Source: Candidatus Bathyarchaeota archaeon (GTDB taxonomy: Archaea > Thermoproteota > Bathyarchaeia > RBG-16-48-13 > JAGMEO01). From it: a stretch of DNA of 29,955 nucleotides. Within the stretch, counting starts at the first letter, position 1, and every line of letters starts with the position of its first letter. Both the position numbers and the translations under genes were made by a program. The notes beneath the pieces are model-generated. The model had not been told where the DNA came from, made no database searches, and saw nothing but the letters and a program-made list of their open reading frames with translations. Of the stretch, positions 1 to 29,955 are shown piece after piece. Where the stretch lies: positions 1 to 29,955 of the forward strand of contig JAGMEO010000001.1 of NCBI GenBank assembly GCA_023128135.1, in the 5' to 3' direction.

Positions 1-1887
1 TCGGAAGATTATAGAATTTTAACCCAAGCGACTTTCATAGAGCTTTGGAACAAAGGGTTAATATACGAATCAACTAGGCCAAACATTTACTGTATTCATT
101 GTAAAACAACAATTGCTGATGCAGAAGTTGAATATGAGGAGCTAATTACGCAACTAGTTTACATTAATTTTGACTTGAAAGACGGTAGACAAATAACAAT
201 AGCAACAACTCGTCCTGAATTGCTTTGTGCATGTCAGGCAATTATTTTCCATCCAGATGATGATAGGTATAAAAATCTTGAAGAAACAACAGCTATTCTT
301 CCAATTTACAACAGAGAGGTTTCTATTATTCAGAGCAAGGAGGCAAAGCCAGAGTTTGGAACTGGGCTTGCGATGATATGTAGTTATGGTGACTTTTCAG
401 ATGTTCGATTATTTAGAGAACTTGGTTTACAAGAAATAATTGCCATAAATGAAGAAGGAAAGATGACGGAAAATGCAGGAAAATATTCATTCCAATTAGT
501 TGAAGATGCAAGAATACAGATAATAAAAGATTTGAAAGAACAGGGTGCGGTTGTAAAGACAGAAGAAATTAAACATAGAACTCCTGTTTGTGGTAGAAGC
601 CGCACACCAATAGAAATAATTTCAATGAAAGAGTACTATCTGAAACAAATTGAATATCTTCCTAATATTCGAAAAATTGCTGAAAACATGCTATTCCATC
701 CAGAAAAACATAGACAAATATTATTGAACTGGATTGATTCTGTTACAATTGATTGGCCAATTTCTAGGAGAAGATATTACGGAACCGAAATACCAATATG
801 GTATTGCAAAGAATGCGATAAACCAAACATACCTAAATCAGGAAAATATTACCAACCTTGGAAAGAGAAACCGCCGTTCAAATCATGTCAGCACTGCGGG
901 AGTAAAAAAGGCTTCATAGGTGAAAATAGAATTTTTGATACTTGGATGGATTCAAGTGTATCACCACTTTTCATTTCTGGTTATTTGAGAGATAATAAAC
1001 ACTTTAAAAAAACATTCCCAAATACTTTAAGACCACAAGCAAAGGATATCGTGAGAACGTGGTTATTTTACACAATTCTTAGATGTTTTCAATTGACAAA
1101 TCAACCACCTTTCGATCGAGTATGGATTATGGGATTTGGTGTTGACGAGAAAGGAGAGAGGATGAGCAAAAGTAGGGGAAATGTTATAGATCCGTTTCCT
1201 ATTTTAAAGAAATATGGTGCTGACACATTTAGATTCTGGGGGGCTTCAGAAACAAGTCTAGGTTCTGATTTCAGATGTTCTGTACAAAAAATTGCGAGCG
1301 CCTCAAGGTTCTTAACCAAAATTTGGAATATATCCAGATTCATATCTAGTTTTCCAAAGCCAAAAGAAGTCAAGCTTACAAATACAGACAAATGGATTTT
1401 AGCTGAACTCAGTAACTTGATAAAAATTTCTCTAAAAGGATATAAAAGCTTCAATTTTTTCATTCCATCAAACACAATCCGGGAATTTGCCTGGAATTTA
1501 TTTGCTGCGCATTATATAGAAATAGTTAAAAAAAGGGCGTATGGCCAAGGATTTACAAAAGACGAGCAAAAAGCTGCTTGGTTCACTCTTCACACTTGTC
1601 TAAAAAATATTTTGTTATTGCTTGCTCCAATAACACCATTTATTACAGAGGTGATTTGGAAACAACTATATCACGAAAAGAGCATCCATGTAAACCAATT
1701 TCCAGAAATTAAATGGAAAACCGATTTATCAGAAATGACCAGCGATTTGATAAGATTTAATTCAAAGATTTGGAACGATAAGAAAGAAAAAGACTTGTCT
1801 CTAACAGAATCTATAAAAACAAAAATACCTGAAAAACTCAAACCATTCGAAAAAGACCTAATTCACATGCATAATATAACTACTTAG
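1..1887 (+). CDS. valS: Valyl-tRNA synthetase, 5'-truncated by the window edge
   Basis: Frame is open from base 1 (SEDYRILTQATFIELWNKGLIYESTRPNIYCIHCKTTIADAEVEY). Class I motifs ATTRPELL, DWPISRRRYYG, DTWMDS and KMSKS-like RMSKS, plus an anticodon-binding domain. Confidence 0.95.
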   Translation, partial: SEDYRILTQATFIELWNKGLIYESTRPNIYCIHCKTTIADAEVEYEELITQLVYINFDLKDGRQITIATTRPELLCACQAIIFHPDDDRYKNLEETTAILPIYNREVSIIQSKEAKPEFGTGLAMICSYGDFSDVRLFRELGLQEIIAINEEGKMTENAGKYSFQLVEDARIQIIKDLKEQGAVVKTEEIKHRTPVCGRSRTPIEIISMKEYYLKQIEYLPNIRKIAENMLFHPEKHRQILLNWIDSVTIDWPISRRRYYGTEIPIWYCKECDKPNIPKSGKYYQPWKEKPPFKSCQHCGSKKGFIGENRIFDTWMDSSVSPLFISGYLRDNKHFKKTFPNTLRPQAKDIVRTWLFYTILRCFQLTNQPPFDRVWIMGFGVDEKGERMSKSRGNVIDPFPILKKYGADTFRFWGASETSLGSDFRCSVQKIASASRFLTKIWNISRFISSFPKPKEVKLTNTDKWILAELSNLIKISLKGYKSFNFFIPSNTIREFAWNLFAAHYIEIVKKRAYGQGFTKDEQKAAWFTLHTCLKNILLLLAPITPFITEVIWKQLYHEKSIHVNQFPEIKWKTDLSEMTSDLIRFNSKIWNDKKEKDLSLTESIKTKIPEKLKPFEKDLIHMHNITT

Positions 1888-2012
1888 CTTACACATAATA
1901 ACTACTTTCAACCAGTGTGCTAATGAAACACTTGTGCGTACAATCTTTTGCTACGTCTATTCACATTACCTTTTTTGTTCCTAATTTATAGTTTAAAAGT
2001 ACGATGTAAAAC

Positions 2013-2120
2013 TGGTGGGCCCGGCGGGATTTGAACCCGCGTTCTCTGGCTCCGAAGGCTTACACCAGTGTAGCTTATCTACATCTGTCAGTGCCTTGAT
2101 CCAAACTAGGCTACGAACCC
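2013..2120 (-). tRNA. tRNA-Arg(UCG) with one non-canonical 29-nt intron at 29/30; CCA encoded
   Basis: Reverse complement GGGTTCG-TA-GCCT..AAGGC-A-CTG|intron|GC-CTTCGGA-GCCAG-AGAAC-GCGGG-TTCAAAT-CCCGC-CGGGCCC-A-CCA. Cloverleaf is complete only after intron removal (79 nt). Confidence 0.93.
2060..2088 (-). other. tRNA intron at 29/30 (BHB)
   Basis: ACAGATGTAGATAAGCTACACTGGTGTAA. Central helix GCAC/GTGT, bulges TG|A and AA|G, inner hairpin CAG-A-TGTAG/CTACA-CTG. Confidence 0.9.
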
Positions 2121-2287
2121 ACAAATCAGATGTGAAAAGCACCTAAAGAGATTTTCTATTTTCTTGAATAATATATGAATAATTGTAACAATTGAATAAA
2201 TCAGTGAAAATTGTTTAAATTATAGTTTATAATTATTTGAATTGAATCCTTTATCTTCACATTTTATTGTTAAAGGAGAATCATAAT

Positions 2288-3043
2288 ATGGGAGAGACAC
2301 ATTTACAAGATCTGCAATTCCGACTTATGACCATTGAATTACTTACTATCGCTAAGAAGAAGTATACTTACAGAGAATTAGCTTCTAAAACAGGGCTTCC
2401 TGTAACAGTCCTAAGTAGATATGTTAAGGGGCATGTTCTGCCAGGAGGAGGTAGAGCGCGAAAACTATGGGTAATTTTAAAGAAGCTTGTAGGACTAGAA
2501 GAAGAGCTTAGAAGAAGAATTAAGTTTGATGAATCAGGTTACTTCGACAACACATCAATTATAAGTGATATTGCTCTTTTAAAGCAAGCTGCACAATATG
2601 CTCTATCAAAATTTGCTGGAAGGCGAATTACTAAAGTATTAACTGTTGCGACGGACGGTATACCCTTAGCCACTGTAGTGGCTGACGCGTTAAATGTCGA
2701 TTTACTAATGGTTAAGAAGAATAAAGAAGTCGGAGTGAAAGACTTCATAGAGGAAACCTTTATTCCTGGTTTTTCAGATGTAATAACCTCTCTCTATTTG
2801 CCTAAAGGGGCTGTTAAAAGAGGGGACAGTGTTCTAATTGTAGATGATGTCATAAAAACTGGCGAAACACAACGAGCATTAATGGATATGATGAAAAAAG
2901 CAAGAGCCGAGGTTGCTGGTATTTATGCTCTTATAGCAATTGAAAATGATTGGTTGTCTAAACTGCAGAATACTCCTAAATGTCCAATTGAAGTTGTCAT
3001 AACCGTGCGACCACGAAAAATAAACAAGCGAAGACAAAAATAG
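2288..3043 (+). CDS. HTH-domain phosphoribosyltransferase (PurR-like regulator / adenine PRTase family)
   Basis: N-terminal HTH (YTYRELASKTGLPVTVLSRYVKG) and PRPP-binding loop VLIVDDVIKTGET. ATG 2288 chosen over TTG 2267. Confidence 0.8.
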   Translation: MGETHLQDLQFRLMTIELLTIAKKKYTYRELASKTGLPVTVLSRYVKGHVLPGGGRARKLWVILKKLVGLEEELRRRIKFDESGYFDNTSIISDIALLKQAAQYALSKFAGRRITKVLTVATDGIPLATVVADALNVDLLMVKKNKEVGVKDFIEETFIPGFSDVITSLYLPKGAVKRGDSVLIVDDVIKTGETQRALMDMMKKARAEVAGIYALIAIENDWLSKLQNTPKCPIEVVITVRPRKINKRRQK

Positions 3044-3158
3044 TTCATCACCTAAAGATAATGTGTTTATGAGTAACTTCTATTAAAGAAATTCAGTGTT
3101 AATCGCTATCAACTTTTTAAATTATGAGATCTGTGTTTTTATCTCTAGTCGTGATTTT

Positions 3159-3692
3159 ATGTCCGAAGAAATAATTGAAGCAAGTTTCAAAAAAAGCGGA
3201 GTCATAATTCCATCTCAAAAAGACGCTGATCTTTTGTATAAAAGCGGCTATGGGATTTTACATAAACAAGATGAAGGATCAATTTTAGGATCATGCGAAA
3301 CACTTCACTTAGTTGCTGAGAAACGGCTTCATGTAATTGATAATGAGAACCGTAAGGAACTAAATTTCCCAACGCTGCTTGAAAAGTTCCGAAGTAAAGA
3401 TGCAGAGATATGGACTAGATACCTAATTTACAGGGATCTTAGAAGTAGAGGCTATGTTGTTAGAGACGGATTCAGCTTTGGGATAGATTTCCGTTTATAC
3501 GAACGAGGCAAATATGGGGAACAAGCTGCAAAGTATATTGTCTTTGGTATATGTGAAGGAATTCCGACACCTATCAAGAAGCTTAGTGAGATTCTTCGAT
3601 TCGTTCAAAGTACAAAAAAGAGTCTCATTCTTGCGGTTGTGGATAGGAGAGGTGAGATCGTGTATTATTCACTTTCTAAACTTACTTTTTAA
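3159..3692 (+). CDS. endA: tRNA splicing endonuclease subunit, probably the structural (beta) subunit
   Basis: YLIYRDLRSRGYVVRDGFSFGIDFRLYERG and LILAVVDRRGEIVYY match the EndA C-terminal domain. The catalytic His position reads EQAAKY instead of xHSxY/HAxY. ATG 3159 chosen as start. Confidence 0.88.
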   Translation: MSEEIIEASFKKSGVIIPSQKDADLLYKSGYGILHKQDEGSILGSCETLHLVAEKRLHVIDNENRKELNFPTLLEKFRSKDAEIWTRYLIYRDLRSRGYVVRDGFSFGIDFRLYERGKYGEQAAKYIVFGICEGIPTPIKKLSEILRFVQSTKKSLILAVVDRRGEIVYYSLSKLTF

Positions 3693-3704
3693 TAGAGGAT
3701 AATT

Positions 3705-4550
3705 TTGTTAAAAGCAATTGGTTTCATCAAAGTAACAAGGATTATCAATTCCTTAATGATGGGGTTTGCTGTTTTAATAGGTGAAACCATTGCACTGAGA
3801 GGTAGCCCTCCTCATTTTATGAGTACTTTGCTTGGATTTACCACTGCTTTCACTTTAACTGGGGCTTCAATGGCTGTTAATGATTATTATGATAGGGCTG
3901 TCGATGCTGTGAACGAGCCTAACCGTCCAATACCTAGTGGGATAATTTCTCCAAAAGAAACCTTAGTATATGCTGCAGCATTAGTCATTATTGGTATGCT
4001 ATCAGCGTTTTTTACAAATTATGCTTGCCTTATAACTGCTGCGATTTCATTGGCTGTATCCATGTTTTATAATACAAAAGGTAAAGCATCAGGTTTAGCT
4101 GGGAACTTTATGGTCAGCTTCAGTGTGGCGATACCATTTGTATATGGAGGATTAGTTGTAAAACAGATTGTTAATCTATCACTTCTGCTTTTTTCCTCGA
4201 TGGCTTTTTTATCGAATACAGGTAGAGAAATAACAAAAGACATAGTGGACATTGAAGGGGACAAGATAAGGAATTTAAAAACAATCGCTTTAGTCTATGG
4301 TCCTAAAAAGGCTGCAATAGTAGCAGCATTTTTTTATATTTCTGCTGTTTTTTTTAGCGTTATCCCTATCTTTCTAAACTTGGTAACTTCTAGCTACATG
4401 CTTCCTGTTGCGGCATCTGATTTTGGTTTTATTTTTTGTTCAATGTTATTATTAAAAAATTTCTCAAGGGACAATGCTAGATTTATCAAAAACACCGTGT
4501 TAATTTGTATGATTGCTGGTTTGACAGCTTTCATTATAGGAATCTATTAA
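3705..4550 (+). CDS. UbiA-family prenyltransferase, likely digeranylgeranylglyceryl phosphate synthase
   Basis: Asp-rich motifs NDYYDRAVDAVNEPNRPIPSG and REITKDIVDIEGD, with multiple transmembrane helices. Confidence 0.85.
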   Translation: MLKAIGFIKVTRIINSLMMGFAVLIGETIALRGSPPHFMSTLLGFTTAFTLTGASMAVNDYYDRAVDAVNEPNRPIPSGIISPKETLVYAAALVIIGMLSAFFTNYACLITAAISLAVSMFYNTKGKASGLAGNFMVSFSVAIPFVYGGLVVKQIVNLSLLLFSSMAFLSNTGREITKDIVDIEGDKIRNLKTIALVYGPKKAAIVAAFFYISAVFFSVIPIFLNLVTSSYMLPVAASDFGFIFCSMLLLKNFSRDNARFIKNTVLICMIAGLTAFIIGIY

Positions 4551-4572
4551 CATTACTTCAAGTTGCAATAAC

Positions 4573-4671
4573 TGGCGGGCCCGCGGGGAATTGAACCCCG
4601 GATCTGCAGCTATCTTCCATGGGGGGTATCATTAGGAGGCTGCTGCCTTATCCAGACTAGGCCACGGGCCC
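4573..4671 (-). tRNA. tRNA-Arg(CCU) with 21-nt canonical intron (4612-4632); CCA encoded
   Basis: GGGCCCG-TG-GCCT..AGGC-A-GCAGC-CT-CCT-A|ATGATACCCCCCATGGAAGAT|A-GCTGC-AGATC-CGGGG-TTCAATT-CCCCG-CGGGCCC-G-CCA. Confidence 0.93.
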
Positions 4672-4781
4672 AAGGCTTCAAAAGTTTAGGGAATATAAAT
4701 TTATTGTCATTCTTTTCTCGTTGTTAGATAAGACAACGAATTTTGTTGTATCCGTGTGACCCAGGATGTTTGTTGGCGCCC

Positions 4782-4812
4782 TTCGGCAGGAGCGAATAGT
4801 TACTCACTCCTT
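4782..4812 (-). other. tRNA intron in the 3' strand of the acceptor stem (68/69), strict hBHBh'
   Basis: AAGGAGTGAGTAACTATTCGCTCCTGCCGAA. Central helix CGGC/GCCG, bulges CA|A and AA|G, 10-bp inner hairpin AGGAGTGAGT/ATTCGCTCCT, outer CC/GG. Confidence 0.9.
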
Positions 4813-4842
4813 TGGCCGGGATTTGAACCCGGGTCGAGCGGG

Positions 4843-4855
4843 ATCTGCGTTTTTT
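4843..4855 (-). other. Canonical 37/38 tRNA intron (BHL type, 13 nt)
   Basis: AAAAAACGCAGAT. CTGT/GCAG helix, bulges CG|A and AT|C. Confidence 0.88.
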
Positions 4856-5009
4856 CGACAGCCACTCATGTTAGACCTGACTGCACCACCAGGGCTATAT
4901 TTGATATGATGATTAGAAATTTGGAACTATATAGCTTATTTAAGCATTTACATACCTTTCCATCTCCCAAAAACATCAAAGAAAATAATTTTTGGTCCCG
5001 CGGGAGCGA

Positions 5010-5039
5010 GTTTCAGCTAAACATTAAATTGATTATGCT
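5010..5039 (-). other. T-loop tRNA intron at 59/60 (30 nt)
   Basis: AGCATAATCAATTTAATGTTTAGCTGAAAC. Helix TTCA/TGAA, bulges AA|A and AC|T, outer helix is the T-stem. Confidence 0.88.
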
Positions 5040-5061
5040 TTTGAACGCCCGACACTCCGGT

Positions 5062-5107
5062 GTCTGTTAGCTTGGTATGTTAAGTTTTGTCTATCTAAGG
5101 TAGACAT
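5062..5107 (-). other. Canonical 37/38 tRNA intron (46 nt, possibly a composite of two)
   Basis: CTGT/ACAG helix, bulges AG|A and AC|A. Confidence 0.85.
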
Positions 5108-5114
5108 CTACAGC

Positions 5115-5145
5115 GTCTCCGTCCTTTTCATTTGAAAAAGTGGCT
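5115..5145 (-). other. tRNA intron at 30/31 (31 nt)
   Basis: AGCCACTTTTTCAAATGAAAAGGACGGAGAC. Helix CTTC/GGAG, bulges CG|A and AC|G, inner hairpin CTTTTTC/GAAAAGG. Confidence 0.87.
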
Positions 5146-5201
5146 CGGAAGCTCTACCAAGCTGAGCTACCGCGGGATAAATCAAAGAAAATGAAAATTG
5201 G

Positions 5202-5215
5202 CATATAAATCTTCT
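5202..5215 (-). promoter_or_regulatory. Putative BRE/TATA for tRNA-Tyr
   Basis: Minus strand AAGAAGA-TTTATATG about 26-33 nt upstream of C1 (5176). Confidence 0.5.
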
Positions 5216-5298
5216 TTGATTTTAAACATCTATATTTTATCTCAGTTTTCAGAACAATAATAAGTAAGCTGAACATAAATCACGATATCTAATAACAC

Positions 5299-5305
5299 TT
5301 ATAAG
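5299..5305 (+). promoter_or_regulatory. Putative TATA box for tRNA-Lys
   Basis: TTATAAG about 35-40 nt upstream of G1 (5340). Confidence 0.4.
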
Positions 5306-5339
5306 TCAACTAGATTTTCTCTTTCGGTGAAAAACAAGT

Positions 5340-5416
5340 GGGCCCGTAGCTCAGCAAGGAAGAGCACCGGGCTTTTAACCCGGTGGTCCTGGGTTCAATT
5401 CCCAGCGGGCTCACCA
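5340..5416 (+). tRNA. tRNA-Lys(UUU), intron-less; CCA encoded
   Basis: GGGCCCG-TA-GCTC..GAGC-A-CCGGG-CT-TTT-AA-CCCGG-TGGTC-CTGGG-TTCAATT-CCCAG-CGGGCTC-A-CCA. Confidence 0.96.
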
Positions 5417-5695
5417 CAGATAATTCTCCCGTTGTTCTTCATGATTCAGTATAGTTGTCTAAGAATTGTGGAGATCAGTAAGCTAACACATCCCGGTGAG
5501 TCTACGATAAAGTTTATAAAGTTCTTGACGTTGCTACTTTTGTTAACTTTAGATTTAGAGGCAATCCCTCTTATGAAATTTGGATTTTTTAGACTAGGTG
5601 ACTTTCTAGTTAAATCTGTTTGGAGGAAATAAGTCCTTGATTACGAATTTGGGAATTAACGTCATTGAATTGCATGCACAGGGAGTTAATGCTAA

Positions 5696-8600
5696 GTGTT
5701 GAATAATTTGCAATCATCAAAATTAGACCTTTGGATTTTAATGAAAAAATATATTGAAGAAAAAGGCTTGGTTAGGCAGCATCTTGATTCATATAATGAT
5801 TTTATAGATACGGGTTTACAGGAAATAGTGAGCGAGGTAGGGAAAATTCAGGTAGAAGCCCAAGATTATCCTTTTGAAGTTAAGCTTGGGAAGATTGAGG
5901 CCACTTGTCCACGAATTGTAGAGGTAGATGGTTCAGATCACACAATTTATCCGATGGAAACTCGGCTAAGAAATCTAACTTATTCTGCTCCTCTATACCT
6001 TGAAATGATACCTGTAAAAGACGGGTGTGAAGGGCTCTCAGAAACTGTTTACATCGGTAATTTTCCAGTTATGTTAAAGTCTAAACTATGTCCTCTTTCT
6101 AAGATGACTCCAGAGGAGCTAATTAAGGCAGGTGAGGATTCAAACGATCCTGGCGGGTACTTTATTGTTAATGGTTCAGAAAGAGTGACTGTTGCAATGG
6201 AGGACTTAGCCCCAAATAGAATATTGGTTGACATCGACGATAGTGGAACTAAGCCTGTTTACAGGGCAAAAGTCTTCTCAACGACGGTTGGCTTTAGAGC
6301 AAGAATTGAAATAAAAATGAAGCATAGTGGAGGTATCTATGTTTCTATACCGGGCGTTCCATCTGAGCTCCCAATAATTATATTGATGAGAGCTTTAAAC
6401 CTGGAGTCAGATAAAGATATAGTAACATTGATTTCAAGCGATGAAAAAATCCAGGACCAGCTTGAACCCTCTTTTGATGAAGTTCAAGGAATAAGTACAA
6501 CTCAGAATGCAATAGCGTATATTGGTAATAGAGTCGCCTATGGTCAAATTGAGGAGTATAGGATTAAAAGGGCTGAGAGCATTTTAAGTAGGAACTTTTT
6601 TCCTCACATAGGTCAAACAAACGAACACCATTTGGAGAAAGCAAGATTTCTAGGAGAAATGGTTTTAAGGGTTATTGAATTAAAACTGGGACGCAGAAAG
6701 GAAGATGATAGGGATCATTATGCAAATAAACGATTGAGATTAGCTGGGCCTCTTCTATCAGACCTCTTTAGGATAGCCTTTCGAAGTCTATGCAGAGACA
6801 TAAAATATCAATTAGACCGTATGAGTATCAGAAGAAAAGCCCTCTCAATTCCTACCGCAGTAAGACCTGGAATAGTAACAGATCGTATGAACCATGCTTT
6901 GGCAACAGGAAACTGGGGACGAGGAAGAGTTGGAATGACACAGCTCTTAGATCGTAAAAATTTTATATCAACCTTAAGTCACTTAAGACGTCTCCAATCT
7001 CCTCTTAGTAGAAGTCAACCAAACTTCGAAGCTAGAGATTTACATCCAACTCATTGGGGACGTCTTTGTCCCAATGAAACACCTGAAGGTTCAAACTGTG
7101 GTCTGGTAAAAAACCTAGCTCTTATGGCATCCATTTCTGTTGCTGCTGATACTGATAAGGTTATACGTTTCTTAAGTCATCTAGGTGTAGTATCTACAAC
7201 TAAACCTATTTCAGAGGATGAGGAAGTTTATGCAAAAATCTTTGTTGATGGCTCTCTAATCGGATACCATAATGATCCAGTTTCCTTAGTGAGAGCTTTT
7301 AGGAAGGCTCGTAGGCATGGAGAAATAGATCCAGAGGTTAACATTGTTTACTACTCTGAACACAAAAGAAAGGTCTCCCCTATAATTTTCGTGAATTGTA
7401 ATGTTGGAAGAATACGACGGCCATTAATAATAATAGAAAATGGCGAATCCAAACTCACACTCGAACAAATCACGAGACTAAAAAAAGGAGAAATCACTTT
7501 TGATGATCTTATATTAGAAGGTAGTATAGAATATCTAGACGCAGAGGAAGAAGAAAACGCATATGTGGCTTTAAACCATGAAAGCTTAACATCCAAGCAC
7601 ACCCATCTAGAAATTGCATCTTACACAATACTTGGCATATGTGCATCAACAATCCCATATGCTGAGCATAATCAGTCTCCTAGAAACTCCTATGAAGCAG
7701 CGATGGCTAAACAAGCTTTGGGTGTTTATTCAATTAACTACTTCAACAGAGCAGACTCGCGATCACACTTCCTTCATTATCCCCAAAAACCACTAGTAAC
7801 AACAAAACCAATGGAAGTCTTACACTACAACGAAAAACCATCTGGACAAAACTGTATAGTAGCTGTTCTATCCTGCAAAGGCTATAATATGGAAGACGCT
7901 ATCGTATTAAACAAATCTTCAATACAACGGGGTATGTTTAGATCCTTTTTCTATCGGGTCTATGTTGCAGAAGGGAGACAGTACCTCGGTGGATTAAAAG
8001 ATAAATTTGAAACTCCATCTTCTGACATAAGGGGCTTCAGAGGAGAACAATATTATAAACTACTTGAAGAAGACGGTGTTATTGGCGTAGAATCTCTTGT
8101 TGATGGGAGCGAGGTACTTATCGGCAGAACAAGTCCACCTCGCTTCTTAGAAGAATATAAGGAGTTTGAACTCAAAGGTCCTACAAGAAGAGACACCTCT
8201 ATTACTATGAGATCTGCCGAAGCAGGAACTGTTGATGAAGTATTTCTAATGGTTTCAGCTCAAGGCAATCGGCTGGTTAAGGTTAAGGCTCGGGATCAAA
8301 GAATCCCGGAGCTAGGAGATAAATTTGCTTCTCGACACGGACAGAAGGGAGTAATCGGCATGGTTATTCCTCATGTTGACATGCCTTTTACAGAAGATGG
8401 CATTGTTCCAGACATAATAATTAATCCTCACGCCTTCCCTTCTAGAATGACTGTGGGACAGTTTGTTGAGTCTATTTCAGGTAAAGTTGCAGCCTTAGAT
8501 GGTGAAGTCATGGATGGAACGCCTTTCTACAGTTTGACAGTGGATGAGATAAGGAAAAAACTCTTTAGTCTAGGCTTTCAGCACAGTGGCAGAGAAGTTA

Positions 8601-9052
8601 TGTATGATGGTTTGACCGGGAAAAAATACGAAGCAACCATCTTTATTGGTGTCGTATACTACCAGAAACTCCATCATATGGTAGCAGATAAAATACATGC
8701 AAGGGCGAGAGGACAAGTACAGATGCTTACCCGGCAACCCACTGAAGGAAGAGCTAGGGGCGGAGGTTTACGATTCGGGGAAATGGAAAGAGACTGTCTA
8801 ATAGGATATGGTGCATCTCTTCTTCTGAAAGATAGGCTTTTGGACGAGTCAGATAGAACAATCATATATGCTTGTGAGAAATGTGGTTTCATCGGATTCT
8901 ATGACTTTAAGAAAAGAAAGTATATTTGCAGAGTGTGTGGAGAGAACACTGTTATTTCCCCTATTGTTGTCTCCTACGCTTTTAAACTTCTATTACAAGA
9001 GTTAATGAGTCTGGCTATTGCACCAAGAATGAAGCTTGGAGGACGAGCGTAA
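5696..9052 (+). CDS. rpoB: DNA-directed RNA polymerase subunit B (Rpo2, unsplit)
   Basis: LVRQHLDSYN, DKFASRHGQKG, KLHHMVADKIHARARG, GGLRFGEMERD and a C-terminal Zn ribbon; 1118 aa, no intein. Confidence 0.97.
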   Translation: MLNNLQSSKLDLWILMKKYIEEKGLVRQHLDSYNDFIDTGLQEIVSEVGKIQVEAQDYPFEVKLGKIEATCPRIVEVDGSDHTIYPMETRLRNLTYSAPLYLEMIPVKDGCEGLSETVYIGNFPVMLKSKLCPLSKMTPEELIKAGEDSNDPGGYFIVNGSERVTVAMEDLAPNRILVDIDDSGTKPVYRAKVFSTTVGFRARIEIKMKHSGGIYVSIPGVPSELPIIILMRALNLESDKDIVTLISSDEKIQDQLEPSFDEVQGISTTQNAIAYIGNRVAYGQIEEYRIKRAESILSRNFFPHIGQTNEHHLEKARFLGEMVLRVIELKLGRRKEDDRDHYANKRLRLAGPLLSDLFRIAFRSLCRDIKYQLDRMSIRRKALSIPTAVRPGIVTDRMNHALATGNWGRGRVGMTQLLDRKNFISTLSHLRRLQSPLSRSQPNFEARDLHPTHWGRLCPNETPEGSNCGLVKNLALMASISVAADTDKVIRFLSHLGVVSTTKPISEDEEVYAKIFVDGSLIGYHNDPVSLVRAFRKARRHGEIDPEVNIVYYSEHKRKVSPIIFVNCNVGRIRRPLIIIENGESKLTLEQITRLKKGEITFDDLILEGSIEYLDAEEEENAYVALNHESLTSKHTHLEIASYTILGICASTIPYAEHNQSPRNSYEAAMAKQALGVYSINYFNRADSRSHFLHYPQKPLVTTKPMEVLHYNEKPSGQNCIVAVLSCKGYNMEDAIVLNKSSIQRGMFRSFFYRVYVAEGRQYLGGLKDKFETPSSDIRGFRGEQYYKLLEEDGVIGVESLVDGSEVLIGRTSPPRFLEEYKEFELKGPTRRDTSITMRSAEAGTVDEVFLMVSAQGNRLVKVKARDQRIPELGDKFASRHGQKGVIGMVIPHVDMPFTEDGIVPDIIINPHAFPSRMTVGQFVESISGKVAALDGEVMDGTPFYSLTVDEIRKKLFSLGFQHSGREVMYDGLTGKKYEATIFIGVVYYQKLHHMVADKIHARARGQVQMLTRQPTEGRARGGGLRFGEMERDCLIGYGASLLLKDRLLDESDRTIIYACEKCGFIGFYDFKKRKYICRVCGENTVISPIVVSYAFKLLLQELMSLAIAPRMKLGGRA

Positions 9053-9053
9053 A

Positions 9054-12000
9054 ATGTCAGAAGAAGCAGAGCTTTCTAAAGTGTTAGAACAGATAAGTTT
9101 TGGTCTTCTGTCTCCAAGTGAGATCAGAAAACTCTCAGTTGTTGAGATTAAGACTGCTGACACTTACGATGAAGATGGAGCACCAATAACATCAGGACTT
9201 ATGGATGGACGTTTGGGAACACTTGAACCCAGACAAAGATGTAAAACCTGTGGTAATACTGCGGCACGTTGTCCTGGACACTTTGGTAACATCGAATTAG
9301 CTGTTCCAGTCATTCATGTAGAATTTGCCAAGATCATTTACAAATTGTTGACAACCGTATGTCGAAGTTGTGGTCATGTTCTCCTATCCACTGAAAATAT
9401 TAATCAATATCGTGAGAAGATGAAAAATGAAGAACAATCGCTTGGTTCCATTTCAAAGACTATGTATAAAAAAATTGAAAAAAACGCGAAAAAAAATACA
9501 ATATGTCCACATTGTGGTGCGAAACAATTAAAGATCAAGTTTAGCAAGCCAACAACCTTTCATGAAATACTTGAAGATGGTGGAGTTCGAAAACTTAATG
9601 CAAGTATAATAAGGGAGCGACTTGAACGAATTCCAGACAATGAGCTTGACATTCTAGGCTTCAATTCAAACGTGGCAAGGCCTGACTGGATGATTCTTCA
9701 TACGTTGCCAGTACCACCTGTTTATGTCCGTCCTTCTATAACTCTTGAATCTGGGATAAGATCTGAAGATGATCTAACTCACAAACTCGTAGACATCATA
9801 AGAATAAATCAAAGATTGAAGGAAAACATAGACGCTGGAGCACCAACCTTAATAATTCAAGACTTATCGGAACTTCTTCAATACCATGTTACAACATATT
9901 TCAATAATGAGGCTTCAGGGATTCCACCAGCAAGGCATAGGTCTGGAAGACCTTTAAAAACCATATCTCAAAGGTTAAAGGGTAAAGAGGGGAGATTTAG
10001 AAGTAACCTCTCTGGAAAAAGAGTAGACTTCTCTGCACGTACAGTAATATCGCCTGATCCCAACATTGGTATAAATGAAGTTGGTGTTCCCTATGCTGTT
10101 GCAAAGCAACTTACAATTCCTGTAAAAGTGACACTTTTTAATATTGATGAGATGAAGAGACTAATAATAAATGGTCCAGATAAATATCCAGGTGCCATTT
10201 ACGTTGTGAGGCCAGATGGTAAACGCTTAAGATTGGAGTTCGTTACAGAACGAGAAAAAATTGCAGAAGCCATACAACCAGGCTTCACAGTCGAACGTCA
10301 TCTAAGAAACGGAGACATTGTAATATTTAATAGACAACCTTCTCTGCACAGAATGTCTATTATGGCTCATCATGTTAAGGTACTGCCTTACAAAACCTTT
10401 AGACTAAATCTGTGTGTATGTGTACCTTACAATGCTGATTTTGATGGTGATGAAATGAACCTCCATGTCCCTCAAAGCACTGAGGCTAGAACAGAGGCTC
10501 ATATGCTCATGAGGGTTCAAGATCAAATTCTTTCACCTCGTTATGGAGGGCCAATAATTGGCGCTATTCGTGATCATATAAGTGCAGCTTTTCTTCTCAC
10601 CAGTGATTTCACAAAGTTTGGAAAGGAAGAAGTATACCATCTCCTAACAGCAGTCGGATATGACGGTCCTATGCCTAAGCCAAAGATTAAAGGTAAAAAA
10701 CCATTGTGGACAGGCAAACAAATTTTCAGTCTCTTCCTTCCAGAAGGATTCAATTACACATTGAAGTCGAGCATATGTAGACATTGCTCTGTATGTCTCC
10801 AAGAAAAATGTAAGAACGATGCTTTTGTCGTAGTAAGAAATGGAGAGTTAAAGAAAGGTGTTATAGATAAAAACTCAATTGGCGCTGAAAGATCTGAAAG
10901 TATGTTTCACAGAATCGTAAAAGACTATGGAACAGAAGCAGGAAAGACATTTCTGAACTCTATGAGTAGACTTCTTACAGAATTCATCTCTATTCTAGGC
11001 TTCACCTTTTCAATCGATGAACTAGACCTTTCAGATAGAGCAAAGAAAAAGATTAGGAGTGTCCTTGAAAGAGCTGAAAAAGAAGTTCAAGAATTGATTC
11101 AAAAATACAGGAATAAAAGTCTCAAGAGACTTGCTGGAAAAACACTCGAGGAATCCCTCGAGATATATATAATGAATAAGCTAGCTCAAGCAAGAGATGA
11201 AGCTGGAAAAGTGGCTGACCGCTTCTTCACTATTGAAAATCATGGAATAATAATGACTAAAACGGGAGCGAGAGGATCAAATCTTAACATAGGGCAAATG
11301 GCTGCTTGTTTAGGACAACAATCAGTAAGAGGAAAGCGAATCACCCTTGGATATAAGGGTCGAACACTCTCCCACTTCAAAATAGACGATCCGAGTCCAG
11401 AGGCTAGAGGTTTTGTTAATGCATCTTACAGAACAGGGCTAAACCCAACGGAGTTCTTCTTCCACGCTATGGGTGGAAGAGAGGGTCTGGTAGATACTGC
11501 GGTACGAACACAACAAAGCGGATATATGCAACGTAGACTCATAAACGCTCTGGAACAGCTGCGGGTTGAATATGATGAAACTGTTAGAAACTCTGTAGGA
11601 GACATAATTAGTTTCAAACACGGTGATGACGGTGTTGACCCCGCTAAGAGTGATCATGGGAAAGCGGTAAACATAGAAAGACTAGTTGAGACTATTAAAT
11701 TAACTACTCGAGATGGAAAACCAGTTTCCAAAAATTACATTGAAAAACAGGTTAATGAACTAGATGCCGAACTTTCTCCGGCACTCCAAAACGAGCTTAA
11801 AAAACAATTATTAAAAGTGAAATTGGGCAGAAAAGGTGTCAACAAAGCAATATTCGCTACTGTAAAAAACTTTAAAAGAACGCTTGTAGAGCCTGGTGAA
11901 GCAGTTGGCATAGTTGCGGCTCAATCTATTGGAGAACCTGGAACCCAGATGACATTACGTACTTTCCATTATGCTGGAGTAAAGGAGATGAACGTCACTT

Positions 12001-12869
12001 TAGGCCTCCCTCGTTTAATCGAGATTGTTGACGCTCGTCGATCACCATCAACTCCAATAATGACAATTCCATTAGATAAGGAACATAAAGTGAGTAAAGA
12101 AAAGGCAACTGAAATTGCACATAAAATCCTTTCGACAACAATCGAGGACGTGGCAAAAAAAGTATACATTGACTCAGAGCAAGCAGCAATAGTAATAGTG
12201 CTTGATAAAGACACGATGAAGGCTTATGATATAACTTTAGAAAAACTTCATGCACTTCTTTCATTTCCCAACTGTAATGTAAAGGTTGACGGAGAAACTA
12301 TTCTAGTAACTTCAAAGAAAACTGATCAAGATCTTCGAAAATTATTGGCAAAAACATCATCAGTACATGTCAGGGGAGTCCCTGATATACGTAAAGTCTT
12401 AATAACCGAAGAAGGAAACGAGTGGCGGCTGAATACAGATGGCTCTAACCTTTCGAAGACACTTGCGATTTCGGGTATAGACCCAACTAGAACAGTAACA
12501 AACAACATCCATGAAATAGCTAAGAGCCTAGGTATAGAAGCAGCTAGAAACTCTATCATACGAGAGGCATTCAATGTTCTTGGGGAACAAGGTCTTGACG
12601 TTGATCTAAGGCACATAATGTTAGTAGCTGACATCATGACGCACACTGGGGAGATTCGTCAAATAGGAAGACACGGAGTTAGTGGGCAAAAATCAAGTAT
12701 CCTTGCAAGAGCTGCTTTTGAAATTACTCTACCAACCATTGTTGAAGCAGCTACCAAAGGCTCTTCAGATAGACTTAATGGAGTCACAGAATCTGTAATT
12801 GTGGGTCAAAATATACCTATCGGCACTGGGCTCATCGAGTTGTACATGGGAGGCACAAAGAAATCTTAA
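9054..12869 (+). CDS. rpoA: DNA-directed RNA polymerase subunit A (Rpo1, fused A'+A'')
   Basis: NADFDGD catalytic motif, and A''-type motifs (AAQSIGEPGTQMTLRTFH, TLGLPRLIE) in the same ORF. ATG 9054 follows a GGAGGA SD. Confidence 0.96.
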   Translation: MSEEAELSKVLEQISFGLLSPSEIRKLSVVEIKTADTYDEDGAPITSGLMDGRLGTLEPRQRCKTCGNTAARCPGHFGNIELAVPVIHVEFAKIIYKLLTTVCRSCGHVLLSTENINQYREKMKNEEQSLGSISKTMYKKIEKNAKKNTICPHCGAKQLKIKFSKPTTFHEILEDGGVRKLNASIIRERLERIPDNELDILGFNSNVARPDWMILHTLPVPPVYVRPSITLESGIRSEDDLTHKLVDIIRINQRLKENIDAGAPTLIIQDLSELLQYHVTTYFNNEASGIPPARHRSGRPLKTISQRLKGKEGRFRSNLSGKRVDFSARTVISPDPNIGINEVGVPYAVAKQLTIPVKVTLFNIDEMKRLIINGPDKYPGAIYVVRPDGKRLRLEFVTEREKIAEAIQPGFTVERHLRNGDIVIFNRQPSLHRMSIMAHHVKVLPYKTFRLNLCVCVPYNADFDGDEMNLHVPQSTEARTEAHMLMRVQDQILSPRYGGPIIGAIRDHISAAFLLTSDFTKFGKEEVYHLLTAVGYDGPMPKPKIKGKKPLWTGKQIFSLFLPEGFNYTLKSSICRHCSVCLQEKCKNDAFVVVRNGELKKGVIDKNSIGAERSESMFHRIVKDYGTEAGKTFLNSMSRLLTEFISILGFTFSIDELDLSDRAKKKIRSVLERAEKEVQELIQKYRNKSLKRLAGKTLEESLEIYIMNKLAQARDEAGKVADRFFTIENHGIIMTKTGARGSNLNIGQMAACLGQQSVRGKRITLGYKGRTLSHFKIDDPSPEARGFVNASYRTGLNPTEFFFHAMGGREGLVDTAVRTQQSGYMQRRLINALEQLRVEYDETVRNSVGDIISFKHGDDGVDPAKSDHGKAVNIERLVETIKLTTRDGKPVSKNYIEKQVNELDAELSPALQNELKKQLLKVKLGRKGVNKAIFATVKNFKRTLVEPGEAVGIVAAQSIGEPGTQMTLRTFHYAGVKEMNVTLGLPRLIEIVDARRSPSTPIMTIPLDKEHKVSKEKATEIAHKILSTTIEDVAKKVYIDSEQAAIVIVLDKDTMKAYDITLEKLHALLSFPNCNVKVDGETILVTSKKTDQDLRKLLAKTSSVHVRGVPDIRKVLITEEGNEWRLNTDGSNLSKTLAISGIDPTRTVTNNIHEIAKSLGIEAARNSIIREAFNVLGEQGLDVDLRHIMLVADIMTHTGEIRQIGRHGVSGQKSSILARAAFEITLPTIVEAATKGSSDRLNGVTESVIVGQNIPIGTGLIELYMGGTKKS

Positions 12870-12931
12870 TGAAACATAATAATTTATTTTATACATAAAC
12901 CCCTCATAGACACAAAGGGAGAAGCTATACC

Positions 12932-13249
12932 TTGGTGGAATTCGAAAAGTCGTTAAAAACAGTCTTCAAAACAGGTAAGGTGATAATAGGCTCTAAGCAA
13001 GCCTTAAATTTAACAAAAGCGGGAAAAGCAAAGATGGTCATTCTTAGCTCAAACTGTCCTGAAAACGTCAAGAAAAACATTCAAAATTACTCTCAAATCT
13101 CCAAAATACCAGTTTACATTTCTACCTTCCACAGTAAAGACTTGAGAAGAATCTGTGGAAAACCCTTTAATGTTTCCGCCATAACTATTAGAGATATTGG
13201 AGACTCTGACATATTGAAATTGGTGAAATCTGATGTTAACAGGGATTAA
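12932..13249 (+). CDS. rpl30e: Ribosomal protein L30e
   Basis: TGKVIIGSKQAL..AKMVILSSNCP; conserved position after rpoA. Confidence 0.93.
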   Translation: MVEFEKSLKTVFKTGKVIIGSKQALNLTKAGKAKMVILSSNCPENVKKNIQNYSQISKIPVYISTFHSKDLRRICGKPFNVSAITIRDIGDSDILKLVKSDVNRD

Positions 13250-13670
13250 ACTAACAGGCGACGAGATGCGTTATATAGCGTTATTTGAGAGCATCACAGG
13301 TGCCATTGCAAAAGATTGTATAATTGACAATAAATTAAATAGAATAGTGTTTGTTGTAAAACCTGGAAATATTGGCCTTGCTGTTGGAAAACAAGGCGTA
13401 CACGTTAAAGCACTTCGGCGAATGATCGGAAAAGATGTTGAGTTGGTTGAATATGCTGATAACCTCAACACATTTATAAAACACGCATTCGCTCCAGCCA
13501 AGGTTAATGAGCTTCGTGTTACAGATAGACCTGATGGCAAAAAGATGGTTGTTGTCATAATCGAATCTAAAGATAAAGGAATTGCAATAGGCAAAAATGG
13601 GAAGAACGCTGAAAAAACACGTTTTCTCGTAAAAAGATATTTTAACATAGACAACGTTGTCATAAGATAA
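13233..13670 (+). CDS. nusA: Transcription factor NusA (archaeal, KH domains)
   Basis: IALFESITGAIAKDC, GLAVGKQG, GIAIGKNGKN. Confidence 0.95.
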   Translation: MLTGIKLTGDEMRYIALFESITGAIAKDCIIDNKLNRIVFVVKPGNIGLAVGKQGVHVKALRRMIGKDVELVEYADNLNTFIKHAFAPAKVNELRVTDRPDGKKMVVVIIESKDKGIAIGKNGKNAEKTRFLVKRYFNIDNVVIR

Positions 13671-13773
13671 TGACAAAGCTGTGATTTTTCATGACCGCAT
13701 CTTTTAAGGTTTAAAATAAACATAAACAATAAATAAATCTTGAACAACCAAAGTACTGAAATGATGATTTTAA

Positions 13774-14214
13774 ATGGGTAAAAAATCTCCGAAAGGCCTC
13801 TTTGCTGCAAGAAAATTAAAACGTAAACGTCAACATTTCAGATGGAAAGATCATTACTATAAAAGAAGAGTCCTTAAACTTAATGTCAAATCAGACCCTC
13901 TTGAAAGCGCTCCTCAAGGAAGATGTATAGTGCTAGCGAAAGTAGGAGTGGAAAGTAAACAGCCCAACAGCGCTATTAGAAAGTGTGTTAGAGTTCAAAT
14001 TATAAAAAACGGTCGGCAGGTCACAGCCTTTCTTCCTGGAGATGGAGCACTTAATTATATAGATGAACATGACGAAGTAATGATCTGTGGAATTGGAGGA
14101 CCCAGAGGGGGCGCGATGGGAGATATCCCTGGCGTTAGATACAAAGTCATAAGCGTTAATGGAGCTTCATTAAAATCGCTAATATTGGGAAAGATTGAGA
14201 AACCCACTAGATAA
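13774..14214 (+). CDS. rps12: Ribosomal protein uS12
   Basis: [14 protein letters not shown] and [10 protein letters not shown]. Confidence 0.97.
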
Positions 14215-14263
14215 GCAATAATAGGCTATTTTTAATGTTAATGTTCTAAATAAAATCCCGCTT

Positions 14264-14854
14264 TTAACGTGATGATAAAGCAATCCTTTCCATTTCATTC
14301 TTTTTTTGAACAGCGTAGCTTCTATTATCACCATCTGAAGCAGGGATAAGTTCATCTGCTAAACATTCTTCAATAGTTTTAGGAGTGCCAAAGGATGCTT
14401 TTCTTGCACCTTCAGATATGAATCTTAATGCTAAGTCTATTCGTCGTTGAGGAGCTATGTCAACTGACATGTGATATACGATGCCACCAAAACTGATTCG
14501 AGTTGTATCTTCGCAGGGTGCAGTATTCTCTACAGCCCTAACTAATACTTCAACAGGGTTTCTTCCTGCTTTTAGATTGATAATTTCGAAAGCGTCTTTC
14601 ACAATTTTTATTGCTTTAGCTTTCTTGCCTCCATTCAGTCCATGTCGCATCATATTGTTTACAAGCCTTTCTGTAATTGCGACCTTCGATTTTCCAAATT
14701 TTTTGTGTTCATGTCTACCTCCACTATGCGGTAAATAGGTTGTTCCTAAGCTCAAATAACGTTTTAGACCATTGTCTTTTAATTCAATGTCATCAGTTAG
14801 CCATTTACCGAATAACTTAGTATTACTTGAATCCTTTTTCTCAGTCACTATCAT
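14264..14854 (-). CDS. rps7: Ribosomal protein uS7, inverted relative to rps12 and tuf
   Basis: KLFGKW, ERLVNNMMRHG, NPVEVLVRAVEN, VDIAPQRRIDLALRFI, ERIALSSR. ATG 14854 follows a GAGGAG SD. Confidence 0.96.
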   Translation of the reverse strand: MIVTEKKDSSNTKLFGKWLTDDIELKDNGLKRYLSLGTTYLPHSGGRHEHKKFGKSKVAITERLVNNMMRHGLNGGKKAKAIKIVKDAFEIINLKAGRNPVEVLVRAVENTAPCEDTTRISFGGIVYHMSVDIAPQRRIDLALRFISEGARKASFGTPKTIEECLADELIPASDGDNRSYAVQKKNEMERIALSSR

Positions 14855-14898
14855 GGAGCTCCTCATTAATTTAGGAAGTTCGTCTAACCGTAATTCTT

Positions 14899-14914
14899 AA
14901 TATAAACTTTATTA
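14899..14914 (-). promoter_or_regulatory. Putative BRE/TATA for the inverted rps7
   Basis: Minus strand TAATAAAG-TTTATATT, 45 nt upstream of the rps7 ATG. Confidence 0.5.
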
Positions 14915-14982
14915 TCTAAATGTTAATCCTTATCTACTAGTAAGTTAAATCTAAAAAAGAAATAGGAACATGGTGAAAACAT

Positions 14983-16287
14983 TTGAGTAAAGAGAAACCA
15001 CACTTAAACATGGTTATAATTGGTCACGTAGATCATGGAAAAAGCACCTCGGTAGGCCATTTACTACTTAAAACGGGTGCTGTCAGTGACAGAGACATAA
15101 AGGAACAGCGAGCAGAAGCTTCCAAATATGGTGTTTCTCCAGACGAAGTTTCTTTTGCTTGGGTTCTTGATAAACTCAAGGAAGAAAGAGAAAGAGGTAT
15201 GACAATAGATCTGGCATTTTGGAAGTTTGAGACAGATAAATATGTCTTCACAGTTATCGACGCGCCAGGTCATAGGGATTTTGTCAAAAACATGATAACT
15301 GGAACAAGTCAAGCTGATGCTGCTCTACTTGTAGTTTCAGCTAAGACGGGAGGTTACGAGGCTGGTACAGGCCCAGGTGGTCAGACAAGAGAACATATTT
15401 TCCTAGCATACACTCTCGGAGTTAAACAGCTAGTTGTAGCAATAAATAAAATGGATGAGAAAACAGTTCAATGGAAGCAAGAAAGATTCGAGGAAGTAAG
15501 AGATGGAATCAGAGACCTACTTAAGATGACAGGATACAACCCTGACAAAATACAAGTTATTCCAATATCTGGCTTAAAAGGAGACAACCTAGTTGAACCG
15601 AGCGAAAATATGCCCTGGTATAAAGGACTTACATTAATCAAAACATTTGACACATTCACTGTTCCTCCGCAGCCTCTGGACAAACCGTTGAGAATGCCAA
15701 TTCAAGATGTCTATGCAATCACCGGTGTGGGAACAGTGCCAGTTGGACGAGTCGAAACAGGCGTACTTAAAGTGGGCGACATTCTTGTCTTCATGCCAAC
15801 AGGAGCTAAAGGGGAAGTTAAAAGTATAGAAGCTCATCATGTAGAGATGCCGAAAGCAGTTCCAGGAGACAACATTGGCTTAAATATAAAGGGGATATCA
15901 CGAAAAGATATTCATAGAGGTGACGTTGCAGGTCACGAGTCAGATCCACCAACAGTTGCTAAAGAGTTTACAGGCCAGATAGTAGTGATTAACCATCCTA
16001 CAGCAATAGCACAGGGATACACGCCAGTATTACACGCACACACCGCTACGATGGCTACAACTTTTTCGGAGTTGATAACAAAATTGGATCCAAGAACTGG
16101 TCAAGTAGTAGAGGAAAAACCAGCATTCTTGAAAACTGGAGATGGCGCAGTTGTCAAGCTGCGACCATTGAGACCACTAGTCATTGAAGAATATGCTAAA
16201 CTACCCCAGATAGGAAGGTTCGCTATTCGGGATATGGGCACAACTATCGCCGCAGGCATCGTGAAAGAGATCACAGAGAAAGCCTAA
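14983..16287 (+). CDS. tuf: Translation elongation factor EF-1alpha
   Basis: GHVDHGKST, EERERGMTID, DAPGHRDFVKNMITG, NKMD, GRFAIRDMG. TTG start after a GGTGA SD. Confidence 0.97.
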   Translation: MSKEKPHLNMVIIGHVDHGKSTSVGHLLLKTGAVSDRDIKEQRAEASKYGVSPDEVSFAWVLDKLKEERERGMTIDLAFWKFETDKYVFTVIDAPGHRDFVKNMITGTSQADAALLVVSAKTGGYEAGTGPGGQTREHIFLAYTLGVKQLVVAINKMDEKTVQWKQERFEEVRDGIRDLLKMTGYNPDKIQVIPISGLKGDNLVEPSENMPWYKGLTLIKTFDTFTVPPQPLDKPLRMPIQDVYAITGVGTVPVGRVETGVLKVGDILVFMPTGAKGEVKSIEAHHVEMPKAVPGDNIGLNIKGISRKDIHRGDVAGHESDPPTVAKEFTGQIVVINHPTAIAQGYTPVLHAHTATMATTFSELITKLDPRTGQVVEEKPAFLKTGDGAVVKLRPLRPLVIEEYAKLPQIGRFAIRDMGTTIAAGIVKEITEKA

Positions 16288-16399
16288 TCTTCCCTTTATA
16301 TCTCACATTTTTATTATAAAACTGATTCAACACATTTTCTAGATTAAACATAAACACAACAGTTCCAGATTTGAATTTTCCATAAAAAAGTGAAGTTAT

Positions 16400-16708
16400 A
16401 TGGTTCAAAAAGCACGAATACGTCTCACAAGTACGAACCAGAAAAAACTGGAAGAGTTGTGTAGTGAAATTAAAGACATAGCCAGCAAGACAGGAGTTAA
16501 ACTTGCTGGACCTATTCCTTTGCCAACTAAGCGTCTGACTGTACCAACAAGAAAGTCACCATGTGGGCAAGGGACACCTACATGGGATCGATATGAAATG
16601 CGGATTCACAAGAGGCTTATCGAAGTTGAGGCTAACGAACGGACTATGAGAAGAGTAATGCGCCTTAGAGTTCCAGATGAAGTTTTTATAGAAATCACTC
16701 TTATCTAA
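16400..16708 (+). CDS. rps10: Ribosomal protein uS10
   Basis: [29 protein letters not shown]. Confidence 0.97.
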
Positions 16709-16765
16709 TTTTTGTATTATACTATGTTCTTAACATCTCAGGCTTTAGAACACCTGTAAGGCAGT

Positions 16766-17170
16766 CTATAAGAAATTTACCTTTTTAGATATTTTCGCCT
16801 TTTTATAAACCATCCATGATGTAGCGACATCTTGAATTGCTAGGCCAGTTGAGTCAAATATTGTGATCTCATCATTAGATGTTCTCCCCTCCCTAATTCC
16901 CGTAATTACTTCCCCGATTTCAGCGTAGATGTCTTTCTGGGTTTTTAGGATGCACATTAACTATTTTCACACTGCGATATCGCTTTTCTCTAAATATGTA
17001 GCATAGTTCTAAAATCTCAATGATGTTTTTAAAGAAAACATATAACTTAGGAGGCATCTGTACCTTCCCAAACCCTTTTTCCCTGAAGGCGGGTTCTACA
17101 GCCTCCAGCGTCTCTTTCATAGTTAAGAGTGGTCTAACCTCTTTGTCTGTTAGAATTGCGACCGCGCCAT
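16766..17170 (-). pseudogene. Alanine dehydrogenase / ornithine cyclodeaminase (mu-crystallin family) pseudogene
   Basis: Fragments in different frames: ILTDKEVRPLLTMKETLEAVEPAF..GKVQMPPKLY, DFRTM, YLEKSDIA, VKIVNVHPKNP, then directly the C-terminal IYAEIGEVITGIREGR..ITIFDSTGLAIQDVA. The central NAD-binding region is missing. Confidence 0.85.
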
Positions 17171-17252
17171 TTTTTCCTTCCTTTTGAACTTACAAAAGCC
17201 GTCATAGAATCAAGATTATTAACTATCCTAATATGAATTAATTTGAGATATA

Positions 17253-17270
17253 TATTCGATTGATCGAATA
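17253..17270. promoter_or_regulatory. Perfect 8-bp inverted repeat (TATTCGAT-TG-ATCGAATA), candidate transcription factor site
   Basis: Seen directly; abuts a minus-strand TATATATC element upstream of the AlaDH/OCD pseudogene. Confidence 0.45.
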
Positions 17271-17412
17271 CTGAAACTATACAAGGCGTCATCAAGGAAT
17301 AAATAAGATATCTTTTTACAGCAGACGGTTCCCTTAGGAACACTCTACGTGGCAGTGCTAATCGGCATAAGTCGCTTTCCGATCGGTAGGGAGAAAAATT
17401 TATGTGTATTAT

Positions 17413-17514
17413 TGGCGCCGGGAAAGGGATTTGAACCCCTGAGATCCCAAAGGATCACAGACTCCCCTGATTTTTTCTCAAGGCCTGCGCTTTTATCCAC
17501 TCAGCCATCCCGGC
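17413..17514 (-). tRNA. tRNA-Ser(UGA) with 13-nt canonical intron (17464-17476); CCA encoded
   Basis: GCCGGGA..CAGGC-CT-TGA-G|AAAAAATCAGGGG|A-GTCTG, long variable arm GATCC/GGATC, G73. BHL helix CTTG/CAGG. Confidence 0.93.
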
Positions 17515-17591
17515 ATTATTAGAATGAAGCAAATCGTATTGAATAAATACTTTTTTGTCTTTCATCTCTACTTGAAGTATGGAGTTAAACC

Positions 17592-17831
17592 TTGTTGCAA
17601 TTTGATTTTCTTGAACACACCGCAGATGCCTATATTGCAGCTTATGGAAGAACCTTGGATGAAGCGTTTGAAAACGCGGCTTTAGCTATGTTCGAGATCA
17701 TAACTGATATAAAAACAATAAGACCGGGATTTCAAACCTTCGTTGTTCTTGTTTTTTATCAAAAGAGTTTTAAACCTCCAATAATACATGAGGTTCCAAT
17801 ATTTTATTCTTGTAGTTTAGGGTATCTGTAG
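17592..17831 (+). pseudogene. Archease (RtcB cofactor), truncated after about codon 45
   Basis: FDFLEHTADAYIAAYGRTLDEAFENAALAMFEIITD matches the archease N-terminus. The sequence after about 17726 is unrelated, and no frame contains the C-terminal KAxTYH motif. Confidence 0.8.
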
Positions 17832-17937
17832 GTCCCCATTTCAGAAAATTAGTTTGTGAAATACACAAACATTTTTGTTTAATAGTGTTTCTCAAGTTTA
17901 AATTTGTAAGATAAACAGAAAATTTTGCGTTTTTTTA

Positions 17938-18333
17938 TTATACTCTGCGTCCTCTGCGCCCCCCAGGTCTTCTAGTTCCATCGTGAGGTACAGGCGTTAA
18001 ATCTTCTATTCGTCCAATTCTCAACCCTGATCTTGCAAGAGCTCGTATTGCTGCTTGAGCTCCTTGACCAGGAGTTTTTGATCCTTGTCCACCAGGGGCG
18101 CGAACTTGTATGTGTATTGCATTTATTCCTTTATCTTTAGCTTTCTGAGCAGCGTTTGAGGCTGCCTGCATTGCAGCATAAGGGCTTGATTCGTATCGAT
18201 CTTGTTTCACAAACATTCCACCCGTACACATGGCTATGGTTTCTGCGCCTGTTAAATCTGTTATGTGTACTAACGTGTTATTGTATGATGAGTATATCTT
18301 TGCTAATGCCCATCGGTCTTTTGTTTTGCTCAT
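17938..18333 (-). CDS. rps11: Ribosomal protein uS11
   Basis: [43 protein letters not shown]. Confidence 0.97.
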
Positions 18334-18411
18334 TATTATATCACTTTTGTTTAGTCGAATTGAGATCAGTTTGTCTTAATTTTTCTTATATAACTAGGAG
18401 TGGGTACCTTT

Positions 18412-18951
18412 TCAACTCTTAGGTACCGATGAATTTGTAAGTGCCTTCTGTATTGGGTGATCTGGTGTGGCAATGGTGCTTGTTGGTGCATATGTTAAAG
18501 TGGGTTCGTCGTCTCTTTTGACGATGTAACTTGGAAAAATAATTCTTTTTCCTTTGATAGCTATGTGTCCATGTACAATCATCTGCCTCGCCTGATGTGG
18601 TGTTTTGGCTAATCTCTGTCTGAAAACGATCATCTGAAGCCTTCTTTCTAGAAAATCTTTAATGGTTAAATCAAGTACATCAGCTAAACTTGAATTTGCA
18701 GAGATGAGACCAACAGAGAAAAGTTTTGAAAGAAGTTGTTTTTCAGCTTTACTTCGTTCTTTTCTTGTCTTTCCTTGCAGTTTTCTAGCCATAGCTCTGT
18801 ATTTTGAAAGTTTTGTATGGTGACGCCATAATTCTCGTTTATTTCTAAGTCCATAATCACCAAGAAGTCTTAGTTCAGTCTCAAGATTATCTTTTGACCA
18901 AGGATACTTTGGTGTCTCAAACTTCTTTCTTTGCCTTTTCGGGTCTCCCAT
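18412..18951 (-). CDS. rps4: Ribosomal protein uS4
   Basis: MGDPKRQRKKFETP, YGLRNKRELWR, LERRLQ, QARQMIVHGHI. Confidence 0.97.
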   Translation of the reverse strand: MGDPKRQRKKFETPKYPWSKDNLETELRLLGDYGLRNKRELWRHHTKLSKYRAMARKLQGKTRKERSKAEKQLLSKLFSVGLISANSSLADVLDLTIKDFLERRLQMIVFRQRLAKTPHQARQMIVHGHIAIKGKRIIFPSYIVKRDDEPTLTYAPTSTIATPDHPIQKALTNSSVPKS

Positions 18952-18960
18952 GTCAATAAC

Positions 18961-19437
18961 CTACTTTTTTTCTGCTCTCTTCATTGCAATGATACGTTTC
19001 TTCTTTACTCCTACCACTCTTCCTGTTCTTCCAGTGGTTTTAGTCCTCTGTCCTCTAACTTTTAAACCTAACGAGTGGCGAATGCCTTTCCTAGTTTTTA
19101 TTTTCTTCATAAAGTCAATGTTAGCCTTAACTCGGAGAACTAAATCAGAGCCTATTAGATGAGTGTTTTCTCCAGTTTGAAATTCTCTTCGATAATTTAA
19201 AAGCCAATGTGGTATTCCATGCTTGACAGGATCTTTAAGTACCTGCTCAATTTTATTCACGTCTTCATCGTTAATGTGACCAATTCTAATGTCAGGATCC
19301 GAATTTGTGATTTTAATAATCGCGTTGGCAACGTTAATGTTCACTCCCTTAATCTTTGCTAATGCAAAGCCCAATTTCTGAGAGCCGTCTAGATCAGTAC
19401 CATGGATCCTTACAATGTGACGGAGTTCTTTAGACAT
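18961..19437 (-). CDS. rps13: Ribosomal protein uS13
   Basis: RHIVRIHGTDLDG, GIRHSLGLKVRGQRTKTTGR. ATG 19437 follows a GGTGA SD. Confidence 0.96.
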   Translation of the reverse strand: MSKELRHIVRIHGTDLDGSQKLGFALAKIKGVNINVANAIIKITNSDPDIRIGHINDEDVNKIEQVLKDPVKHGIPHWLLNYRREFQTGENTHLIGSDLVLRVKANIDFMKKIKTRKGIRHSLGLKVRGQRTKTTGRTGRVVGVKKKRIIAMKRAEKK

Positions 19438-19596
19438 TTTTTCACCGCTCATTTTTATAATCGAGAATTTTGGATTCTATATAAATCTTTATCATCTATA
19501 AATTTACGAAGTTGTGTCTTAAATGATTTAAATATGATGTTATTGTGGCGCCGGGGAGGGGATTTGAACCCCTGTGACCCTGAAGGATCACAGGCT

Positions 19597-19611
19597 ACCT
19601 GGTGTTTTTGT
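19597..19611 (-). other. Canonical 37/38 intron (15 nt, BHL)
   Basis: ACAAAAACACCAGGT. CTGG/CCAG helix, bulges AA|A and GT|A. Confidence 0.9.
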
Positions 19612-19619
19612 TTCCAGGC

Positions 19620-19641
19620 TTTCGCTGTCAATTGGTGACAA
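19620..19641 (-). other. tRNA intron at 29/30 (22 nt)
   Basis: TTGTCACCAATTGACAGCGAAA. Inner hairpin TGTCA/TGACA, central helix GCGC/GCGA (3 of 4 pairs), bulges AG|T and AA|G. Confidence 0.85.
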
Positions 19642-19656
19642 CTGCGCCATACCAGA

Positions 19657-19684
19657 TTGCCCTTTCATCATCAAGTGACGAAAT
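19657..19684 (-). other. D-loop tRNA intron at 15/16 (28 nt)
   Basis: ATTTCGTCACTTGATGATGAAAGGGCAA. Helix GCCT/GGGC, bulges AG|A and AA|T, 8-bp inner hairpin TTTCGTCA/TGATGAAA. Confidence 0.87.
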
Positions 19685-19724
19685 CTAGGCGACCCCGGCT
19701 GTAAAGTTTTATAATTTCTAATCT

Positions 19725-20749
19725 TTAAACTTCCTTTTGCTTTTTTCTCCAAAGACGTGGATAAGTGCCAATTGGCATTATCACTCTTTCAATTTTTGCA
19801 GCTATACCATGATCTTCTTTCATCATTTGTTCGCTTGACATCATTGATCTTGCTAAAGCAATCAATTCTTCCTTTTGTGTAAAGATTCCAACAATATTTT
19901 GAGGTTTAATTCTTGAGTGTAATTTTAATACGCCTGGGAGAGCAAGACCAGCACCATGGCAAAGTGCATCTACCGCAGAATCGCGAACAAAAATTTTTGG
20001 GGTTAATTGAAATGCGTTTTCAACAGGTTGCACGATCTTCCTGATATAAGATTCGTCTTCTTTTTCTTCCCATAACGAGTAAGCGTAGTTTACATCGTAG
20101 AGGGTTACAAGGCTATCATCTTCTTTAAATGGGCCAGCCTGTGTCCTTCTAAGCTCAACCATATGAGCTCCAGAACCTATTACTTCTCCAATGTCAAAGC
20201 ATAGTTTTCTAATATATGTACCGGCTTGACATCCAACCCTGAAGAGGATATAATTATCTTTAAGTTCCAAGTTTTTTATGTAGTAAATTTTTCTCTTTCT
20301 AAGAACTCTTTTAACAGAGGAACGTAATGGTGGTCTCTGATAGATTTCTCCAACAAATTCATCCACAGTTTTTCTAATTTTTTTTTCCTGTATACTAGTA
20401 TGGAGACGCATGACACATACATATTCTTTCCCTGTTGTAAGAAGTATTCTCATGATTTTTGTAGCGTTTTTTAAAGTAATTGGTAGAACGCCTGTTACCT
20501 TTGGGTTTCCCCGGTTTAAGCCTCTAGGGTTCCTCCGTGTCCAGCACGTTCAATTTTTAAAATACGCTTAACCCACGCTACTACCTCATGACTTGTTGGT
20601 CCTGGCGGCTTATCTAAGTTAATGATTCCATTACGTAGATAATTTTGAATTGGTCTTTTTTCAGGGAAGCAGCCATATGTTAGATTTGTGCCTTCTTCAG
20701 ATTTAACAAGTATCTTTGACTTAACTGTCCATGGGATTAAAATATTCAA
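19725..20749 (-). CDS. cbf5: H/ACA pseudouridine synthase Cbf5; two exons (20749-20524, 20506-19725), 335 aa after splicing
   Basis: Exon 1 ..[24 protein letters not shown]. Removing 17 nt restores G|AC-CCA-AAG ([12 protein letters not shown]) in frame with exon 2 ([19 protein letters not shown] domain). TTG start after a GGAGGT SD. Confidence 0.93.
20507..20523 (-). other. Pre-mRNA BHB intron in cbf5 (17 nt)
   Basis: AGGCTTAAACCGGGGAA. Helix CCCT/GGGG, bulges AG|A and AA|A, inner GG/CC; contains an in-frame TAA. Confidence 0.88.
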
Positions 20750-20753
20750 TTGT

Positions 20754-21083
20754 TTAACCTCCTTTTTTTACTGTGTCCTTCTTTCTTGATTTTTTTACTG
20801 TCTTTTTGCCCTTTTTAGTTAAGGGTTTTTTTGGTTTGATTTCACCCTTCATTTTCTTTAGGATTTCATTGTCTGAAGCGCCTTTCTTGATCTTAATCTT
20901 CTCTTCTGTTGGTTTGATATGTCGAATGTTTACTCTTCTTCGCTTGATACCTGTCAGTTTCTTTGGGCCTGTAACAAGTACAAACGATTTATCAATAATA
21001 TCTACTATGACACACTGCTTACCCGCTTCCCTTCCCGTATTCTTAACACAGAGTCGTCCAACTTCAATTGCTGGCATTATCAT
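20754..21083 (-). CDS. rpl14e: Ribosomal protein L14e
   Basis: [47 protein letters not shown], with a Lys-rich tail. Confidence 0.95.
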
Positions 21084-21628
21084 TTCACCATATTATTTGA
21101 TAGATATTCCTGAATAAATATACTAATGCATTTTATGTTTGATTCTAAAGACATCAGGCTTGTGTTTATTATGAGGTCGTAAATGGAAATGTCGTTGAGG
21201 TTTACATCATATAGTTTTTTAAACCTTTTTCTCTCTGCTTTTTCACGAAACAGTGTAATTTTTTCAGCTTCTTTATAGGTTATTCCATCACGTTTTGCTA
21301 TTCTTTCGATTCTGATCTCATCTGGTGACTTTAAATATATCTTGATGTTTGCATAAGATTTTGCCATCCAGCCTGCTAAAGCACCGTCTATAATTGTTGA
21401 CCCTTTTTTAGCCTCTTTCTTGGTTCGTTCATCAATAAGCAGATCAACTTCATTACTTTTTTCTGCAATTAGAGTTAAATCTTTTACAGCAATGCCTTTG
21501 TCTTTAGCTATCTTACGGAAAAACTGTCCCGCTGATATATGTCGCAAGCCAAACTCTTTTGAAAGCGCCTTAGCATAAGTTGACTTACCTGTTCCATGTA
21601 ATCCACTAACAGTTATAACCAAATGCAC
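21080..21628 (-). CDS. cmk: Cytidylate kinase (archaeal type)
   Basis: P-loop [34 protein letters not shown]; conserved position. Confidence 0.92.
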
Positions 21629-21712
21629 TTGGCGGTCACCTTGAATAATTATACTGTGAAAGTTACATAAAATTGAACATGTTTTCTTTTAAGTTGTAAA
21701 TGTTAATTTCCT

Positions 21713-22288
21713 TTATCTGAATCGCTTTTTTTTCTTCCTGATTTTTTTTGGTTGACTCTTAACCTTCGAAGGTTCTTCATCCATTTCAAATGTTACTCCA
21801 AAAAAGCGATTAAATACACTAAAAACTGCAAAATAGCAGATAAGATACCAAGTAGAGAAGGGAAGTTGTTTGGGCAACAATATTGGAAACTCGAACGGTA
21901 GTATTGCAACAAAATTTGGATCAGATGATCCGTATATTGCATTTAAGCTCATGAAAATTGCCATGAACGGGAACATGAGCAGCAGTGAGGTTTTCATTTT
22001 TTGTTTTGCTACGATTGACTGGATCCTATTTATTCTCGGTTCTTTTCTCTCCAGTTTTATTATAGCTTGTTTATCTTTCCTTTTTTTTGCTGCATTCAAA
22101 TTATTCATATGTTGTCTGACTTCAATCTCATAATTACGAAGCTGATTGACGTCTGTAAACAATCTGTTTGTAGTTATCGTAATTAAGTTAAGACTTACTG
22201 CTACGGCTAATACGAAAAGGGTTGAGTTTGGCATTGTTAGAACTGGCGAGAGAATTGAAGTTATCCATTCAATAATGCCGTCAAACAT
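21713..22288 (-). CDS. DUF106 / EMC3-TMCO1 (Oxa1 superfamily) membrane protein
   Basis: TM1, a coiled coil, then two TMs with the WYLIC motif; conserved position between adk and cmk. Confidence 0.85.
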   Translation of the reverse strand: MFDGIIEWITSILSPVLTMPNSTLFVLAVAVSLNLITITTNRLFTDVNQLRNYEIEVRQHMNNLNAAKKRKDKQAIIKLERKEPRINRIQSIVAKQKMKTSLLLMFPFMAIFMSLNAIYGSSDPNFVAILPFEFPILLPKQLPFSTWYLICYFAVFSVFNRFFGVTFEMDEEPSKVKSQPKKIRKKKKRFR

Positions 22289-22290
22289 GA

Positions 22291-22887
22291 TTATTCACGG
22301 TCTAGAAGTTTTATTATATTTAATATTTCCTTAGCGACTTTAAGCTGTTCTCCTTGTGGATTTTTCAGGATTATAACGGGAGCTCCAGTTAAAGTAGAAC
22401 ACGAAGCGGCTACAAATCTTGAAAACGCCAACTCTTCCTTAATTTCTTTAGTTAAGACTTGGTTTCTTGTTCTCGTCTTGTCTTTAGTCCGTCTTGAAAG
22501 AATTTCTTCTGGCTCAGTCTCAATTAAAAAAAGAAGATTAGGTCTCAATTTTTCTAAAACAGTTAACGGTAAACCAGGCCAATAGCCATTACCAGTTTTA
22601 ACGATCATATGTGTGTCTATTATCATAATGCCAACATTTGAGCTTCTATTTACTATTTCAATTGCTGCGTTTGCTTGAAGTCTTTGCTGTATATTTAATG
22701 GTACTTGCCTTAACATATCTCTTTCAATTTTCAAACCTTCAAGTTTAGCAACTTCTAGCATTATGAAACCATAATTAAATACTTGTAGCTTCTTTTTTTC
22801 CGGTTCAACAAGTTTGCTGAGTTCATTTAGAACTGTGGTTTTTCCAACGCCTGGAATACCCGTTACAATTATTGTTTTTTGCTTCAT
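22291..22887 (-). CDS. adkA: Adenylate kinase (archaeal AdkA)
   Basis: VTGIPGVGKTTV, IIDTHMIVKTGNGYWPGLP, EILSRRTKDKTRTR. Confidence 0.94.
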   Translation of the reverse strand: MKQKTIIVTGIPGVGKTTVLNELSKLVEPEKKKLQVFNYGFIMLEVAKLEGLKIERDMLRQVPLNIQQRLQANAAIEIVNRSSNVGIMIIDTHMIVKTGNGYWPGLPLTVLEKLRPNLLFLIETEPEEILSRRTKDKTRTRNQVLTKEIKEELAFSRFVAASCSTLTGAPVIILKNPQGEQLKVAKEILNIIKLLDRE

Positions 22888-22896
22888 TAGAATAAC

Positions 22897-24309
22897 CTAA
22901 CCCATGACTCGCCCGAGTATTGGGTACATCTCAACCATTTGTTCTTGAGCAAGTTGTTGATATAGTTGGTACAGTATCCCTACTGCAAGGAGGGCTCCCA
23001 TTCCAGTTCCAAATACTCCAAAAAAATCTGCGAGTGAAGCAACTATTGATACAATTAATCCTCCCAAAAGTGCAAGAGTAGGGATGTATCTGTTCAAAAG
23101 CTGTTGAAGAGGTTTATAGGCCCTTCTAAAACCAGGTACATGCATACCTGAATCCATGAGTTGTTTTGCAACGCTTCCAGAGTCAAGTCCTCCAACTTCA
23201 AGCCACATTCTAGCGAACATTATTCCCATGACAGCCATGAGTCCAACATAGATTAAAGCCCTAACAGGATCAGTTATTAAGGTATTAAAGTTCCTTGGGG
23301 GGATTACATAGTAAACTAGCCCACCAATTGGTTCTCGACTGGTTGCGTTATATGTTCCGATTAAATTTAACAAAAAGTTCTGGTTGTTCTGGTTAAAGTT
23401 CGACCATATTATTTGAGAGAAAAGATAGATGTTGGCGAAGAGAGCTGAAGAGAGAATTACAGGAATATTTGAGACATATAAAAGTTTCACTGGGTACTTA
23501 GCTCTATAACCTCTGAACCGTGCGTGGGCAATGGGTATCTCGACTCTAATACCTTCCAGATAGATCACAATTATAAAGACAATTACAGTCGCAATAAACC
23601 CTATCATGTCTGGAAGATTTTCTGATCTATAAAGTGCTGCCCATAATCCCGCGCCATTTAATAAAGATTGAATGAAAGCAAGAAAGGCTCCCAAAAATTT
23701 TCCATCTGGCATAGGACCTAAAGGTGCTAAACAACTCCACCAAATTTTTTGTGCCACTCCAGCTATTATAAAGAGACTTATCCCGCTTCCTATACCCCAT
23801 CCTTTCTGAACTAATTCATCTAAGAGCATGAGGATCAAGCCTACAGCGATGAGCTGGAGAAATATTATAGCAGCGGCTTCAATGGTAATGGGTCCGTATG
23901 CACCTCCAATTATGTAGACTGTTGCAGTGAAAACGGTCATGATGATAGTGAAGAATTTGGTCACACTTGTGAAAAGAGTTCTATCTTCGCTATTTCCAAA
24001 GTCAACAGATATTATTCCAGATCCAGCGAGAAGTTGTAATATAAGACCAGCTGTAACGATTGGACCAATTCCTAGTTCCATTAATGTGCCACGGTTTGAG
24101 GCAAATATTACTCTGAGATATTGGAATGGATCGACTCCTTGACCGCTTGTAATGCCAAAGAGGGGTATTTCACTCATCAGTAAATATACGACTAAAACAA
24201 GAGCGGTCCAGAGAAGTTTTTCTCCTAAATTAACTCTTCTATCAGACTTGCTGACCTCGGGCATGAAAGTTGCTATTGGTTTGAAAAATGTAAGAAAACG
24301 TCCTGGCAA
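22897..24309 (-). CDS. secY: Preprotein translocase SecY
   Basis: GTLMELGIGPIVTAGLILQLL, WGIGSGISLFI, KLLYVSNIPVIL, GTGMGALLAVGI. Confidence 0.97.
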   Translation of the reverse strand: MPGRFLTFFKPIATFMPEVSKSDRRVNLGEKLLWTALVLVVYLLMSEIPLFGITSGQGVDPFQYLRVIFASNRGTLMELGIGPIVTAGLILQLLAGSGIISVDFGNSEDRTLFTSVTKFFTIIMTVFTATVYIIGGAYGPITIEAAAIIFLQLIAVGLILMLLDELVQKGWGIGSGISLFIIAGVAQKIWWSCLAPLGPMPDGKFLGAFLAFIQSLLNGAGLWAALYRSENLPDMIGFIATVIVFIIVIYLEGIRVEIPIAHARFRGYRAKYPVKLLYVSNIPVILSSALFANIYLFSQIIWSNFNQNNQNFLLNLIGTYNATSREPIGGLVYYVIPPRNFNTLITDPVRALIYVGLMAVMGIMFARMWLEVGGLDSGSVAKQLMDSGMHVPGFRRAYKPLQQLLNRYIPTLALLGGLIVSIVASLADFFGVFGTGMGALLAVGILYQLYQQLAQEQMVEMYPILGRVMG

Positions 24310-24322
24310 CTATAATCTACCT

Positions 24323-24769
24323 CTAAGTTTTTTTTAAACTTAAAATTTTTCCGCCTGCTCCTTCCACCTTCTCTACTGCTTTTTTGGAATGTTCTTTGAC
24401 TTTAATGATAAGTGGTTTAGTAATTTGACCAGTTCCCAAAAGTTTGTCGTATCCTAGGCTATTGAGATTTACCATACTCTTCTTTTCTTTTTGTTTAGAC
24501 AACTCTTCGTTAAACAATTGATCTGTAATCTCATCCAGTTCTCCAACATTAATTGTTCTGATTGAAGATTTCGTTACGGGATGAAACCCATGTTTCCCAA
24601 AATAGTCAGGTTCATACTTCACCACATAAGTCCATTTATGCTTACCACGCCCTGCTTTACCCTTACCCCCCCTGCTACCTCCTGCTCTATGTTGTCCTAC
24701 CTGTCCCCATCCATGAGTTCTTGATCCCCGCTGCTTTCTTATTTTTCTTTTACTATGTGGCATTATCAT
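24323..24769 (-). CDS. rpl15: Ribosomal protein uL15
   Basis: RGSRTHGWG..HRAGGSRGGKGKAG, FGKHGF, KLLGTG. Confidence 0.96.
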   Translation of the reverse strand: MIMPHSKRKIRKQRGSRTHGWGQVGQHRAGGSRGGKGKAGRGKHKWTYVVKYEPDYFGKHGFHPVTKSSIRTINVGELDEITDQLFNEELSKQKEKKSMVNLNSLGYDKLLGTGQITKPLIIKVKEHSKKAVEKVEGAGGKILSLKKT

Positions 24770-24931
24770 TCCCTTTTTTCATTGGTACAATAAACTATCT
24801 CAGTGGACATATTTCTGTTTAAACTATCTTTTACTAAGTTGTTTTCTTTTGACCTTTAAACTTCTTTCTTATAAAATGCGCGGATTAGATGATAGGTGGA
24901 AAAGAATTTTTTAAAGAGCATGTTTTTTGGA

Positions 24932-25411
24932 TTAACCCATCTTTTCTATAAGTTCGTTAATGTCTTCTCCTCTGTATCCAAGCTGTCCTGTTGGGTAAGC
25001 TTTCTTAACAGGACCACGAAAGCCACCTTTTGGTGGATGTAAACGAAAGACTGGTTTCAATCCTAGATTCTGAAGGTTGGTTTCTAAATTGTAAATAGCC
25101 TTTGCTAATTCACTTATAGACTTGTATCCAAGTTTTTCCTTCACATAGTTATCATTTAATCTCATATTTCCTATTGTTCTCCCCCTCTTTTTCAGAAGAC
25201 GTTCAACACTTTCTAGTGTAACCTCTCCCCACGTCGCATAGTCCTTAATTTTCTTAAACATTCCCAGTTTTGAAGGTTCATTAGACATGAGTATTGCATG
25301 GTTCTTTTTATGTAGACGTAAAAGCTTCAATGTATCTTCAATTTCACCACGAATTGTAACCCTGCCTCTTAAACGTAAAACAGCCATAAGTTTACTTGTT
25401 TTTTTTCCCAA
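24932..25411 (-). CDS. rpl30: Ribosomal protein uL30
   Basis: AVLRLRG, TLKLLRLHKKNH, KPVFRLHPPKGGF, GQLGYRG. Confidence 0.96.
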   Translation of the reverse strand: MGKKTSKLMAVLRLRGRVTIRGEIEDTLKLLRLHKKNHAILMSNEPSKLGMFKKIKDYATWGEVTLESVERLLKKRGRTIGNMRLNDNYVKEKLGYKSISELAKAIYNLETNLQNLGLKPVFRLHPPKGGFRGPVKKAYPTGQLGYRGEDINELIEKMG

Positions 25412-25417
25412 AACTGA

Positions 25418-26065
25418 TCACCTAGACCAATCAGTTGGAGTAACAATTCGGTAAGTATTTTTTAATGCATTATATGTTGCAAAAGCATATGATGGAATGG
25501 TTCTTGTCGAACCGTAACTTCTAGTCCAACAATCACTGATTCCAGCAAACTTCATGATAGTTTTACCTACATCGCTAGCGACTATACCTAATCCTCTTGG
25601 ACCTGGCTCAATCTCAATAACCACACTTCCACATTTACCTCTTACCTTCATTGGGAATGAGTGTGGTTCACCGCAACTGCACTCCCAACTACCACACCCT
25701 CGACGCACTGGAATAATGTTAAGCTTCGCGTCCACTATTCCTTTCTGAATAGCTGATCTGACTTGTTTATCTTTACCAGAACCAAGTCCAACAACTCCTT
25801 CATAATTTCCGACAACCACTATAGATTTAAACCTCGATCTTTCTCCAGCATCTGTTTGTTTTTGAACTAAATTCACATCCAACACTTCTTCTTTTAAGTT
25901 CGAGACAAGAAGATCAACAATTTCAGGTTCTTTTATCTTTAATCCTTGAGTAAAGATGTCTTCGATTGAAGTAATGCTTCCCTCTAACACCATTCTTCCT
26001 ACGCTTGTACGTGGAATCCACTTTTCAGCTTTTTCTGTTTCAGTTTTTTTCATATTTACAATCAA
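25418..26065 (-). CDS. rps5: Ribosomal protein uS5
   Basis: WIPRTSVG, VQKQTDAGERSRF, GCGSWEC, GPRGLG. The true start may be ATG 26053. Confidence 0.96.
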   Translation of the reverse strand: MIVNMKKTETEKAEKWIPRTSVGRMVLEGSITSIEDIFTQGLKIKEPEIVDLLVSNLKEEVLDVNLVQKQTDAGERSRFKSIVVVGNYEGVVGLGSGKDKQVRSAIQKGIVDAKLNIIPVRRGCGSWECSCGEPHSFPMKVRGKCGSVVIEIEPGPRGLGIVASDVGKTIMKFAGISDCWTRSYGSTRTIPSYAFATYNALKNTYRIVTPTDWSR

Positions 26066-26655
26066 CCTTTAAATGCTTTAGCAATTTTTTCCTTTGTCTC
26101 AATGAAATGTTTCGATAGCTCTGAAGGCTTTAAACCTACAGCTAAGTATCTCGAAAACCTTTTCTTATAGGTTTCAGGATCAGTTTCACCCAATTTTTCT
26201 GCATAATCAGATATGTGTTCTCCTCTAATTCTCTCTTCACTAGGTAACGTGCTTTCACCATAAGGGACATCAATGCCTGAATCGACTACTCCTTTTAGAG
26301 CTGCAAAGACTTTTGCACCAGGCGTAGCATGCTGTAGACCGATATCCAAAATAGCTTTTTTGACATCCTTTTTAAGTATACGGTGACCAGCTAAAAACCC
26401 TGTTAAATAAGCAGAAGGTACATTTCCTTGATGAGCTTTCCAACCATGTTTTTTGGAAAGTTCTCTGGAATGGGCAGAAGCCAAAGTCGAATCACCATTA
26501 ACCTTGGCTTTTACCAACTGAATAAAGGTGTGTTTTAATGAGGTTCTTACGACTAGCCTAGGTAAATTAGAGGTTATCATTCTCTTCCTAGTGTGATAAT
26601 CTGTAAGCCCTTTTCTTCGTCTTCTAAAAGCTACGTAGTTTACGTTTCTAGTCAA
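26062..26655 (-). CDS. rpl18: Ribosomal protein uL18
   Basis: FRRRRKGLTDYHTRKR, RLVVRTS, SAYLTG, AALKGVVDSG. Confidence 0.96.
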   Translation of the reverse strand: MTRNVNYVAFRRRRKGLTDYHTRKRMITSNLPRLVVRTSLKHTFIQLVKAKVNGDSTLASAHSRELSKKHGWKAHQGNVPSAYLTGFLAGHRILKKDVKKAILDIGLQHATPGAKVFAALKGVVDSGIDVPYGESTLPSEERIRGEHISDYAEKLGETDPETYKKRFSRYLAVGLKPSELSKHFIETKEKIAKAFKG

Positions 26656-26662
26656 ATGTTCA

Positions 26663-27115
26663 TTACCGCCGTTTAATTAGTTTATGTGTCTTTACATGTT
26701 CCTTTAGATGAGAAACATCCGCAAAAGCTCCTCCCTTGATCATACCATATAATCTTCGGTACACATCAGATGAAATAACACGCGTTTCTCTCCAATTCTT
26801 CAATTTTTTCCTTTGTGATCTCACTTTTGTCATCCACATCCTTTTTGAAGAGATTTTTGAGGTTTTATGACCTTTTCTTCTTCCTTCTCCTCTGTGTCGT
26901 CCCTTTTTCTTTTTTGCATCTAATATGCGGGCTCTAGTACGACTAACGCCCTGTTTCGGTTTAGCTTGTATCACCTTTTCATGTATTAACCGGCGGATCT
27001 CTTCTCTTGTTATAGCGATCTCAACATCTTCTGCTCTCTCAGGGTCGATCCAGACCCTGCTTTCACCGATCTTTAGTATCTTAGCTGCCAGCTTCCTCTT
27101 GTTCTTCAATCTCAT
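26663..27115 (-). CDS. rpl19e: Ribosomal protein L19e
   Basis: RKLAAKILKIGESRVWIDP, ITREEIRRLI, GRRKG, WMTKVRSQR. ATG 27115 chosen as start. Confidence 0.95.
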   Translation of the reverse strand: MRLKNKRKLAAKILKIGESRVWIDPERAEDVEIAITREEIRRLIHEKVIQAKPKQGVSRTRARILDAKKKKGRHRGEGRRKGHKTSKISSKRMWMTKVRSQRKKLKNWRETRVISSDVYRRLYGMIKGGAFADVSHLKEHVKTHKLIKRR

Positions 27116-27584
27116 ATTCTTCTCTTCCAGGATTAACGACATGGAGTTTAAGTTCTTCTGCCCTTTCAAGCAGCTTCATCCTTTTTCTCAATCCAACGGT
27201 ATGAGCTATTCTCACAACCTGCTTACTTGAATCCGTTCCTTCAAGTTCTTTGAGATTAAATACAATTTTCTCTTCTTTACCTGATGGATGATAATAGCGA
27301 ACTTTTTTTGGTGATCGATATCCAATACTTACATGTTTTGGCCATCCACTTTCTTTAGTTCTCATGTGATGGTCTATTCCCTTTGGCTTTCTCCAAGAAC
27401 TTCCTAGTCTTTTATACCTCCATGCTTCGAATCTTTGAAAATCTGGTTTTTTACTTTTAAGAGCACTTCTGCTTCTCATTTGCCTTTGTTTTTCTCTATT
27501 CTCAAGGCCTTCATTTTCTTCAACTTTTTTCTCGTCTGTTTTGGTCTTTATGTGTCTTTTTCCTCTGTTTTTCTTTTGTTTCAT
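27081..27584 (-). CDS. rpl32e: Ribosomal protein L32e with a charged N-terminal extension
   Basis: KKPDFQR..WRKPKGIDHHMR..GYRSPKKVRYYHPSG..IAHTVG. Start overlaps the rpl6 stop. Confidence 0.95.
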   Translation of the reverse strand: MKQKKNRGKRHIKTKTDEKKVEENEGLENREKQRQMRSRSALKSKKPDFQRFEAWRYKRLGSSWRKPKGIDHHMRTKESGWPKHVSIGYRSPKKVRYYHPSGKEEKIVFNLKELEGTDSSKQVVRIAHTVGLRKRMKLLERAEELKLHVVNPGREEYEIEEQEEAGS

Positions 27585-28132
27585 TGTATTCCCTCTGTTT
27601 TCTCATATACATAGACGCCGTCAAGAAAAACCCTGGGATCAAACTTTTTTATTCTAGTTGCTTGCTGGATGTTGGCAGCTGTTTGGCTTACTTCATCTAT
27701 GTTTATTCCCTTAACAATAACATCTTCAGCGTTTACTTCAACTTTGGTATTTCCAACAATTTTTGCGATTCTTGGGCTACGTTCTCCATAGAAGTTTTCA
27801 ATAATAACATTTTCATTTTGTACTTTTACAGATATTGGAAAATGGGCAAAGACAATCTTGAGCTTATAAGTGAACCCTTCAGTTACACCAATAATCATTT
27901 TTCTAATTCTAGAGCTAACGGTCTTCACCATTGCTGCAGTTTTCTTATTAGGCCAACGTGTTTCAACAATCACTTTGTCATCTACCTTTTTGATATACAC
28001 CGGCGCGTGGGTAAAGTCTTGTTGGACCTCACCTAAAGGACCATTAACAGTGACTTTTTTTTGGTCAATAGTTAATTGTAACCCCTCTGGAACTTTAGTC
28101 TCTATACATTCTAATATTGTCTTACCCATCAT
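27581..28132 (-). CDS. rpl6: Ribosomal protein uL6
   Basis: VNGPLG, GVTEGFTYKLKIVFAHFPI, NFYGER, DPRVFLDGVY. Confidence 0.96.
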   Translation of the reverse strand: MMGKTILECIETKVPEGLQLTIDQKKVTVNGPLGEVQQDFTHAPVYIKKVDDKVIVETRWPNKKTAAMVKTVSSRIRKMIIGVTEGFTYKLKIVFAHFPISVKVQNENVIIENFYGERSPRIAKIVGNTKVEVNAEDVIVKGINIDEVSQTAANIQQATRIKKFDPRVFLDGVYVYEKTEGIQ

Positions 28133-28140
28133 TACACCTC

Positions 28141-28530
28141 CTAGTAAACGTAAGCCAGTAGTTGACCTCCAATCTTTTTCTTCTTGGCCTTTTCATGGGA
28201 AAACACTCCTTTGGAAGTTGAGACAATTAAAATGCCAAAATCTTTTGATGGCAGATACTTTTTCTCCCACTTTTCAAGCTCATTAACTTTTACAGGAAAT
28301 CTAGGTCGAATAGAGCCACATTTATTCACTCGGCCTAACAATTGAACCTTAAACTTTCCGAATCTACCATCTTCTATATACTCAAATTCACCTATGTATC
28401 CGTTCTTTTGCATTGTTCTTAGAACGTGGCCAATCTTTTTTGAAGCGGGGGTAATAATACACTCTTTCTTTAGTCGTAATTCATTGTTCGTAATTGTGGA
28501 AAGAGCATTTGAAAGTGGATCAGATCTCAT
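28141..28530 (-). CDS. rps8: Ribosomal protein uS8
   Basis: [53 protein letters not shown]. Confidence 0.96.
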
Positions 28531-28541
28531 ATGTTTTTCCC

Positions 28542-28706
28542 TCATGAATATTTTTTAAAGCCTAGTTTTTCAGCAACCTCTCGGAAACATCTTCGGCATA
28601 GGTTCAAATTATATGAACGTATAAGCCCCTTATAGGTGCCACATCTTATACACTGTCTACGACCTTTTTTATTAGTGTTCTTTGTATTATTCGTTTGTGC
28701 ACTCAA
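28542..28706 (-). CDS. rps14: Ribosomal protein uS14 (Zn-finger type), 54 aa; not in the ORF track
   Basis: Hand translation [57 protein letters not shown] start. Confidence 0.95.
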
Positions 28707-28879
28707 TTATTTCTTCTCCGCTTTTGCTGTCTATCTTGAAAAGATTTTGTTGTATTTTTGTACAGTTGTATATAATGTTTAACCATTTTGCAGATCAAGA
28801 ACAAGATAGGTGATCTGAAAGAAGAATTATAATATTTTAATAATTATTTAAATAATGACCTATAAAGCACTGTCTTTTT

Positions 28880-29419
28880 TCATTCAATGATTTCGATTCT
28901 AAATTTGTCTCTGATGAATTTTACAGCTTCTTCTGGGGTCACTCTTTGCTTCTTTCCTATTGATTTGAGTCCCTTTTTCTTTTTAATACTGTATGAAGGT
29001 TTTTCTATTGAGACACATACATCCATACCAAATATGCCCAGCTTTGGATCATATTTGGTTCCAGGTAAATCAATGTGCTTCTCTATTCCAAATGCAAAAT
29101 TACCTTGCCTATCAAAATTTGAAATGGGTAATTTATTGCCAACACTTTCGAAGGCTTTTATCAAAAAATCTTTAGCTGCTTGTTTTCTTAGGGTGATGAT
29201 GCAAGCGATAGGCTCGTTTTTCCTAACTCCCCAGTCTTTGATGGTCTTTCTTGCAAGTCTTTGACATGGTTTTTTACCTGTTAATTGTTCAAGCACGGTC
29301 ATAGCCTTCTGTAATGGTTCTCCTGATTGTCCAACAGCAATATTAATGACTACCTTATCGATTCGCGGCGCCTGCATAGGGTTTGAGCCACTCTTTTGTG
29401 GTTTCACTAACTCACTCAT
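28880..29419 (-). CDS. rpl5: Ribosomal protein uL5
   Basis: NPMQAPRIDKVVINIAVG, NFDRQGNFAFGIEKHID, YDPKLGIFGMDV. Confidence 0.97.
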   Translation of the reverse strand: MSELVKPQKSGSNPMQAPRIDKVVINIAVGQSGEPLQKAMTVLEQLTGKKPCQRLARKTIKDWGVRKNEPIACIITLRKQAAKDFLIKAFESVGNKLPISNFDRQGNFAFGIEKHIDLPGTKYDPKLGIFGMDVCVSIEKPSYSIKKKKGLKSIGKKQRVTPEEAVKFIRDKFRIEIIE

Positions 29420-29955
29420 TCTTTTTCCCTTCTGGTAGTGATATCCAAGGTTTCTCTTCGCCTATAGCAAAAACATATTTTATGGGTGTTTGAATTTTCT
29501 TCCCATTTACACTTTCAAGTGTAACGATTGTTGGATGGGCTCCTCTTCCCTTTTTGATTCTTGTTATCTTTCCCCAGACGCCAACATTTTTTCCATCTAT
29601 AATTATTGCTGGTATGCTTTTTCTTATCTTAGTGTGTTCTAAAATCTTCTTTTTGGACAGACTAATTTTCAGAACATCTGTTGTTTCGTACTCTTGATCT
29701 TTAGGTTGTCGGGGTCTTTTTTGATCAAGCAAGATGTTTTGACCATCATGTAGATTAAGTTGTAATCTTCCTCCTTTTACACTTGTTTTTCCTGTAATTT
29801 TGAATAATTTGAAAGATTTTTCTTTCCCCTTAATTTTGTGTAGACTTAATATGTTTTTGGGAGATGGAAGTACACGATATGCTACTTTCATCTTTGGTAT
29901 TTCTACAACATCCATCAAACCTGTTGGATAATCGTATTCTACCACAAAACGCCCA
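29412..29955 (-). CDS. rps4e: Ribosomal protein S4e, 5'-truncated by the window edge
   Basis: YPTGLMDVVEI, GGRLQLNLHDGQN, IDGKNVG, YVFAIG; the frame runs off the window. Confidence 0.95.
   Translation of the reverse strand, partial: GRFVVEYDYPTGLMDVVEIPKMKVAYRVLPSPKNILSLHKIKGKEKSFKLFKITGKTSVKGGRLQLNLHDGQNILLDQKRPRQPKDQEYETTDVLKISLSKKKILEHTKIRKSIPAIIIDGKNVGVWGKITRIKKGRGAHPTIVTLESVNGKKIQTPIKYVFAIGEEKPWISLPEGKKNE

Follow-up and report, generated by a model that had tools for sequence, protein, structure and literature searches.

The array of interrupted tRNA genes in a stretch of 29,955 nucleotides from a Candidatus Bathyarchaeota archaeon (contig JAGMEO010000001.1, hereafter the window) very probably shows what is usual for tRNA genes of this Bathyarchaeia lineage, with introns that are old and mostly inherited vertically, while the nearness of these genes to those for a splicing endonuclease subunit (EndA) and archease would have no functional significance. 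The window contains seven tRNA genes, six of which are interrupted by a total of 11 introns of the bulge-helix-bulge (BHB) type at six different positions (15/16, 29/30, 30/31, 37/38, 59/60, and 68/69), in addition to one mRNA intron in cbf5. These figures, obtained with a purpose-written cloverleaf-plus-BHB solver for the tRNA genes and by splicing cbf5, reproduce exactly those of the original prediction.

All the tRNA genes except that for tRNA-Lys lie on the minus strand. The gene for tRNA-Arg(UCG) (2013–2120, CCA encoded) has an intron of 29 nt at position 29/30 (2060–2088), for which the solver returned a single zero-mismatch solution with H of 4 bp and h' of 3 bp, and that for tRNA-Arg(CCU) (4573–4671, CCA encoded) has a canonical 37/38 intron of 21 nt (4612–4632), with three of four pairs in the central helix, h of 5 bp and h' of 2 bp. 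tRNA-Asp(GUC) (4774–4895) is interrupted at 37/38 by 13 nt (4843–4855) and at 68/69, in the 3' strand of the acceptor stem, by 31 nt (4782–4812); the latter intron forms a strict hBHBh' motif with an inner hairpin of 10 bp, which is present also in the minimum free energy (MFE) fold, even if the flanking helix is paired there unlike in the BHB model. Three introns interrupt tRNA-Tyr(GUA) (4993–5176), at 30/31 (5115–5145), 37/38 (5062–5107, 46 nt), and 59/60 (5010–5039), and this gene is missed by both ARAGORN and Rfam, although the solver gives it a zero-mismatch cloverleaf. tRNA-Lys(UUU) (5340–5416, plus strand, CCA encoded), recognized by the solver and by Rfam with 70.6 bits, is intronless. 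Further along, tRNA-Ser(UGA) (17413–17514) has a 37/38 intron of 13 nt (17464–17476) and tRNA-Ser(GGA) (19546–19699) has three introns, one in the D-loop (19657–19684, best placed at 15/16), the others at 29/30 (19620–19641) and 37/38 (19597–19611). This last gene has near-equal zero-mismatch solutions that differ only by a few nucleotides in the D-loop cut, whereas every other gene of the window has one zero-mismatch best solution; the MFE fold of its 5' part shows a helix, a 3-nt bulge and a hairpin of 8 bp (z = -2.7). ARAGORN and Rfam alone detect between two and five of the seven genes.

How reliable are these models, considering that no insert is admitted by the solver unless it has a BHB-like motif, the presence of which is therefore partly built in? 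The bias is mitigated by a decoy geometry, reversed controls, and intronless orthologues. True BHB geometry was found in all 34 solved introns of the genome and the mirror-image decoy, equally allowed, in none; reversed sequences of the same regions gave no solution above q = -1.5, as against q of at least 4.1 for the seven genes of the window and of 1.5 or more for all genes accepted genome-wide. Removal of the introns restores a canonical cloverleaf with zero mismatches, of the class fitting the anticodon, in all six interrupted genes; the predicted mature tRNA-Asp aligns without gaps with the intronless Asp gene of a relative, G026, as does the predicted mature tRNA-Tyr with the Tyr gene of another relative, G013, which has the 37/38 intron only. 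The introns have a GC content of about 0.38, equal to the genome average, versus 0.63 for the exons. Their central helix has all four pairs in nine of 11 cases and three of four in the other two, while both flanking helices reach at least 2 bp only in Asp 68/69, Tyr 59/60, and Arg(CCU) 37/38, the last having the incomplete central helix; strict hBHBh' motifs are limited to two or three of the 11 introns and the remainder belong to the relaxed HBh' or hBH types, which (αβ)2 endonucleases are known to accept as substrates (PMC4090602). Structure and conservation together indicate that these tRNA introns are probably spliced.

The mRNA intron lies in the gene for the archaeal dyskerin or pseudouridine synthase, cbf5 (19725–20749, minus strand), between exon 1 (20524–20749) and exon 2 (19725–20506), the latter covering the Pfam domains TruB_N, TruB_C_2, and PUA. 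Excision of 17 nt (20507–20523) restores the motif GHGGTL-D-PKVTG, in which the codon of the catalytic Asp is split between its first and second letters; the intron has a 4-bp helix, CCCU/GGGG, bulges AG|A and AA|A, and an inner helix of 2 bp. An insert of 16–33 nt after the first letter of the same codon is present in 64 of 74 cbf5 loci of Bathyarchaeia, and 61 of the 64 show the 4-bp helix plus inner helix in true geometry, with none in decoy geometry. The intron of the window is the one already published, at the identical site, for Sulfolobales and Desulfurococcales (Watanabe 2002; Yokobori 2009, PMC2738675), where it measures 16–44 nt and likewise has a relaxed BHB motif that is cut after the second bulge nucleotide, as the general BHB cleavage rule states (PMC2738675). 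Its occurrence in Bathyarchaeia differs from the picture given by the 2009 survey, in which Thermoproteales, Thaumarchaeota and Korarchaeum had no cbf5 intron and the ancestor of Desulfurococcales and Sulfolobales was taken as the point of origin (PMC2738675). The suggestion of many further mRNA introns found no support: BHB candidates joining open reading frames numbered 1729 in true geometry versus 1686 in decoy geometry, hence without excess.

A genome-wide tRNA scan, proposed with the original prediction, recognized 30 tRNA genes in the assembly, which is 76% complete; 25 of them are interrupted, by approximately 36–38 introns in all, 10 at position 37/38 and the others distributed over about 20 further positions. 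The relatives present a similar picture, since orthologous tRNA genes in other families of the order have introns at the same positions, a situation that the original prediction had itself named as contrary to its view; specificity to this genome is not supported. The 29/30 intron of tRNA-Arg(UCG) is common to the sister species, G001, and to G003 and G009, with a lower-scoring solution containing one stem mismatch in G002; the orthologues in G027 and in G013 (here with one stem mismatch) are intronless. Those of tRNA-Arg(CCU) retain the 37/38 intron, some having others besides at 15/16, 22/23, 30/31 or 45/46. Asp 68/69, found in three families of the order, occurs in G001, G004, and G007, and in a lower-scoring solution with one stem mismatch in G013. 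All three Tyr introns are present in G001, G002, and G004 and throughout the family; 30/31 and 59/60 are limited to family f1. The gene for tRNA-Ser(UGA), intron included, is 100% identical in G001, and the orthologues of tRNA-Ser(GGA), located downstream of cbf5, share the D-loop, 29/30, and 37/38 introns at 54–75% identity of Cbf5, with variation in which of them are present. tRNA-Lys(UUU), unlike the gene of the window, is interrupted in G013 and G026.

Intron gains or losses are ongoing in the order, because orthologous genes of relatives differ by single introns: G004 alone has Asp 20a/20b, G007 alone has Asp 53/54, and G009 alone has Arg(CCU) 15/16. Other orders of Bathyarchaeia are intron-rich too, less so than this one. 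Rfam recognized 19–35 tRNA genes (median 26) in genomes of this order that are at least 90% complete and 30–42 (median 38) in those of other orders; compact genes accounted for 6 of 25, 3 of 23, and 7 of 19 matches above the Rfam cut-off in this order versus 25 of 42, 16 of 37, and 14 of 36 in other orders, these counts being derived from Rfam match lengths plus a few fetched loci rather than from full censuses. The class-wide run scored 32 candidates per genome.

An EndA gene does lie among the tRNA genes, as predicted (3096–3692, plus strand, Pfam tRNA_int_endo_N and tRNA_int_endo), and encodes the structural, non-catalytic β subunit of the endonuclease, in which Ala replaces the catalytic His while Tyr and Lys are retained. 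The His is missing in all 20 β orthologues that we have compared across the class, most genomes of which have two EndA paralogues. The catalytic subunit that the original prediction left to be located, along with RtcB, is encoded on another contig, C67: this α paralogue has the complete Tyr-His-Lys triad and matches the catalytic chain of the Aeropyrum pernix enzyme (3P1Z_B) over its full length, loop region included (E = 2.6e-43). At the sequence level the α subunit has the Crenarchaea-specific loop with its conserved Lys, its loop region, GKPVGIPKPKTAEF, aligning with GQPLDVEKPRGADF of the A. pernix chain. An α subunit with the triad and a β subunit without the complete triad point to a predicted endonuclease of crenarchaeal (αβ)2 type, which would account for the tolerance of non-canonical intron sites. 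The closest known enzymes are the heterotetrameric EndA of A. pernix (PDB 3P1Z, 3AJV) and S. tokodaii EndA (2CV8), which the present pair resembles in the triad and basic loop region of α and in the missing catalytic His of β; the β subunit described here differs in keeping Tyr and Lys and is closer in sequence to the EndA of M. jannaschii than to crenarchaeal β chains.

Next to tRNA-Ser(UGA) there is indeed a remnant of archease (17601–17726, plus strand), reduced to the N-terminal 42–43 of the 136 positions of the Pfam family. Its homology to G001 stops at about 17734, where the sister species has an intact archease followed by RtcB; the remnant is therefore a rearrangement scar. The junction is spanned by independent contigs from three studies. 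Neither full-length archease nor RtcB was found in the 76%-complete assembly. The spacer nearby is decayed and contains an ornithine cyclodeaminase/mu-crystallin pseudogene in two pieces (16769–17189, minus strand; positions 261–311 and 5–80 of the 314 of Pfam OCD_Mu_crystall), which is extraneous to the intron system and has no counterpart in G001.

Could the locus nevertheless be a special hotspot, in which introns accumulate because tRNA genes adjoin genes of the splicing machinery? Its density of 1.57 introns per tRNA gene, versus approximately 1.1–1.2 in the rest of the genome, and the location of EndA-β and the archease fragment within 15 kb of each other would be in line with this idea, which the original prediction had implied by treating both the intron load and the co-location as meaningful. 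We regard it as largely refuted and very improbable, for the difference in density is small (seven versus 23 genes) and 19 of the 23 tRNA genes outside the window are interrupted as well, by 25–27 introns. Moreover, the catalytic α subunit is encoded on a different contig, the archease fragment is dead, a leftover of rearrangement, and EndA-β is flanked by tRNA genes across the class, in varied sets of Arg, Asp, Lys, Tyr, His, Leu, and Thr, including the intron-poor relative G027, where the neighbouring tRNA genes are intronless; this persistence of tRNA flanking indicates that the co-location is an old synteny. It is hardly credible, on the other hand, that the interrupted genes are pseudogenes in the course of decay or else artefacts of assembly, with working tRNAs encoded elsewhere, even if the assembly is incomplete, several of the genes are missed by standard finders and true pseudogenes (of ornithine cyclodeaminase and archease) are present in the window. 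Indeed, the identity to the sister species is 99.3% for exons and 93.5% for introns, as compared with 86.9% for flanks; all solved genes of the genome fold into a cloverleaf with zero or at most one stem mismatch; CCA is encoded in 22 of 26 genes of the main census, including all seven of the window; and CAU, with three genes, is the only anticodon that the assembly contains more than once. Relatives assembled independently show these structures again, and independent contigs cover positions 16600–18500.

A recent burst of intron gain by copying within the genome or genus, either by transposition as documented for Thermoproteales (PMC4033280, PMC4090602) or by reverse splicing and retro-integration, could be invoked for the single-intron differences among orthologous Asp, Arg(CCU), and Tyr genes, yet we consider it unlikely. 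When 34 introns were compared all-against-all, the best local alignment scored 16, whereas 30 shuffled sets reached 18.5 as their mean maximum. The introns have no similarity to each other beyond shuffled controls, which lends no support to recent transposition or to the spread by reverse ligation and retro-integration that the original prediction had suggested as a possibility. Furthermore, all 11 introns of the window are present also in the sister species, and most of them in other genera or families. Very short introns lose similarity fast, so old copying events may go unseen.

In the interpretation of an old, mostly inherited set of introns, the gene structures, the geometry of the motif, conservation, and the set of enzymes rest on observation, whereas splicing itself, its order, and the manner of intron gain are inferred. 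Most tRNA genes hold one to three introns of the protein-spliced type, which are short (12–46 nt) and AT-rich and occupy the canonical as well as many non-canonical positions. The exon–intron junctions would fold into the BHB motif, a 4-bp helix between the 5' exon and the intron's 3' end in which each strand is followed on its 3' side by a bulge of 3 nt, or into its relaxed form. The predicted crenarchaeal-type (αβ)2 endonuclease, with β from the window and α, bearing the specific lysine loop, from contig C67, would then cut past the second bulge nucleotide, after which the exons would be ligated by RtcB with archease; the 17-nt intron of the cbf5 mRNA would be removed by the same machinery. 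Inheritance across the order would be vertical for most introns, which keep fixed positions in orthologous genes and are occasionally gained or lost in single lineages, and the nearness of EndA-β and the archease remnant would reflect conserved synteny plus a rearrangement scar rather than functional coupling.

This gene structure is of a known kind, and the Bathyarchaeia, especially this order, constitute an intron-rich lineage outside Thermoproteales; to this extent the proposal of a separate centre of introns stands, while copying of introns and specificity to this genome are not supported. In the literature searched we found no report of multi-intron tRNA genes in Bathyarchaeia. Such genes are known from the Thermoproteales Pyrobaculum, Thermofilum, and Caldivirga (Sugahara 2008; Fujishima 2010; reviewed in PMC4033280, PMC4090602), in which most tRNA genes are likewise interrupted, by up to three introns each, with relaxed BHB motifs and an (αβ)2 endonuclease. 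The published list for Thermoproteales includes positions 29/30, 30/31, 53/54, and 59/60, and 15/16 and 68/69 were not in the published position lists searched. The present archaeon differs in belonging to the class Bathyarchaeia, in its origin (cold seep and marine sediment), and in its GC content of 38%. Families of similar introns were not found in it, although published work gives transposition as the signature of Thermoproteales. Asgard families with heavily interrupted tRNA genes (bioRxiv 10.64898/2026.10.13.758758) similarly possess dense introns, many in the D-arm and missed by standard software, but belong to a different phylum and have a mean of 2.2 introns per gene in the focal families, compared with approximately 1.2–1.3 in the genome analysed here.

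All seven tRNA genes of the window yield a zero-mismatch cloverleaf once inserts are admitted at bulge-helix-bulge (BHB) motifs, and the resulting introns match exactly the 11 that the original prediction had placed in six of the seven genes, at six positions. They lie at 29/30 in tRNA-Arg(UCG), at 37/38 in tRNA-Arg(CCU) and tRNA-Ser(UGA), at 37/38 and 68/69 in tRNA-Asp(GUC), at 30/31, 37/38, and 59/60 in tRNA-Tyr(GUA), and in the D-loop (best 15/16), at 29/30, and at 37/38 in tRNA-Ser(GGA); tRNA-Lys(UUU) has none. These solutions come from a purpose-written solver that seeks a full cloverleaf and accepts an insert only at sites able to form a BHB-like motif, treating equally the true geometry, in which each strand of the central helix has a bulge on its 3' side, and its mirror image, used as a decoy. 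It gave one best intron set for each gene except tRNA-Ser(GGA), whose D-loop cut is ambiguous. ARAGORN reports two tRNA genes in the window, or five with its intron option (which misses two), and Rfam places three of the seven over threshold; tRNA-Tyr is detected neither by ARAGORN with introns nor by Rfam at a relaxed E-value, and other genes are mis-parsed.

Several lines of evidence support these parses. On reversed sequence the best solver score never exceeded -1.5, whereas the window genes score between 4.1 and 10, and all 34 introns solved throughout the assembly have the true geometry, none the decoy (34/34 vs 0/34). CCA is encoded in all seven window genes; the predicted mature tRNA-Asp aligns without gaps to the intronless Asp gene of a relative from another order (G026), as does the predicted mature tRNA-Tyr to a gene with the 37/38 intron only (G013). 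Identity to the sister species (G001) is 535/539 in exons, 261/279 in introns, and 730/840 in flanks. Folding energies of the short junction pieces are not significant taken alone. From these data we infer splicing at the predicted junctions. The first nucleotide is A in 28 of the 34 solved introns and most introns end in A or AA at the 3' splice site, which suggests that A is favored in the bulges.

How far is this load a property of the locus, as originally suspected? The assembly (620 kb in 121 contigs, 76% complete, 38% GC), of which the window forms one contig, contains 23 further tRNA genes, and 19 of them are interrupted, eight with two inserts if the ambiguous gene on contig C56 is included. 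Their introns occupy positions 10/11, 16/17, 17/18, 21/22, 22/23, 23/24, 25/26, 27/28, 30/31, 32/33, 34/35, 37/38, 43/44, 44/45, 53/54, and a variable arm. Altogether, about 36-38 introns interrupt 25 of 30 tRNA genes, with just 10 introns at the canonical site; intron GC content is about 0.38 (the genome average), compared with 0.63 for exons. Interruption is therefore genome-wide rather than specific to the locus, and none of this makes the window itself unusual. The census rests on 32 seeded regions and gives a lower bound, a de novo scan of GC-rich islands having been too noisy (hundreds of poor solutions from one coding tile); four genes were parsed by relaxed rules or by hand, and one ARAGORN call, on contig C28, was judged false. 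The C56 gene (7637-7749) is a 113-nt candidate with about 40 extra nucleotides in two blocks, its parse left ambiguous; it may be a tRNA-Trp with C at position 33. Apparently C also replaces the near-universal U33 in tRNA-Pro(GGG) (C64:244-318, loop CCGGGGC) and U33 in tRNA-Val(GAC) (C35:5534-5625, loop CCGACAC). A 23-nt intron interrupts the tRNA-Val(UAC) gene (C75:2973-3068) at 27/28, and the T-loop of this gene, UGCAAAU, has G in place of the conserved U55.

The window, whose DNA is matched in metagenomes of cold seeps, marine sediments, and hydrothermal vents, contains in order a class I aminoacyl-tRNA synthetase, tRNA-Arg(UCG), an HTH-phosphoribosyltransferase, EndA, a UbiA prenyltransferase, tRNA-Arg(CCU), tRNA-Asp, tRNA-Tyr, tRNA-Lys, rpoB, an unsplit rpoA, L30e, NusA, S12, an inverted S7, EF1A, S10, a decayed spacer, tRNA-Ser(UGA), an archease fragment, S11, S4, S13, tRNA-Ser(GGA), and cbf5, followed by cytidylate kinase, an EMC3/TMCO1-like membrane protein, and SecY. 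The rpoA gene (9036-12869, plus strand) is one ORF of 1277 aa with Rpb1 domains 1-5 and no A'/A'' split, and rps7 (14264-14866, minus strand) is intact and inverted within the co-oriented S12-S7-EF1A-S10 cluster.

The splicing endonuclease gene of the window (3096-3692) encodes both EndA domains, with Ala at the position of the catalytic His. Since this His is missing also in 20 of 20 orthologues across the class, the protein is a structural beta subunit. The catalytic subunit is a paralogue on contig C67 that has the Tyr-His-Lys triad intact; its match to the A. pernix catalytic chain (E = 2.6e-43) also covers the lysine-rich loop, a feature linked to broad substrate range. In every relative read, tRNA genes border the beta subunit gene, even in G027, where the neighboring tRNAs are intronless, so that the adjacency of this gene to tRNA genes reflects old synteny. 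The archease fragment ends after 42-43 of 136 positions, the syntenic place in the sister species having a shorter spacer followed by an intact archease and RtcB. Homology between the two genomes stops at about 17734 and independent contigs of three studies cross the junction from archease to S11; the truncation is thus real, a rearrangement scar. No RtcB was found in the 76%-complete assembly. The decayed spacer (16709-17937) holds, besides the archease stump, an ornithine cyclodeaminase pseudogene in two pieces, corresponding to Pfam positions 5-80 and 261-311 of 314.

Nor are the introns peculiar to this genome, for relatives within Bathyarchaeia have introns at matching positions in orthologous tRNA genes. 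The Asp intron at 68/69 is present in G001, G004, and G007, and, at a lower score and with a single stem mismatch, in G013 as well, spanning three families; it is missing in G026. All four readable genomes of the family share the three Tyr introns, G013 having only that at 37/38. The Arg(UCG) intron at 29/30 recurs in G001, G003, and G009; G002 also has it, in a solution that scores lower and leaves one stem mismatch. No intron interrupts the gene in G027, nor in G013, where the cloverleaf shows one stem mismatch. In closer relatives tRNA-Ser(GGA) comes after cbf5 and, at Cbf5 identities of 54-75%, keeps its introns in the D-loop, at 29/30, and at 37/38, with one intron missing in some genomes and that at 29/30 alone in one. 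Lineage-specific additions occur in Asp at 20a/20b (G004) and at 34/35 and 53/54 (G007), and in Arg(CCU) at 15/16 and 30/31 (G009). Among genomes at least 90% complete, Rfam tRNA matches, a rough proxy, number 19-35 for this order, compared with 30-42 for other orders of its class; compact genes among matches over the Rfam cut-off are 6/25, 3/23, and 7/19 in this order against 25/42, 16/37, and 14/36 elsewhere. Four other families (f25, f20, f23, and f26; G055-G158) have 10-21 Rfam tRNA genes in genomes at least 90% complete, which hints at interruption possibly heavier than in this order; with only 32 candidates scored per genome, such class-wide counts serve as a hint only.

The predicted mRNA intron lies in cbf5. 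Excision of 20507-20523 joins G|AC and restores GHGGTL-D-PKVTG; the insert shows a CCCU/GGGG helix, two bulges of 3 nt each, and an inner helix of 2 bp. Of 74 Bathyarchaeia loci, 64 have an insert of 16-33 nt, which in every case separates the first two letters of the Asp codon and forms the motif with true geometry in 61 of the 64 (decoy in none). The ten loci without intron include records labeled Hodarchaeota, Sulfotelmatobacter, and Krumholzibacteriaceae, probably through mis-binning or mislabeling. The suspicion of further mRNA introns found no support: a genome-wide search for BHB motifs that would link one open frame to another picked up cbf5, but candidates of true geometry (1729) showed no excess over decoys (1686) at any stringency. 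The aIF5B gene is intact as a single open frame of 605 aa; pcm runs past its contig end, and the assembly contains no 16S or 23S genes.

In practical terms, standard tRNA finders overlook or mis-call many such genes, so that Bathyarchaeia genomes appear tRNA-poor and inferences on completeness or codon usage drawn from tRNA counts are biased. This sediment lineage, abundant worldwide, combines conserved multi-intron tRNAs with clear single-intron differences among relatives, and so provides good material for studying the gain and loss of BHB introns. We found no paper linking Bathyarchaeia to tRNA intron load in the literature searched.

The original proposal of an intron-rich lineage outside Thermoproteales finds support at the level of order and class, but not as a phenomenon centered on the locus or driven by copy-and-paste. 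All-against-all comparison of the 34 introns detected no pairwise similarity beyond shuffled controls, and so lends no support to spread by recent copying or retro-integration; old copying is possible, because short introns quickly lose similarity. Thermoproteales, in contrast, have reported intron families (PMC4033280, PMC4090602). The cbf5 insert occupies the same nucleotide as the published site of Desulfurococcales and Sulfolobales, and the survey describing it reports the intron absent from Thermoproteales, Thaumarchaeota, and Korarchaeum (PMC2738675); its presence at the identical site in Bathyarchaeia alters the published dating of its origin. Our joint reading, tentative and on balance somewhat doubtful, is that this order, perhaps with several other families of the class, constitutes a further independent hotspot of tRNA introns beside Thermoproteales and some Asgard families, in which introns would stay at fixed sites over long periods and be exchanged singly; the lack of sequence families among them would point to a route of gain unlike the transposition proposed for Thermoproteales. 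On this reading the cbf5 intron would either be much older than the published account has it, going back to the ancestor of Thermoprotei and Bathyarchaeia, or have entered the catalytic Asp codon repeatedly, each time at one and the same nucleotide.

Follow-up and report, generated by a model that had tools for sequence, protein, structure and literature searches.

The window, the whole stretch of 29,955 nucleotides analysed here, stems from a cold-seep metagenome and belongs to a fragmented MAG of 620 kb in 121 contigs that is 76% complete. Its minus strand carries, at 4774-4895, a tRNA-Asp(GUC) gene that is divided into three exons by two introns and encodes its own CCA. Exon 1 (4856-4895, minus strand) supplies tRNA positions 1-37 and is followed at the canonical site 37/38 by a 13-nt intron (4843-4855, minus strand) with a relaxed BHB motif that lacks an inner helix. 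Exon 2 (4813-4842, minus strand) covers positions 38-68 and ends in ...CCCGGCCA at 4813. Between A68 and G69 lies a second intron of 31 nt (4782-4812, minus strand), a BHB intron on the evidence of both its geometry and its covariation. The last exon, GGGCGCCA (4774-4781, minus strand), provides positions 69-72, G73 and the encoded CCA; it is 8 nt long, and the 68/69 intron sits eight bases from the 3' end of the gene.

A preliminary description of this locus had placed a 31-nt insert between A68 and G69, with coordinates that are exact on the minus strand, and had omitted the canonical 13-nt intron at 4843-4855. When both introns are removed in silico, ARAGORN reports a clean tRNA-Asp(GUC) cloverleaf with a 7-bp acceptor stem, a G10-U25 pair, G73 and CCA, which bears out the earlier expectation that excision restores a perfect acceptor stem; the unspliced form has a broken one. 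Cutting in the bulges of the motif thus gives, in silico, a perfect tRNA-Asp(GUC), and the spliced 3' end is identical to that of uninterrupted orthologues.

How does the insert present itself to the splicing machinery? It follows the strict 3-4-3 geometry of archaeal BHB motifs, with a 4-bp central helix between two bulges of 3 nt each, one on either strand. In the central helix the exon contributes C63-C66 (4815-4818, minus strand), which in the mature tRNA also belongs to the 3' strand of the T stem, and the intron contributes GCCG (4784-4787, minus strand). The 5' bulge consists of C67 and A68|A and the 3' bulge of A A|G69. Directly after the first bulge begins the inner hairpin h' of 10 bp with the loop AACU (within 4788-4811, minus strand), in which relatives show compensatory changes. 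The outer helix h, C61C62 with G70G71, is invariant and has 2 bp proper, which a trailer helix discussed below may lengthen. Every element of the hBHBh' structure named in the preliminary description is present. Because A68 and the last base of the intron are both A, the junction could formally be read as 67/68; some relatives have introns that end in U or G, and these resolve the ambiguity.

The central helix takes up four bases that would otherwise be paired in the T stem and in the top of the acceptor stem, and the motif and the cloverleaf are therefore mutually exclusive. With C63-C66 paired to the intron GCCG, the T arm must be unfolded and the precursor must refold, a consequence that had been proposed from the borrowed T-stem strand and that follows from the pairing itself; the trailer complementarity described below strengthens it. 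The unconstrained MFE fold of the precursor is not the BHB conformer.

Is this arrangement peculiar to one genome? When the DNA of 40 relatives was searched, the complete interrupted 3' half turned up within the genus, within the family and in further families of the order. Many class-level relatives have an uninterrupted ...CCCGGCCAGGGCGCCA and no canonical intron either. Of 61 genomes sampled from the class, 32 have the exact 3' end without interruption; of the 10 sampled from the window's order, none has it. One single-contig genome from another family of the order (G014) has an uninterrupted tRNA-Asp end without the 68/69 intron; the distribution within the order is therefore patchy. A pattern scan over one genome per GTDB species, in which the T loop and CCA had to be followed after 18-45 nt by GGGCGCCA, gave 30 loci. 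Their labels are Bathyarchaeia, Hadesarchaea/Hadarchaeales, Candidatus Terraquivivens (Caldarchaeales) and Nitrososphaerales. One of them, in a Bathyarchaeota MAG (L058), is the same sequence as that of a same-genus relative (G001), an identity by which the window can be assigned to Bathyarchaeia. The search for a split 3' end in related MAGs, suggested by the preliminary description, brought up the same intron in 27 distinct versions, spread over Bathyarchaeia, Hadarchaeia, Caldarchaeales and Nitrososphaerales. A covariance model built from the intron alignment detects the module in at least 8 of the 23 genomes from the order, and in the Hadarchaeum class in at least 17 of the 61 that were sampled.

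One further match would have extended the range to Asgard archaea. This single 'Hodarchaeaceae' locus (L076, JASEJC010000005.1) is probably mis-binned: its tRNA-Asp body, its intron (identical to those of L061 and L066) and its rpoB neighbourhood, with the large ORF downstream of the gene, are all of Hadarchaeota type. Either the contig or the label of the MAG appears to be wrongly assigned, and we reject the Asgard occurrence.

The 27 distinct introns, 18-32 nt long, all keep the CA|N and AN|G bulges and an inner helix that starts directly after the bulge. The intron strand of the central helix reads GCCG in 24 of them, GUCG in two and ACCG in one, which leaves four standard pairs in 26 and three, with an A-C mismatch, in the remaining one. 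Across the alignment the proposed pairs are paired in 97% of cases vs 30-55% after a shift of the partners by 1-3 columns. Covariation is not to be expected in the central and outer helices, each of which has an invariant exon as one strand. In the inner helix, all seven pairs show changes on both sides (7/7 compensatory), a level of covariation reached by none of 500 shuffles. Geometry, covariation and the uninterrupted orthologues of relatives agree on a BHB intron at 68/69, as first described.

Some of these relatives carry further insertions in the same gene. The tRNA-Asp of G007 (L118, G007:C11:133112-133290) has three introns, one in the anticodon (~34/35), one in the T arm (~53/54) and one at 68/69. 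In G008 (L027) an intron inside the anticodon replaces the one at 37/38, and the tRNA-Asp genes of G013, G004 and G012 have inserts in the D loop.

The enzymatic requirements of such an intron can be read from gene content. The assembly encodes two PF01974 (EndA) paralogues. The first, an ORF of 187 aa on another contig (C67), keeps the Tyr/His/Lys context and resembles the catalytic alpha subunits of the heterotetramers of Aeropyrum, Sulfolobus and Pyrobaculum, with E values down to the 2.6e-43 of the crenarchaeal subunit 3p1z_B. The second lies in the window itself, at 3096-3692 on the plus strand and 1.1 kb from the tRNA-Asp gene; it has 198 aa with N- and C-terminal endonuclease domains. 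The position of the catalytic His is not conserved, as expected of a structural subunit, and we therefore read this ORF as probably the beta subunit of EndA. Both subunit types of the alpha2beta2-type enzyme that had been put forward for cleavage are thus encoded, and by gene content the host has an endonuclease of the type that is reported to accept non-canonical and relaxed motifs (PMC4090602, PMC5829648). An RtcB-type ligase (PF01139) was not found in the 76%-complete assembly.

A further element lies just outside the gene. The 3' trailer contains CCUGGGUC (4758-4765, minus strand), which is complementary to G45-G53, that is, to the variable loop and the 5' strand of the T stem; its target is GACCCGGG (4828-4835, minus strand). 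In most lineages the trailer reads UUGAACC(C/U)GGGU(C), which is complementary to the variable loop, the 5' strand of the T stem and the T loop. The window genome and its congener have a shorter complement of 8 bp with one G-U pair, the weakest of all, and their full-body duplex does not stand out from shuffles (z of -1.4). Pairing the first 30 trailer bases with positions ~43-60, with the register optimised for each sequence, gives a median duplex energy of -19.6 kcal/mol in 30 intron-bearing genes vs -6.35 kcal/mol in 28 intron-less genes of the same class, a difference whose p value (Mann-Whitney, ~3e-10) overstates the case because related genomes were treated as independent. A position in the variable loop covaries with its trailer partner (A-U in 12, C-G in 14 and G-C in two), and U49 variants pair with an A or a G in the trailer. 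In a count meant to reveal selection on the trailer at the RNA level, G-U outnumbers A-C by 37 to 21, a modest excess that is biased by the scoring. By eye, no such complement is seen in the trailer of G014, which has no 68/69 intron. In the Hadarchaeum subgroup, the leader together with the 5' acceptor strand is about as good a partner for the trailer as the T arm is.

Folding calculations relate this complement to the motif. The BHB-constrained fold lies 3.8 kcal/mol above the MFE with the trailer and 7.9 without it, and once the BHB pairs are enforced the precursor fold forms the trailer helix unprompted. It seems that the RNA just 3' of the gene helps fold the precursor for cutting; pairing with the trailer would free C61-C66 for the splicing motif.

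Motif, conservation and enzyme genes are plain from the DNA; from them we infer the following route. In the primary transcript the 3' end would not be folded as a cloverleaf. The GCCG of the intron would pair with C63-C66 and G70G71 with C62C61, and the intron hairpin would serve as inner helix, giving a 3-4-3 BHB that would be cut after A68 and before G69. The 5' T-stem strand, left without a partner, would be taken up together with the variable loop by the complement in the trailer, CCUGGGUC in the window genome. This trailer helix may lengthen the weak 2-bp outer helix and tether the 8-nt last exon for ligation. The 3' domain would then resemble a rod composed of the trailer helix, a small internal loop, the 2-bp outer helix, the BHB and the intron hairpin. 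A heterotetrameric (alpha2beta2-type) EndA would cut both bulges and an RtcB-type ligase would join the exons, while the 13-nt canonical intron would be removed independently. The T arm and the 7-bp acceptor stem would form only after splicing, and RNase P and the trimming of the 3' end would therefore have to come later.

The most far-reaching form of this proposal is that the 68/69 intron and the anti-T-arm trailer are one co-inherited RNA module, in which the trailer serves as a built-in guide by opening the T arm, completing the motif and splinting the last exon of 8 nt. Such a module could have persisted since before the divergence of Bathyarchaeia, Nitrososphaeria and Hadarchaeia, or could have moved between them as a replacement tRNA 3' end. 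We put this forward tentatively and stop somewhat short of believing it. If true, splicing necessarily precedes both end-processing steps.

The complementarity might also have a different origin. The intron could be real and spliced and the trailer complement no more than a DNA-level footprint of the arrival of an intron-bearing 3' end, for instance part of the tRNA copied in inverted orientation during recombination or homing, with no role in splicing. As the T arm is nearly palindromic, partial inverted copies of the tRNA pair by construction. The weak complement in the window's genus fits this origin as well, the ratio of G-U to A-C is not decisive, and at one Bathyarchaeia locus (L052) a LAGLIDADG_3 ORF lies directly downstream of the gene. 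However, no endonuclease gene stands beside the tRNA in nine of the ten loci tested or in the window. The complement is kept across lineages with differing tRNA bodies and tracks their differences in the variable loop and at U49, whereas a continuing tRNA copy is not what most lineages show: their complement stops near the variable loop. The trailer also halves the energetic cost of the BHB conformer. On balance we consider a footprint without function unlikely, but the most serious competitor to a trailer that assists splicing.

The genes flanking the tRNA-Asp encode a phosphoribosyltransferase, the EndA beta-like subunit, UbiA, other tRNAs and RNA polymerase. The earlier suggestion that the intron interrupts a tRNA 3' end used by an integrase as attB finds no backing in these neighbours: no integrase-like ORF appeared among the flanking genes scanned, and the assembly has no second copy of the 3' end. 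This reading is set aside, as is that of a homing-endonuclease cassette, since the window locus has no LAGLIDADG-type ORF and L052 is the only one of 10 related loci that does. There, the LAGLIDADG_3 ORF (L052:1138-2097, minus strand) starts directly downstream of the intron-bearing tRNA-Asp and overlaps its trailer.

The EndA beta-like gene is surrounded by a cluster of mostly intron-bearing tRNA genes (window 2013-2120, 4573-4671, 5340-5416 and 17413-17514), which comprises Arg(UCG), Arg(CCU) with a 21-23-nt intron, Ser(UGA) and an uninterrupted Lys(UUU). A candidate tRNA-Tyr with three introns (30/31, 37/38 and 59/60) lies at window 4993-5176 and is reported neither by ARAGORN nor by the Rfam tRNA model. 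Among the other inspected tRNAs of the genome several have introns in the D arm, the anticodon or the variable region, and none has one in the 3' acceptor strand. Two tRNA genes of the window's assembly (G000 C59:4352-4446 and C35:5706-5790) are matched by the Rfam model only over positions ~8-64; each has an insert, either close to the 8/9 junction or within the D loop, and their 3' acceptor strands are uninterrupted. Next to the window cluster lies an ORF of 1118 aa (window 5696-9052), which we take to be RNA polymerase subunit B. In Hadarchaeota (L055, L061, L066, L072, L076, L077, L080) the tRNA-Asp stands just upstream of a small ORF and an ORF of ~1100 aa that is homologous to it, and the linkage of tRNA-Asp to this large ORF may be old.

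Can a gene that looks so damaged to common software be functional? In its intron mode ARAGORN accepts the canonical intron, truncates the gene at 4808 and leaves a mismatched acceptor stem. The Rfam tRNA model reports the tRNA-Asp gene neither at the gathering score nor in a whole-genome search. The preliminary description had anticipated exactly this, namely that standard finders would probably overlook the gene or cut it short. A pseudogene in decay, or a tRNA whose hairpin insertion is never removed, would likewise escape these finders, and among the RNA runs in which the locus was sought no metatranscriptome contains it. Against such decay stands the status of the gene as the sole tRNA-Asp found: a BLAST search of the 76%-complete assembly with the spliced sequence returned this locus and T-loop matches to other tRNAs, six matches to a GTC-loop pattern have no tRNA context, and the intact tRNA-Asp(GUC) elsewhere that would have undermined the intron did not turn up. 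Moreover, the exons show no deviation from the functional consensus of relatives, the insert recurs in different phyla with compensatory changes and an exact BHB geometry, and the 10 sampled genomes of the order hold no uninterrupted copy. We judge a pseudogene or a permanently retained hairpin to be very improbable.

The DNA evidence for the insert is direct. It is present without gaps in one contig of the probable source run and in one from a different marine-sediment study, both spanning 4576-5170. These two contigs from independent studies differ from the window at just two sites, both outside the intron, and a third run holds a related variant that also has the insert. In the contigs spanning the locus no read-through joint without the insert was seen. 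That the insert might be an artefact of assembly or binning, as a fragmented MAG of this kind could invite, deserves practically no credence in view of these gap-free contigs, the interrupted variant of the third run and the same architecture in dozens of independent MAGs. Taken together, we are confident that the genome's only detectable tRNA-Asp(GUC) carries a genuine archaeal BHB intron at 68/69, for which a trailer-aided splicing route can be proposed.

Non-canonical BHB introns, several introns within one gene and alpha2beta2 splicing enzymes are all well documented in archaea. What sets this intron apart is its place in the tRNA. Reviews list intron positions from 20/21 to 59/60, with an acceptor-stem intron at 3/4 as the extreme case (PMC4090602). 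The preliminary description placed non-canonical introns mostly in the D, anticodon, variable and T regions, with none known to it in the 3' acceptor strand; the reviewed positions do stop at 59/60 apart from 3/4. A 68/69 intron has no record in PMC4090602, PMC4033280, PMC3218864, PMC4390854, PMC3293823, PMC8450103 and PMC11291895 or in a 2026 Asgard preprint. tRNAscan-SE 2.0 extends its hits by 60 nt of flank, which is meant for introns near the ends (PMC8450103), and end-near introns may thus already sit in GtRNAdb. Within the sources consulted, the 68/69 intron is a new position for a known type of intron.

The comparison with known systems makes this more concrete. Like the non-canonical BHB introns of Thermoproteales, other Crenarchaeota, Thaumarchaeota and Nanoarchaeota, the intron is short and of the protein-spliced kind, with a 4-bp helix and 3-nt bulges, shares its gene with a canonical intron and occurs in a host with an alpha2beta2-type EndA (PMC4090602, PMC5829648). 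Unlike them, it interrupts the 3' strand of the acceptor stem and leaves a last exon of 8 nt, its central helix is built from the 3' T-stem strand so that the T arm must unfold, and Bathyarchaeia, Hadarchaeia and Nitrososphaeria share it at a single site in a single isoacceptor. A second comparison is with the split and permuted tRNA genes of Nanoarchaeum equitans, Caldivirga maquilingensis and Thermofilum pendens, in which leader and trailer pair to build the BHB (PMC4090602, PMC3218864). For the tRNA-Asp precursor, too, it appears that RNA beyond the mature tRNA helps to assemble the motif and to hold the exons together. In contrast to those genes, the tRNA-Asp gene is contiguous, and its trailer pairs with the internal tRNA body and not with another flank.

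For the annotation of these archaea the finding has a practical side: common tools miss or truncate the only tRNA-Asp gene of such genomes, and MAGs of Bathyarchaeia and Hadarchaeia may therefore appear to be without tRNA-Asp. For tRNA biology it would extend the reach of EndA-dependent splicing to eight bases from the 3' end and to a recognition motif in competition with the T arm. Conservation of the site is unusually strong. The dependence on the trailer is a testable proposal, under which RNA beyond the mature tRNA may license splicing and determine in what order the precursor matures, splicing being followed by RNase P and 3' trimming. A single site in a single tRNA that is common to distant archaeal lineages also makes a useful case for weighing ancient against mobile introns.

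Follow-up and report, generated by a model that had tools for sequence, protein, structure and literature searches.

A three-intron tRNA-Tyr gene of Bathyarchaeia and the conserved complementarity between its canonical intron and the D-loop

The minus strand of the window, i.e., the whole stretch of 29,955 nucleotides analysed here (contig JAGMEO010000001.1 of a Candidatus Bathyarchaeota archaeon), most probably carries a functional tRNA-Tyr(GUA) gene interrupted by three BHB introns, the first two of which are coupled by a predicted helix between intron 2 and the D-loop that favours excision at 30/31 first. Transcription, probably from a TATA-like promoter of its own, would give a precursor of approximately 184 nt, from which a heteromeric (alpha-beta)2 endonuclease would excise the three introns before RtcB joins the exons, as the splicing motifs and the genes suggest. 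In the precursor, 9 nt close to the 3' end of intron 2 are predicted to pair with the D-loop. This pairing would block the D-stem and the anticodon stem and leave nt 23-30 free for the 30/31 motif. After excision of intron 1, the anticodon stem could close and the canonical 37/38 motif would be presented.

The gene is 184 nt long and runs from position 5176 (C1) down to 4993 (the A of the encoded CCA, 4993-4995), its 5' end reading CCCGCGG-UA-GCUC and its 3' end CCGCGGG-A-CCA. The introns measure 31, 46 and 30 nt, lie at positions 30/31, 37/38 and 59/60 and make up 107 of the 184 nt (58%), in agreement with what had been proposed from the sequence alone. Exon 1 (5146-5176; gene 1-31) holds tRNA nt 1-30, that is, the 5' strand of the acceptor stem, the D-arm with nucleotide 17a in its loop, and nt 27-30. 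It is followed by intron 1 (5115-5145; gene 32-62) and by exon 2 (5108-5114; gene 63-69), only 7 nt long, which consists of G31 and C32-G37 with the anticodon GUA inside. Intron 2 (5062-5107; gene 70-115) occupies the canonical site, and exon 3 (5040-5061; gene 116-137; tRNA 38-59) separates it from intron 3 (5010-5039; gene 138-167). Exon 4 (4993-5009; gene 168-184) supplies tRNA 60-73 plus CCA. All these features are on the minus strand, as is a TATA-box-like motif, TTTATATG (5202-5209), read by eye as a putative promoter 26-33 nt upstream of C1; T-runs were read 3' of the CCA.

The assignment is based on orthologues and on the spliced 77-mer, which ARAGORN calls as tRNA-Tyr(gta) with a regular cloverleaf, stems of 7/4/5/5 bp and the T-loop TTCAAAT. 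The C1-G72 pair, A73 and CCA are all present, and the sequence-only reading was thus right that splicing restores the T-loop and the C1-G72/A73 features. C1-G72 together with A73 is the identity set of archaeal and eukaryal TyrRS. When the window was scanned with ARAGORN and Rfam, neither program reported the unspliced gene, and among partly spliced intermediates ARAGORN gave a call only where the non-canonical introns were already out. The gene is another instance of how standard finders can lose an essential tRNA.

In a BHB motif the last six exon bases before the intron comprise one strand of the 4-nt helix and two bulge bases, and the last six intron bases mirror them. Introns were defined by a 4-bp helix between two 3-nt bulges, each strand being cut after the second base of its bulge, and all three predicted introns have this arrangement, each with a helix and flanking bulges of its own as had been noted before. 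In intron 1 the central helix is C25UUC28:GGAG, with one G-U pair and the bulges CG/A and AC/G (slashes mark the cuts). Its outer helix is 2 bp long (G24-C32, A23-U33) and its inner hairpin, CUUUUU/GAAAAG, has a C-A mismatch at the second pair. The use of nt 25-28 by this motif, claimed earlier, is confirmed; these bases include the last base of the D-stem and two of the anticodon stem. From 5' to 3', intron 2 consists of a hairpin, a spacer, the segment complementary to the D-loop and ACAG, which pairs with C32-U35 in the central helix C32UGU35:ACAG (bulges AG/A and AC/A). Its inner helix is 2 bp long and its outer helix is the anticodon stem, contiguous only once intron 1 has been removed, just as the earlier statement that the 37/38 motif needs the spliced anticodon stem would have it. 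Intron 3 has the central helix U54UCA57:UGAA and the bulges AA/A and AC/U, uses the T-stem as outer helix, and has an inner helix of 2 bp followed by A-A. Compared with the strict hBHBh' form, the flanking helices of all three introns are relaxed. A perfect 5-bp hairpin, GACAC-CGGA-GUGUC (5051-5065, minus strand; gene 112-126), links the variable loop with the 3' end of intron 2 and is seen in the minimum-energy fold; relatives have GAAAC at this place, and the hairpin is therefore probably incidental.

A search of 40 related genomes retrieved an orthologue from a congener, 95% identical and with eight of the nine differences in introns, as well as orthologues across the family, the order and the class. 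At the family and class levels 52-53 of 54 compared exon positions (tRNA 1-53) are identical. A pattern scan of public genomes extended the set; the pattern, being too permissive, also matched many bacterial sequences by chance, and only archaeal hits that parse as tRNA-Tyr were used. Nearly all of the latter are labelled Bathyarchaeia or Bathyarchaeota, three being labelled Nitrososphaeria or Nitrososphaerales. The central helix is paired in all genes having the respective intron, 39/39 for 30/31 and 47/47 for 37/38, and at 59/60 it is fully paired in 18 of 23 genes, the remaining five having one mismatch. Compensatory changes are found in the inner helices of introns 1 and 3, with 3-9 pair types per position; the inner-helix pairs of intron 1 are formed in 29-39 of the 39 genes, pairs 1-6 in 30-39, with up to nine pair types per position, and the pattern in intron 3 (20 distinct introns) is similar.

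Near-invariant exons next to introns that have diverged but keep their motifs, with compensatory changes, exclude chance and decay. A decaying pseudogene riddled with insertions might well go undetected by standard finders, and with an incomplete assembly another tRNA-Tyr copy could be missing. This explanation is nevertheless scarcely conceivable, given that the cloverleaf is perfect after splicing, that the diverging introns keep their motifs across genus, family and class, and that no second tRNA-Tyr(GUA) was detected in the assembly (620 kb in 121 contigs, estimated to be 76% complete).

The tRNA-Tyr genes of Bathyarchaeia contain from one to four introns, at shared sites. Among 47 parsed genes, eight have the 37/38 intron only, 15 have 30/31 + 37/38, ten have the window type (30/31 + 37/38 + 59/60) and a single one has 30/31 + 37/38 + 53/54. 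Four introns are present in 13 genes, in 12 of them with an extra 53/54 intron (L006, L010, L022, L023, L045, L063, L064, L065, L099, L108, L118 and L139, all with 30/31 + 37/38 + 53/54 + 59/60) and in one (L111) with a variable-region intron replacing that at 53/54. Site 37/38 is occupied in all 47 genes, 30/31 in 39, 59/60 in 23 and 53/54 in 14. The 53/54 intron combines a long, perfect inner helix with a central helix that carries a conserved A-G mismatch (CGCA vs GGCG).

Conservation of the canonical intron extends well past Bathyarchaeia. In a phylum-wide search, tRNA-Tyr genes of other classes matched a Bathyarchaeia gene with just one intron from end to end, with the intron being part of the match and 73-87% identity. 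Such deep conservation is unusual for an archaeal tRNA intron. In the genes of other classes (L143-L172) the whole 37/38 intron is kept, with the 5' hairpin, YAGC, the D-loop complement and ACAG, and the architecture of intron 2 is retained in all 37 distinct single-intron genes aligned (class and phylum relatives).

Within intron 2, UACCAAGCU (5069-5077, minus strand, 9 nt) is the perfect complement of the D-loop AGCUUGGUA (5155-5163, minus strand; A14-A21). This is the longest such match among the 28 tRNA genes of the genome, in which 3-5 nt is typical. The D-loop helix belongs to the minimum-free-energy fold of the precursor and is the dominant predicted conformer, at a cost of approximately 0 kcal/mol. 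The segment has the consensus CUNCYRRGC in 47/47 Bathyarchaeia genes, the same block occurs in 30/30 tRNA-Tyr genes parsed from the phylum-wide search, and covariation with the D-loop is seen in every phylum-wide orthologue that was parsed. In 46 Bathyarchaeia genes the pair at position 17 is C-G in 22, U-A in 22 and U-G in two, and that at position 20 is U-A in 32, C-G in seven, A-U in three, U-G in three and a mismatch in one; none of 10000 shuffles matched the observed pairing. In the alignment of 37 distinct single-intron genes 98.2% of the cells of the D-loop helix are paired, both sides have changed in two pairs and one side in four, and the support for the helix equals that for the anticodon stem. 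For the whole structure tested on this alignment, the observed values were reached by 0/500 shuffles, and sliding the partners against each other collapses the pairing. Since the helix is kept in all phylum-wide tRNA-Tyr genes examined, the intron sequence must be under selection for something.

Two other structures were considered for the same block and rejected. An internal hairpin, AGCCU-ACC-AGGCU, is contradicted by its 3' half tracking the D-loop while its 5' half is constant, and by insertions of 1-3 nt in its middle. A guide RNA of the box C/D type would need motifs that intron 2 does not have, neither RUGAUGA nor CUGA being found in it in the window gene or in the aligned orthologues (the sole CUGA of the gene is in the central helix of intron 3), and an H/ACA-type pocket is likewise missing from intron 2. 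These absences also weigh on the idea that the excised, probably circularised intron 2 pairs in trans with tRNA-Tyr, or with tRNAs having the same D-loop, as a guide or regulator. In favour of this, the pairing is under selection, the cis helix would be topologically incompatible with a splicing-competent 37/38 fold, and archaeal intron-encoded guides do exist, such as the box C/D intron of tRNA-Trp (cited in PMC4090602). On the other hand, the segment follows the D-loop sequence of the gene in which it lies, lineage-specific changes of U20 to A or C included, as pairing in cis predicts directly, and we consider action in trans very unlikely.

The two modules of intron 2, a 5' hairpin and a 3' conserved block, could also suggest that the 46 nt are in fact two introns, tandem or nested, and a few relatives have a duplicated ACAG/GCAG motif at the 3' end. 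In L075 and L169 this duplicated 3' splice motif (ACAG-CC ... GCAG-AA) resembles a small insertion or a nested mini-intron close to the 3' splice site. However, the window intron contains no internal 4-bp helix with two 3-nt bulges, the layout forms one conserved unit of 42-61 nt in all orthologues parsed (47 + 30), and the D-loop pairing already explains the 3' block, which makes a pair of introns extremely improbable.

Directly 5' of the D-loop block most genes have YAGC, complementary to the invariant G31-G34, and the insertions of 1-3 nt sit exactly between the two blocks. In the window gene and its congener YAGC is missing and the D-loop helix alone is kept. Minimum-energy folds of relatives show a three-way junction in which the D-loop is splinted to nt 31-34 and nt 23-30 are looped out. 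Both blocks together would splint the D-loop to nt 31-34 in the folding model, looping out the very nt 23-30 at which the 30/31 intron is inserted. When the D-loop helix was scrambled or deleted in silico, the cost of the 30/31 motif rose from 5.6 to 8.8 kcal/mol (by approximately 3), in 33 of 34 genes. The suggestion that the helix of YAGC with G31-G34 makes the 30/31 motif cheaper was dropped, as abolishing it brought no rise in cost (5.6 vs 5.0 kcal/mol); any role of YAGC as a flanking helix is a structural inference from the predicted folds.

Lineages in which the 30/31 intron is absent conserve the segment to the same degree, and helping intron 1 was therefore not the original role of the segment. 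It might be that the canonical tRNA-Tyr intron of Thermoproteota is a folding scaffold, whose 3' block holds the D-loop in a clamp and does the same to nt 31-34 in most lineages, so that the precursor adopts a non-cloverleaf fold with nt 23-30 looped out; the 30/31 intron of Bathyarchaeia would then sit in the resulting loop and need intron 2. We regard this extension as tentative and rather doubtful. If true, it would mean an obligatory splicing order encoded in the RNA and would assign a concrete function to an archaeal tRNA intron.

The order of splicing was approached by forcing the core of each motif (four pairs and six unpaired bulge bases) and comparing ensemble free energies. The nearest-neighbour folding model penalises bulges and leaves the enzyme out; in it every motif costs free energy (2.6-7.7 kcal/mol), and in its minimum-energy fold the helix of intron 1 is one base out of register. 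At 37 °C the cost of the 30/31 core of the window gene is 6.0 kcal/mol in the full precursor and 10.8 with intron 2 removed first, that of the 37/38 core 7.7 kcal/mol in the full precursor and 6.3 after removal of intron 1, and that of the 59/60 core 2.6 kcal/mol in the full precursor and 2.6-3.3 across all intermediates. The directions are unchanged at 70 °C. For 39 orthologues the mean cost at 30/31 goes from 5.5 to 8.1 kcal/mol after loss of intron 2 (approximately +2.6; the sign held in 38/39) and that at 37/38 from 11.1 to 7.2 kcal/mol after loss of intron 1 (approximately -3.9; 37/39), the signs having been counted by hand from the per-gene table. The genes are related, and p-values across orthologues for this reason overstate the support.

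Folding of the partly spliced intermediates, which the sequence-only reading had named as a check, shifts the costs as its proposed order of 30/31 before 37/38 predicts. The direction of that proposal stands in the constraint folding, the energies amounting to a thermodynamic preference rather than to an order shown to be obligatory. The proposal had also left out the D-loop-pairing segment, the feature that affects the prediction most. In the folding model, then, 30/31 before 37/38 appears as the favoured order and not as a proven obligatory one, and the T-loop intron at 59/60 behaves as structurally independent of introns 1 and 2. The D-loop helix forms a pseudoknot with the anticodon stem and with the central helix of 37/38 (ViennaRNA cannot evaluate their coexistence) and would therefore have to open before intron 2 is cut in the canonical form.

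Another possibility is that the gene and its introns are real but have no order of removal: a relaxed endonuclease would cut the six sites independently of one another whenever the RNA breathes, with the segment serving an unrelated purpose. Heteromeric EndA enzymes do accept relaxed motifs (PMC4090602, PMC5829648), the gaps between intermediates of the window gene are just 1.4-4.8 kcal/mol, the segment is present in single-intron lineages, and the 37/38 motif is not consistently affected when the segment is scrambled (p = 0.17). Against this, the direction of the effect is shared by 37-38 of the 39 orthologues. Moreover, with intron 1 in place the 37/38 motif would have a 1-bp outer and a 2-bp inner helix, poorer than any described relaxed class, and ordered removal has a precedent (PMC9602550). 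We judge independent cutting somewhat improbable and prefer coupled introns with 30/31 leaving first.

Forced splicing order is, as an idea, already published (PMC8450103; experimental case, PMC9602550). tRNAscan-SE 2.0 works iteratively, as one intron sometimes must leave before the motif of a second can form (PMC8450103). In the red alga Cyanidioschyzon merolae, tRNA-Ile(UAU) has three introns, at 12/13, 37/38 and 53/54 (PMC3728597, PMC9602550), and RT-PCR shows no intermediate from which the anticodon intron has left first, the D-arm and T-arm introns being removed earlier (PMC9602550). The likeness to the window gene consists in a single gene having introns in its D-arm, anticodon arm and T-arm and in non-canonical introns leaving before the anticodon intron, as is predicted here. 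The C. merolae gene differs in being eukaryotic and nuclear, in having its introns at other positions, and in that its order was established by experiment, whereas the order for the window gene is computed.

Multi-intron archaeal tRNA genes are already known, and the window gene extends them to Bathyarchaeia. They have been described in Thermoproteales (Pyrobaculum, Thermofilum, Caldivirga) and Thaumarchaeota (Sugahara et al., 2007, 2008, as cited in PMC4033280 and PMC8450103). As far as these are summarised there, they share with the window gene a heteromeric (alpha-beta)2 EndA and the property of being missed by ordinary tRNA finders. The lineage studied here is instead one of Bathyarchaeia from cold seep or marine sediment; its tRNA-Tyr genes reuse four sites (30/31, 37/38, 53/54, 59/60) in contrast to the scattered sites of the former, and its canonical intron has a covarying segment that pairs with the D-loop. 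No published description of an intron-to-D-loop pairing was found in a search outside which much of the older literature lies. The conserved intron of euryarchaeal pre-tRNA-Trp, a box C/D intron antisense to an exon of its own tRNA, offers a partial likeness in the form cited in PMC4090602; intron 2 of the window gene differs from it in having no C/D boxes and in targeting the D-loop rather than the anticodon arm.

The published maximum used to be three introns per tRNA gene (PMC4033280, PMC8450103) and is now five, according to a preprint on Asgard archaea, where tRNA genes have up to five intervening sequences and many are missed by annotation (bioRxiv 10.64898/2026.10.13.758758). The four introns of some Bathyarchaeia relatives are consequently not a record. 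The Asgard genes resemble the window gene in having several intervening sequences each and belong to a different phylum; the preprint is a census and includes neither intron-to-D-loop pairing nor splicing order. The conserved intron-to-D-loop pairing is the part most worth experiment. It bears on why archaeal tRNA introns persist, and a 9-bp helix with natural compensatory variants is a simple, mutable handle on whether an intron steers precursor folding and splicing order.

The enzymes expected for such a gene are partly encoded in the same genome. Two EndA paralogues (PF01974) are present, one catalytic and one without the catalytic His. The former, an alpha-type subunit on contig C67, has its match among the catalytic subunits of heterotetrameric crenarchaeal enzymes (3p1z_B, 2.6e-43) and keeps the Tyr/His/Lys context. 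The latter, with the character of a structural beta-type subunit, is encoded in the window itself (3096-3692, plus strand), 1.3 kb from the tRNA-Tyr gene; it is 28% identical to the C67 protein and its best match is the EndA-like half of 5x89. Judged by these sequences, the pair is an (alpha-beta)2 arrangement, i.e., a broad-specificity endonuclease appears to be encoded. Enzymes of this type have been linked to non-canonical and multiple introns, and they cleave relaxed motifs that have no outer or inner helix (PMC4090602, PMC5829648). RtcB had no match in the window's own assembly (620 kb, 76% complete), which, the assembly being incomplete, is no evidence of absence, and it was found in the congener and in two other members of the family. 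In the congener it comes in two pieces (G001 C27:20614-21756, profile 53-426, and C148:7064-7231, profile 1-53), possibly because the gene is split, contains an intron or was broken in assembly; C27, with the larger piece, also carries the tRNA-Tyr gene of the congener.

Searches of sequencing runs for RNA reads of the locus, two in number, returned DNA metagenomes only, and the metatranscriptomes listed shared no sampled word with it; the runs in which the window DNA occurs are cold-seep and marine-sediment metagenomes. The neighbours of the tRNA-Tyr gene include genes for a class I aminoacyl-tRNA synthetase and a UbiA-family protein, three further tRNA genes, rpoB and rpoA. A cluster of tRNA genes, mostly with introns, was noticed at 4808-4895, 4576-4671, 17416-17514 and 2013-2120 on the minus strand and at 5340-5413 on the plus strand; that at 4808-4895 has an acceptor stem that fails to close and for this reason scores too low for the Rfam threshold. 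In a second intron-containing tRNA gene of this genome, located outside the window (G000 C56:7637-7749), the 7-nt intron sequence CCAAGCU is complementary to the gene's own D-loop AGCUUGG, and D-loop pairing may thus extend beyond tRNA-Tyr.

Follow-up and report, generated by a model that had tools for sequence, protein, structure and literature searches.

A 46-nt tRNA-Tyr intron in Bathyarchaeia is probably one intron, with a conserved tail complementary to the D-loop

Among tRNA introns, that of tyrosine tRNA is, to our knowledge, the one retained most persistently in both archaea and eukaryotes, and what it does is only partly understood. Archaeal introns at position 37/38 are cut at strict or relaxed bulge-helix-bulge motifs (hBHBh', hBH, BHL) (PMC4090602), and the types of enzyme that cut them have been described (PMC5829648). 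Multi-intron, highly disrupted tRNA genes are found in Thermoproteales and other archaea, with introns at separate positions (PMC4090602, PMC3728597). In Sulfolobales and Aeropyrum, stand-alone H/ACA sRNAs act in trans to guide formation of pseudouridine-35 in pre-tRNA-Tyr (Muller et al. 2009, PMC2651775), with a distance of 14 nt from the target U to the ACA (PMC2651775). An archaeal pre-tRNA-Trp intron encodes a box C/D guide, as cited in PMC4090602. The eukaryotic tRNA-Tyr intron is required for pseudouridine-35 and m1A58, according to the passages of PMC12168002 and PMC2651775 that deal with it.

We analyzed the tRNA-Tyr gene of a bathyarchaeal genome, which lies in a 29,955-nt stretch of DNA (the window) and has a 46-nt intron at position 37/38. 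This intron shares with canonical introns its position, a predicted 4-bp central helix with bases 32-35, the anticodon stem as outer helix, and 3-nt bulges that would be cut after the second base; EndA genes are present as well. It differs in that the inner helix is a self-closed hairpin and that a 20-nt tail between the hairpin and the central helix is predicted to pair with the D-loop. Like the highly disrupted genes, this one appears to carry three protein-spliced introns, two of them non-canonical (30/31 and 59/60). Two introns at one junction, which the initial annotation had proposed for the 46 nt, would set it apart from those genes, and our results do not support such an arrangement.

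The likeness to guide RNAs is partial. As for the Sulfolobales and Aeropyrum sRNAs, the candidate target is U35 of an intron-containing pre-tRNA-Tyr, and the tail in relatives combines a lower stem with a 3' guide-like strand on G30-G34 and with an ACA some 15 nt away from the target. Here, however, the elements are in cis, the lower stem would use the D-loop, and guide activity is a candidate function read from sequence; moreover, we saw no 5' guide strand and no K-turn or K-loop in our alignment (alignment A1, described below), and the guide strand is lost in the window. The pre-tRNA-Trp intron, as far as the citing account describes it, similarly pairs with an exon of its own tRNA for a purpose other than splicing. 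In contrast, the window intron has no C/D boxes (RUGAUGA, CUGA) and no Rfam match to H/ACA or box C/D families even at E-values up to 10, and its partner is the D-loop. With the eukaryotic intron, within what those passages cover, it has in common the tRNA, the intron position, and conservation for a role, putative in the window, in precursor modification; eukaryotic tRNA-Tyr introns are short, and D-loop pairing is unreported for them in the parts of the literature searched.

The gene, its introns, and the nearby endonuclease gene were placed as follows.

4993-5176, minus strand: tRNA-Tyr(GUA) gene with CCA encoded, recognized by reading the sequence; no call by ARAGORN and no Rfam match at E-values up to 10
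5176-5146, 5114-5108, 5061-5040, and 5009-4993, minus strand: tRNA-Tyr exons, from reading the sequence
5115-5145, minus strand: intron 1, position 30/31, 31 nt, from reading and the spliced fold; present in most of 72 Bathyarchaeia orthologues
5062-5107, minus strand: intron 2, position 37/38, 46 nt, read as a single intron from sequence and folding
5010-5039, minus strand: intron 3, position 59/60, 30 nt, from reading and the spliced fold
3096-3692, plus strand: paralogue of the splicing endonuclease EndA (Pfam PF01974 and PF02778)

Joined, the exons are predicted to fold into a 76-nt cloverleaf of -32.7 kcal/mol with a 7-nt anticodon loop, CUGUAGA, and an AT-rich, promoter-like stretch lies upstream of the gene. 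The genome that carries the window is a 620-kb metagenome-assembled genome (G000) with two EndA paralogues of about 190-200 aa, the second at G000:C67:7302-7559. With two paralogues, the enzyme would fit the heterotetrameric type, for which relaxed and non-canonical motifs are substrates (PMC5829648). The paralogue in the window sits in a tRNA cluster, beside heavily interrupted genes.

When run with intron search on the whole of G000, ARAGORN called 22 tRNAs and missed the true tRNA-Tyr. Several of its calls have implausible anticodons (e.g., Tyr-ata, Asn-att, and Phe-aaa) and are probably mis-parsed multi-intron genes. As standard tRNA finders miss the gene, genomes of this kind would be recorded as lacking a tyrosine tRNA.

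The initial annotation had drawn attention to two 3' splice signatures, to pieces of 19 and 27 nt, and to the complementarity of UGUCUA and UAGACA, and on reading the sequence we found all of these where it had placed them. Two structural elements need to be located.

5088-5106, minus strand: hairpin directly after the 5' bulge, with a 6-bp stem (5106-5101 with 5093-5088) and loop 5100-5094; pair probability 0.79-0.96
5062-5067, minus strand: true 3' splice signature, ACAG at 5067-5064 and AC at 5063-5062, the latter forming a 3-nt bulge with A38 at 5061; pair probability 0.52-0.84

The ACAG of this outer signature pairs perfectly with C32-U35 (5113-5110), and the 5' bulge consists of A36 (5109), G37 (5108), and the first intron base (5107). 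The inner look-alike lies within the hairpin, with ATAG at 5094-5091, AC at 5090-5089, a putative cut after 5089, and A at 5088; its AUAG pairs with C32-U35 using one G.U. A cut there divides the intron into 5107-5089 (19 nt) and 5088-5062 (27 nt). The stem of the hairpin is made by UGUCUA (5106-5101), the exact complement of UAGACA (5093-5088).

We compared the folds of the anticodon arm plus intron for the outer and the inner splice site. The bulge-helix-bulge fold at the outer site has a free energy of -10.5 kcal/mol versus -2.9 kcal/mol for the fold at the inner site, a difference of 7.6 kcal/mol. For the inner helix, a pair probability of about 0 is predicted at 37 C, and at 80 C it does not exceed 0.006. 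The outer site has a 4-bp central helix (CUGU/ACAG), the bulge AC|A38, and the 5-bp anticodon stem, and its central-helix pairs are kept in all 72 orthologues; the inner site lacks flanking helices, outer and inner alike. At the outer site, the 6-bp hairpin closes the 5' bulge A36-G37|A, and the inner helix h' is set apart from the central helix by 20 nt on the 3' strand. These 20 nt between hairpin and central helix make the splice motif a relaxed one, for which cleavage specificity is assumed.

If the 46 nt were nested or tandem introns, a 19-nt intron (5107-5089) would leave first through a CUGU/AUAG central helix and a canonical 27-nt intron would follow. This is suggested by the pairing of AUAG with C32-U35 followed by AC|A, by some orthologues (e.g., L048 and L056) in which AUAG is the actual 3' strand of the central helix, and by the rarity of the strict inner motif in shuffled sequence. 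In 20,000 shuffles of the intron core, the stricter form A[CT]AGACA arose in just 2.4%, and the general form RYRG-NN-A in 20%. The general form also occurs in 28 of the 72 orthologous introns, mostly in the same place, the 3' strand of the hairpin. From these frequencies, the inner look-alike is real yet only mildly unusual.

Comparison of orthologues argues against use of the inner site. The hairpin is conserved and covarying across the 72 aligned Bathyarchaeia orthologues (alignment A1), with double changes in 7 of 8 stem pairs. In a sister genome whose gene is 95% identical, ATAG is replaced by GTAG, by which the hairpin grows to 7 bp and the would-be inner helix is weakened; the other two genera of the window's family have GTGG and GCGG in this place. 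The inner motif is thus degraded in the closest relatives while the hairpin is kept, which points to selection on the hairpin and not on an inner splice signal. Our folds and alignment show the inner ATAG-AC|A to be the descending (3') strand of the hairpin rather than a splice site.

We then asked how intron length varies among relatives, using tRNA-Tyr genes from 40 relatives, from 250 genomes of the class and 400 of the phylum, and from a pattern scan of all species representatives. The same intron family, 41-68 nt long and always with both modules and a D-loop-complementary tail, accounts for 144 of 157 distinct pairs of D-loop and intron, and hairpin and tail are present together in 72 of 72 orthologues across the class. 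A comparison for 27-nt-only tRNA-Tyr introns had been suggested by the initial annotation; among the 144 distinct relatives, we found no intron consisting of either the 19-nt or the 27-nt piece, and the shortest was 41 nt. The proposed division into modules of about 19 and 27 nt stands: the two modules are conserved across the phylum, but they are a hairpin and a D-loop-pairing tail, not introns.

With no flanking helices at the inner site, a fold 7.6 kcal/mol worse and of near-zero probability, sequestration of the site in a hairpin of probability above 0.9, an inner signature unconserved in genus and family, and none of 144 relatives with a one-module intron, we regard tandem introns, or a fourth intron spliced recursively, as highly improbable. 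Had it been true, it would have provided the first case of archaeal tRNA introns being spliced recursively; the lead is closed as unsupported.

A second possibility, which the initial annotation had raised for a duplicated splice site, is that the hairpin serves to silence the inner motif as a duplicate or cryptic 3' site. The motif does sit within a strong, conserved hairpin, and the 3' regions of several orthologues have tandem look-alikes such as ACAGCAGAA. However, the hairpin predates the motif and has a far wider distribution, being present in all relatives, most of them without a good inner motif; it covaries freely; and there is no trace of a duplication. The resemblance of the inner to the outer signature follows from the intron 5' end, as UGUCU is complementary both to the hairpin strand and to the AGACA at the 3' end. 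We consider a silenced duplicate unlikely, less so than tandem introns.

The 46 nt at 5107-5062 are thus best read as one 37/38 intron, very probably excised by EndA in a single step, with a tail that would engage in an alternative, D-loop-paired fold. The anatomy, conservation, covariation, and energies of this intron are established here; from them we infer single-step excision. In the mechanism that we propose, the archaeal splicing endonuclease would remove all 46 nt at once at a relaxed bulge-helix-bulge. The anticodon stem would serve as the outer helix and CUGU/ACAG as the 4-bp central helix, the bulges would be AC|A38 on the 3' side and A36-G37|A on the 5' side, and the hairpin after the 5' bulge would substitute for the inner helix.

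Two further observations concern the ends of this intron. The intron's first base, which nominally supplies the third position of the 5' bulge, covaries with the nucleotide that immediately follows the hairpin (alignment A1 columns 72 and 99: A-U 27, G-C 17), so one conformer can have the hairpin reaching into the bulge; the window has A.A at this pair. At the 3' end, many orthologues (among them L005, L016, L037, L063, L080, and L085) have tandem look-alikes of the central-helix strand, ACAGCAGAA and ACAACGGAA, and others have a small hairpin inserted between the conserved ACA and the 3' central-helix strand in use. From these look-alikes and insertions, the ACA is conserved independently of the splice helix.

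The second part of the intron is a 27-nt conserved tail with a core, UACCAAGCU, that is reverse-complementary to the D-loop of the same gene.

5069-5077, minus strand: tail strand UACCAAGCU, 8-9 nt, complementary to the D-loop; 9 of 9 Watson-Crick pairs with 5163-5155, and covariation
5155-5163, minus strand: D-loop A14-A21, AGCUUGGUA, partner of the tail by complementarity and covariation; the D-arm sequence occurs once in the genome
5078-5087, minus strand: linker; YCAGCC in relatives, complementary to G30-G34, and CUUAACA in the window, where this strand is lost

In the 72-sequence alignment A1, about 98% of cells in the helix between G15-A21 and the tail are paired, and the partners change together. 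All 72 sequences pair at D-loop position 17, 42 by C-G and 30 by U-A; position 16 forms C-G in 70 and U-A in 2; and position 20 forms U-A in 44, U.G in 11, A-U in 8, and C-G in 5, and is unpaired in 4. The covariation score of the whole structure is 0.263 versus 0.151 for shuffled alignments (0 of 500 reach 0.263), and sliding the partner columns lowers it to 0.073 or less. When all column pairs are scanned without bias for mutual information, the one at position 17 comes second; RNAalifold, run unguided, selects the D-loop/tail helix and extends it to G22. Switches at position 17 occur in several families, within one genus (G235 versus G217, G199, and G223), and within the window's own family; we estimate about six independent switches from family and genus labels, the sequences being related and not independent.

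We examined other partners for the tail and its neighbors. A general property of this genome's introns is excluded, since only tRNA-Tyr, 1 of 24 tRNA genes, has such a complement to its D-loop; the pairing is gene-specific. A trans target common to many tRNAs does not fit a D-arm sequence unique to tRNA-Tyr in G000, nor the case of genome G004, in which a different tRNA has the UU form and tRNA-Tyr and its intron have CC and GG. A local tail hairpin, GCCU/AGGC, was rejected on the 30 sequences with a UUGG D-loop, in which the tail is AAGC and the left half usually GCC: the tail tracks the D-loop with a perfect match and not its own left half, with which it would leave a C.A mismatch. Pairing of the hairpin 5' strand CUACC with the D-arm was likewise rejected, as the hairpin covaries internally and does not follow D-loop position 20.

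A modest reading of these data is that the covarying pairing of intron and D-loop represents a genuine alternative fold of pre-tRNA-Tyr, one that may function in maturation; in the literature searched, we found no description of such a pairing. Presumably the helix forms while the intron is still part of the precursor, not by pairing of the tRNA with the excised intron. It offers a concrete, mutable handle on what the intron does to its precursor, and it bears on why the intron is retained; it might control folding, put multiple splicing events in order, or take part in self-guided formation of pseudouridine-35.

We predicted the folding of 156 full precursors with a nearest-neighbor model restricted to nested structures, in which the mean pair probabilities are 0.62 for the tail-D-loop helix, 0.06 for the D-stem, and 0.03 for the splice helix. 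The predicted minimum-energy fold of the window precursor has the tail-D-loop helix enclosing an alternative pairing that presents the 30/31 intron, and it has no D-stem. Because the tail-D-loop helix crosses the anticodon stem and the central helix, a nested energy model cannot evaluate both together. In short forms of the intron, the linker between tail strand and splice helix is only 1-2 nt; together with the crossing, this argues on geometric grounds that the helix is incompatible with an L-shaped body. In the proposed mechanism, pairing of the tail core UACCAAGCU with the D-loop of its own tRNA would give the precursor an alternative fold in which the D-stem cannot form and, at least under the nested model, neither can the splice helix. 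In these predictions, the precursor probably alternates between an open fold, with tail and D-loop paired, and a splice-competent fold.

The 30/31 intron (5115-5145, minus strand; alignment A1 columns 25-64) occurs in most of the 72 Bathyarchaeia tRNA-Tyr genes and in some other Thermoproteota. Its internal helix covaries strongly and contains the top mutual-information pair of the entire alignment. The 30/31 splice helix uses D-stem bases A23-C25, so a non-cloverleaf fold is needed for it.

One function that the tail-D-loop helix may have is that of a folding clamp, not a guide, which keeps the precursor out of the L-shape. Such a clamp could provide the fold for cutting the 30/31 intron, keep unspliced tRNA-Tyr from charging or translation, or free the T-loop for modification. 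The predicted folds agree with this in placing the helix around the 30/31 splice helix without a D-stem, in line with the difference between 0.62 and 0.06 across the 156 precursors, and the helix is perfect in the window although the guide-like strand is lost there. The yeast tRNA-Tyr intron is also needed for m1A58 in the T-loop, according to the part of PMC12168002 that concerns it. However, the tail is conserved equally in lineages without the 30/31 intron, a clamp leaves the conserved CAGCC and the fixed ACA spacing unexplained, and the basis for it is thermodynamic prediction. We hold this function to be quite possible, short of an even chance.

The features that a clamp does not explain resemble an H/ACA guide. 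In most relatives, the 5 nt immediately upstream of the tail strand are CAGCC, complementary to G30-G34. A strand of this type, with at least 4 of 5 pairs to G30-G34, is present in 115 of 124 introns; an ACA follows 2 nt past the tail strand in 108 of 124; and in 100 of the 115, the first guide base lies 15 nt from the ACA. The guide-like fold is fully nested, and several predicted folds leave U35 unpaired beside the hairpin. The candidate lower stem is the covarying 8-9-bp helix, one strand of which is the D-loop, and in the window its ACA is also part of the splice helix. The window has UAACA as guide strand instead of CAGCC, with 3 of 5 positions pairing with G30-G34, and alignment A1 shows neither a separate 5' guide strand nor a K-turn or K-loop.

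From this speculative guide layout in the tails of relatives, we tentatively suggest, with more doubt than for a folding clamp, that the tRNA-Tyr intron of Bathyarchaeia and Nitrososphaeria and its own D-loop could make up a built-in H/ACA-like guide that presents U35 for pseudouridylation before splicing. D-loop and tail would form the lower stem and CAGCC would pair with G30-G34, leaving U35 (and A36) unpaired next to the hairpin and the ACA 15 nt downstream. In the window's genus, judged by sequence, the guide strand is decayed and the lower-stem strand persists.

We also surveyed the protein TruD/Pus7 (PF01142). It was found in 363 of 401 genomes of the phylum, tail-bearing lineages included, a tally that takes in one unpublished genome, G618; thus, a distribution of TruD/Pus7 complementary to that of the tail was not found, which counts against the guide function. 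G000, with a completeness of 76%, has weak fragments only (best E-value 1e-8), and the search gave no TruD/Pus7 for several families of the phylum whose completeness is high (f7, f12, f22, f38, and f46).

The tail is carried by Bathyarchaeia, Nitrosopumilus, Nitrosotenuis, Nitrosotalea, Cenarchaeum, Nitrososphaerales, Conexivisphaerales, and Caldarchaeum and so spans Bathyarchaeia, Nitrosopumilales, Nitrososphaerales, and Caldarchaeales. The intron-D-loop helix is therefore common to two large archaeal classes, culturable ammonia oxidizers included. The tail is absent from ten introns of Sulfolobales, Desulfurococcaceae, Acidilobaceae, Aeropyrum, and related Thermoproteia, which have a 7-nt D-loop and a long-hairpin intron, and from the one Thorarchaeota tRNA-Tyr gene in the set. 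The genome-wide pattern scan also matched sequences in Thermoplasmata, Micrarchaeota, and bacteria, which we discarded as other tRNAs with an acceptor stem that matched by chance.

In three loci from Sulfolobales/Desulfurococcales metagenome-assembled genomes (L134, L155, and L200), the tRNA-Tyr introns begin with UCAGCC, the motif of the Bathyarchaeia-type tail, without a D-loop complement and with a D-loop of 7 nt. Six other loci (L020, L027, L130, L144, L174, and L199) have extra tRNA-Tyr introns in the D-arm or D-loop, reaching at most four introns per gene, and keep the tail.

Follow-up and report, generated by a model that had tools for sequence, protein, structure and literature searches.

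A three-intron tRNA-Ser(GGA) gene in a Bathyarchaeia archaeon, with one intron at position 15/16 of the D-loop

The archaeal bulge-helix-bulge (BHB) motif has two 3-nt bulges flanking a 4-bp helix and is cut after the second base of each bulge, in agreement with the geometry of the canonical intron position 37/38. Multi-intron tRNA genes have been described for Thermoproteales (Pyrobaculum, Thermofilum, Caldivirga) and Thaumarchaeota (Sugahara 2008 and Fujishima 2010, as cited in PMC4090602, PMC4033280 and PMC8450103). Introns within the D-loop are of a kind already known and in general are experimentally established: that of Aeropyrum pernix pre-tRNA-Thr(UGU) was cut in vitro by recombinant EndA with the crenarchaeal-specific loop (PMC3241643), and Methanopyrus kandleri pre-tRNA-Glu(UUC) has a D-loop intron of the HBh' type at 20b/21 (PMC5829648). 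D-arm insertions are reported to be common in Asgard tRNAs (preprint 10.64898/2026.10.13.758758). In the Asgard genome Atabeyarchaeia-1, the tRNA-Ser(GCT) gene (698050-697920) is listed with introns at 698035-698010 and 697994-697977 (PMC11291895 Supplementary Data 4; Valentin-Alvarado et al. 2024), and alignment of CP147779.1 yields the same two introns as that table. The source tabulates coordinates without discussing intron position, and it is the sole explicit published instance of a 15/16 intron that was verified. Among protein genes, a BHB intron is known in the cbf5 pre-mRNA of Crenarchaeota (Watanabe 2002; Yokobori 2009, PMC2738675).

The locus described here was found in a 29,955-nt stretch of DNA (the window, meaning the whole stretch analysed) from an uncultured sediment archaeon of the Bathyarchaeia. 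It is a real serine tRNA gene broken by three short introns, and in itself nothing unusual for the known class to which it belongs. The full account, in which a single-copy Bathyarchaeia tRNA-Ser(GGA) carries three protein-spliced BHB-type introns at 15/16, 29/30 and 37/38, is regarded as highly probable. What mild interest the gene has comes from how deeply its three-intron layout is conserved and from the gap in annotation that it exposes.

The gene and its three introns

The gene occupies 154 nt of the minus strand, from 19699 (G1) to 19546 (A76 of the encoded CCA). Excision of the three introns in silico gave an 89-nt class II tRNA with an encoded CCA, called by ARAGORN as tRNA-Ser(gga) with a 7-bp acceptor, a 3-bp D-stem and a long variable arm. 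The spliced molecule has the anticodon stem CAGGC/GCCUG, G73 and the T-loop GGTTCAAATCC; the gene starts at its 5' end with the acceptor strand GCCGGGG, and the T arm (AGGGG TTCAAAT CCCCT) is followed by the complementary acceptor strand, G73 and CCA. The first-pass annotation had proposed a triple-intron tRNA-Ser(GGA) with introns of 28, 22 and 15 nt, and both the identity and the intron positions are borne out by the ARAGORN call and by the cloverleaf that excision restores. The parts of the gene are as follows (a slash within a sequence below marks a cut).

19546..19699, minus strand: tRNA-Ser(GGA) gene, from ARAGORN on the spliced sequence and from orthologues
19685..19699, minus strand: exon 1, tRNA positions 1-15 (acceptor 5' strand, U8, C9, D-stem 5' strand G10-T13, A14, G15)
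19684-19657, minus strand: intron 1 (I1), 28 nt, position 15/16, after G15
19642..19656, minus strand: exon 2, positions 16-29 (rest of the D-loop, D-stem 3' strand, G26, C27-G29)
19641-19620, minus strand: intron 2 (I2), 22 nt, position 29/30, after G29
19612..19619, minus strand: exon 3, positions 30-37 (G30 C31, anticodon loop C32 U33 G34 G35 A36 A37)
19611-19597, minus strand: intron 3 (I3), 15 nt, canonical position 37/38, after A37
19546..19596, minus strand: exon 4, positions 38-76 (anticodon stem 3' strand, long variable arm, T arm, acceptor 3' strand, G73, CCA)

Standard tools do not find this gene. ARAGORN made no tRNA call when given the unspliced 154 nt, and in the whole window the gene was missed both by ARAGORN and by Rfam at gathering thresholds; at loose thresholds Rfam returned a weak match to the tmRNA model alone, spanning the acceptor and T arm of the tRNA. 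Across the whole assembly (620 kb, 76% complete), RF00005 matched only 19 sites, and many of these matches are 90-126 nt in length. No second copy of tRNA-Ser(GGA) was seen in the assembly, where the other matches to the tRNA 3' exon (the Ser(UGA) gene at 17416-17514 and sites on contigs C36 and C29) are all weaker. When the three introns were compared with the assembly by BLAST, the only significant hits were to themselves, and a structural scan of the genome detected no further gene with a 15/16-type insertion. The tRNA-Ser(UGA) gene (17416-17514, minus strand), which lies 2 kb away, has a canonical 16-nt intron alone and no D-loop intron, so that the isoacceptors of one genome differ in intron content.

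I1 consists of A, an 8-bp hairpin (TTTCGTCA CTTGA TGATGAAA), GGGC and AA, the two hairpin strands being also written UUUCGUCA and UGAUGAAA. Its central helix pairs G10 C11 C12 T13 with the intron GGGC and includes one G.U; the 3-nt bulges are A14 G15/A on the 5' side and A A/T16 on the 3' side. There is no outer helix, as C9/U8 do not pair with C17/U17a, which leaves a relaxed HBh' motif. I2 is laid out as T, a 5-bp hairpin (TGTCA CCAAT TGACA), GCGA and AA. Its GCGA forms 3 bp with C25-C27 and, in this genome, an outermost G24.A mismatch, a pair which is G.U or G-C in relatives to give 4 bp in 48 of 51 orthologues; the bulges are A28 G29/U and A A/G30, and the outer helix has at most 1 bp. In I3, C32-G35 pair with CCAG, with bulges AA/A and GT/A and no inner hairpin. 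As read directly from the sequence, none of the three has the strict hBHBh' form (an outer helix of at least 2 bp plus an inner helix), and in the precursor the 5' strand of the D-stem is paired to I1 and its 3' strand to I2. All three introns are thus relaxed forms, HBh' or, for I3, hBH-like. The same reading agrees with the first-pass description of the 15/16 intron, which had given it an 8-bp inner hairpin and G10-T13 as central helix. A box C/D guide within I1, of the kind hosted by tRNA-Trp introns, was considered and rejected. Such a conserved guide would span some 50 nt or more between a box C (RUGAUGA) and a box D (CUGA); in I1 AUGAUGA is present, but the intron is only 28 nt long and has no CUGA, and the motif is missing from orthologues. 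Rfam snoRNA matches were noise, with E above 1.

A thermodynamic model of the full precursor gave a minimum-energy fold that contains none of the three splice helices and prefers other pairings. Forcing the splice helices costs +2.7 (I1), +6.5 (I2) and +6.4 (I3) kcal/mol, so that of I1 is the cheapest to form and those of I2 and I3 are dearer, these differences being small and model-dependent and leading to no conclusion on splicing order. In the minimum-energy fold CACCAGG of I3 (19597-19611, minus strand) pairs with UCUGGUA of the D-loop (19650-19656, minus strand) and not with CUGG of the anticodon; as CUGG occurs at both exon sites, I3 has two possible partners. We infer that the splice motifs really form in the precursor.

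Conservation, distribution and the 15/16 junction

The gene was found in two independent assemblies with an identical S13 protein. The JGI 3300008516 contig has the whole tRNA gene, introns included, unchanged, and none of its three differences falls within the gene. From window position 19708 onward, a stretch that takes in the whole gene, the Logan SRR26080961 contig shows 100% identity. A scan of genome contigs with the S13 protein as query gave no match. Full-length matches to the gene occur in relatives at the level of genus, family and order, and exon 4 shows 84-94% identity in many relatives. When the mature sequence was aligned to these and further loci with gaps allowed, the introns of many genomes fell at the same three positions.

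A regular-expression collection yielded 51 distinct genes with the 15/16, 29/30 and 37/38 layout, nearly all from Bathyarchaeia, with intron lengths of 17-31 (I1), 13-27 (I2) and 10-22 nt (I3). Across these genes the intron sequences drift and the central helices stay paired. At position 10 of the I1 helix (n=51) the pairs are UA in 25, UG in 17, GC in two and GU in one, with six unpaired, and position 12 is CG in 48 and UA in three. Position 25 of the I2 helix (n=51) is AU in 34 and CG in eight, and position 24 is GU in 24, GC in 24 and GA in two. Covariation in I1 was also evident in a MAFFT alignment of 12 sequences, at 12:42 (CG 9, UA 3), 17:40 (UA 7, GC 5) and 18:39 (UA 7, CG 3, AU 2); the score was reached by none of 500 shuffles, and when partners were slid by 1-3 columns the paired cells fell from 75% to 46-57%. 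The splice helices are maintained by compensatory change in relatives.

A covariance model comprising tRNA positions 1-29 (exon) and I1 had this site as its only match in the genome, at E=4e-12. This single match, the unchanged copies in the other assemblies and the covarying helices put the gene far beyond coincidence. The same model matched 51 of 151 sampled genomes of the class (47 at intron-including length), representing 16 of 31 families, together with six genomes from other classes of the phylum. An exact-pattern scan with one genome per species returned 93 stretches, nearly all titled Bathyarchaeia/Bathyarchaeota; the minority comprised Asgard genomes (Atabeyarchaeia-1, LC30, HMA_bin2.83 and three Baldrarchaeota), two Nitrososphaerales and Hecatellales. 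The Asgard and Nitrososphaerales genes are serine tRNAs too, often also with the 29/30 intron, and the GCT isoacceptor bears a 15/16 intron in the relatives G009, G084 and G020. In much of Bathyarchaeia, tRNA-Ser(GGA) as a rule has the 15/16 intron, and Ser(GCT) often has it too. The earlier view that position 15/16 is rare does not survive these counts (the 51 genes with the same layout, the 51 of 151 class genomes and the 93 stretches), nor does the suggestion that it is perhaps uncatalogued, as the tRNA-Ser(GCT) intron of Atabeyarchaeia-1 starting from gene base 16 is present in PMC11291895 Supplementary Data 4.

One related tRNA-Ser gene (L043; G032:C4:95470-95527 and downstream) has four introns, at 15/16, 29/30, 37/38 and 59/60, which is one above the 'maximum of three' quoted in older literature.

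Serine tRNAs of relatives that are intron-free or otherwise interrupted have A14 G15 Y16, and this fixes the junction at 15/16. The alternative of another register for the D-loop intron (13/14 or 14/15), with a different mature D-loop, draws on the relatives G001, G015 and G034, where the intron ends in AG and sequence alone permits 13/14, 14/15 or 15/16, and on some relatives in which gap-tolerant alignment of the mature sequence to their loci put the intron at 13/14. The intron in the window ends in AA, however, and here only 15/16 gives the A14 G15 U16 ... G18 G19 of intron-free serine tRNAs; moreover, a 4-bp helix and two 3-nt bulges with second-base cuts lead to G15/A and A/U16 in 51 of 51 orthologues, so that another register is considered very improbable. 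Still less credible is a decaying or non-functional tRNA-like locus whose insertions are never removed. Such a locus would be in line with the failure of standard tRNA finders to call the gene and with a predicted precursor fold that disfavours the splice motifs, yet the canonical exon positions are kept across the whole class while the introns drift with compensatory changes, the assembly has no second copy of the gene in view, and the splicing enzyme is encoded in the genome. A functional gene with its D-loop intron at 15/16 is accordingly the reading retained.

Neighbouring genes, promoter and the cbf5 intron

The tRNA gene lies between cbf5 upstream and rps13 downstream, as had been stated at first pass, with rps4 and rps11 following rps13. 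The features around it are as follows.

19725..20749, minus strand: cbf5 (pseudouridine synthase), exon 1 20749-20524, exon 2 20506-19725
20523-20507, minus strand: cbf5 BHB intron, 17 nt; joining 20524 to 20506 opens the frame
19722..19740, minus strand: putative tRNA promoter, a purine-rich stretch and TATA-like TTTAAAGA, proposed from its sequence; the box is kept in the JGI variant
19485-19478, minus strand: rps13 TTTATATA box, 25 nt before the ATG
18961..19452, minus strand: rps13, ATG at 19452

The joined exons of cbf5 give an open frame of 336 aa that runs through GHGGTLDPKVTG with no stop. The tRNA had been placed 26 nt after the cbf5 stop: with the TAA at 19727-19725 the spacer is in fact 25 nt, and it is the first base of the tRNA that is the 26th. 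The distance to rps13, formerly put at about 110 nt, is 93 nt from the CCA end to the ATG (19452). In relatives the tRNA usually begins 20-70 nt after the cbf5 stop, and the order L14e-cbf5-tRNA-Ser is kept in most of about 60 loci with enough flank; rps13 is directly downstream only in close relatives and a few others.

The TATA-like TTTAAAGA (19729-19722) contains the cbf5 stop TAA and starts 30 nt upstream of tRNA base 1, with TTTAAA at -30 in this genome. In 97 distinct orthologous upstream regions YTWAWD boxes concentrate at -45 to -31, and a box start at -38..-24 was found in 52 of the 97 compared with seven of 97 in a control window. A similar box is present at -28 to -42 in about 10 of 17 other tRNA genes of this genome. 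On the basis of the conserved positions of the TATA-like box in orthologous upstream regions, the tRNA probably has its own promoter; rps13, with its TTTATATA box, is likely to have another and to be near-leaderless. A nearer TATA-like sequence, TTATAAAA (19714-19707), was rejected as the promoter, since just 7 nt separate it from the start of the tRNA and it is mutated to TCATAGAA in JGI 3300008516.

There is no oligo-T terminator after the tRNA here, so that the transcription units are not delimited by sequence alone. A single precursor holding cbf5, the tRNA and perhaps rps13, in which the cbf5 mini-intron and the three tRNA introns would make four EndA substrates and the tRNA would be released by RNase P and RNase Z, would suit genes that share a strand, are only 25 nt apart and have no oligo-T run between them. 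The conserved cbf5-tRNA-Ser neighbourhood and the junction design CCTAG/A...GGGRAA/ common to the cbf5 intron and I1 also speak for it. Nevertheless, the TATA-like box is conserved across spacers of 2 to 78 nt and irrespective of the upstream gene, and comparable boxes precede the other tRNA genes mentioned above; in addition, the rps13 linkage is lost beyond close relatives and rps13 has a box of its own. One common precursor is therefore viewed as unlikely, if with an appreciable chance of being right, and a separate promoter for the tRNA is preferred. Read-through from cbf5, which may occur, and an internal promoter are compatible with each other.

The cbf5 intron, of a kind known from Crenarchaeota, lies in the gene next to the tRNA and would be cut by the same enzyme as I1. 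It differs from I1 in being part of an mRNA rather than a tRNA, and resembles it in having the exon CCTAG/ and the intron ends A-G...GGG(G or A)AA/. Across Bathyarchaeia the exon ends are CCCTAG or CCTTAG for cbf5 and TCCTAG or GCCTAG for the tRNA, and the intron consensus is AGGCC...CCGGGGAA and AGCCA...GCGGGAAA, respectively. The cbf5 central helix covaries, CCCT occurring with GGGG and CCTT with AAGG; inspection by eye of the cbf5 intron and I1 within genomes revealed no consistent pattern of co-variation. Much of the likeness arises because each intron must pair with a shared exon word, and the bulge letters AG/A and AA/N are found in I2 as well, so that common descent of the cbf5 intron and I1 is only a lead. 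The two may possibly be paralogous, or their similarity may simply be forced by the exon.

A broader reading has two parts taken together: that the 15/16 and 29/30 introns are old and vertically kept since at least the ancestor of most Bathyarchaeia, perhaps shared with Nitrososphaerales and some Asgard, and are not recent mobile insertions like those of Thermoproteales; and that the 17-nt cbf5 intron is a paralogue of the 15/16 intron which landed on CCTAG about 0.8 kb away. As a conjunction this is thought to be rather improbable. If true, the paralogy between the cbf5 intron and I1 would for a first time in Archaea tie a tRNA intron concretely to an intron of a protein gene.

Splicing machinery and comparison with known systems

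Two EndA paralogues are present in the assembly.

3096..3692, plus strand: EndA paralogue that lacks the catalytic His (beta-like, structural subunit), with both EndA domains
Contig C67, 7023-7586 (C67:7023-7586): catalytic EndA subunit, with matches to crenarchaeal catalytic subunits

The C67 protein matches the catalytic subunits of A. pernix at 2.6e-43 and of S. tokodaii at 1.2e-42. It keeps the active-site Tyr/His/Lys, and its loop 'ipKPKt' is aligned to 'veKPRg' of A. pernix, in which the Lys of the loop is needed for D-loop and relaxed introns (PMC3241643). The EndA of the window is 28% identical to that of C67 and has GEQAAKY where C67 has GMDHSPY, with no His at the aligned site. To judge from these alignments, the two paralogues fit a two-subunit enzyme of broad specificity; EndA of the (alpha-beta)2 and epsilon2 types can cut relaxed or non-canonical motifs.

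No RtcB (PF01139) match was found in this 620-kb, 76%-complete assembly; RtcB is present in 11 of 12 relatives, the same genus included. The gene shows breaks of its own in relatives, after about residue 53. The RtcB at G007:C11:90883-93678 is a single 1032-aa open frame with an insert of about 1.4 kb that is intein-like, and the parts of that of G001 lie on two contigs (C148:7064-7231 and C27:20614-21756), with about 2 kb between the tRNA-Ser locus and the short N-terminal part downstream of it. A tRNA-guanine transglycosylase (PF01702), looked for with regard to archaeosine at G15, was likewise not found in the 76%-complete assembly.

The following course of events is proposed. In the primary transcript the D-stem would be unable to form, with strand 10-13 held by the 3' part of I1 and the D-stem 3' strand together with 26-27 held by the 3' part of I2. 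Each of these pairings would make a 4-bp central helix whose two 3-nt bulges carry the cuts (AG/A and AA/N), and C32-G35 would be paired to CCAG of I3. [quoted passage not shown] The four exons would be joined by an RtcB-type ligase, after which the D-stem and anticodon stem could fold. The tRNA would most likely be transcribed from a BRE/TATA promoter of its own that overlaps the stop codon of cbf5, and rps13 from another. The three-intron layout would be inherited, being common to dozens of Bathyarchaeia and partly to some genomes of Nitrososphaerales and Asgard. The anatomy of the sequence, the cloverleaf obtained by splicing in silico, the conservation with its covariation and the two EndA subunits are what the analysis shows; that splicing takes place, in what order and with which ligase, and the promoter, are what we infer.

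As standard tools miss an essential tRNA, Bathyarchaeia genomes may be scored as being without tRNA-Ser(GGA); with the small covariance model of this work the gene is recovered in a third of the class. The orthologues also make a clean data set with which to study the persistence of non-canonical introns and the order in which overlapping splice motifs are used.

The tRNA-Ser(GCT) of Atabeyarchaeia-1 is similar in that it is a serine tRNA with a 26-nt intron at gene base 16 and an 18-nt one at 29/30, and differs in belonging to another phylum, in being another isoacceptor and in having no canonical intron. With the D-loop introns of A. pernix and M. kandleri the present I1 shares a location inside the D-loop and the need for an EndA with the crenarchaeal-specific loop, and the 20b/21 intron of M. 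kandleri is of the same relaxed HBh' class. Unlike both, I1 is at 15/16, on the 5' side of G18G19, with the D-stem 5' strand as its central helix, and occurs together with another intron, which ties up the D-stem 3' strand. The multi-intron tRNAs of Thermoproteales and Thaumarchaeota, as far as they are described in the citing works, are comparable in having up to three short BHB-type introns, one canonical and the others non-canonical with relaxed motifs, and in occurring in hosts with a two-subunit EndA; 29/30 and 37/38 are on the published position lists. In the same works the non-canonical introns of Thermoproteales are described as recent gains, with similar sequences across different tRNAs. 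Here, in contrast, no intron paralogue was found in the genome, and the three positions are kept in one orthologous gene class-wide; this retention of positions with drifting sequences differs from the 'recent transposition' picture drawn from Thermoproteales.

Follow-up and report, generated by a model that had tools for sequence, protein, structure and literature searches.

A probable bulge-helix-bulge intron in the catalytic aspartate codon of cbf5 in Bathyarchaeia

The cbf5 gene of a Candidatus Bathyarchaeota archaeon is interrupted, within the codon for its catalytic aspartate, by 17 nt (20523..20507 on the minus strand), which we interpret as a pre-mRNA intron of the bulge-helix-bulge (BHB) type, homologous to the cbf5 intron of Sulfolobales and Desulfurococcales; we put the probability of this reading at about 0.88. 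Coordinates refer throughout to the window, that is, the whole stretch of 29,955 nucleotides that was analysed. The BHB intron of cbf5 is in itself already known, having reportedly been described in the pre-mRNA of Desulfurococcales and Sulfolobales by Watanabe et al. in 2002, and what is new is the host lineage, Bathyarchaeia. Judging from the genomes compared below, the distribution of this intron appears much wider, and its origin probably much older, than the literature we searched would indicate.

The interrupted cbf5 gene

On the minus strand cbf5 is present as two frames, 20749..20524 and 20506..19725, with the following arrangement.

20524..20749, minus strand: cbf5 exon 1, with a TTG start, DKCLD and the start of the TruB catalytic domain
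20507..20523, minus strand: predicted BHB-type intron, 17 nt, AGGCTTAAACCGGGGAA, with an in-frame TAA inside
19725..20506, minus strand: cbf5 exon 2, with the rest of TruB_N, TruB_C_2 and PUA; stop codon included

The preliminary description had divided cbf5 into ORFs of 77 and 242 aa, and its coordinates, sequence and frame arithmetic proved correct. The first of these (20749..20516, minus strand) opens with TTG at 20749, preceded 8 nt upstream by GGAGG, and its C-terminal end reads ...GHGGTLEA before the TAA that had likewise been noted within the insert; the second (20453..19725, minus strand) is a portion of a longer open frame. Pfam and NCBIfam models assign DKCLD to the first piece, and the C-terminal part of TruB_N, TruB_C_2, PUA and Cbf5 equivalogs to the second. 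The host gene is an archaeal Cbf5, matching NCBIfam Cbf5 equivalogs with 315 and 303 bits, both above the cut-off. Exon 1 ends with the Thr and Leu codons and a G (20524), which is base 1 of the catalytic Asp codon; the other two bases of that codon, AC, open exon 2 and are followed by PKVTGVLP.... When the 17 nt at 20523..20507 are deleted, G meets AC and the product is a Cbf5 of 335 aa, as had been proposed, with a predicted spliced junction of ...CTAG followed directly by ACCCAAAG...; deletion of 20522..20506 instead would leave an identical mRNA, since A is the first base of the intron and of exon 2 alike.

The gene sits in its usual archaeal ribosomal-protein neighbourhood, the order in the direction of cbf5 being secY (22897-24309), an adenylate-kinase-like ORF, an EMC3/TMCO1-like membrane protein, cytidylate kinase, L14e, cbf5 and rps13. 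No second copy of cbf5 was found in the host MAG (620 kb at 76% completeness).

Structure and covariation of the insert

The elements of a BHB motif can be laid out across the insert and its flanks as follows, the predicted cuts falling between bulge bases 2 and 3 on each strand, which is the rule stated for cbf5 introns (PMC2738675).

20526..20529, minus strand: H_a, 5' strand of the central 4-bp helix, CCCT; bases 2-3 of the Thr codon and 1-2 of the Leu codon
20523..20525, minus strand: 5' bulge, A G/A; predicted cut between 20524 and 20523
20513..20522, minus strand: intron-side hairpin h', GGCTTAAACC; pairing limited to GG/CC
20509..20512, minus strand: H_b, 3' strand of the central helix, GGGG
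20506..20508, minus strand: 3' bulge, A A/A; predicted cut between 20507 and 20506

The BHB geometry proposed in the preliminary description is thus present as to its CCCT/GGGG helix and its AG/A and AA/A bulges, but the motif is a relaxed rather than a canonical one. Of the two outer helices as defined in PMC7714728, each with at least two Watson-Crick pairs, the intron-side h' is found in the window as GG/CC, 2 bp closing a 6-nt loop; it has just two G-C pairs because of a C.A mismatch at the place where a relative of the closest other genus (locus L003) has C-G. The exon-side h, which should adjoin the 3' bulge, does not form at that place, with GGAA set against CCCA and one of four positions paired, and this failure is what makes the window motif relaxed (HBh'-like). 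In the best constrained fold GG.G pairs with CCC three bases off, which puts the 3' site in a 3x3 internal loop. A full GGGA/TCCC exon helix occurs in 30 or more relatives, and the BHB of the window is the poorest among the 56 sequences described below. By thermodynamic folding its core has -5.1 kcal/mol vs a minimum free energy (MFE) of -14.8 kcal/mol for a competing fold, and the pair probability of the helix is about 0.001, vs 0.77 in L003. Since folding of the window as a single sequence did not recover the BHB, we set folding energy aside and relied on covariation.

In each homologous gene we located the Leu codon that precedes the Asp and the Pro codon that follows, and parsed the interval between them. 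An insert of 11-41 nt lies at exactly the same codon and phase in 56 distinct sequences, all of which have one constant layout: GGNA (a strand of h), the central strand CYYT, a 3-nt bulge, a hairpin, the complement of CYYT, a second bulge, and YCCN. Here CYYT represents bases 2-3 of the Thr codon and 1-2 of the Leu codon, and the first bulge is mostly A G/A; the intron hairpin is followed by four intron bases complementary to CYYT; and the second bulge, A N/A, ends on base 2 of the Asp codon, with YCCN forming the other strand of h. When both strands are cut after bulge base 2, the junction is in frame in every one of these sequences. Pairing in the central helix extends to 218 of 224 cells (97%), through pair types that include CCCT/GGGG, CCTT/GAGG, CCTT/AAGG, CTCT/AGAG, CTCT/GGAG and CACT/AGTG; when the partner strand is slid by one base, pairing is at most 66%, and none of 2000 permutations reached the observed pairing. 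A separate covariation tool, run on a MAFFT alignment (A2), gave 91.1% of cells paired, with changes on both sides in 55 cells vs 11.9 in shuffles, a value as high being reached in 0 of 500 shuffles. Because site and phase recur in 56 sequences with covarying helices, the insert is beyond what chance would produce.

The exon half of the motif bears a corresponding mark. The Leu codon ends in A, the first base of the first bulge, in 52 of the 56 intron-bearing genes; among 52 intronless genes Leu codons are mixed, with all types in use. As read from these codons, synonymous exon sites are constrained and the exon is shaped by RNA structure as well.

Some individual loci depart from the general form. 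The introns of L026 (G025) and L122 (G045) are minimal, with 11 and 13 nt respectively, and have no space for a hairpin, being reduced to central helix, bulges and exon-exon helix. At L003/L033 (G003:C10), a run of N and a duplicated exon 1 end with intron were observed, which are probably a masked or scaffolded assembly repeat.

Proposed splicing and competing explanations

We infer both cleavage and ligation, as well as any regulatory role of splicing, and propose the following course. In the transcript, exon CCCU would pair with intron GGGG to form a 4-bp central helix, from which AGA and AAA would bulge out on opposite strands, the 5' bulge closed by a short intron hairpin and the 3' bulge by a weak, displaced exon-exon helix. 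A heteromeric (alpha-beta)2 tRNA-splicing endonuclease would cut between bases 2 and 3 of the bulge on each strand, and an RtcB-type ligase would then join G to AC, by which both the codon for the catalytic Asp and the reading frame would be restored. In unspliced mRNA, translation would end at the TAA after 77 codons.

The host genome has two EndA paralogues, as do all five named intron-bearing genomes that were tested.

3096..3692 of the window, plus strand: EndA paralogue, beta-like, without the catalytic His; matches beta-like modules
1222-1785 of locus L031 (G000:C67, elsewhere in the host MAG): EndA catalytic alpha subunit, with a Tyr/His/Lys triad

On sequence grounds we take the paralogue within the window for the structural, beta-like partner in the splicing endonuclease. 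The second has its best matches in the catalytic alpha subunits from the heterotetramers of A. pernix and S. tokodaii, and it aligns with the A. pernix alpha subunit without gaps through the Crenarchaea-specific loop, where K44/R46 correspond to K41/K43 here. It is this loop, above all its Lys, that enables the enzyme to cleave relaxed motifs of the bulge-helix-loop type (PMC3241643). The genome thus appears to encode an alpha/beta broad-specificity endonuclease of crenarchaeal type, which we infer to assemble as (alpha-beta)2. RtcB was not found in the host MAG (G000, 76% complete) and is present in four of five relatives tested, namely the sister species and three further ones. A split RtcB in the sister species was considered and rejected, being a single gene cut by two contig ends.

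Synteny with the sister species (locus L138, G001:C148:6400-7232) stops at about 17731, beyond which the sister contig runs into the N-terminus of RtcB and the window into unrelated sequence; the break, which could be a rearrangement or a chimeric join, may be the explanation of a truncated archease at 17592-17831. Two tRNA genes, at 4576-4671 and 17416-17514 (both on the minus strand; 96 and 99 nt), match a 71-position Rfam model end to end and are therefore intron-containing; ARAGORN misread one of them and missed the other. The tRNA-intron load of the host genome is heavy.

Several other explanations of the broken frame have to be weighed against splicing. That the 17 nt are an artefact of assembly or sequencing, an eventuality raised in the preliminary description, has a practically negligible chance of being true; the frame break, with nothing further, speaks for it. 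The stretch was found in about twenty metagenome runs from cold-seep and marine sediments, and contigs from two other studies of marine sediments (2016 and 2024), spanning either 20300-20633 or the entire stretch, carry the insert as independent assemblies with no letter inserted or deleted in the 17 nt; inserts at the same site occur, in addition, in the sister species and in 50 or more relatives. A frameshifted pseudogene, in which the 17 nt would be a disabling insertion and cbf5 dead in this lineage, could account for the broken frame and its in-frame TAA, and might be thought to suit both the thermodynamically weak local BHB and a small, possibly reduced genome; it is nevertheless highly unlikely. 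The sister species, whose Cbf5 is 95% identical, has an identical 17-nt intron, and between the two species exon 2 shows 28 synonymous and 13 non-synonymous changes (dN/dS 0.12), which indicates purifying selection where the relaxed selection expected of a true pseudogene had been named as a refutation; exon 1, with dN/dS 0.68 from just 10 changes, is too short for judgement. As measured by these substitutions, cbf5 is evidently not decaying and is under purifying selection. A disabling insertion is also hard to reconcile with the well over 100 genomes that have inserts in this codon phase, the helices showing compensatory changes, with a MAG in which no second cbf5 was found, and with a cut rule for BHB motifs that restores the catalytic codon exactly.

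It is very improbable, too, that the insert stays in the mRNA and is either bypassed by the ribosome, through programmed hopping or frameshifting, or tolerated because two separate polypeptides assemble. An ATG at 20453 could start a 242-aa product, and the MFE fold contains a GGG-GAAA-CCC hairpin across the 3' junction. However, inserts range from 11 to 41 nt and occur in all three phases, some of them in-frame with stops, so that no fixed hop or shift fits; the element that covaries is the BHB and not a pair of take-off and landing sites; and separate polypeptides would be without the catalytic Asp altogether. The homologous intron, moreover, has cDNA-proven splicing (PMC2738675). Among the runs listed as containing the cbf5 stretch there was no RNA run, and a metatranscriptome-labelled run of a related study was without it. 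Returning to the intron reading, the occurrence of the same weak form in the sister species, the purifying selection on the gene and the broad-specificity type of the enzyme suggest that the weak motif of the window may still be spliced, perhaps inefficiently.

Relation to known introns, distribution and origin

The published introns of cbf5, found in Desulfurococcales and Sulfolobales, have 16-44 bp, disrupt the codon of a catalytic residue and have BHB motifs that are mostly unconventional (Yokobori et al. 2009, PMC2738675). The insert in the window lies in the same gene, in the catalytic Asp codon and in the phase G/AY; at 17 nt, and without an ORF, it falls within the 16-44 nt range; and it shares the BHB layout, which is often relaxed, together with the cuts between bulge bases 2 and 3. 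A heteromeric EndA type, with a predicted assembly state, is likewise common to both sets of hosts. In ten Thermoproteota genomes outside the class of the window the layout is identical in all ten, and four of these have introns of published sizes: 38 nt in a genome of 1.7 Mb, as in A. pernix; 22 nt in one of 3.0 Mb, as in S. solfataricus; 36 nt in one of 1.6 Mb, as in Staphylothermus; and 33 nt in another of 1.7 Mb, as in Stetteria. While the correspondence of these genomes to the four organisms is only suggestive, the equality of their intron sizes with the published ones, in the same layout, argues that the insert in the window is the known cbf5 intron. By position, phase, size and structure, as far as these can be compared in DNA, it is a member of the published family, in agreement with the kinship to the Aeropyrum and Sulfolobus introns put forward in the preliminary description. 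It differs in its host, which belongs to the Bathyarchaeia of cold-seep sediment whereas the published hosts are hyperthermophilic Crenarchaeota; in that splicing is here predicted from DNA and was there demonstrated by cDNA; and in outer helices weaker than those of most relatives.

Other BHB introns offer more distant parallels. The non-canonical BHB introns that (alpha-beta)2 EndA with the Crenarchaea-specific loop removes from archaeal tRNAs (Hirata et al. 2011, PMC3241643) have the same motif and the same predicted enzymes, and intron-containing tRNA genes are present in this very genome; the cbf5 substrate, however, is a protein-coding mRNA, in which the exon half of the motif is made of codons and is constrained by protein sequence as well as RNA structure. 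The BHB intron of Haloferax volcanii HVO_1309 resembles the predicted one of cbf5 in that an mRNA is the substrate of the tRNA splicing endonuclease, but is located in a 5' UTR, is cut by an alpha2 enzyme and interrupts no codon (Schwarz et al. 2020, PMC7714728).

The 2009 study found no cbf5 intron in Thermoproteales, Cenarchaeum, Nitrosopumilus or Korarchaeum, scored Thaumarchaeota as intron-free and dated the intron to the ancestor of Desulfurococcales and Sulfolobales (PMC2738675); a 2020 paper (PMC7714728) and a 2023 review (PMC10485636) confine it to Crenarchaeota or a small group. No report of a cbf5 intron outside Crenarchaeota was found in the literature searched, which covered few subscription journals. 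The genomes nearest to the window among named ones are Bathyarchaeia MAGs, the best of them 76-77% identical in Cbf5. The fused RNAP A on which the preliminary description had based its view of the host was borne out, rpoA (9036-12869, plus strand) being a single 1277-aa ORF with Rpb1 domains 1-5, not split into A' and A''. As the host is one of the Bathyarchaeia and not a classic crenarchaeote, the published range of the intron is extended, which was one of two outcomes that had been envisaged; the other, an independent gain, now appears less likely.

A survey of cbf5 in Bathyarchaeia and a Cbf5 phylogeny with the intron mapped onto it, both suggested earlier, bear on this point. In an even sample of the phylum, for which counts are approximate and represent our reading of a table of matches, about 38 of 54 Bathyarchaeia (about 70%) have an insert at the site, 25 of them as separate matches to exon 1 and exon 2 and 13 as in-frame extra codons with stops. 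Among other Thermoproteota, split matches were seen in about 142 of 335, with at least 14 more having in-frame extra codons (about half in all), and the positives are spread over roughly 30 families. No intron is present in large families whose complete genomes measure 1.4-1.9 Mb or 1.6-2.5 Mb; these would fit Nitrosopumilaceae and Thermoproteaceae. A Cbf5 tree computed from 78 named sequences shows the intron in nearly every deep branch of Bathyarchaeia. It is lacking in a single nested clade with 19 members (Bathy-6-like MAGs from soil and peat) and in one further genome, and at least six changes between presence and absence are required on the tree. The intron therefore looks, on the evidence of this tree, ancestral within Bathyarchaeia, with a few losses. 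Beyond this class it is found in Ca. Culexmicrobium cathedralense, Ca. Jordarchaeum madagascariense and Ca. Borrarchaeum yapensis, and within Asgard (the phylum of Jordarchaeum) 17 of 71 genomes have a same-site intron of 26-41 nt, all 17 with four of four central pairs and strong hairpins.

Certain entries among the genomes surveyed call for separate mention. At G029:C11:292011-294314 (Bathyarchaeia) and at G475:C9:50003-52660 (Asgard), matches to cbf5 fall into two blocks about 1.4-1.6 kb apart that share a single open frame, 797-902 aa in length; the appearance is that of an intein, or of some other large in-frame insertion, elsewhere in cbf5. Two MAGs labelled 'Candidatus Sulfotelmatobacter sp.' (L038) and 'uncultured delta proteobacterium' (L110) have an intronless cbf5 nesting inside Bathyarchaeia and are probably mislabelled or contaminated bins. 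L040, titled 'Nitrososphaerota', groups with Culexmicrobium on the Cbf5 tree.

The Bathyarchaeia intron may have been inherited from a common ancestor with Sulfolobales and Desulfurococcales, or gained independently at a site predisposed to it, where conserved exon bases make up half of a BHB beforehand. In favour of the latter, the exon bases GGGA..CYYT..A G / A Y CCC provide h, H_a and parts of both bulges in intronless genes too, the distribution is patchy, as the large intronless families exemplify, and tRNA introns are thought to transpose in some Thermoproteota. We nonetheless regard independent gain as unlikely. Site, phase, bulges (AGA, ANA), the GGGG strand and a hairpin closed by G-C are identical across Bathyarchaeia, other Thermoproteota and Asgard; the match in position, phase, bulge bases and helix layout to genomes of Sulfolobales and Desulfurococcales type, and an intron that looks ancestral within Bathyarchaeia, both argue for inheritance. 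The large intronless clade of Bathyarchaeia, moreover, is nested inside intron-bearing branches, a pattern that looks like loss, and we know of no mechanism for repeated exact insertion. A more far-reaching proposal, that one ancient intron descends from the common ancestor of Thermoproteota (TACK) and Asgard, has kept the same codon phase and has been lost repeatedly, is offered tentatively, at somewhat less than even odds. That one and the same intron occurs in several classes, and in a second phylum as well, does imply either an origin much older than had been supposed or movement of the gene or intron between lineages.

At a practical level, gene callers will give two fragments or a pseudogene for cbf5, a near-universal archaeal gene, in most Bathyarchaeia and in many MAGs of other Thermoproteota and Asgard, which distorts the inference of gene content and probably also estimates of completeness. 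In biological terms, an essential RNA-modification enzyme whose active-site codon would exist only after splicing of the tRNA type constitutes a simple, testable case of mRNA splicing in archaea. Should the notion of one ancient intron be true, this would be the oldest traceable protein-gene intron in archaea, and the lineage from which eukaryotes arose would have had an mRNA intron that the tRNA-splicing machinery removes; that it was retained would then imply a function, such as the coupling of Cbf5 supply to splicing capacity.
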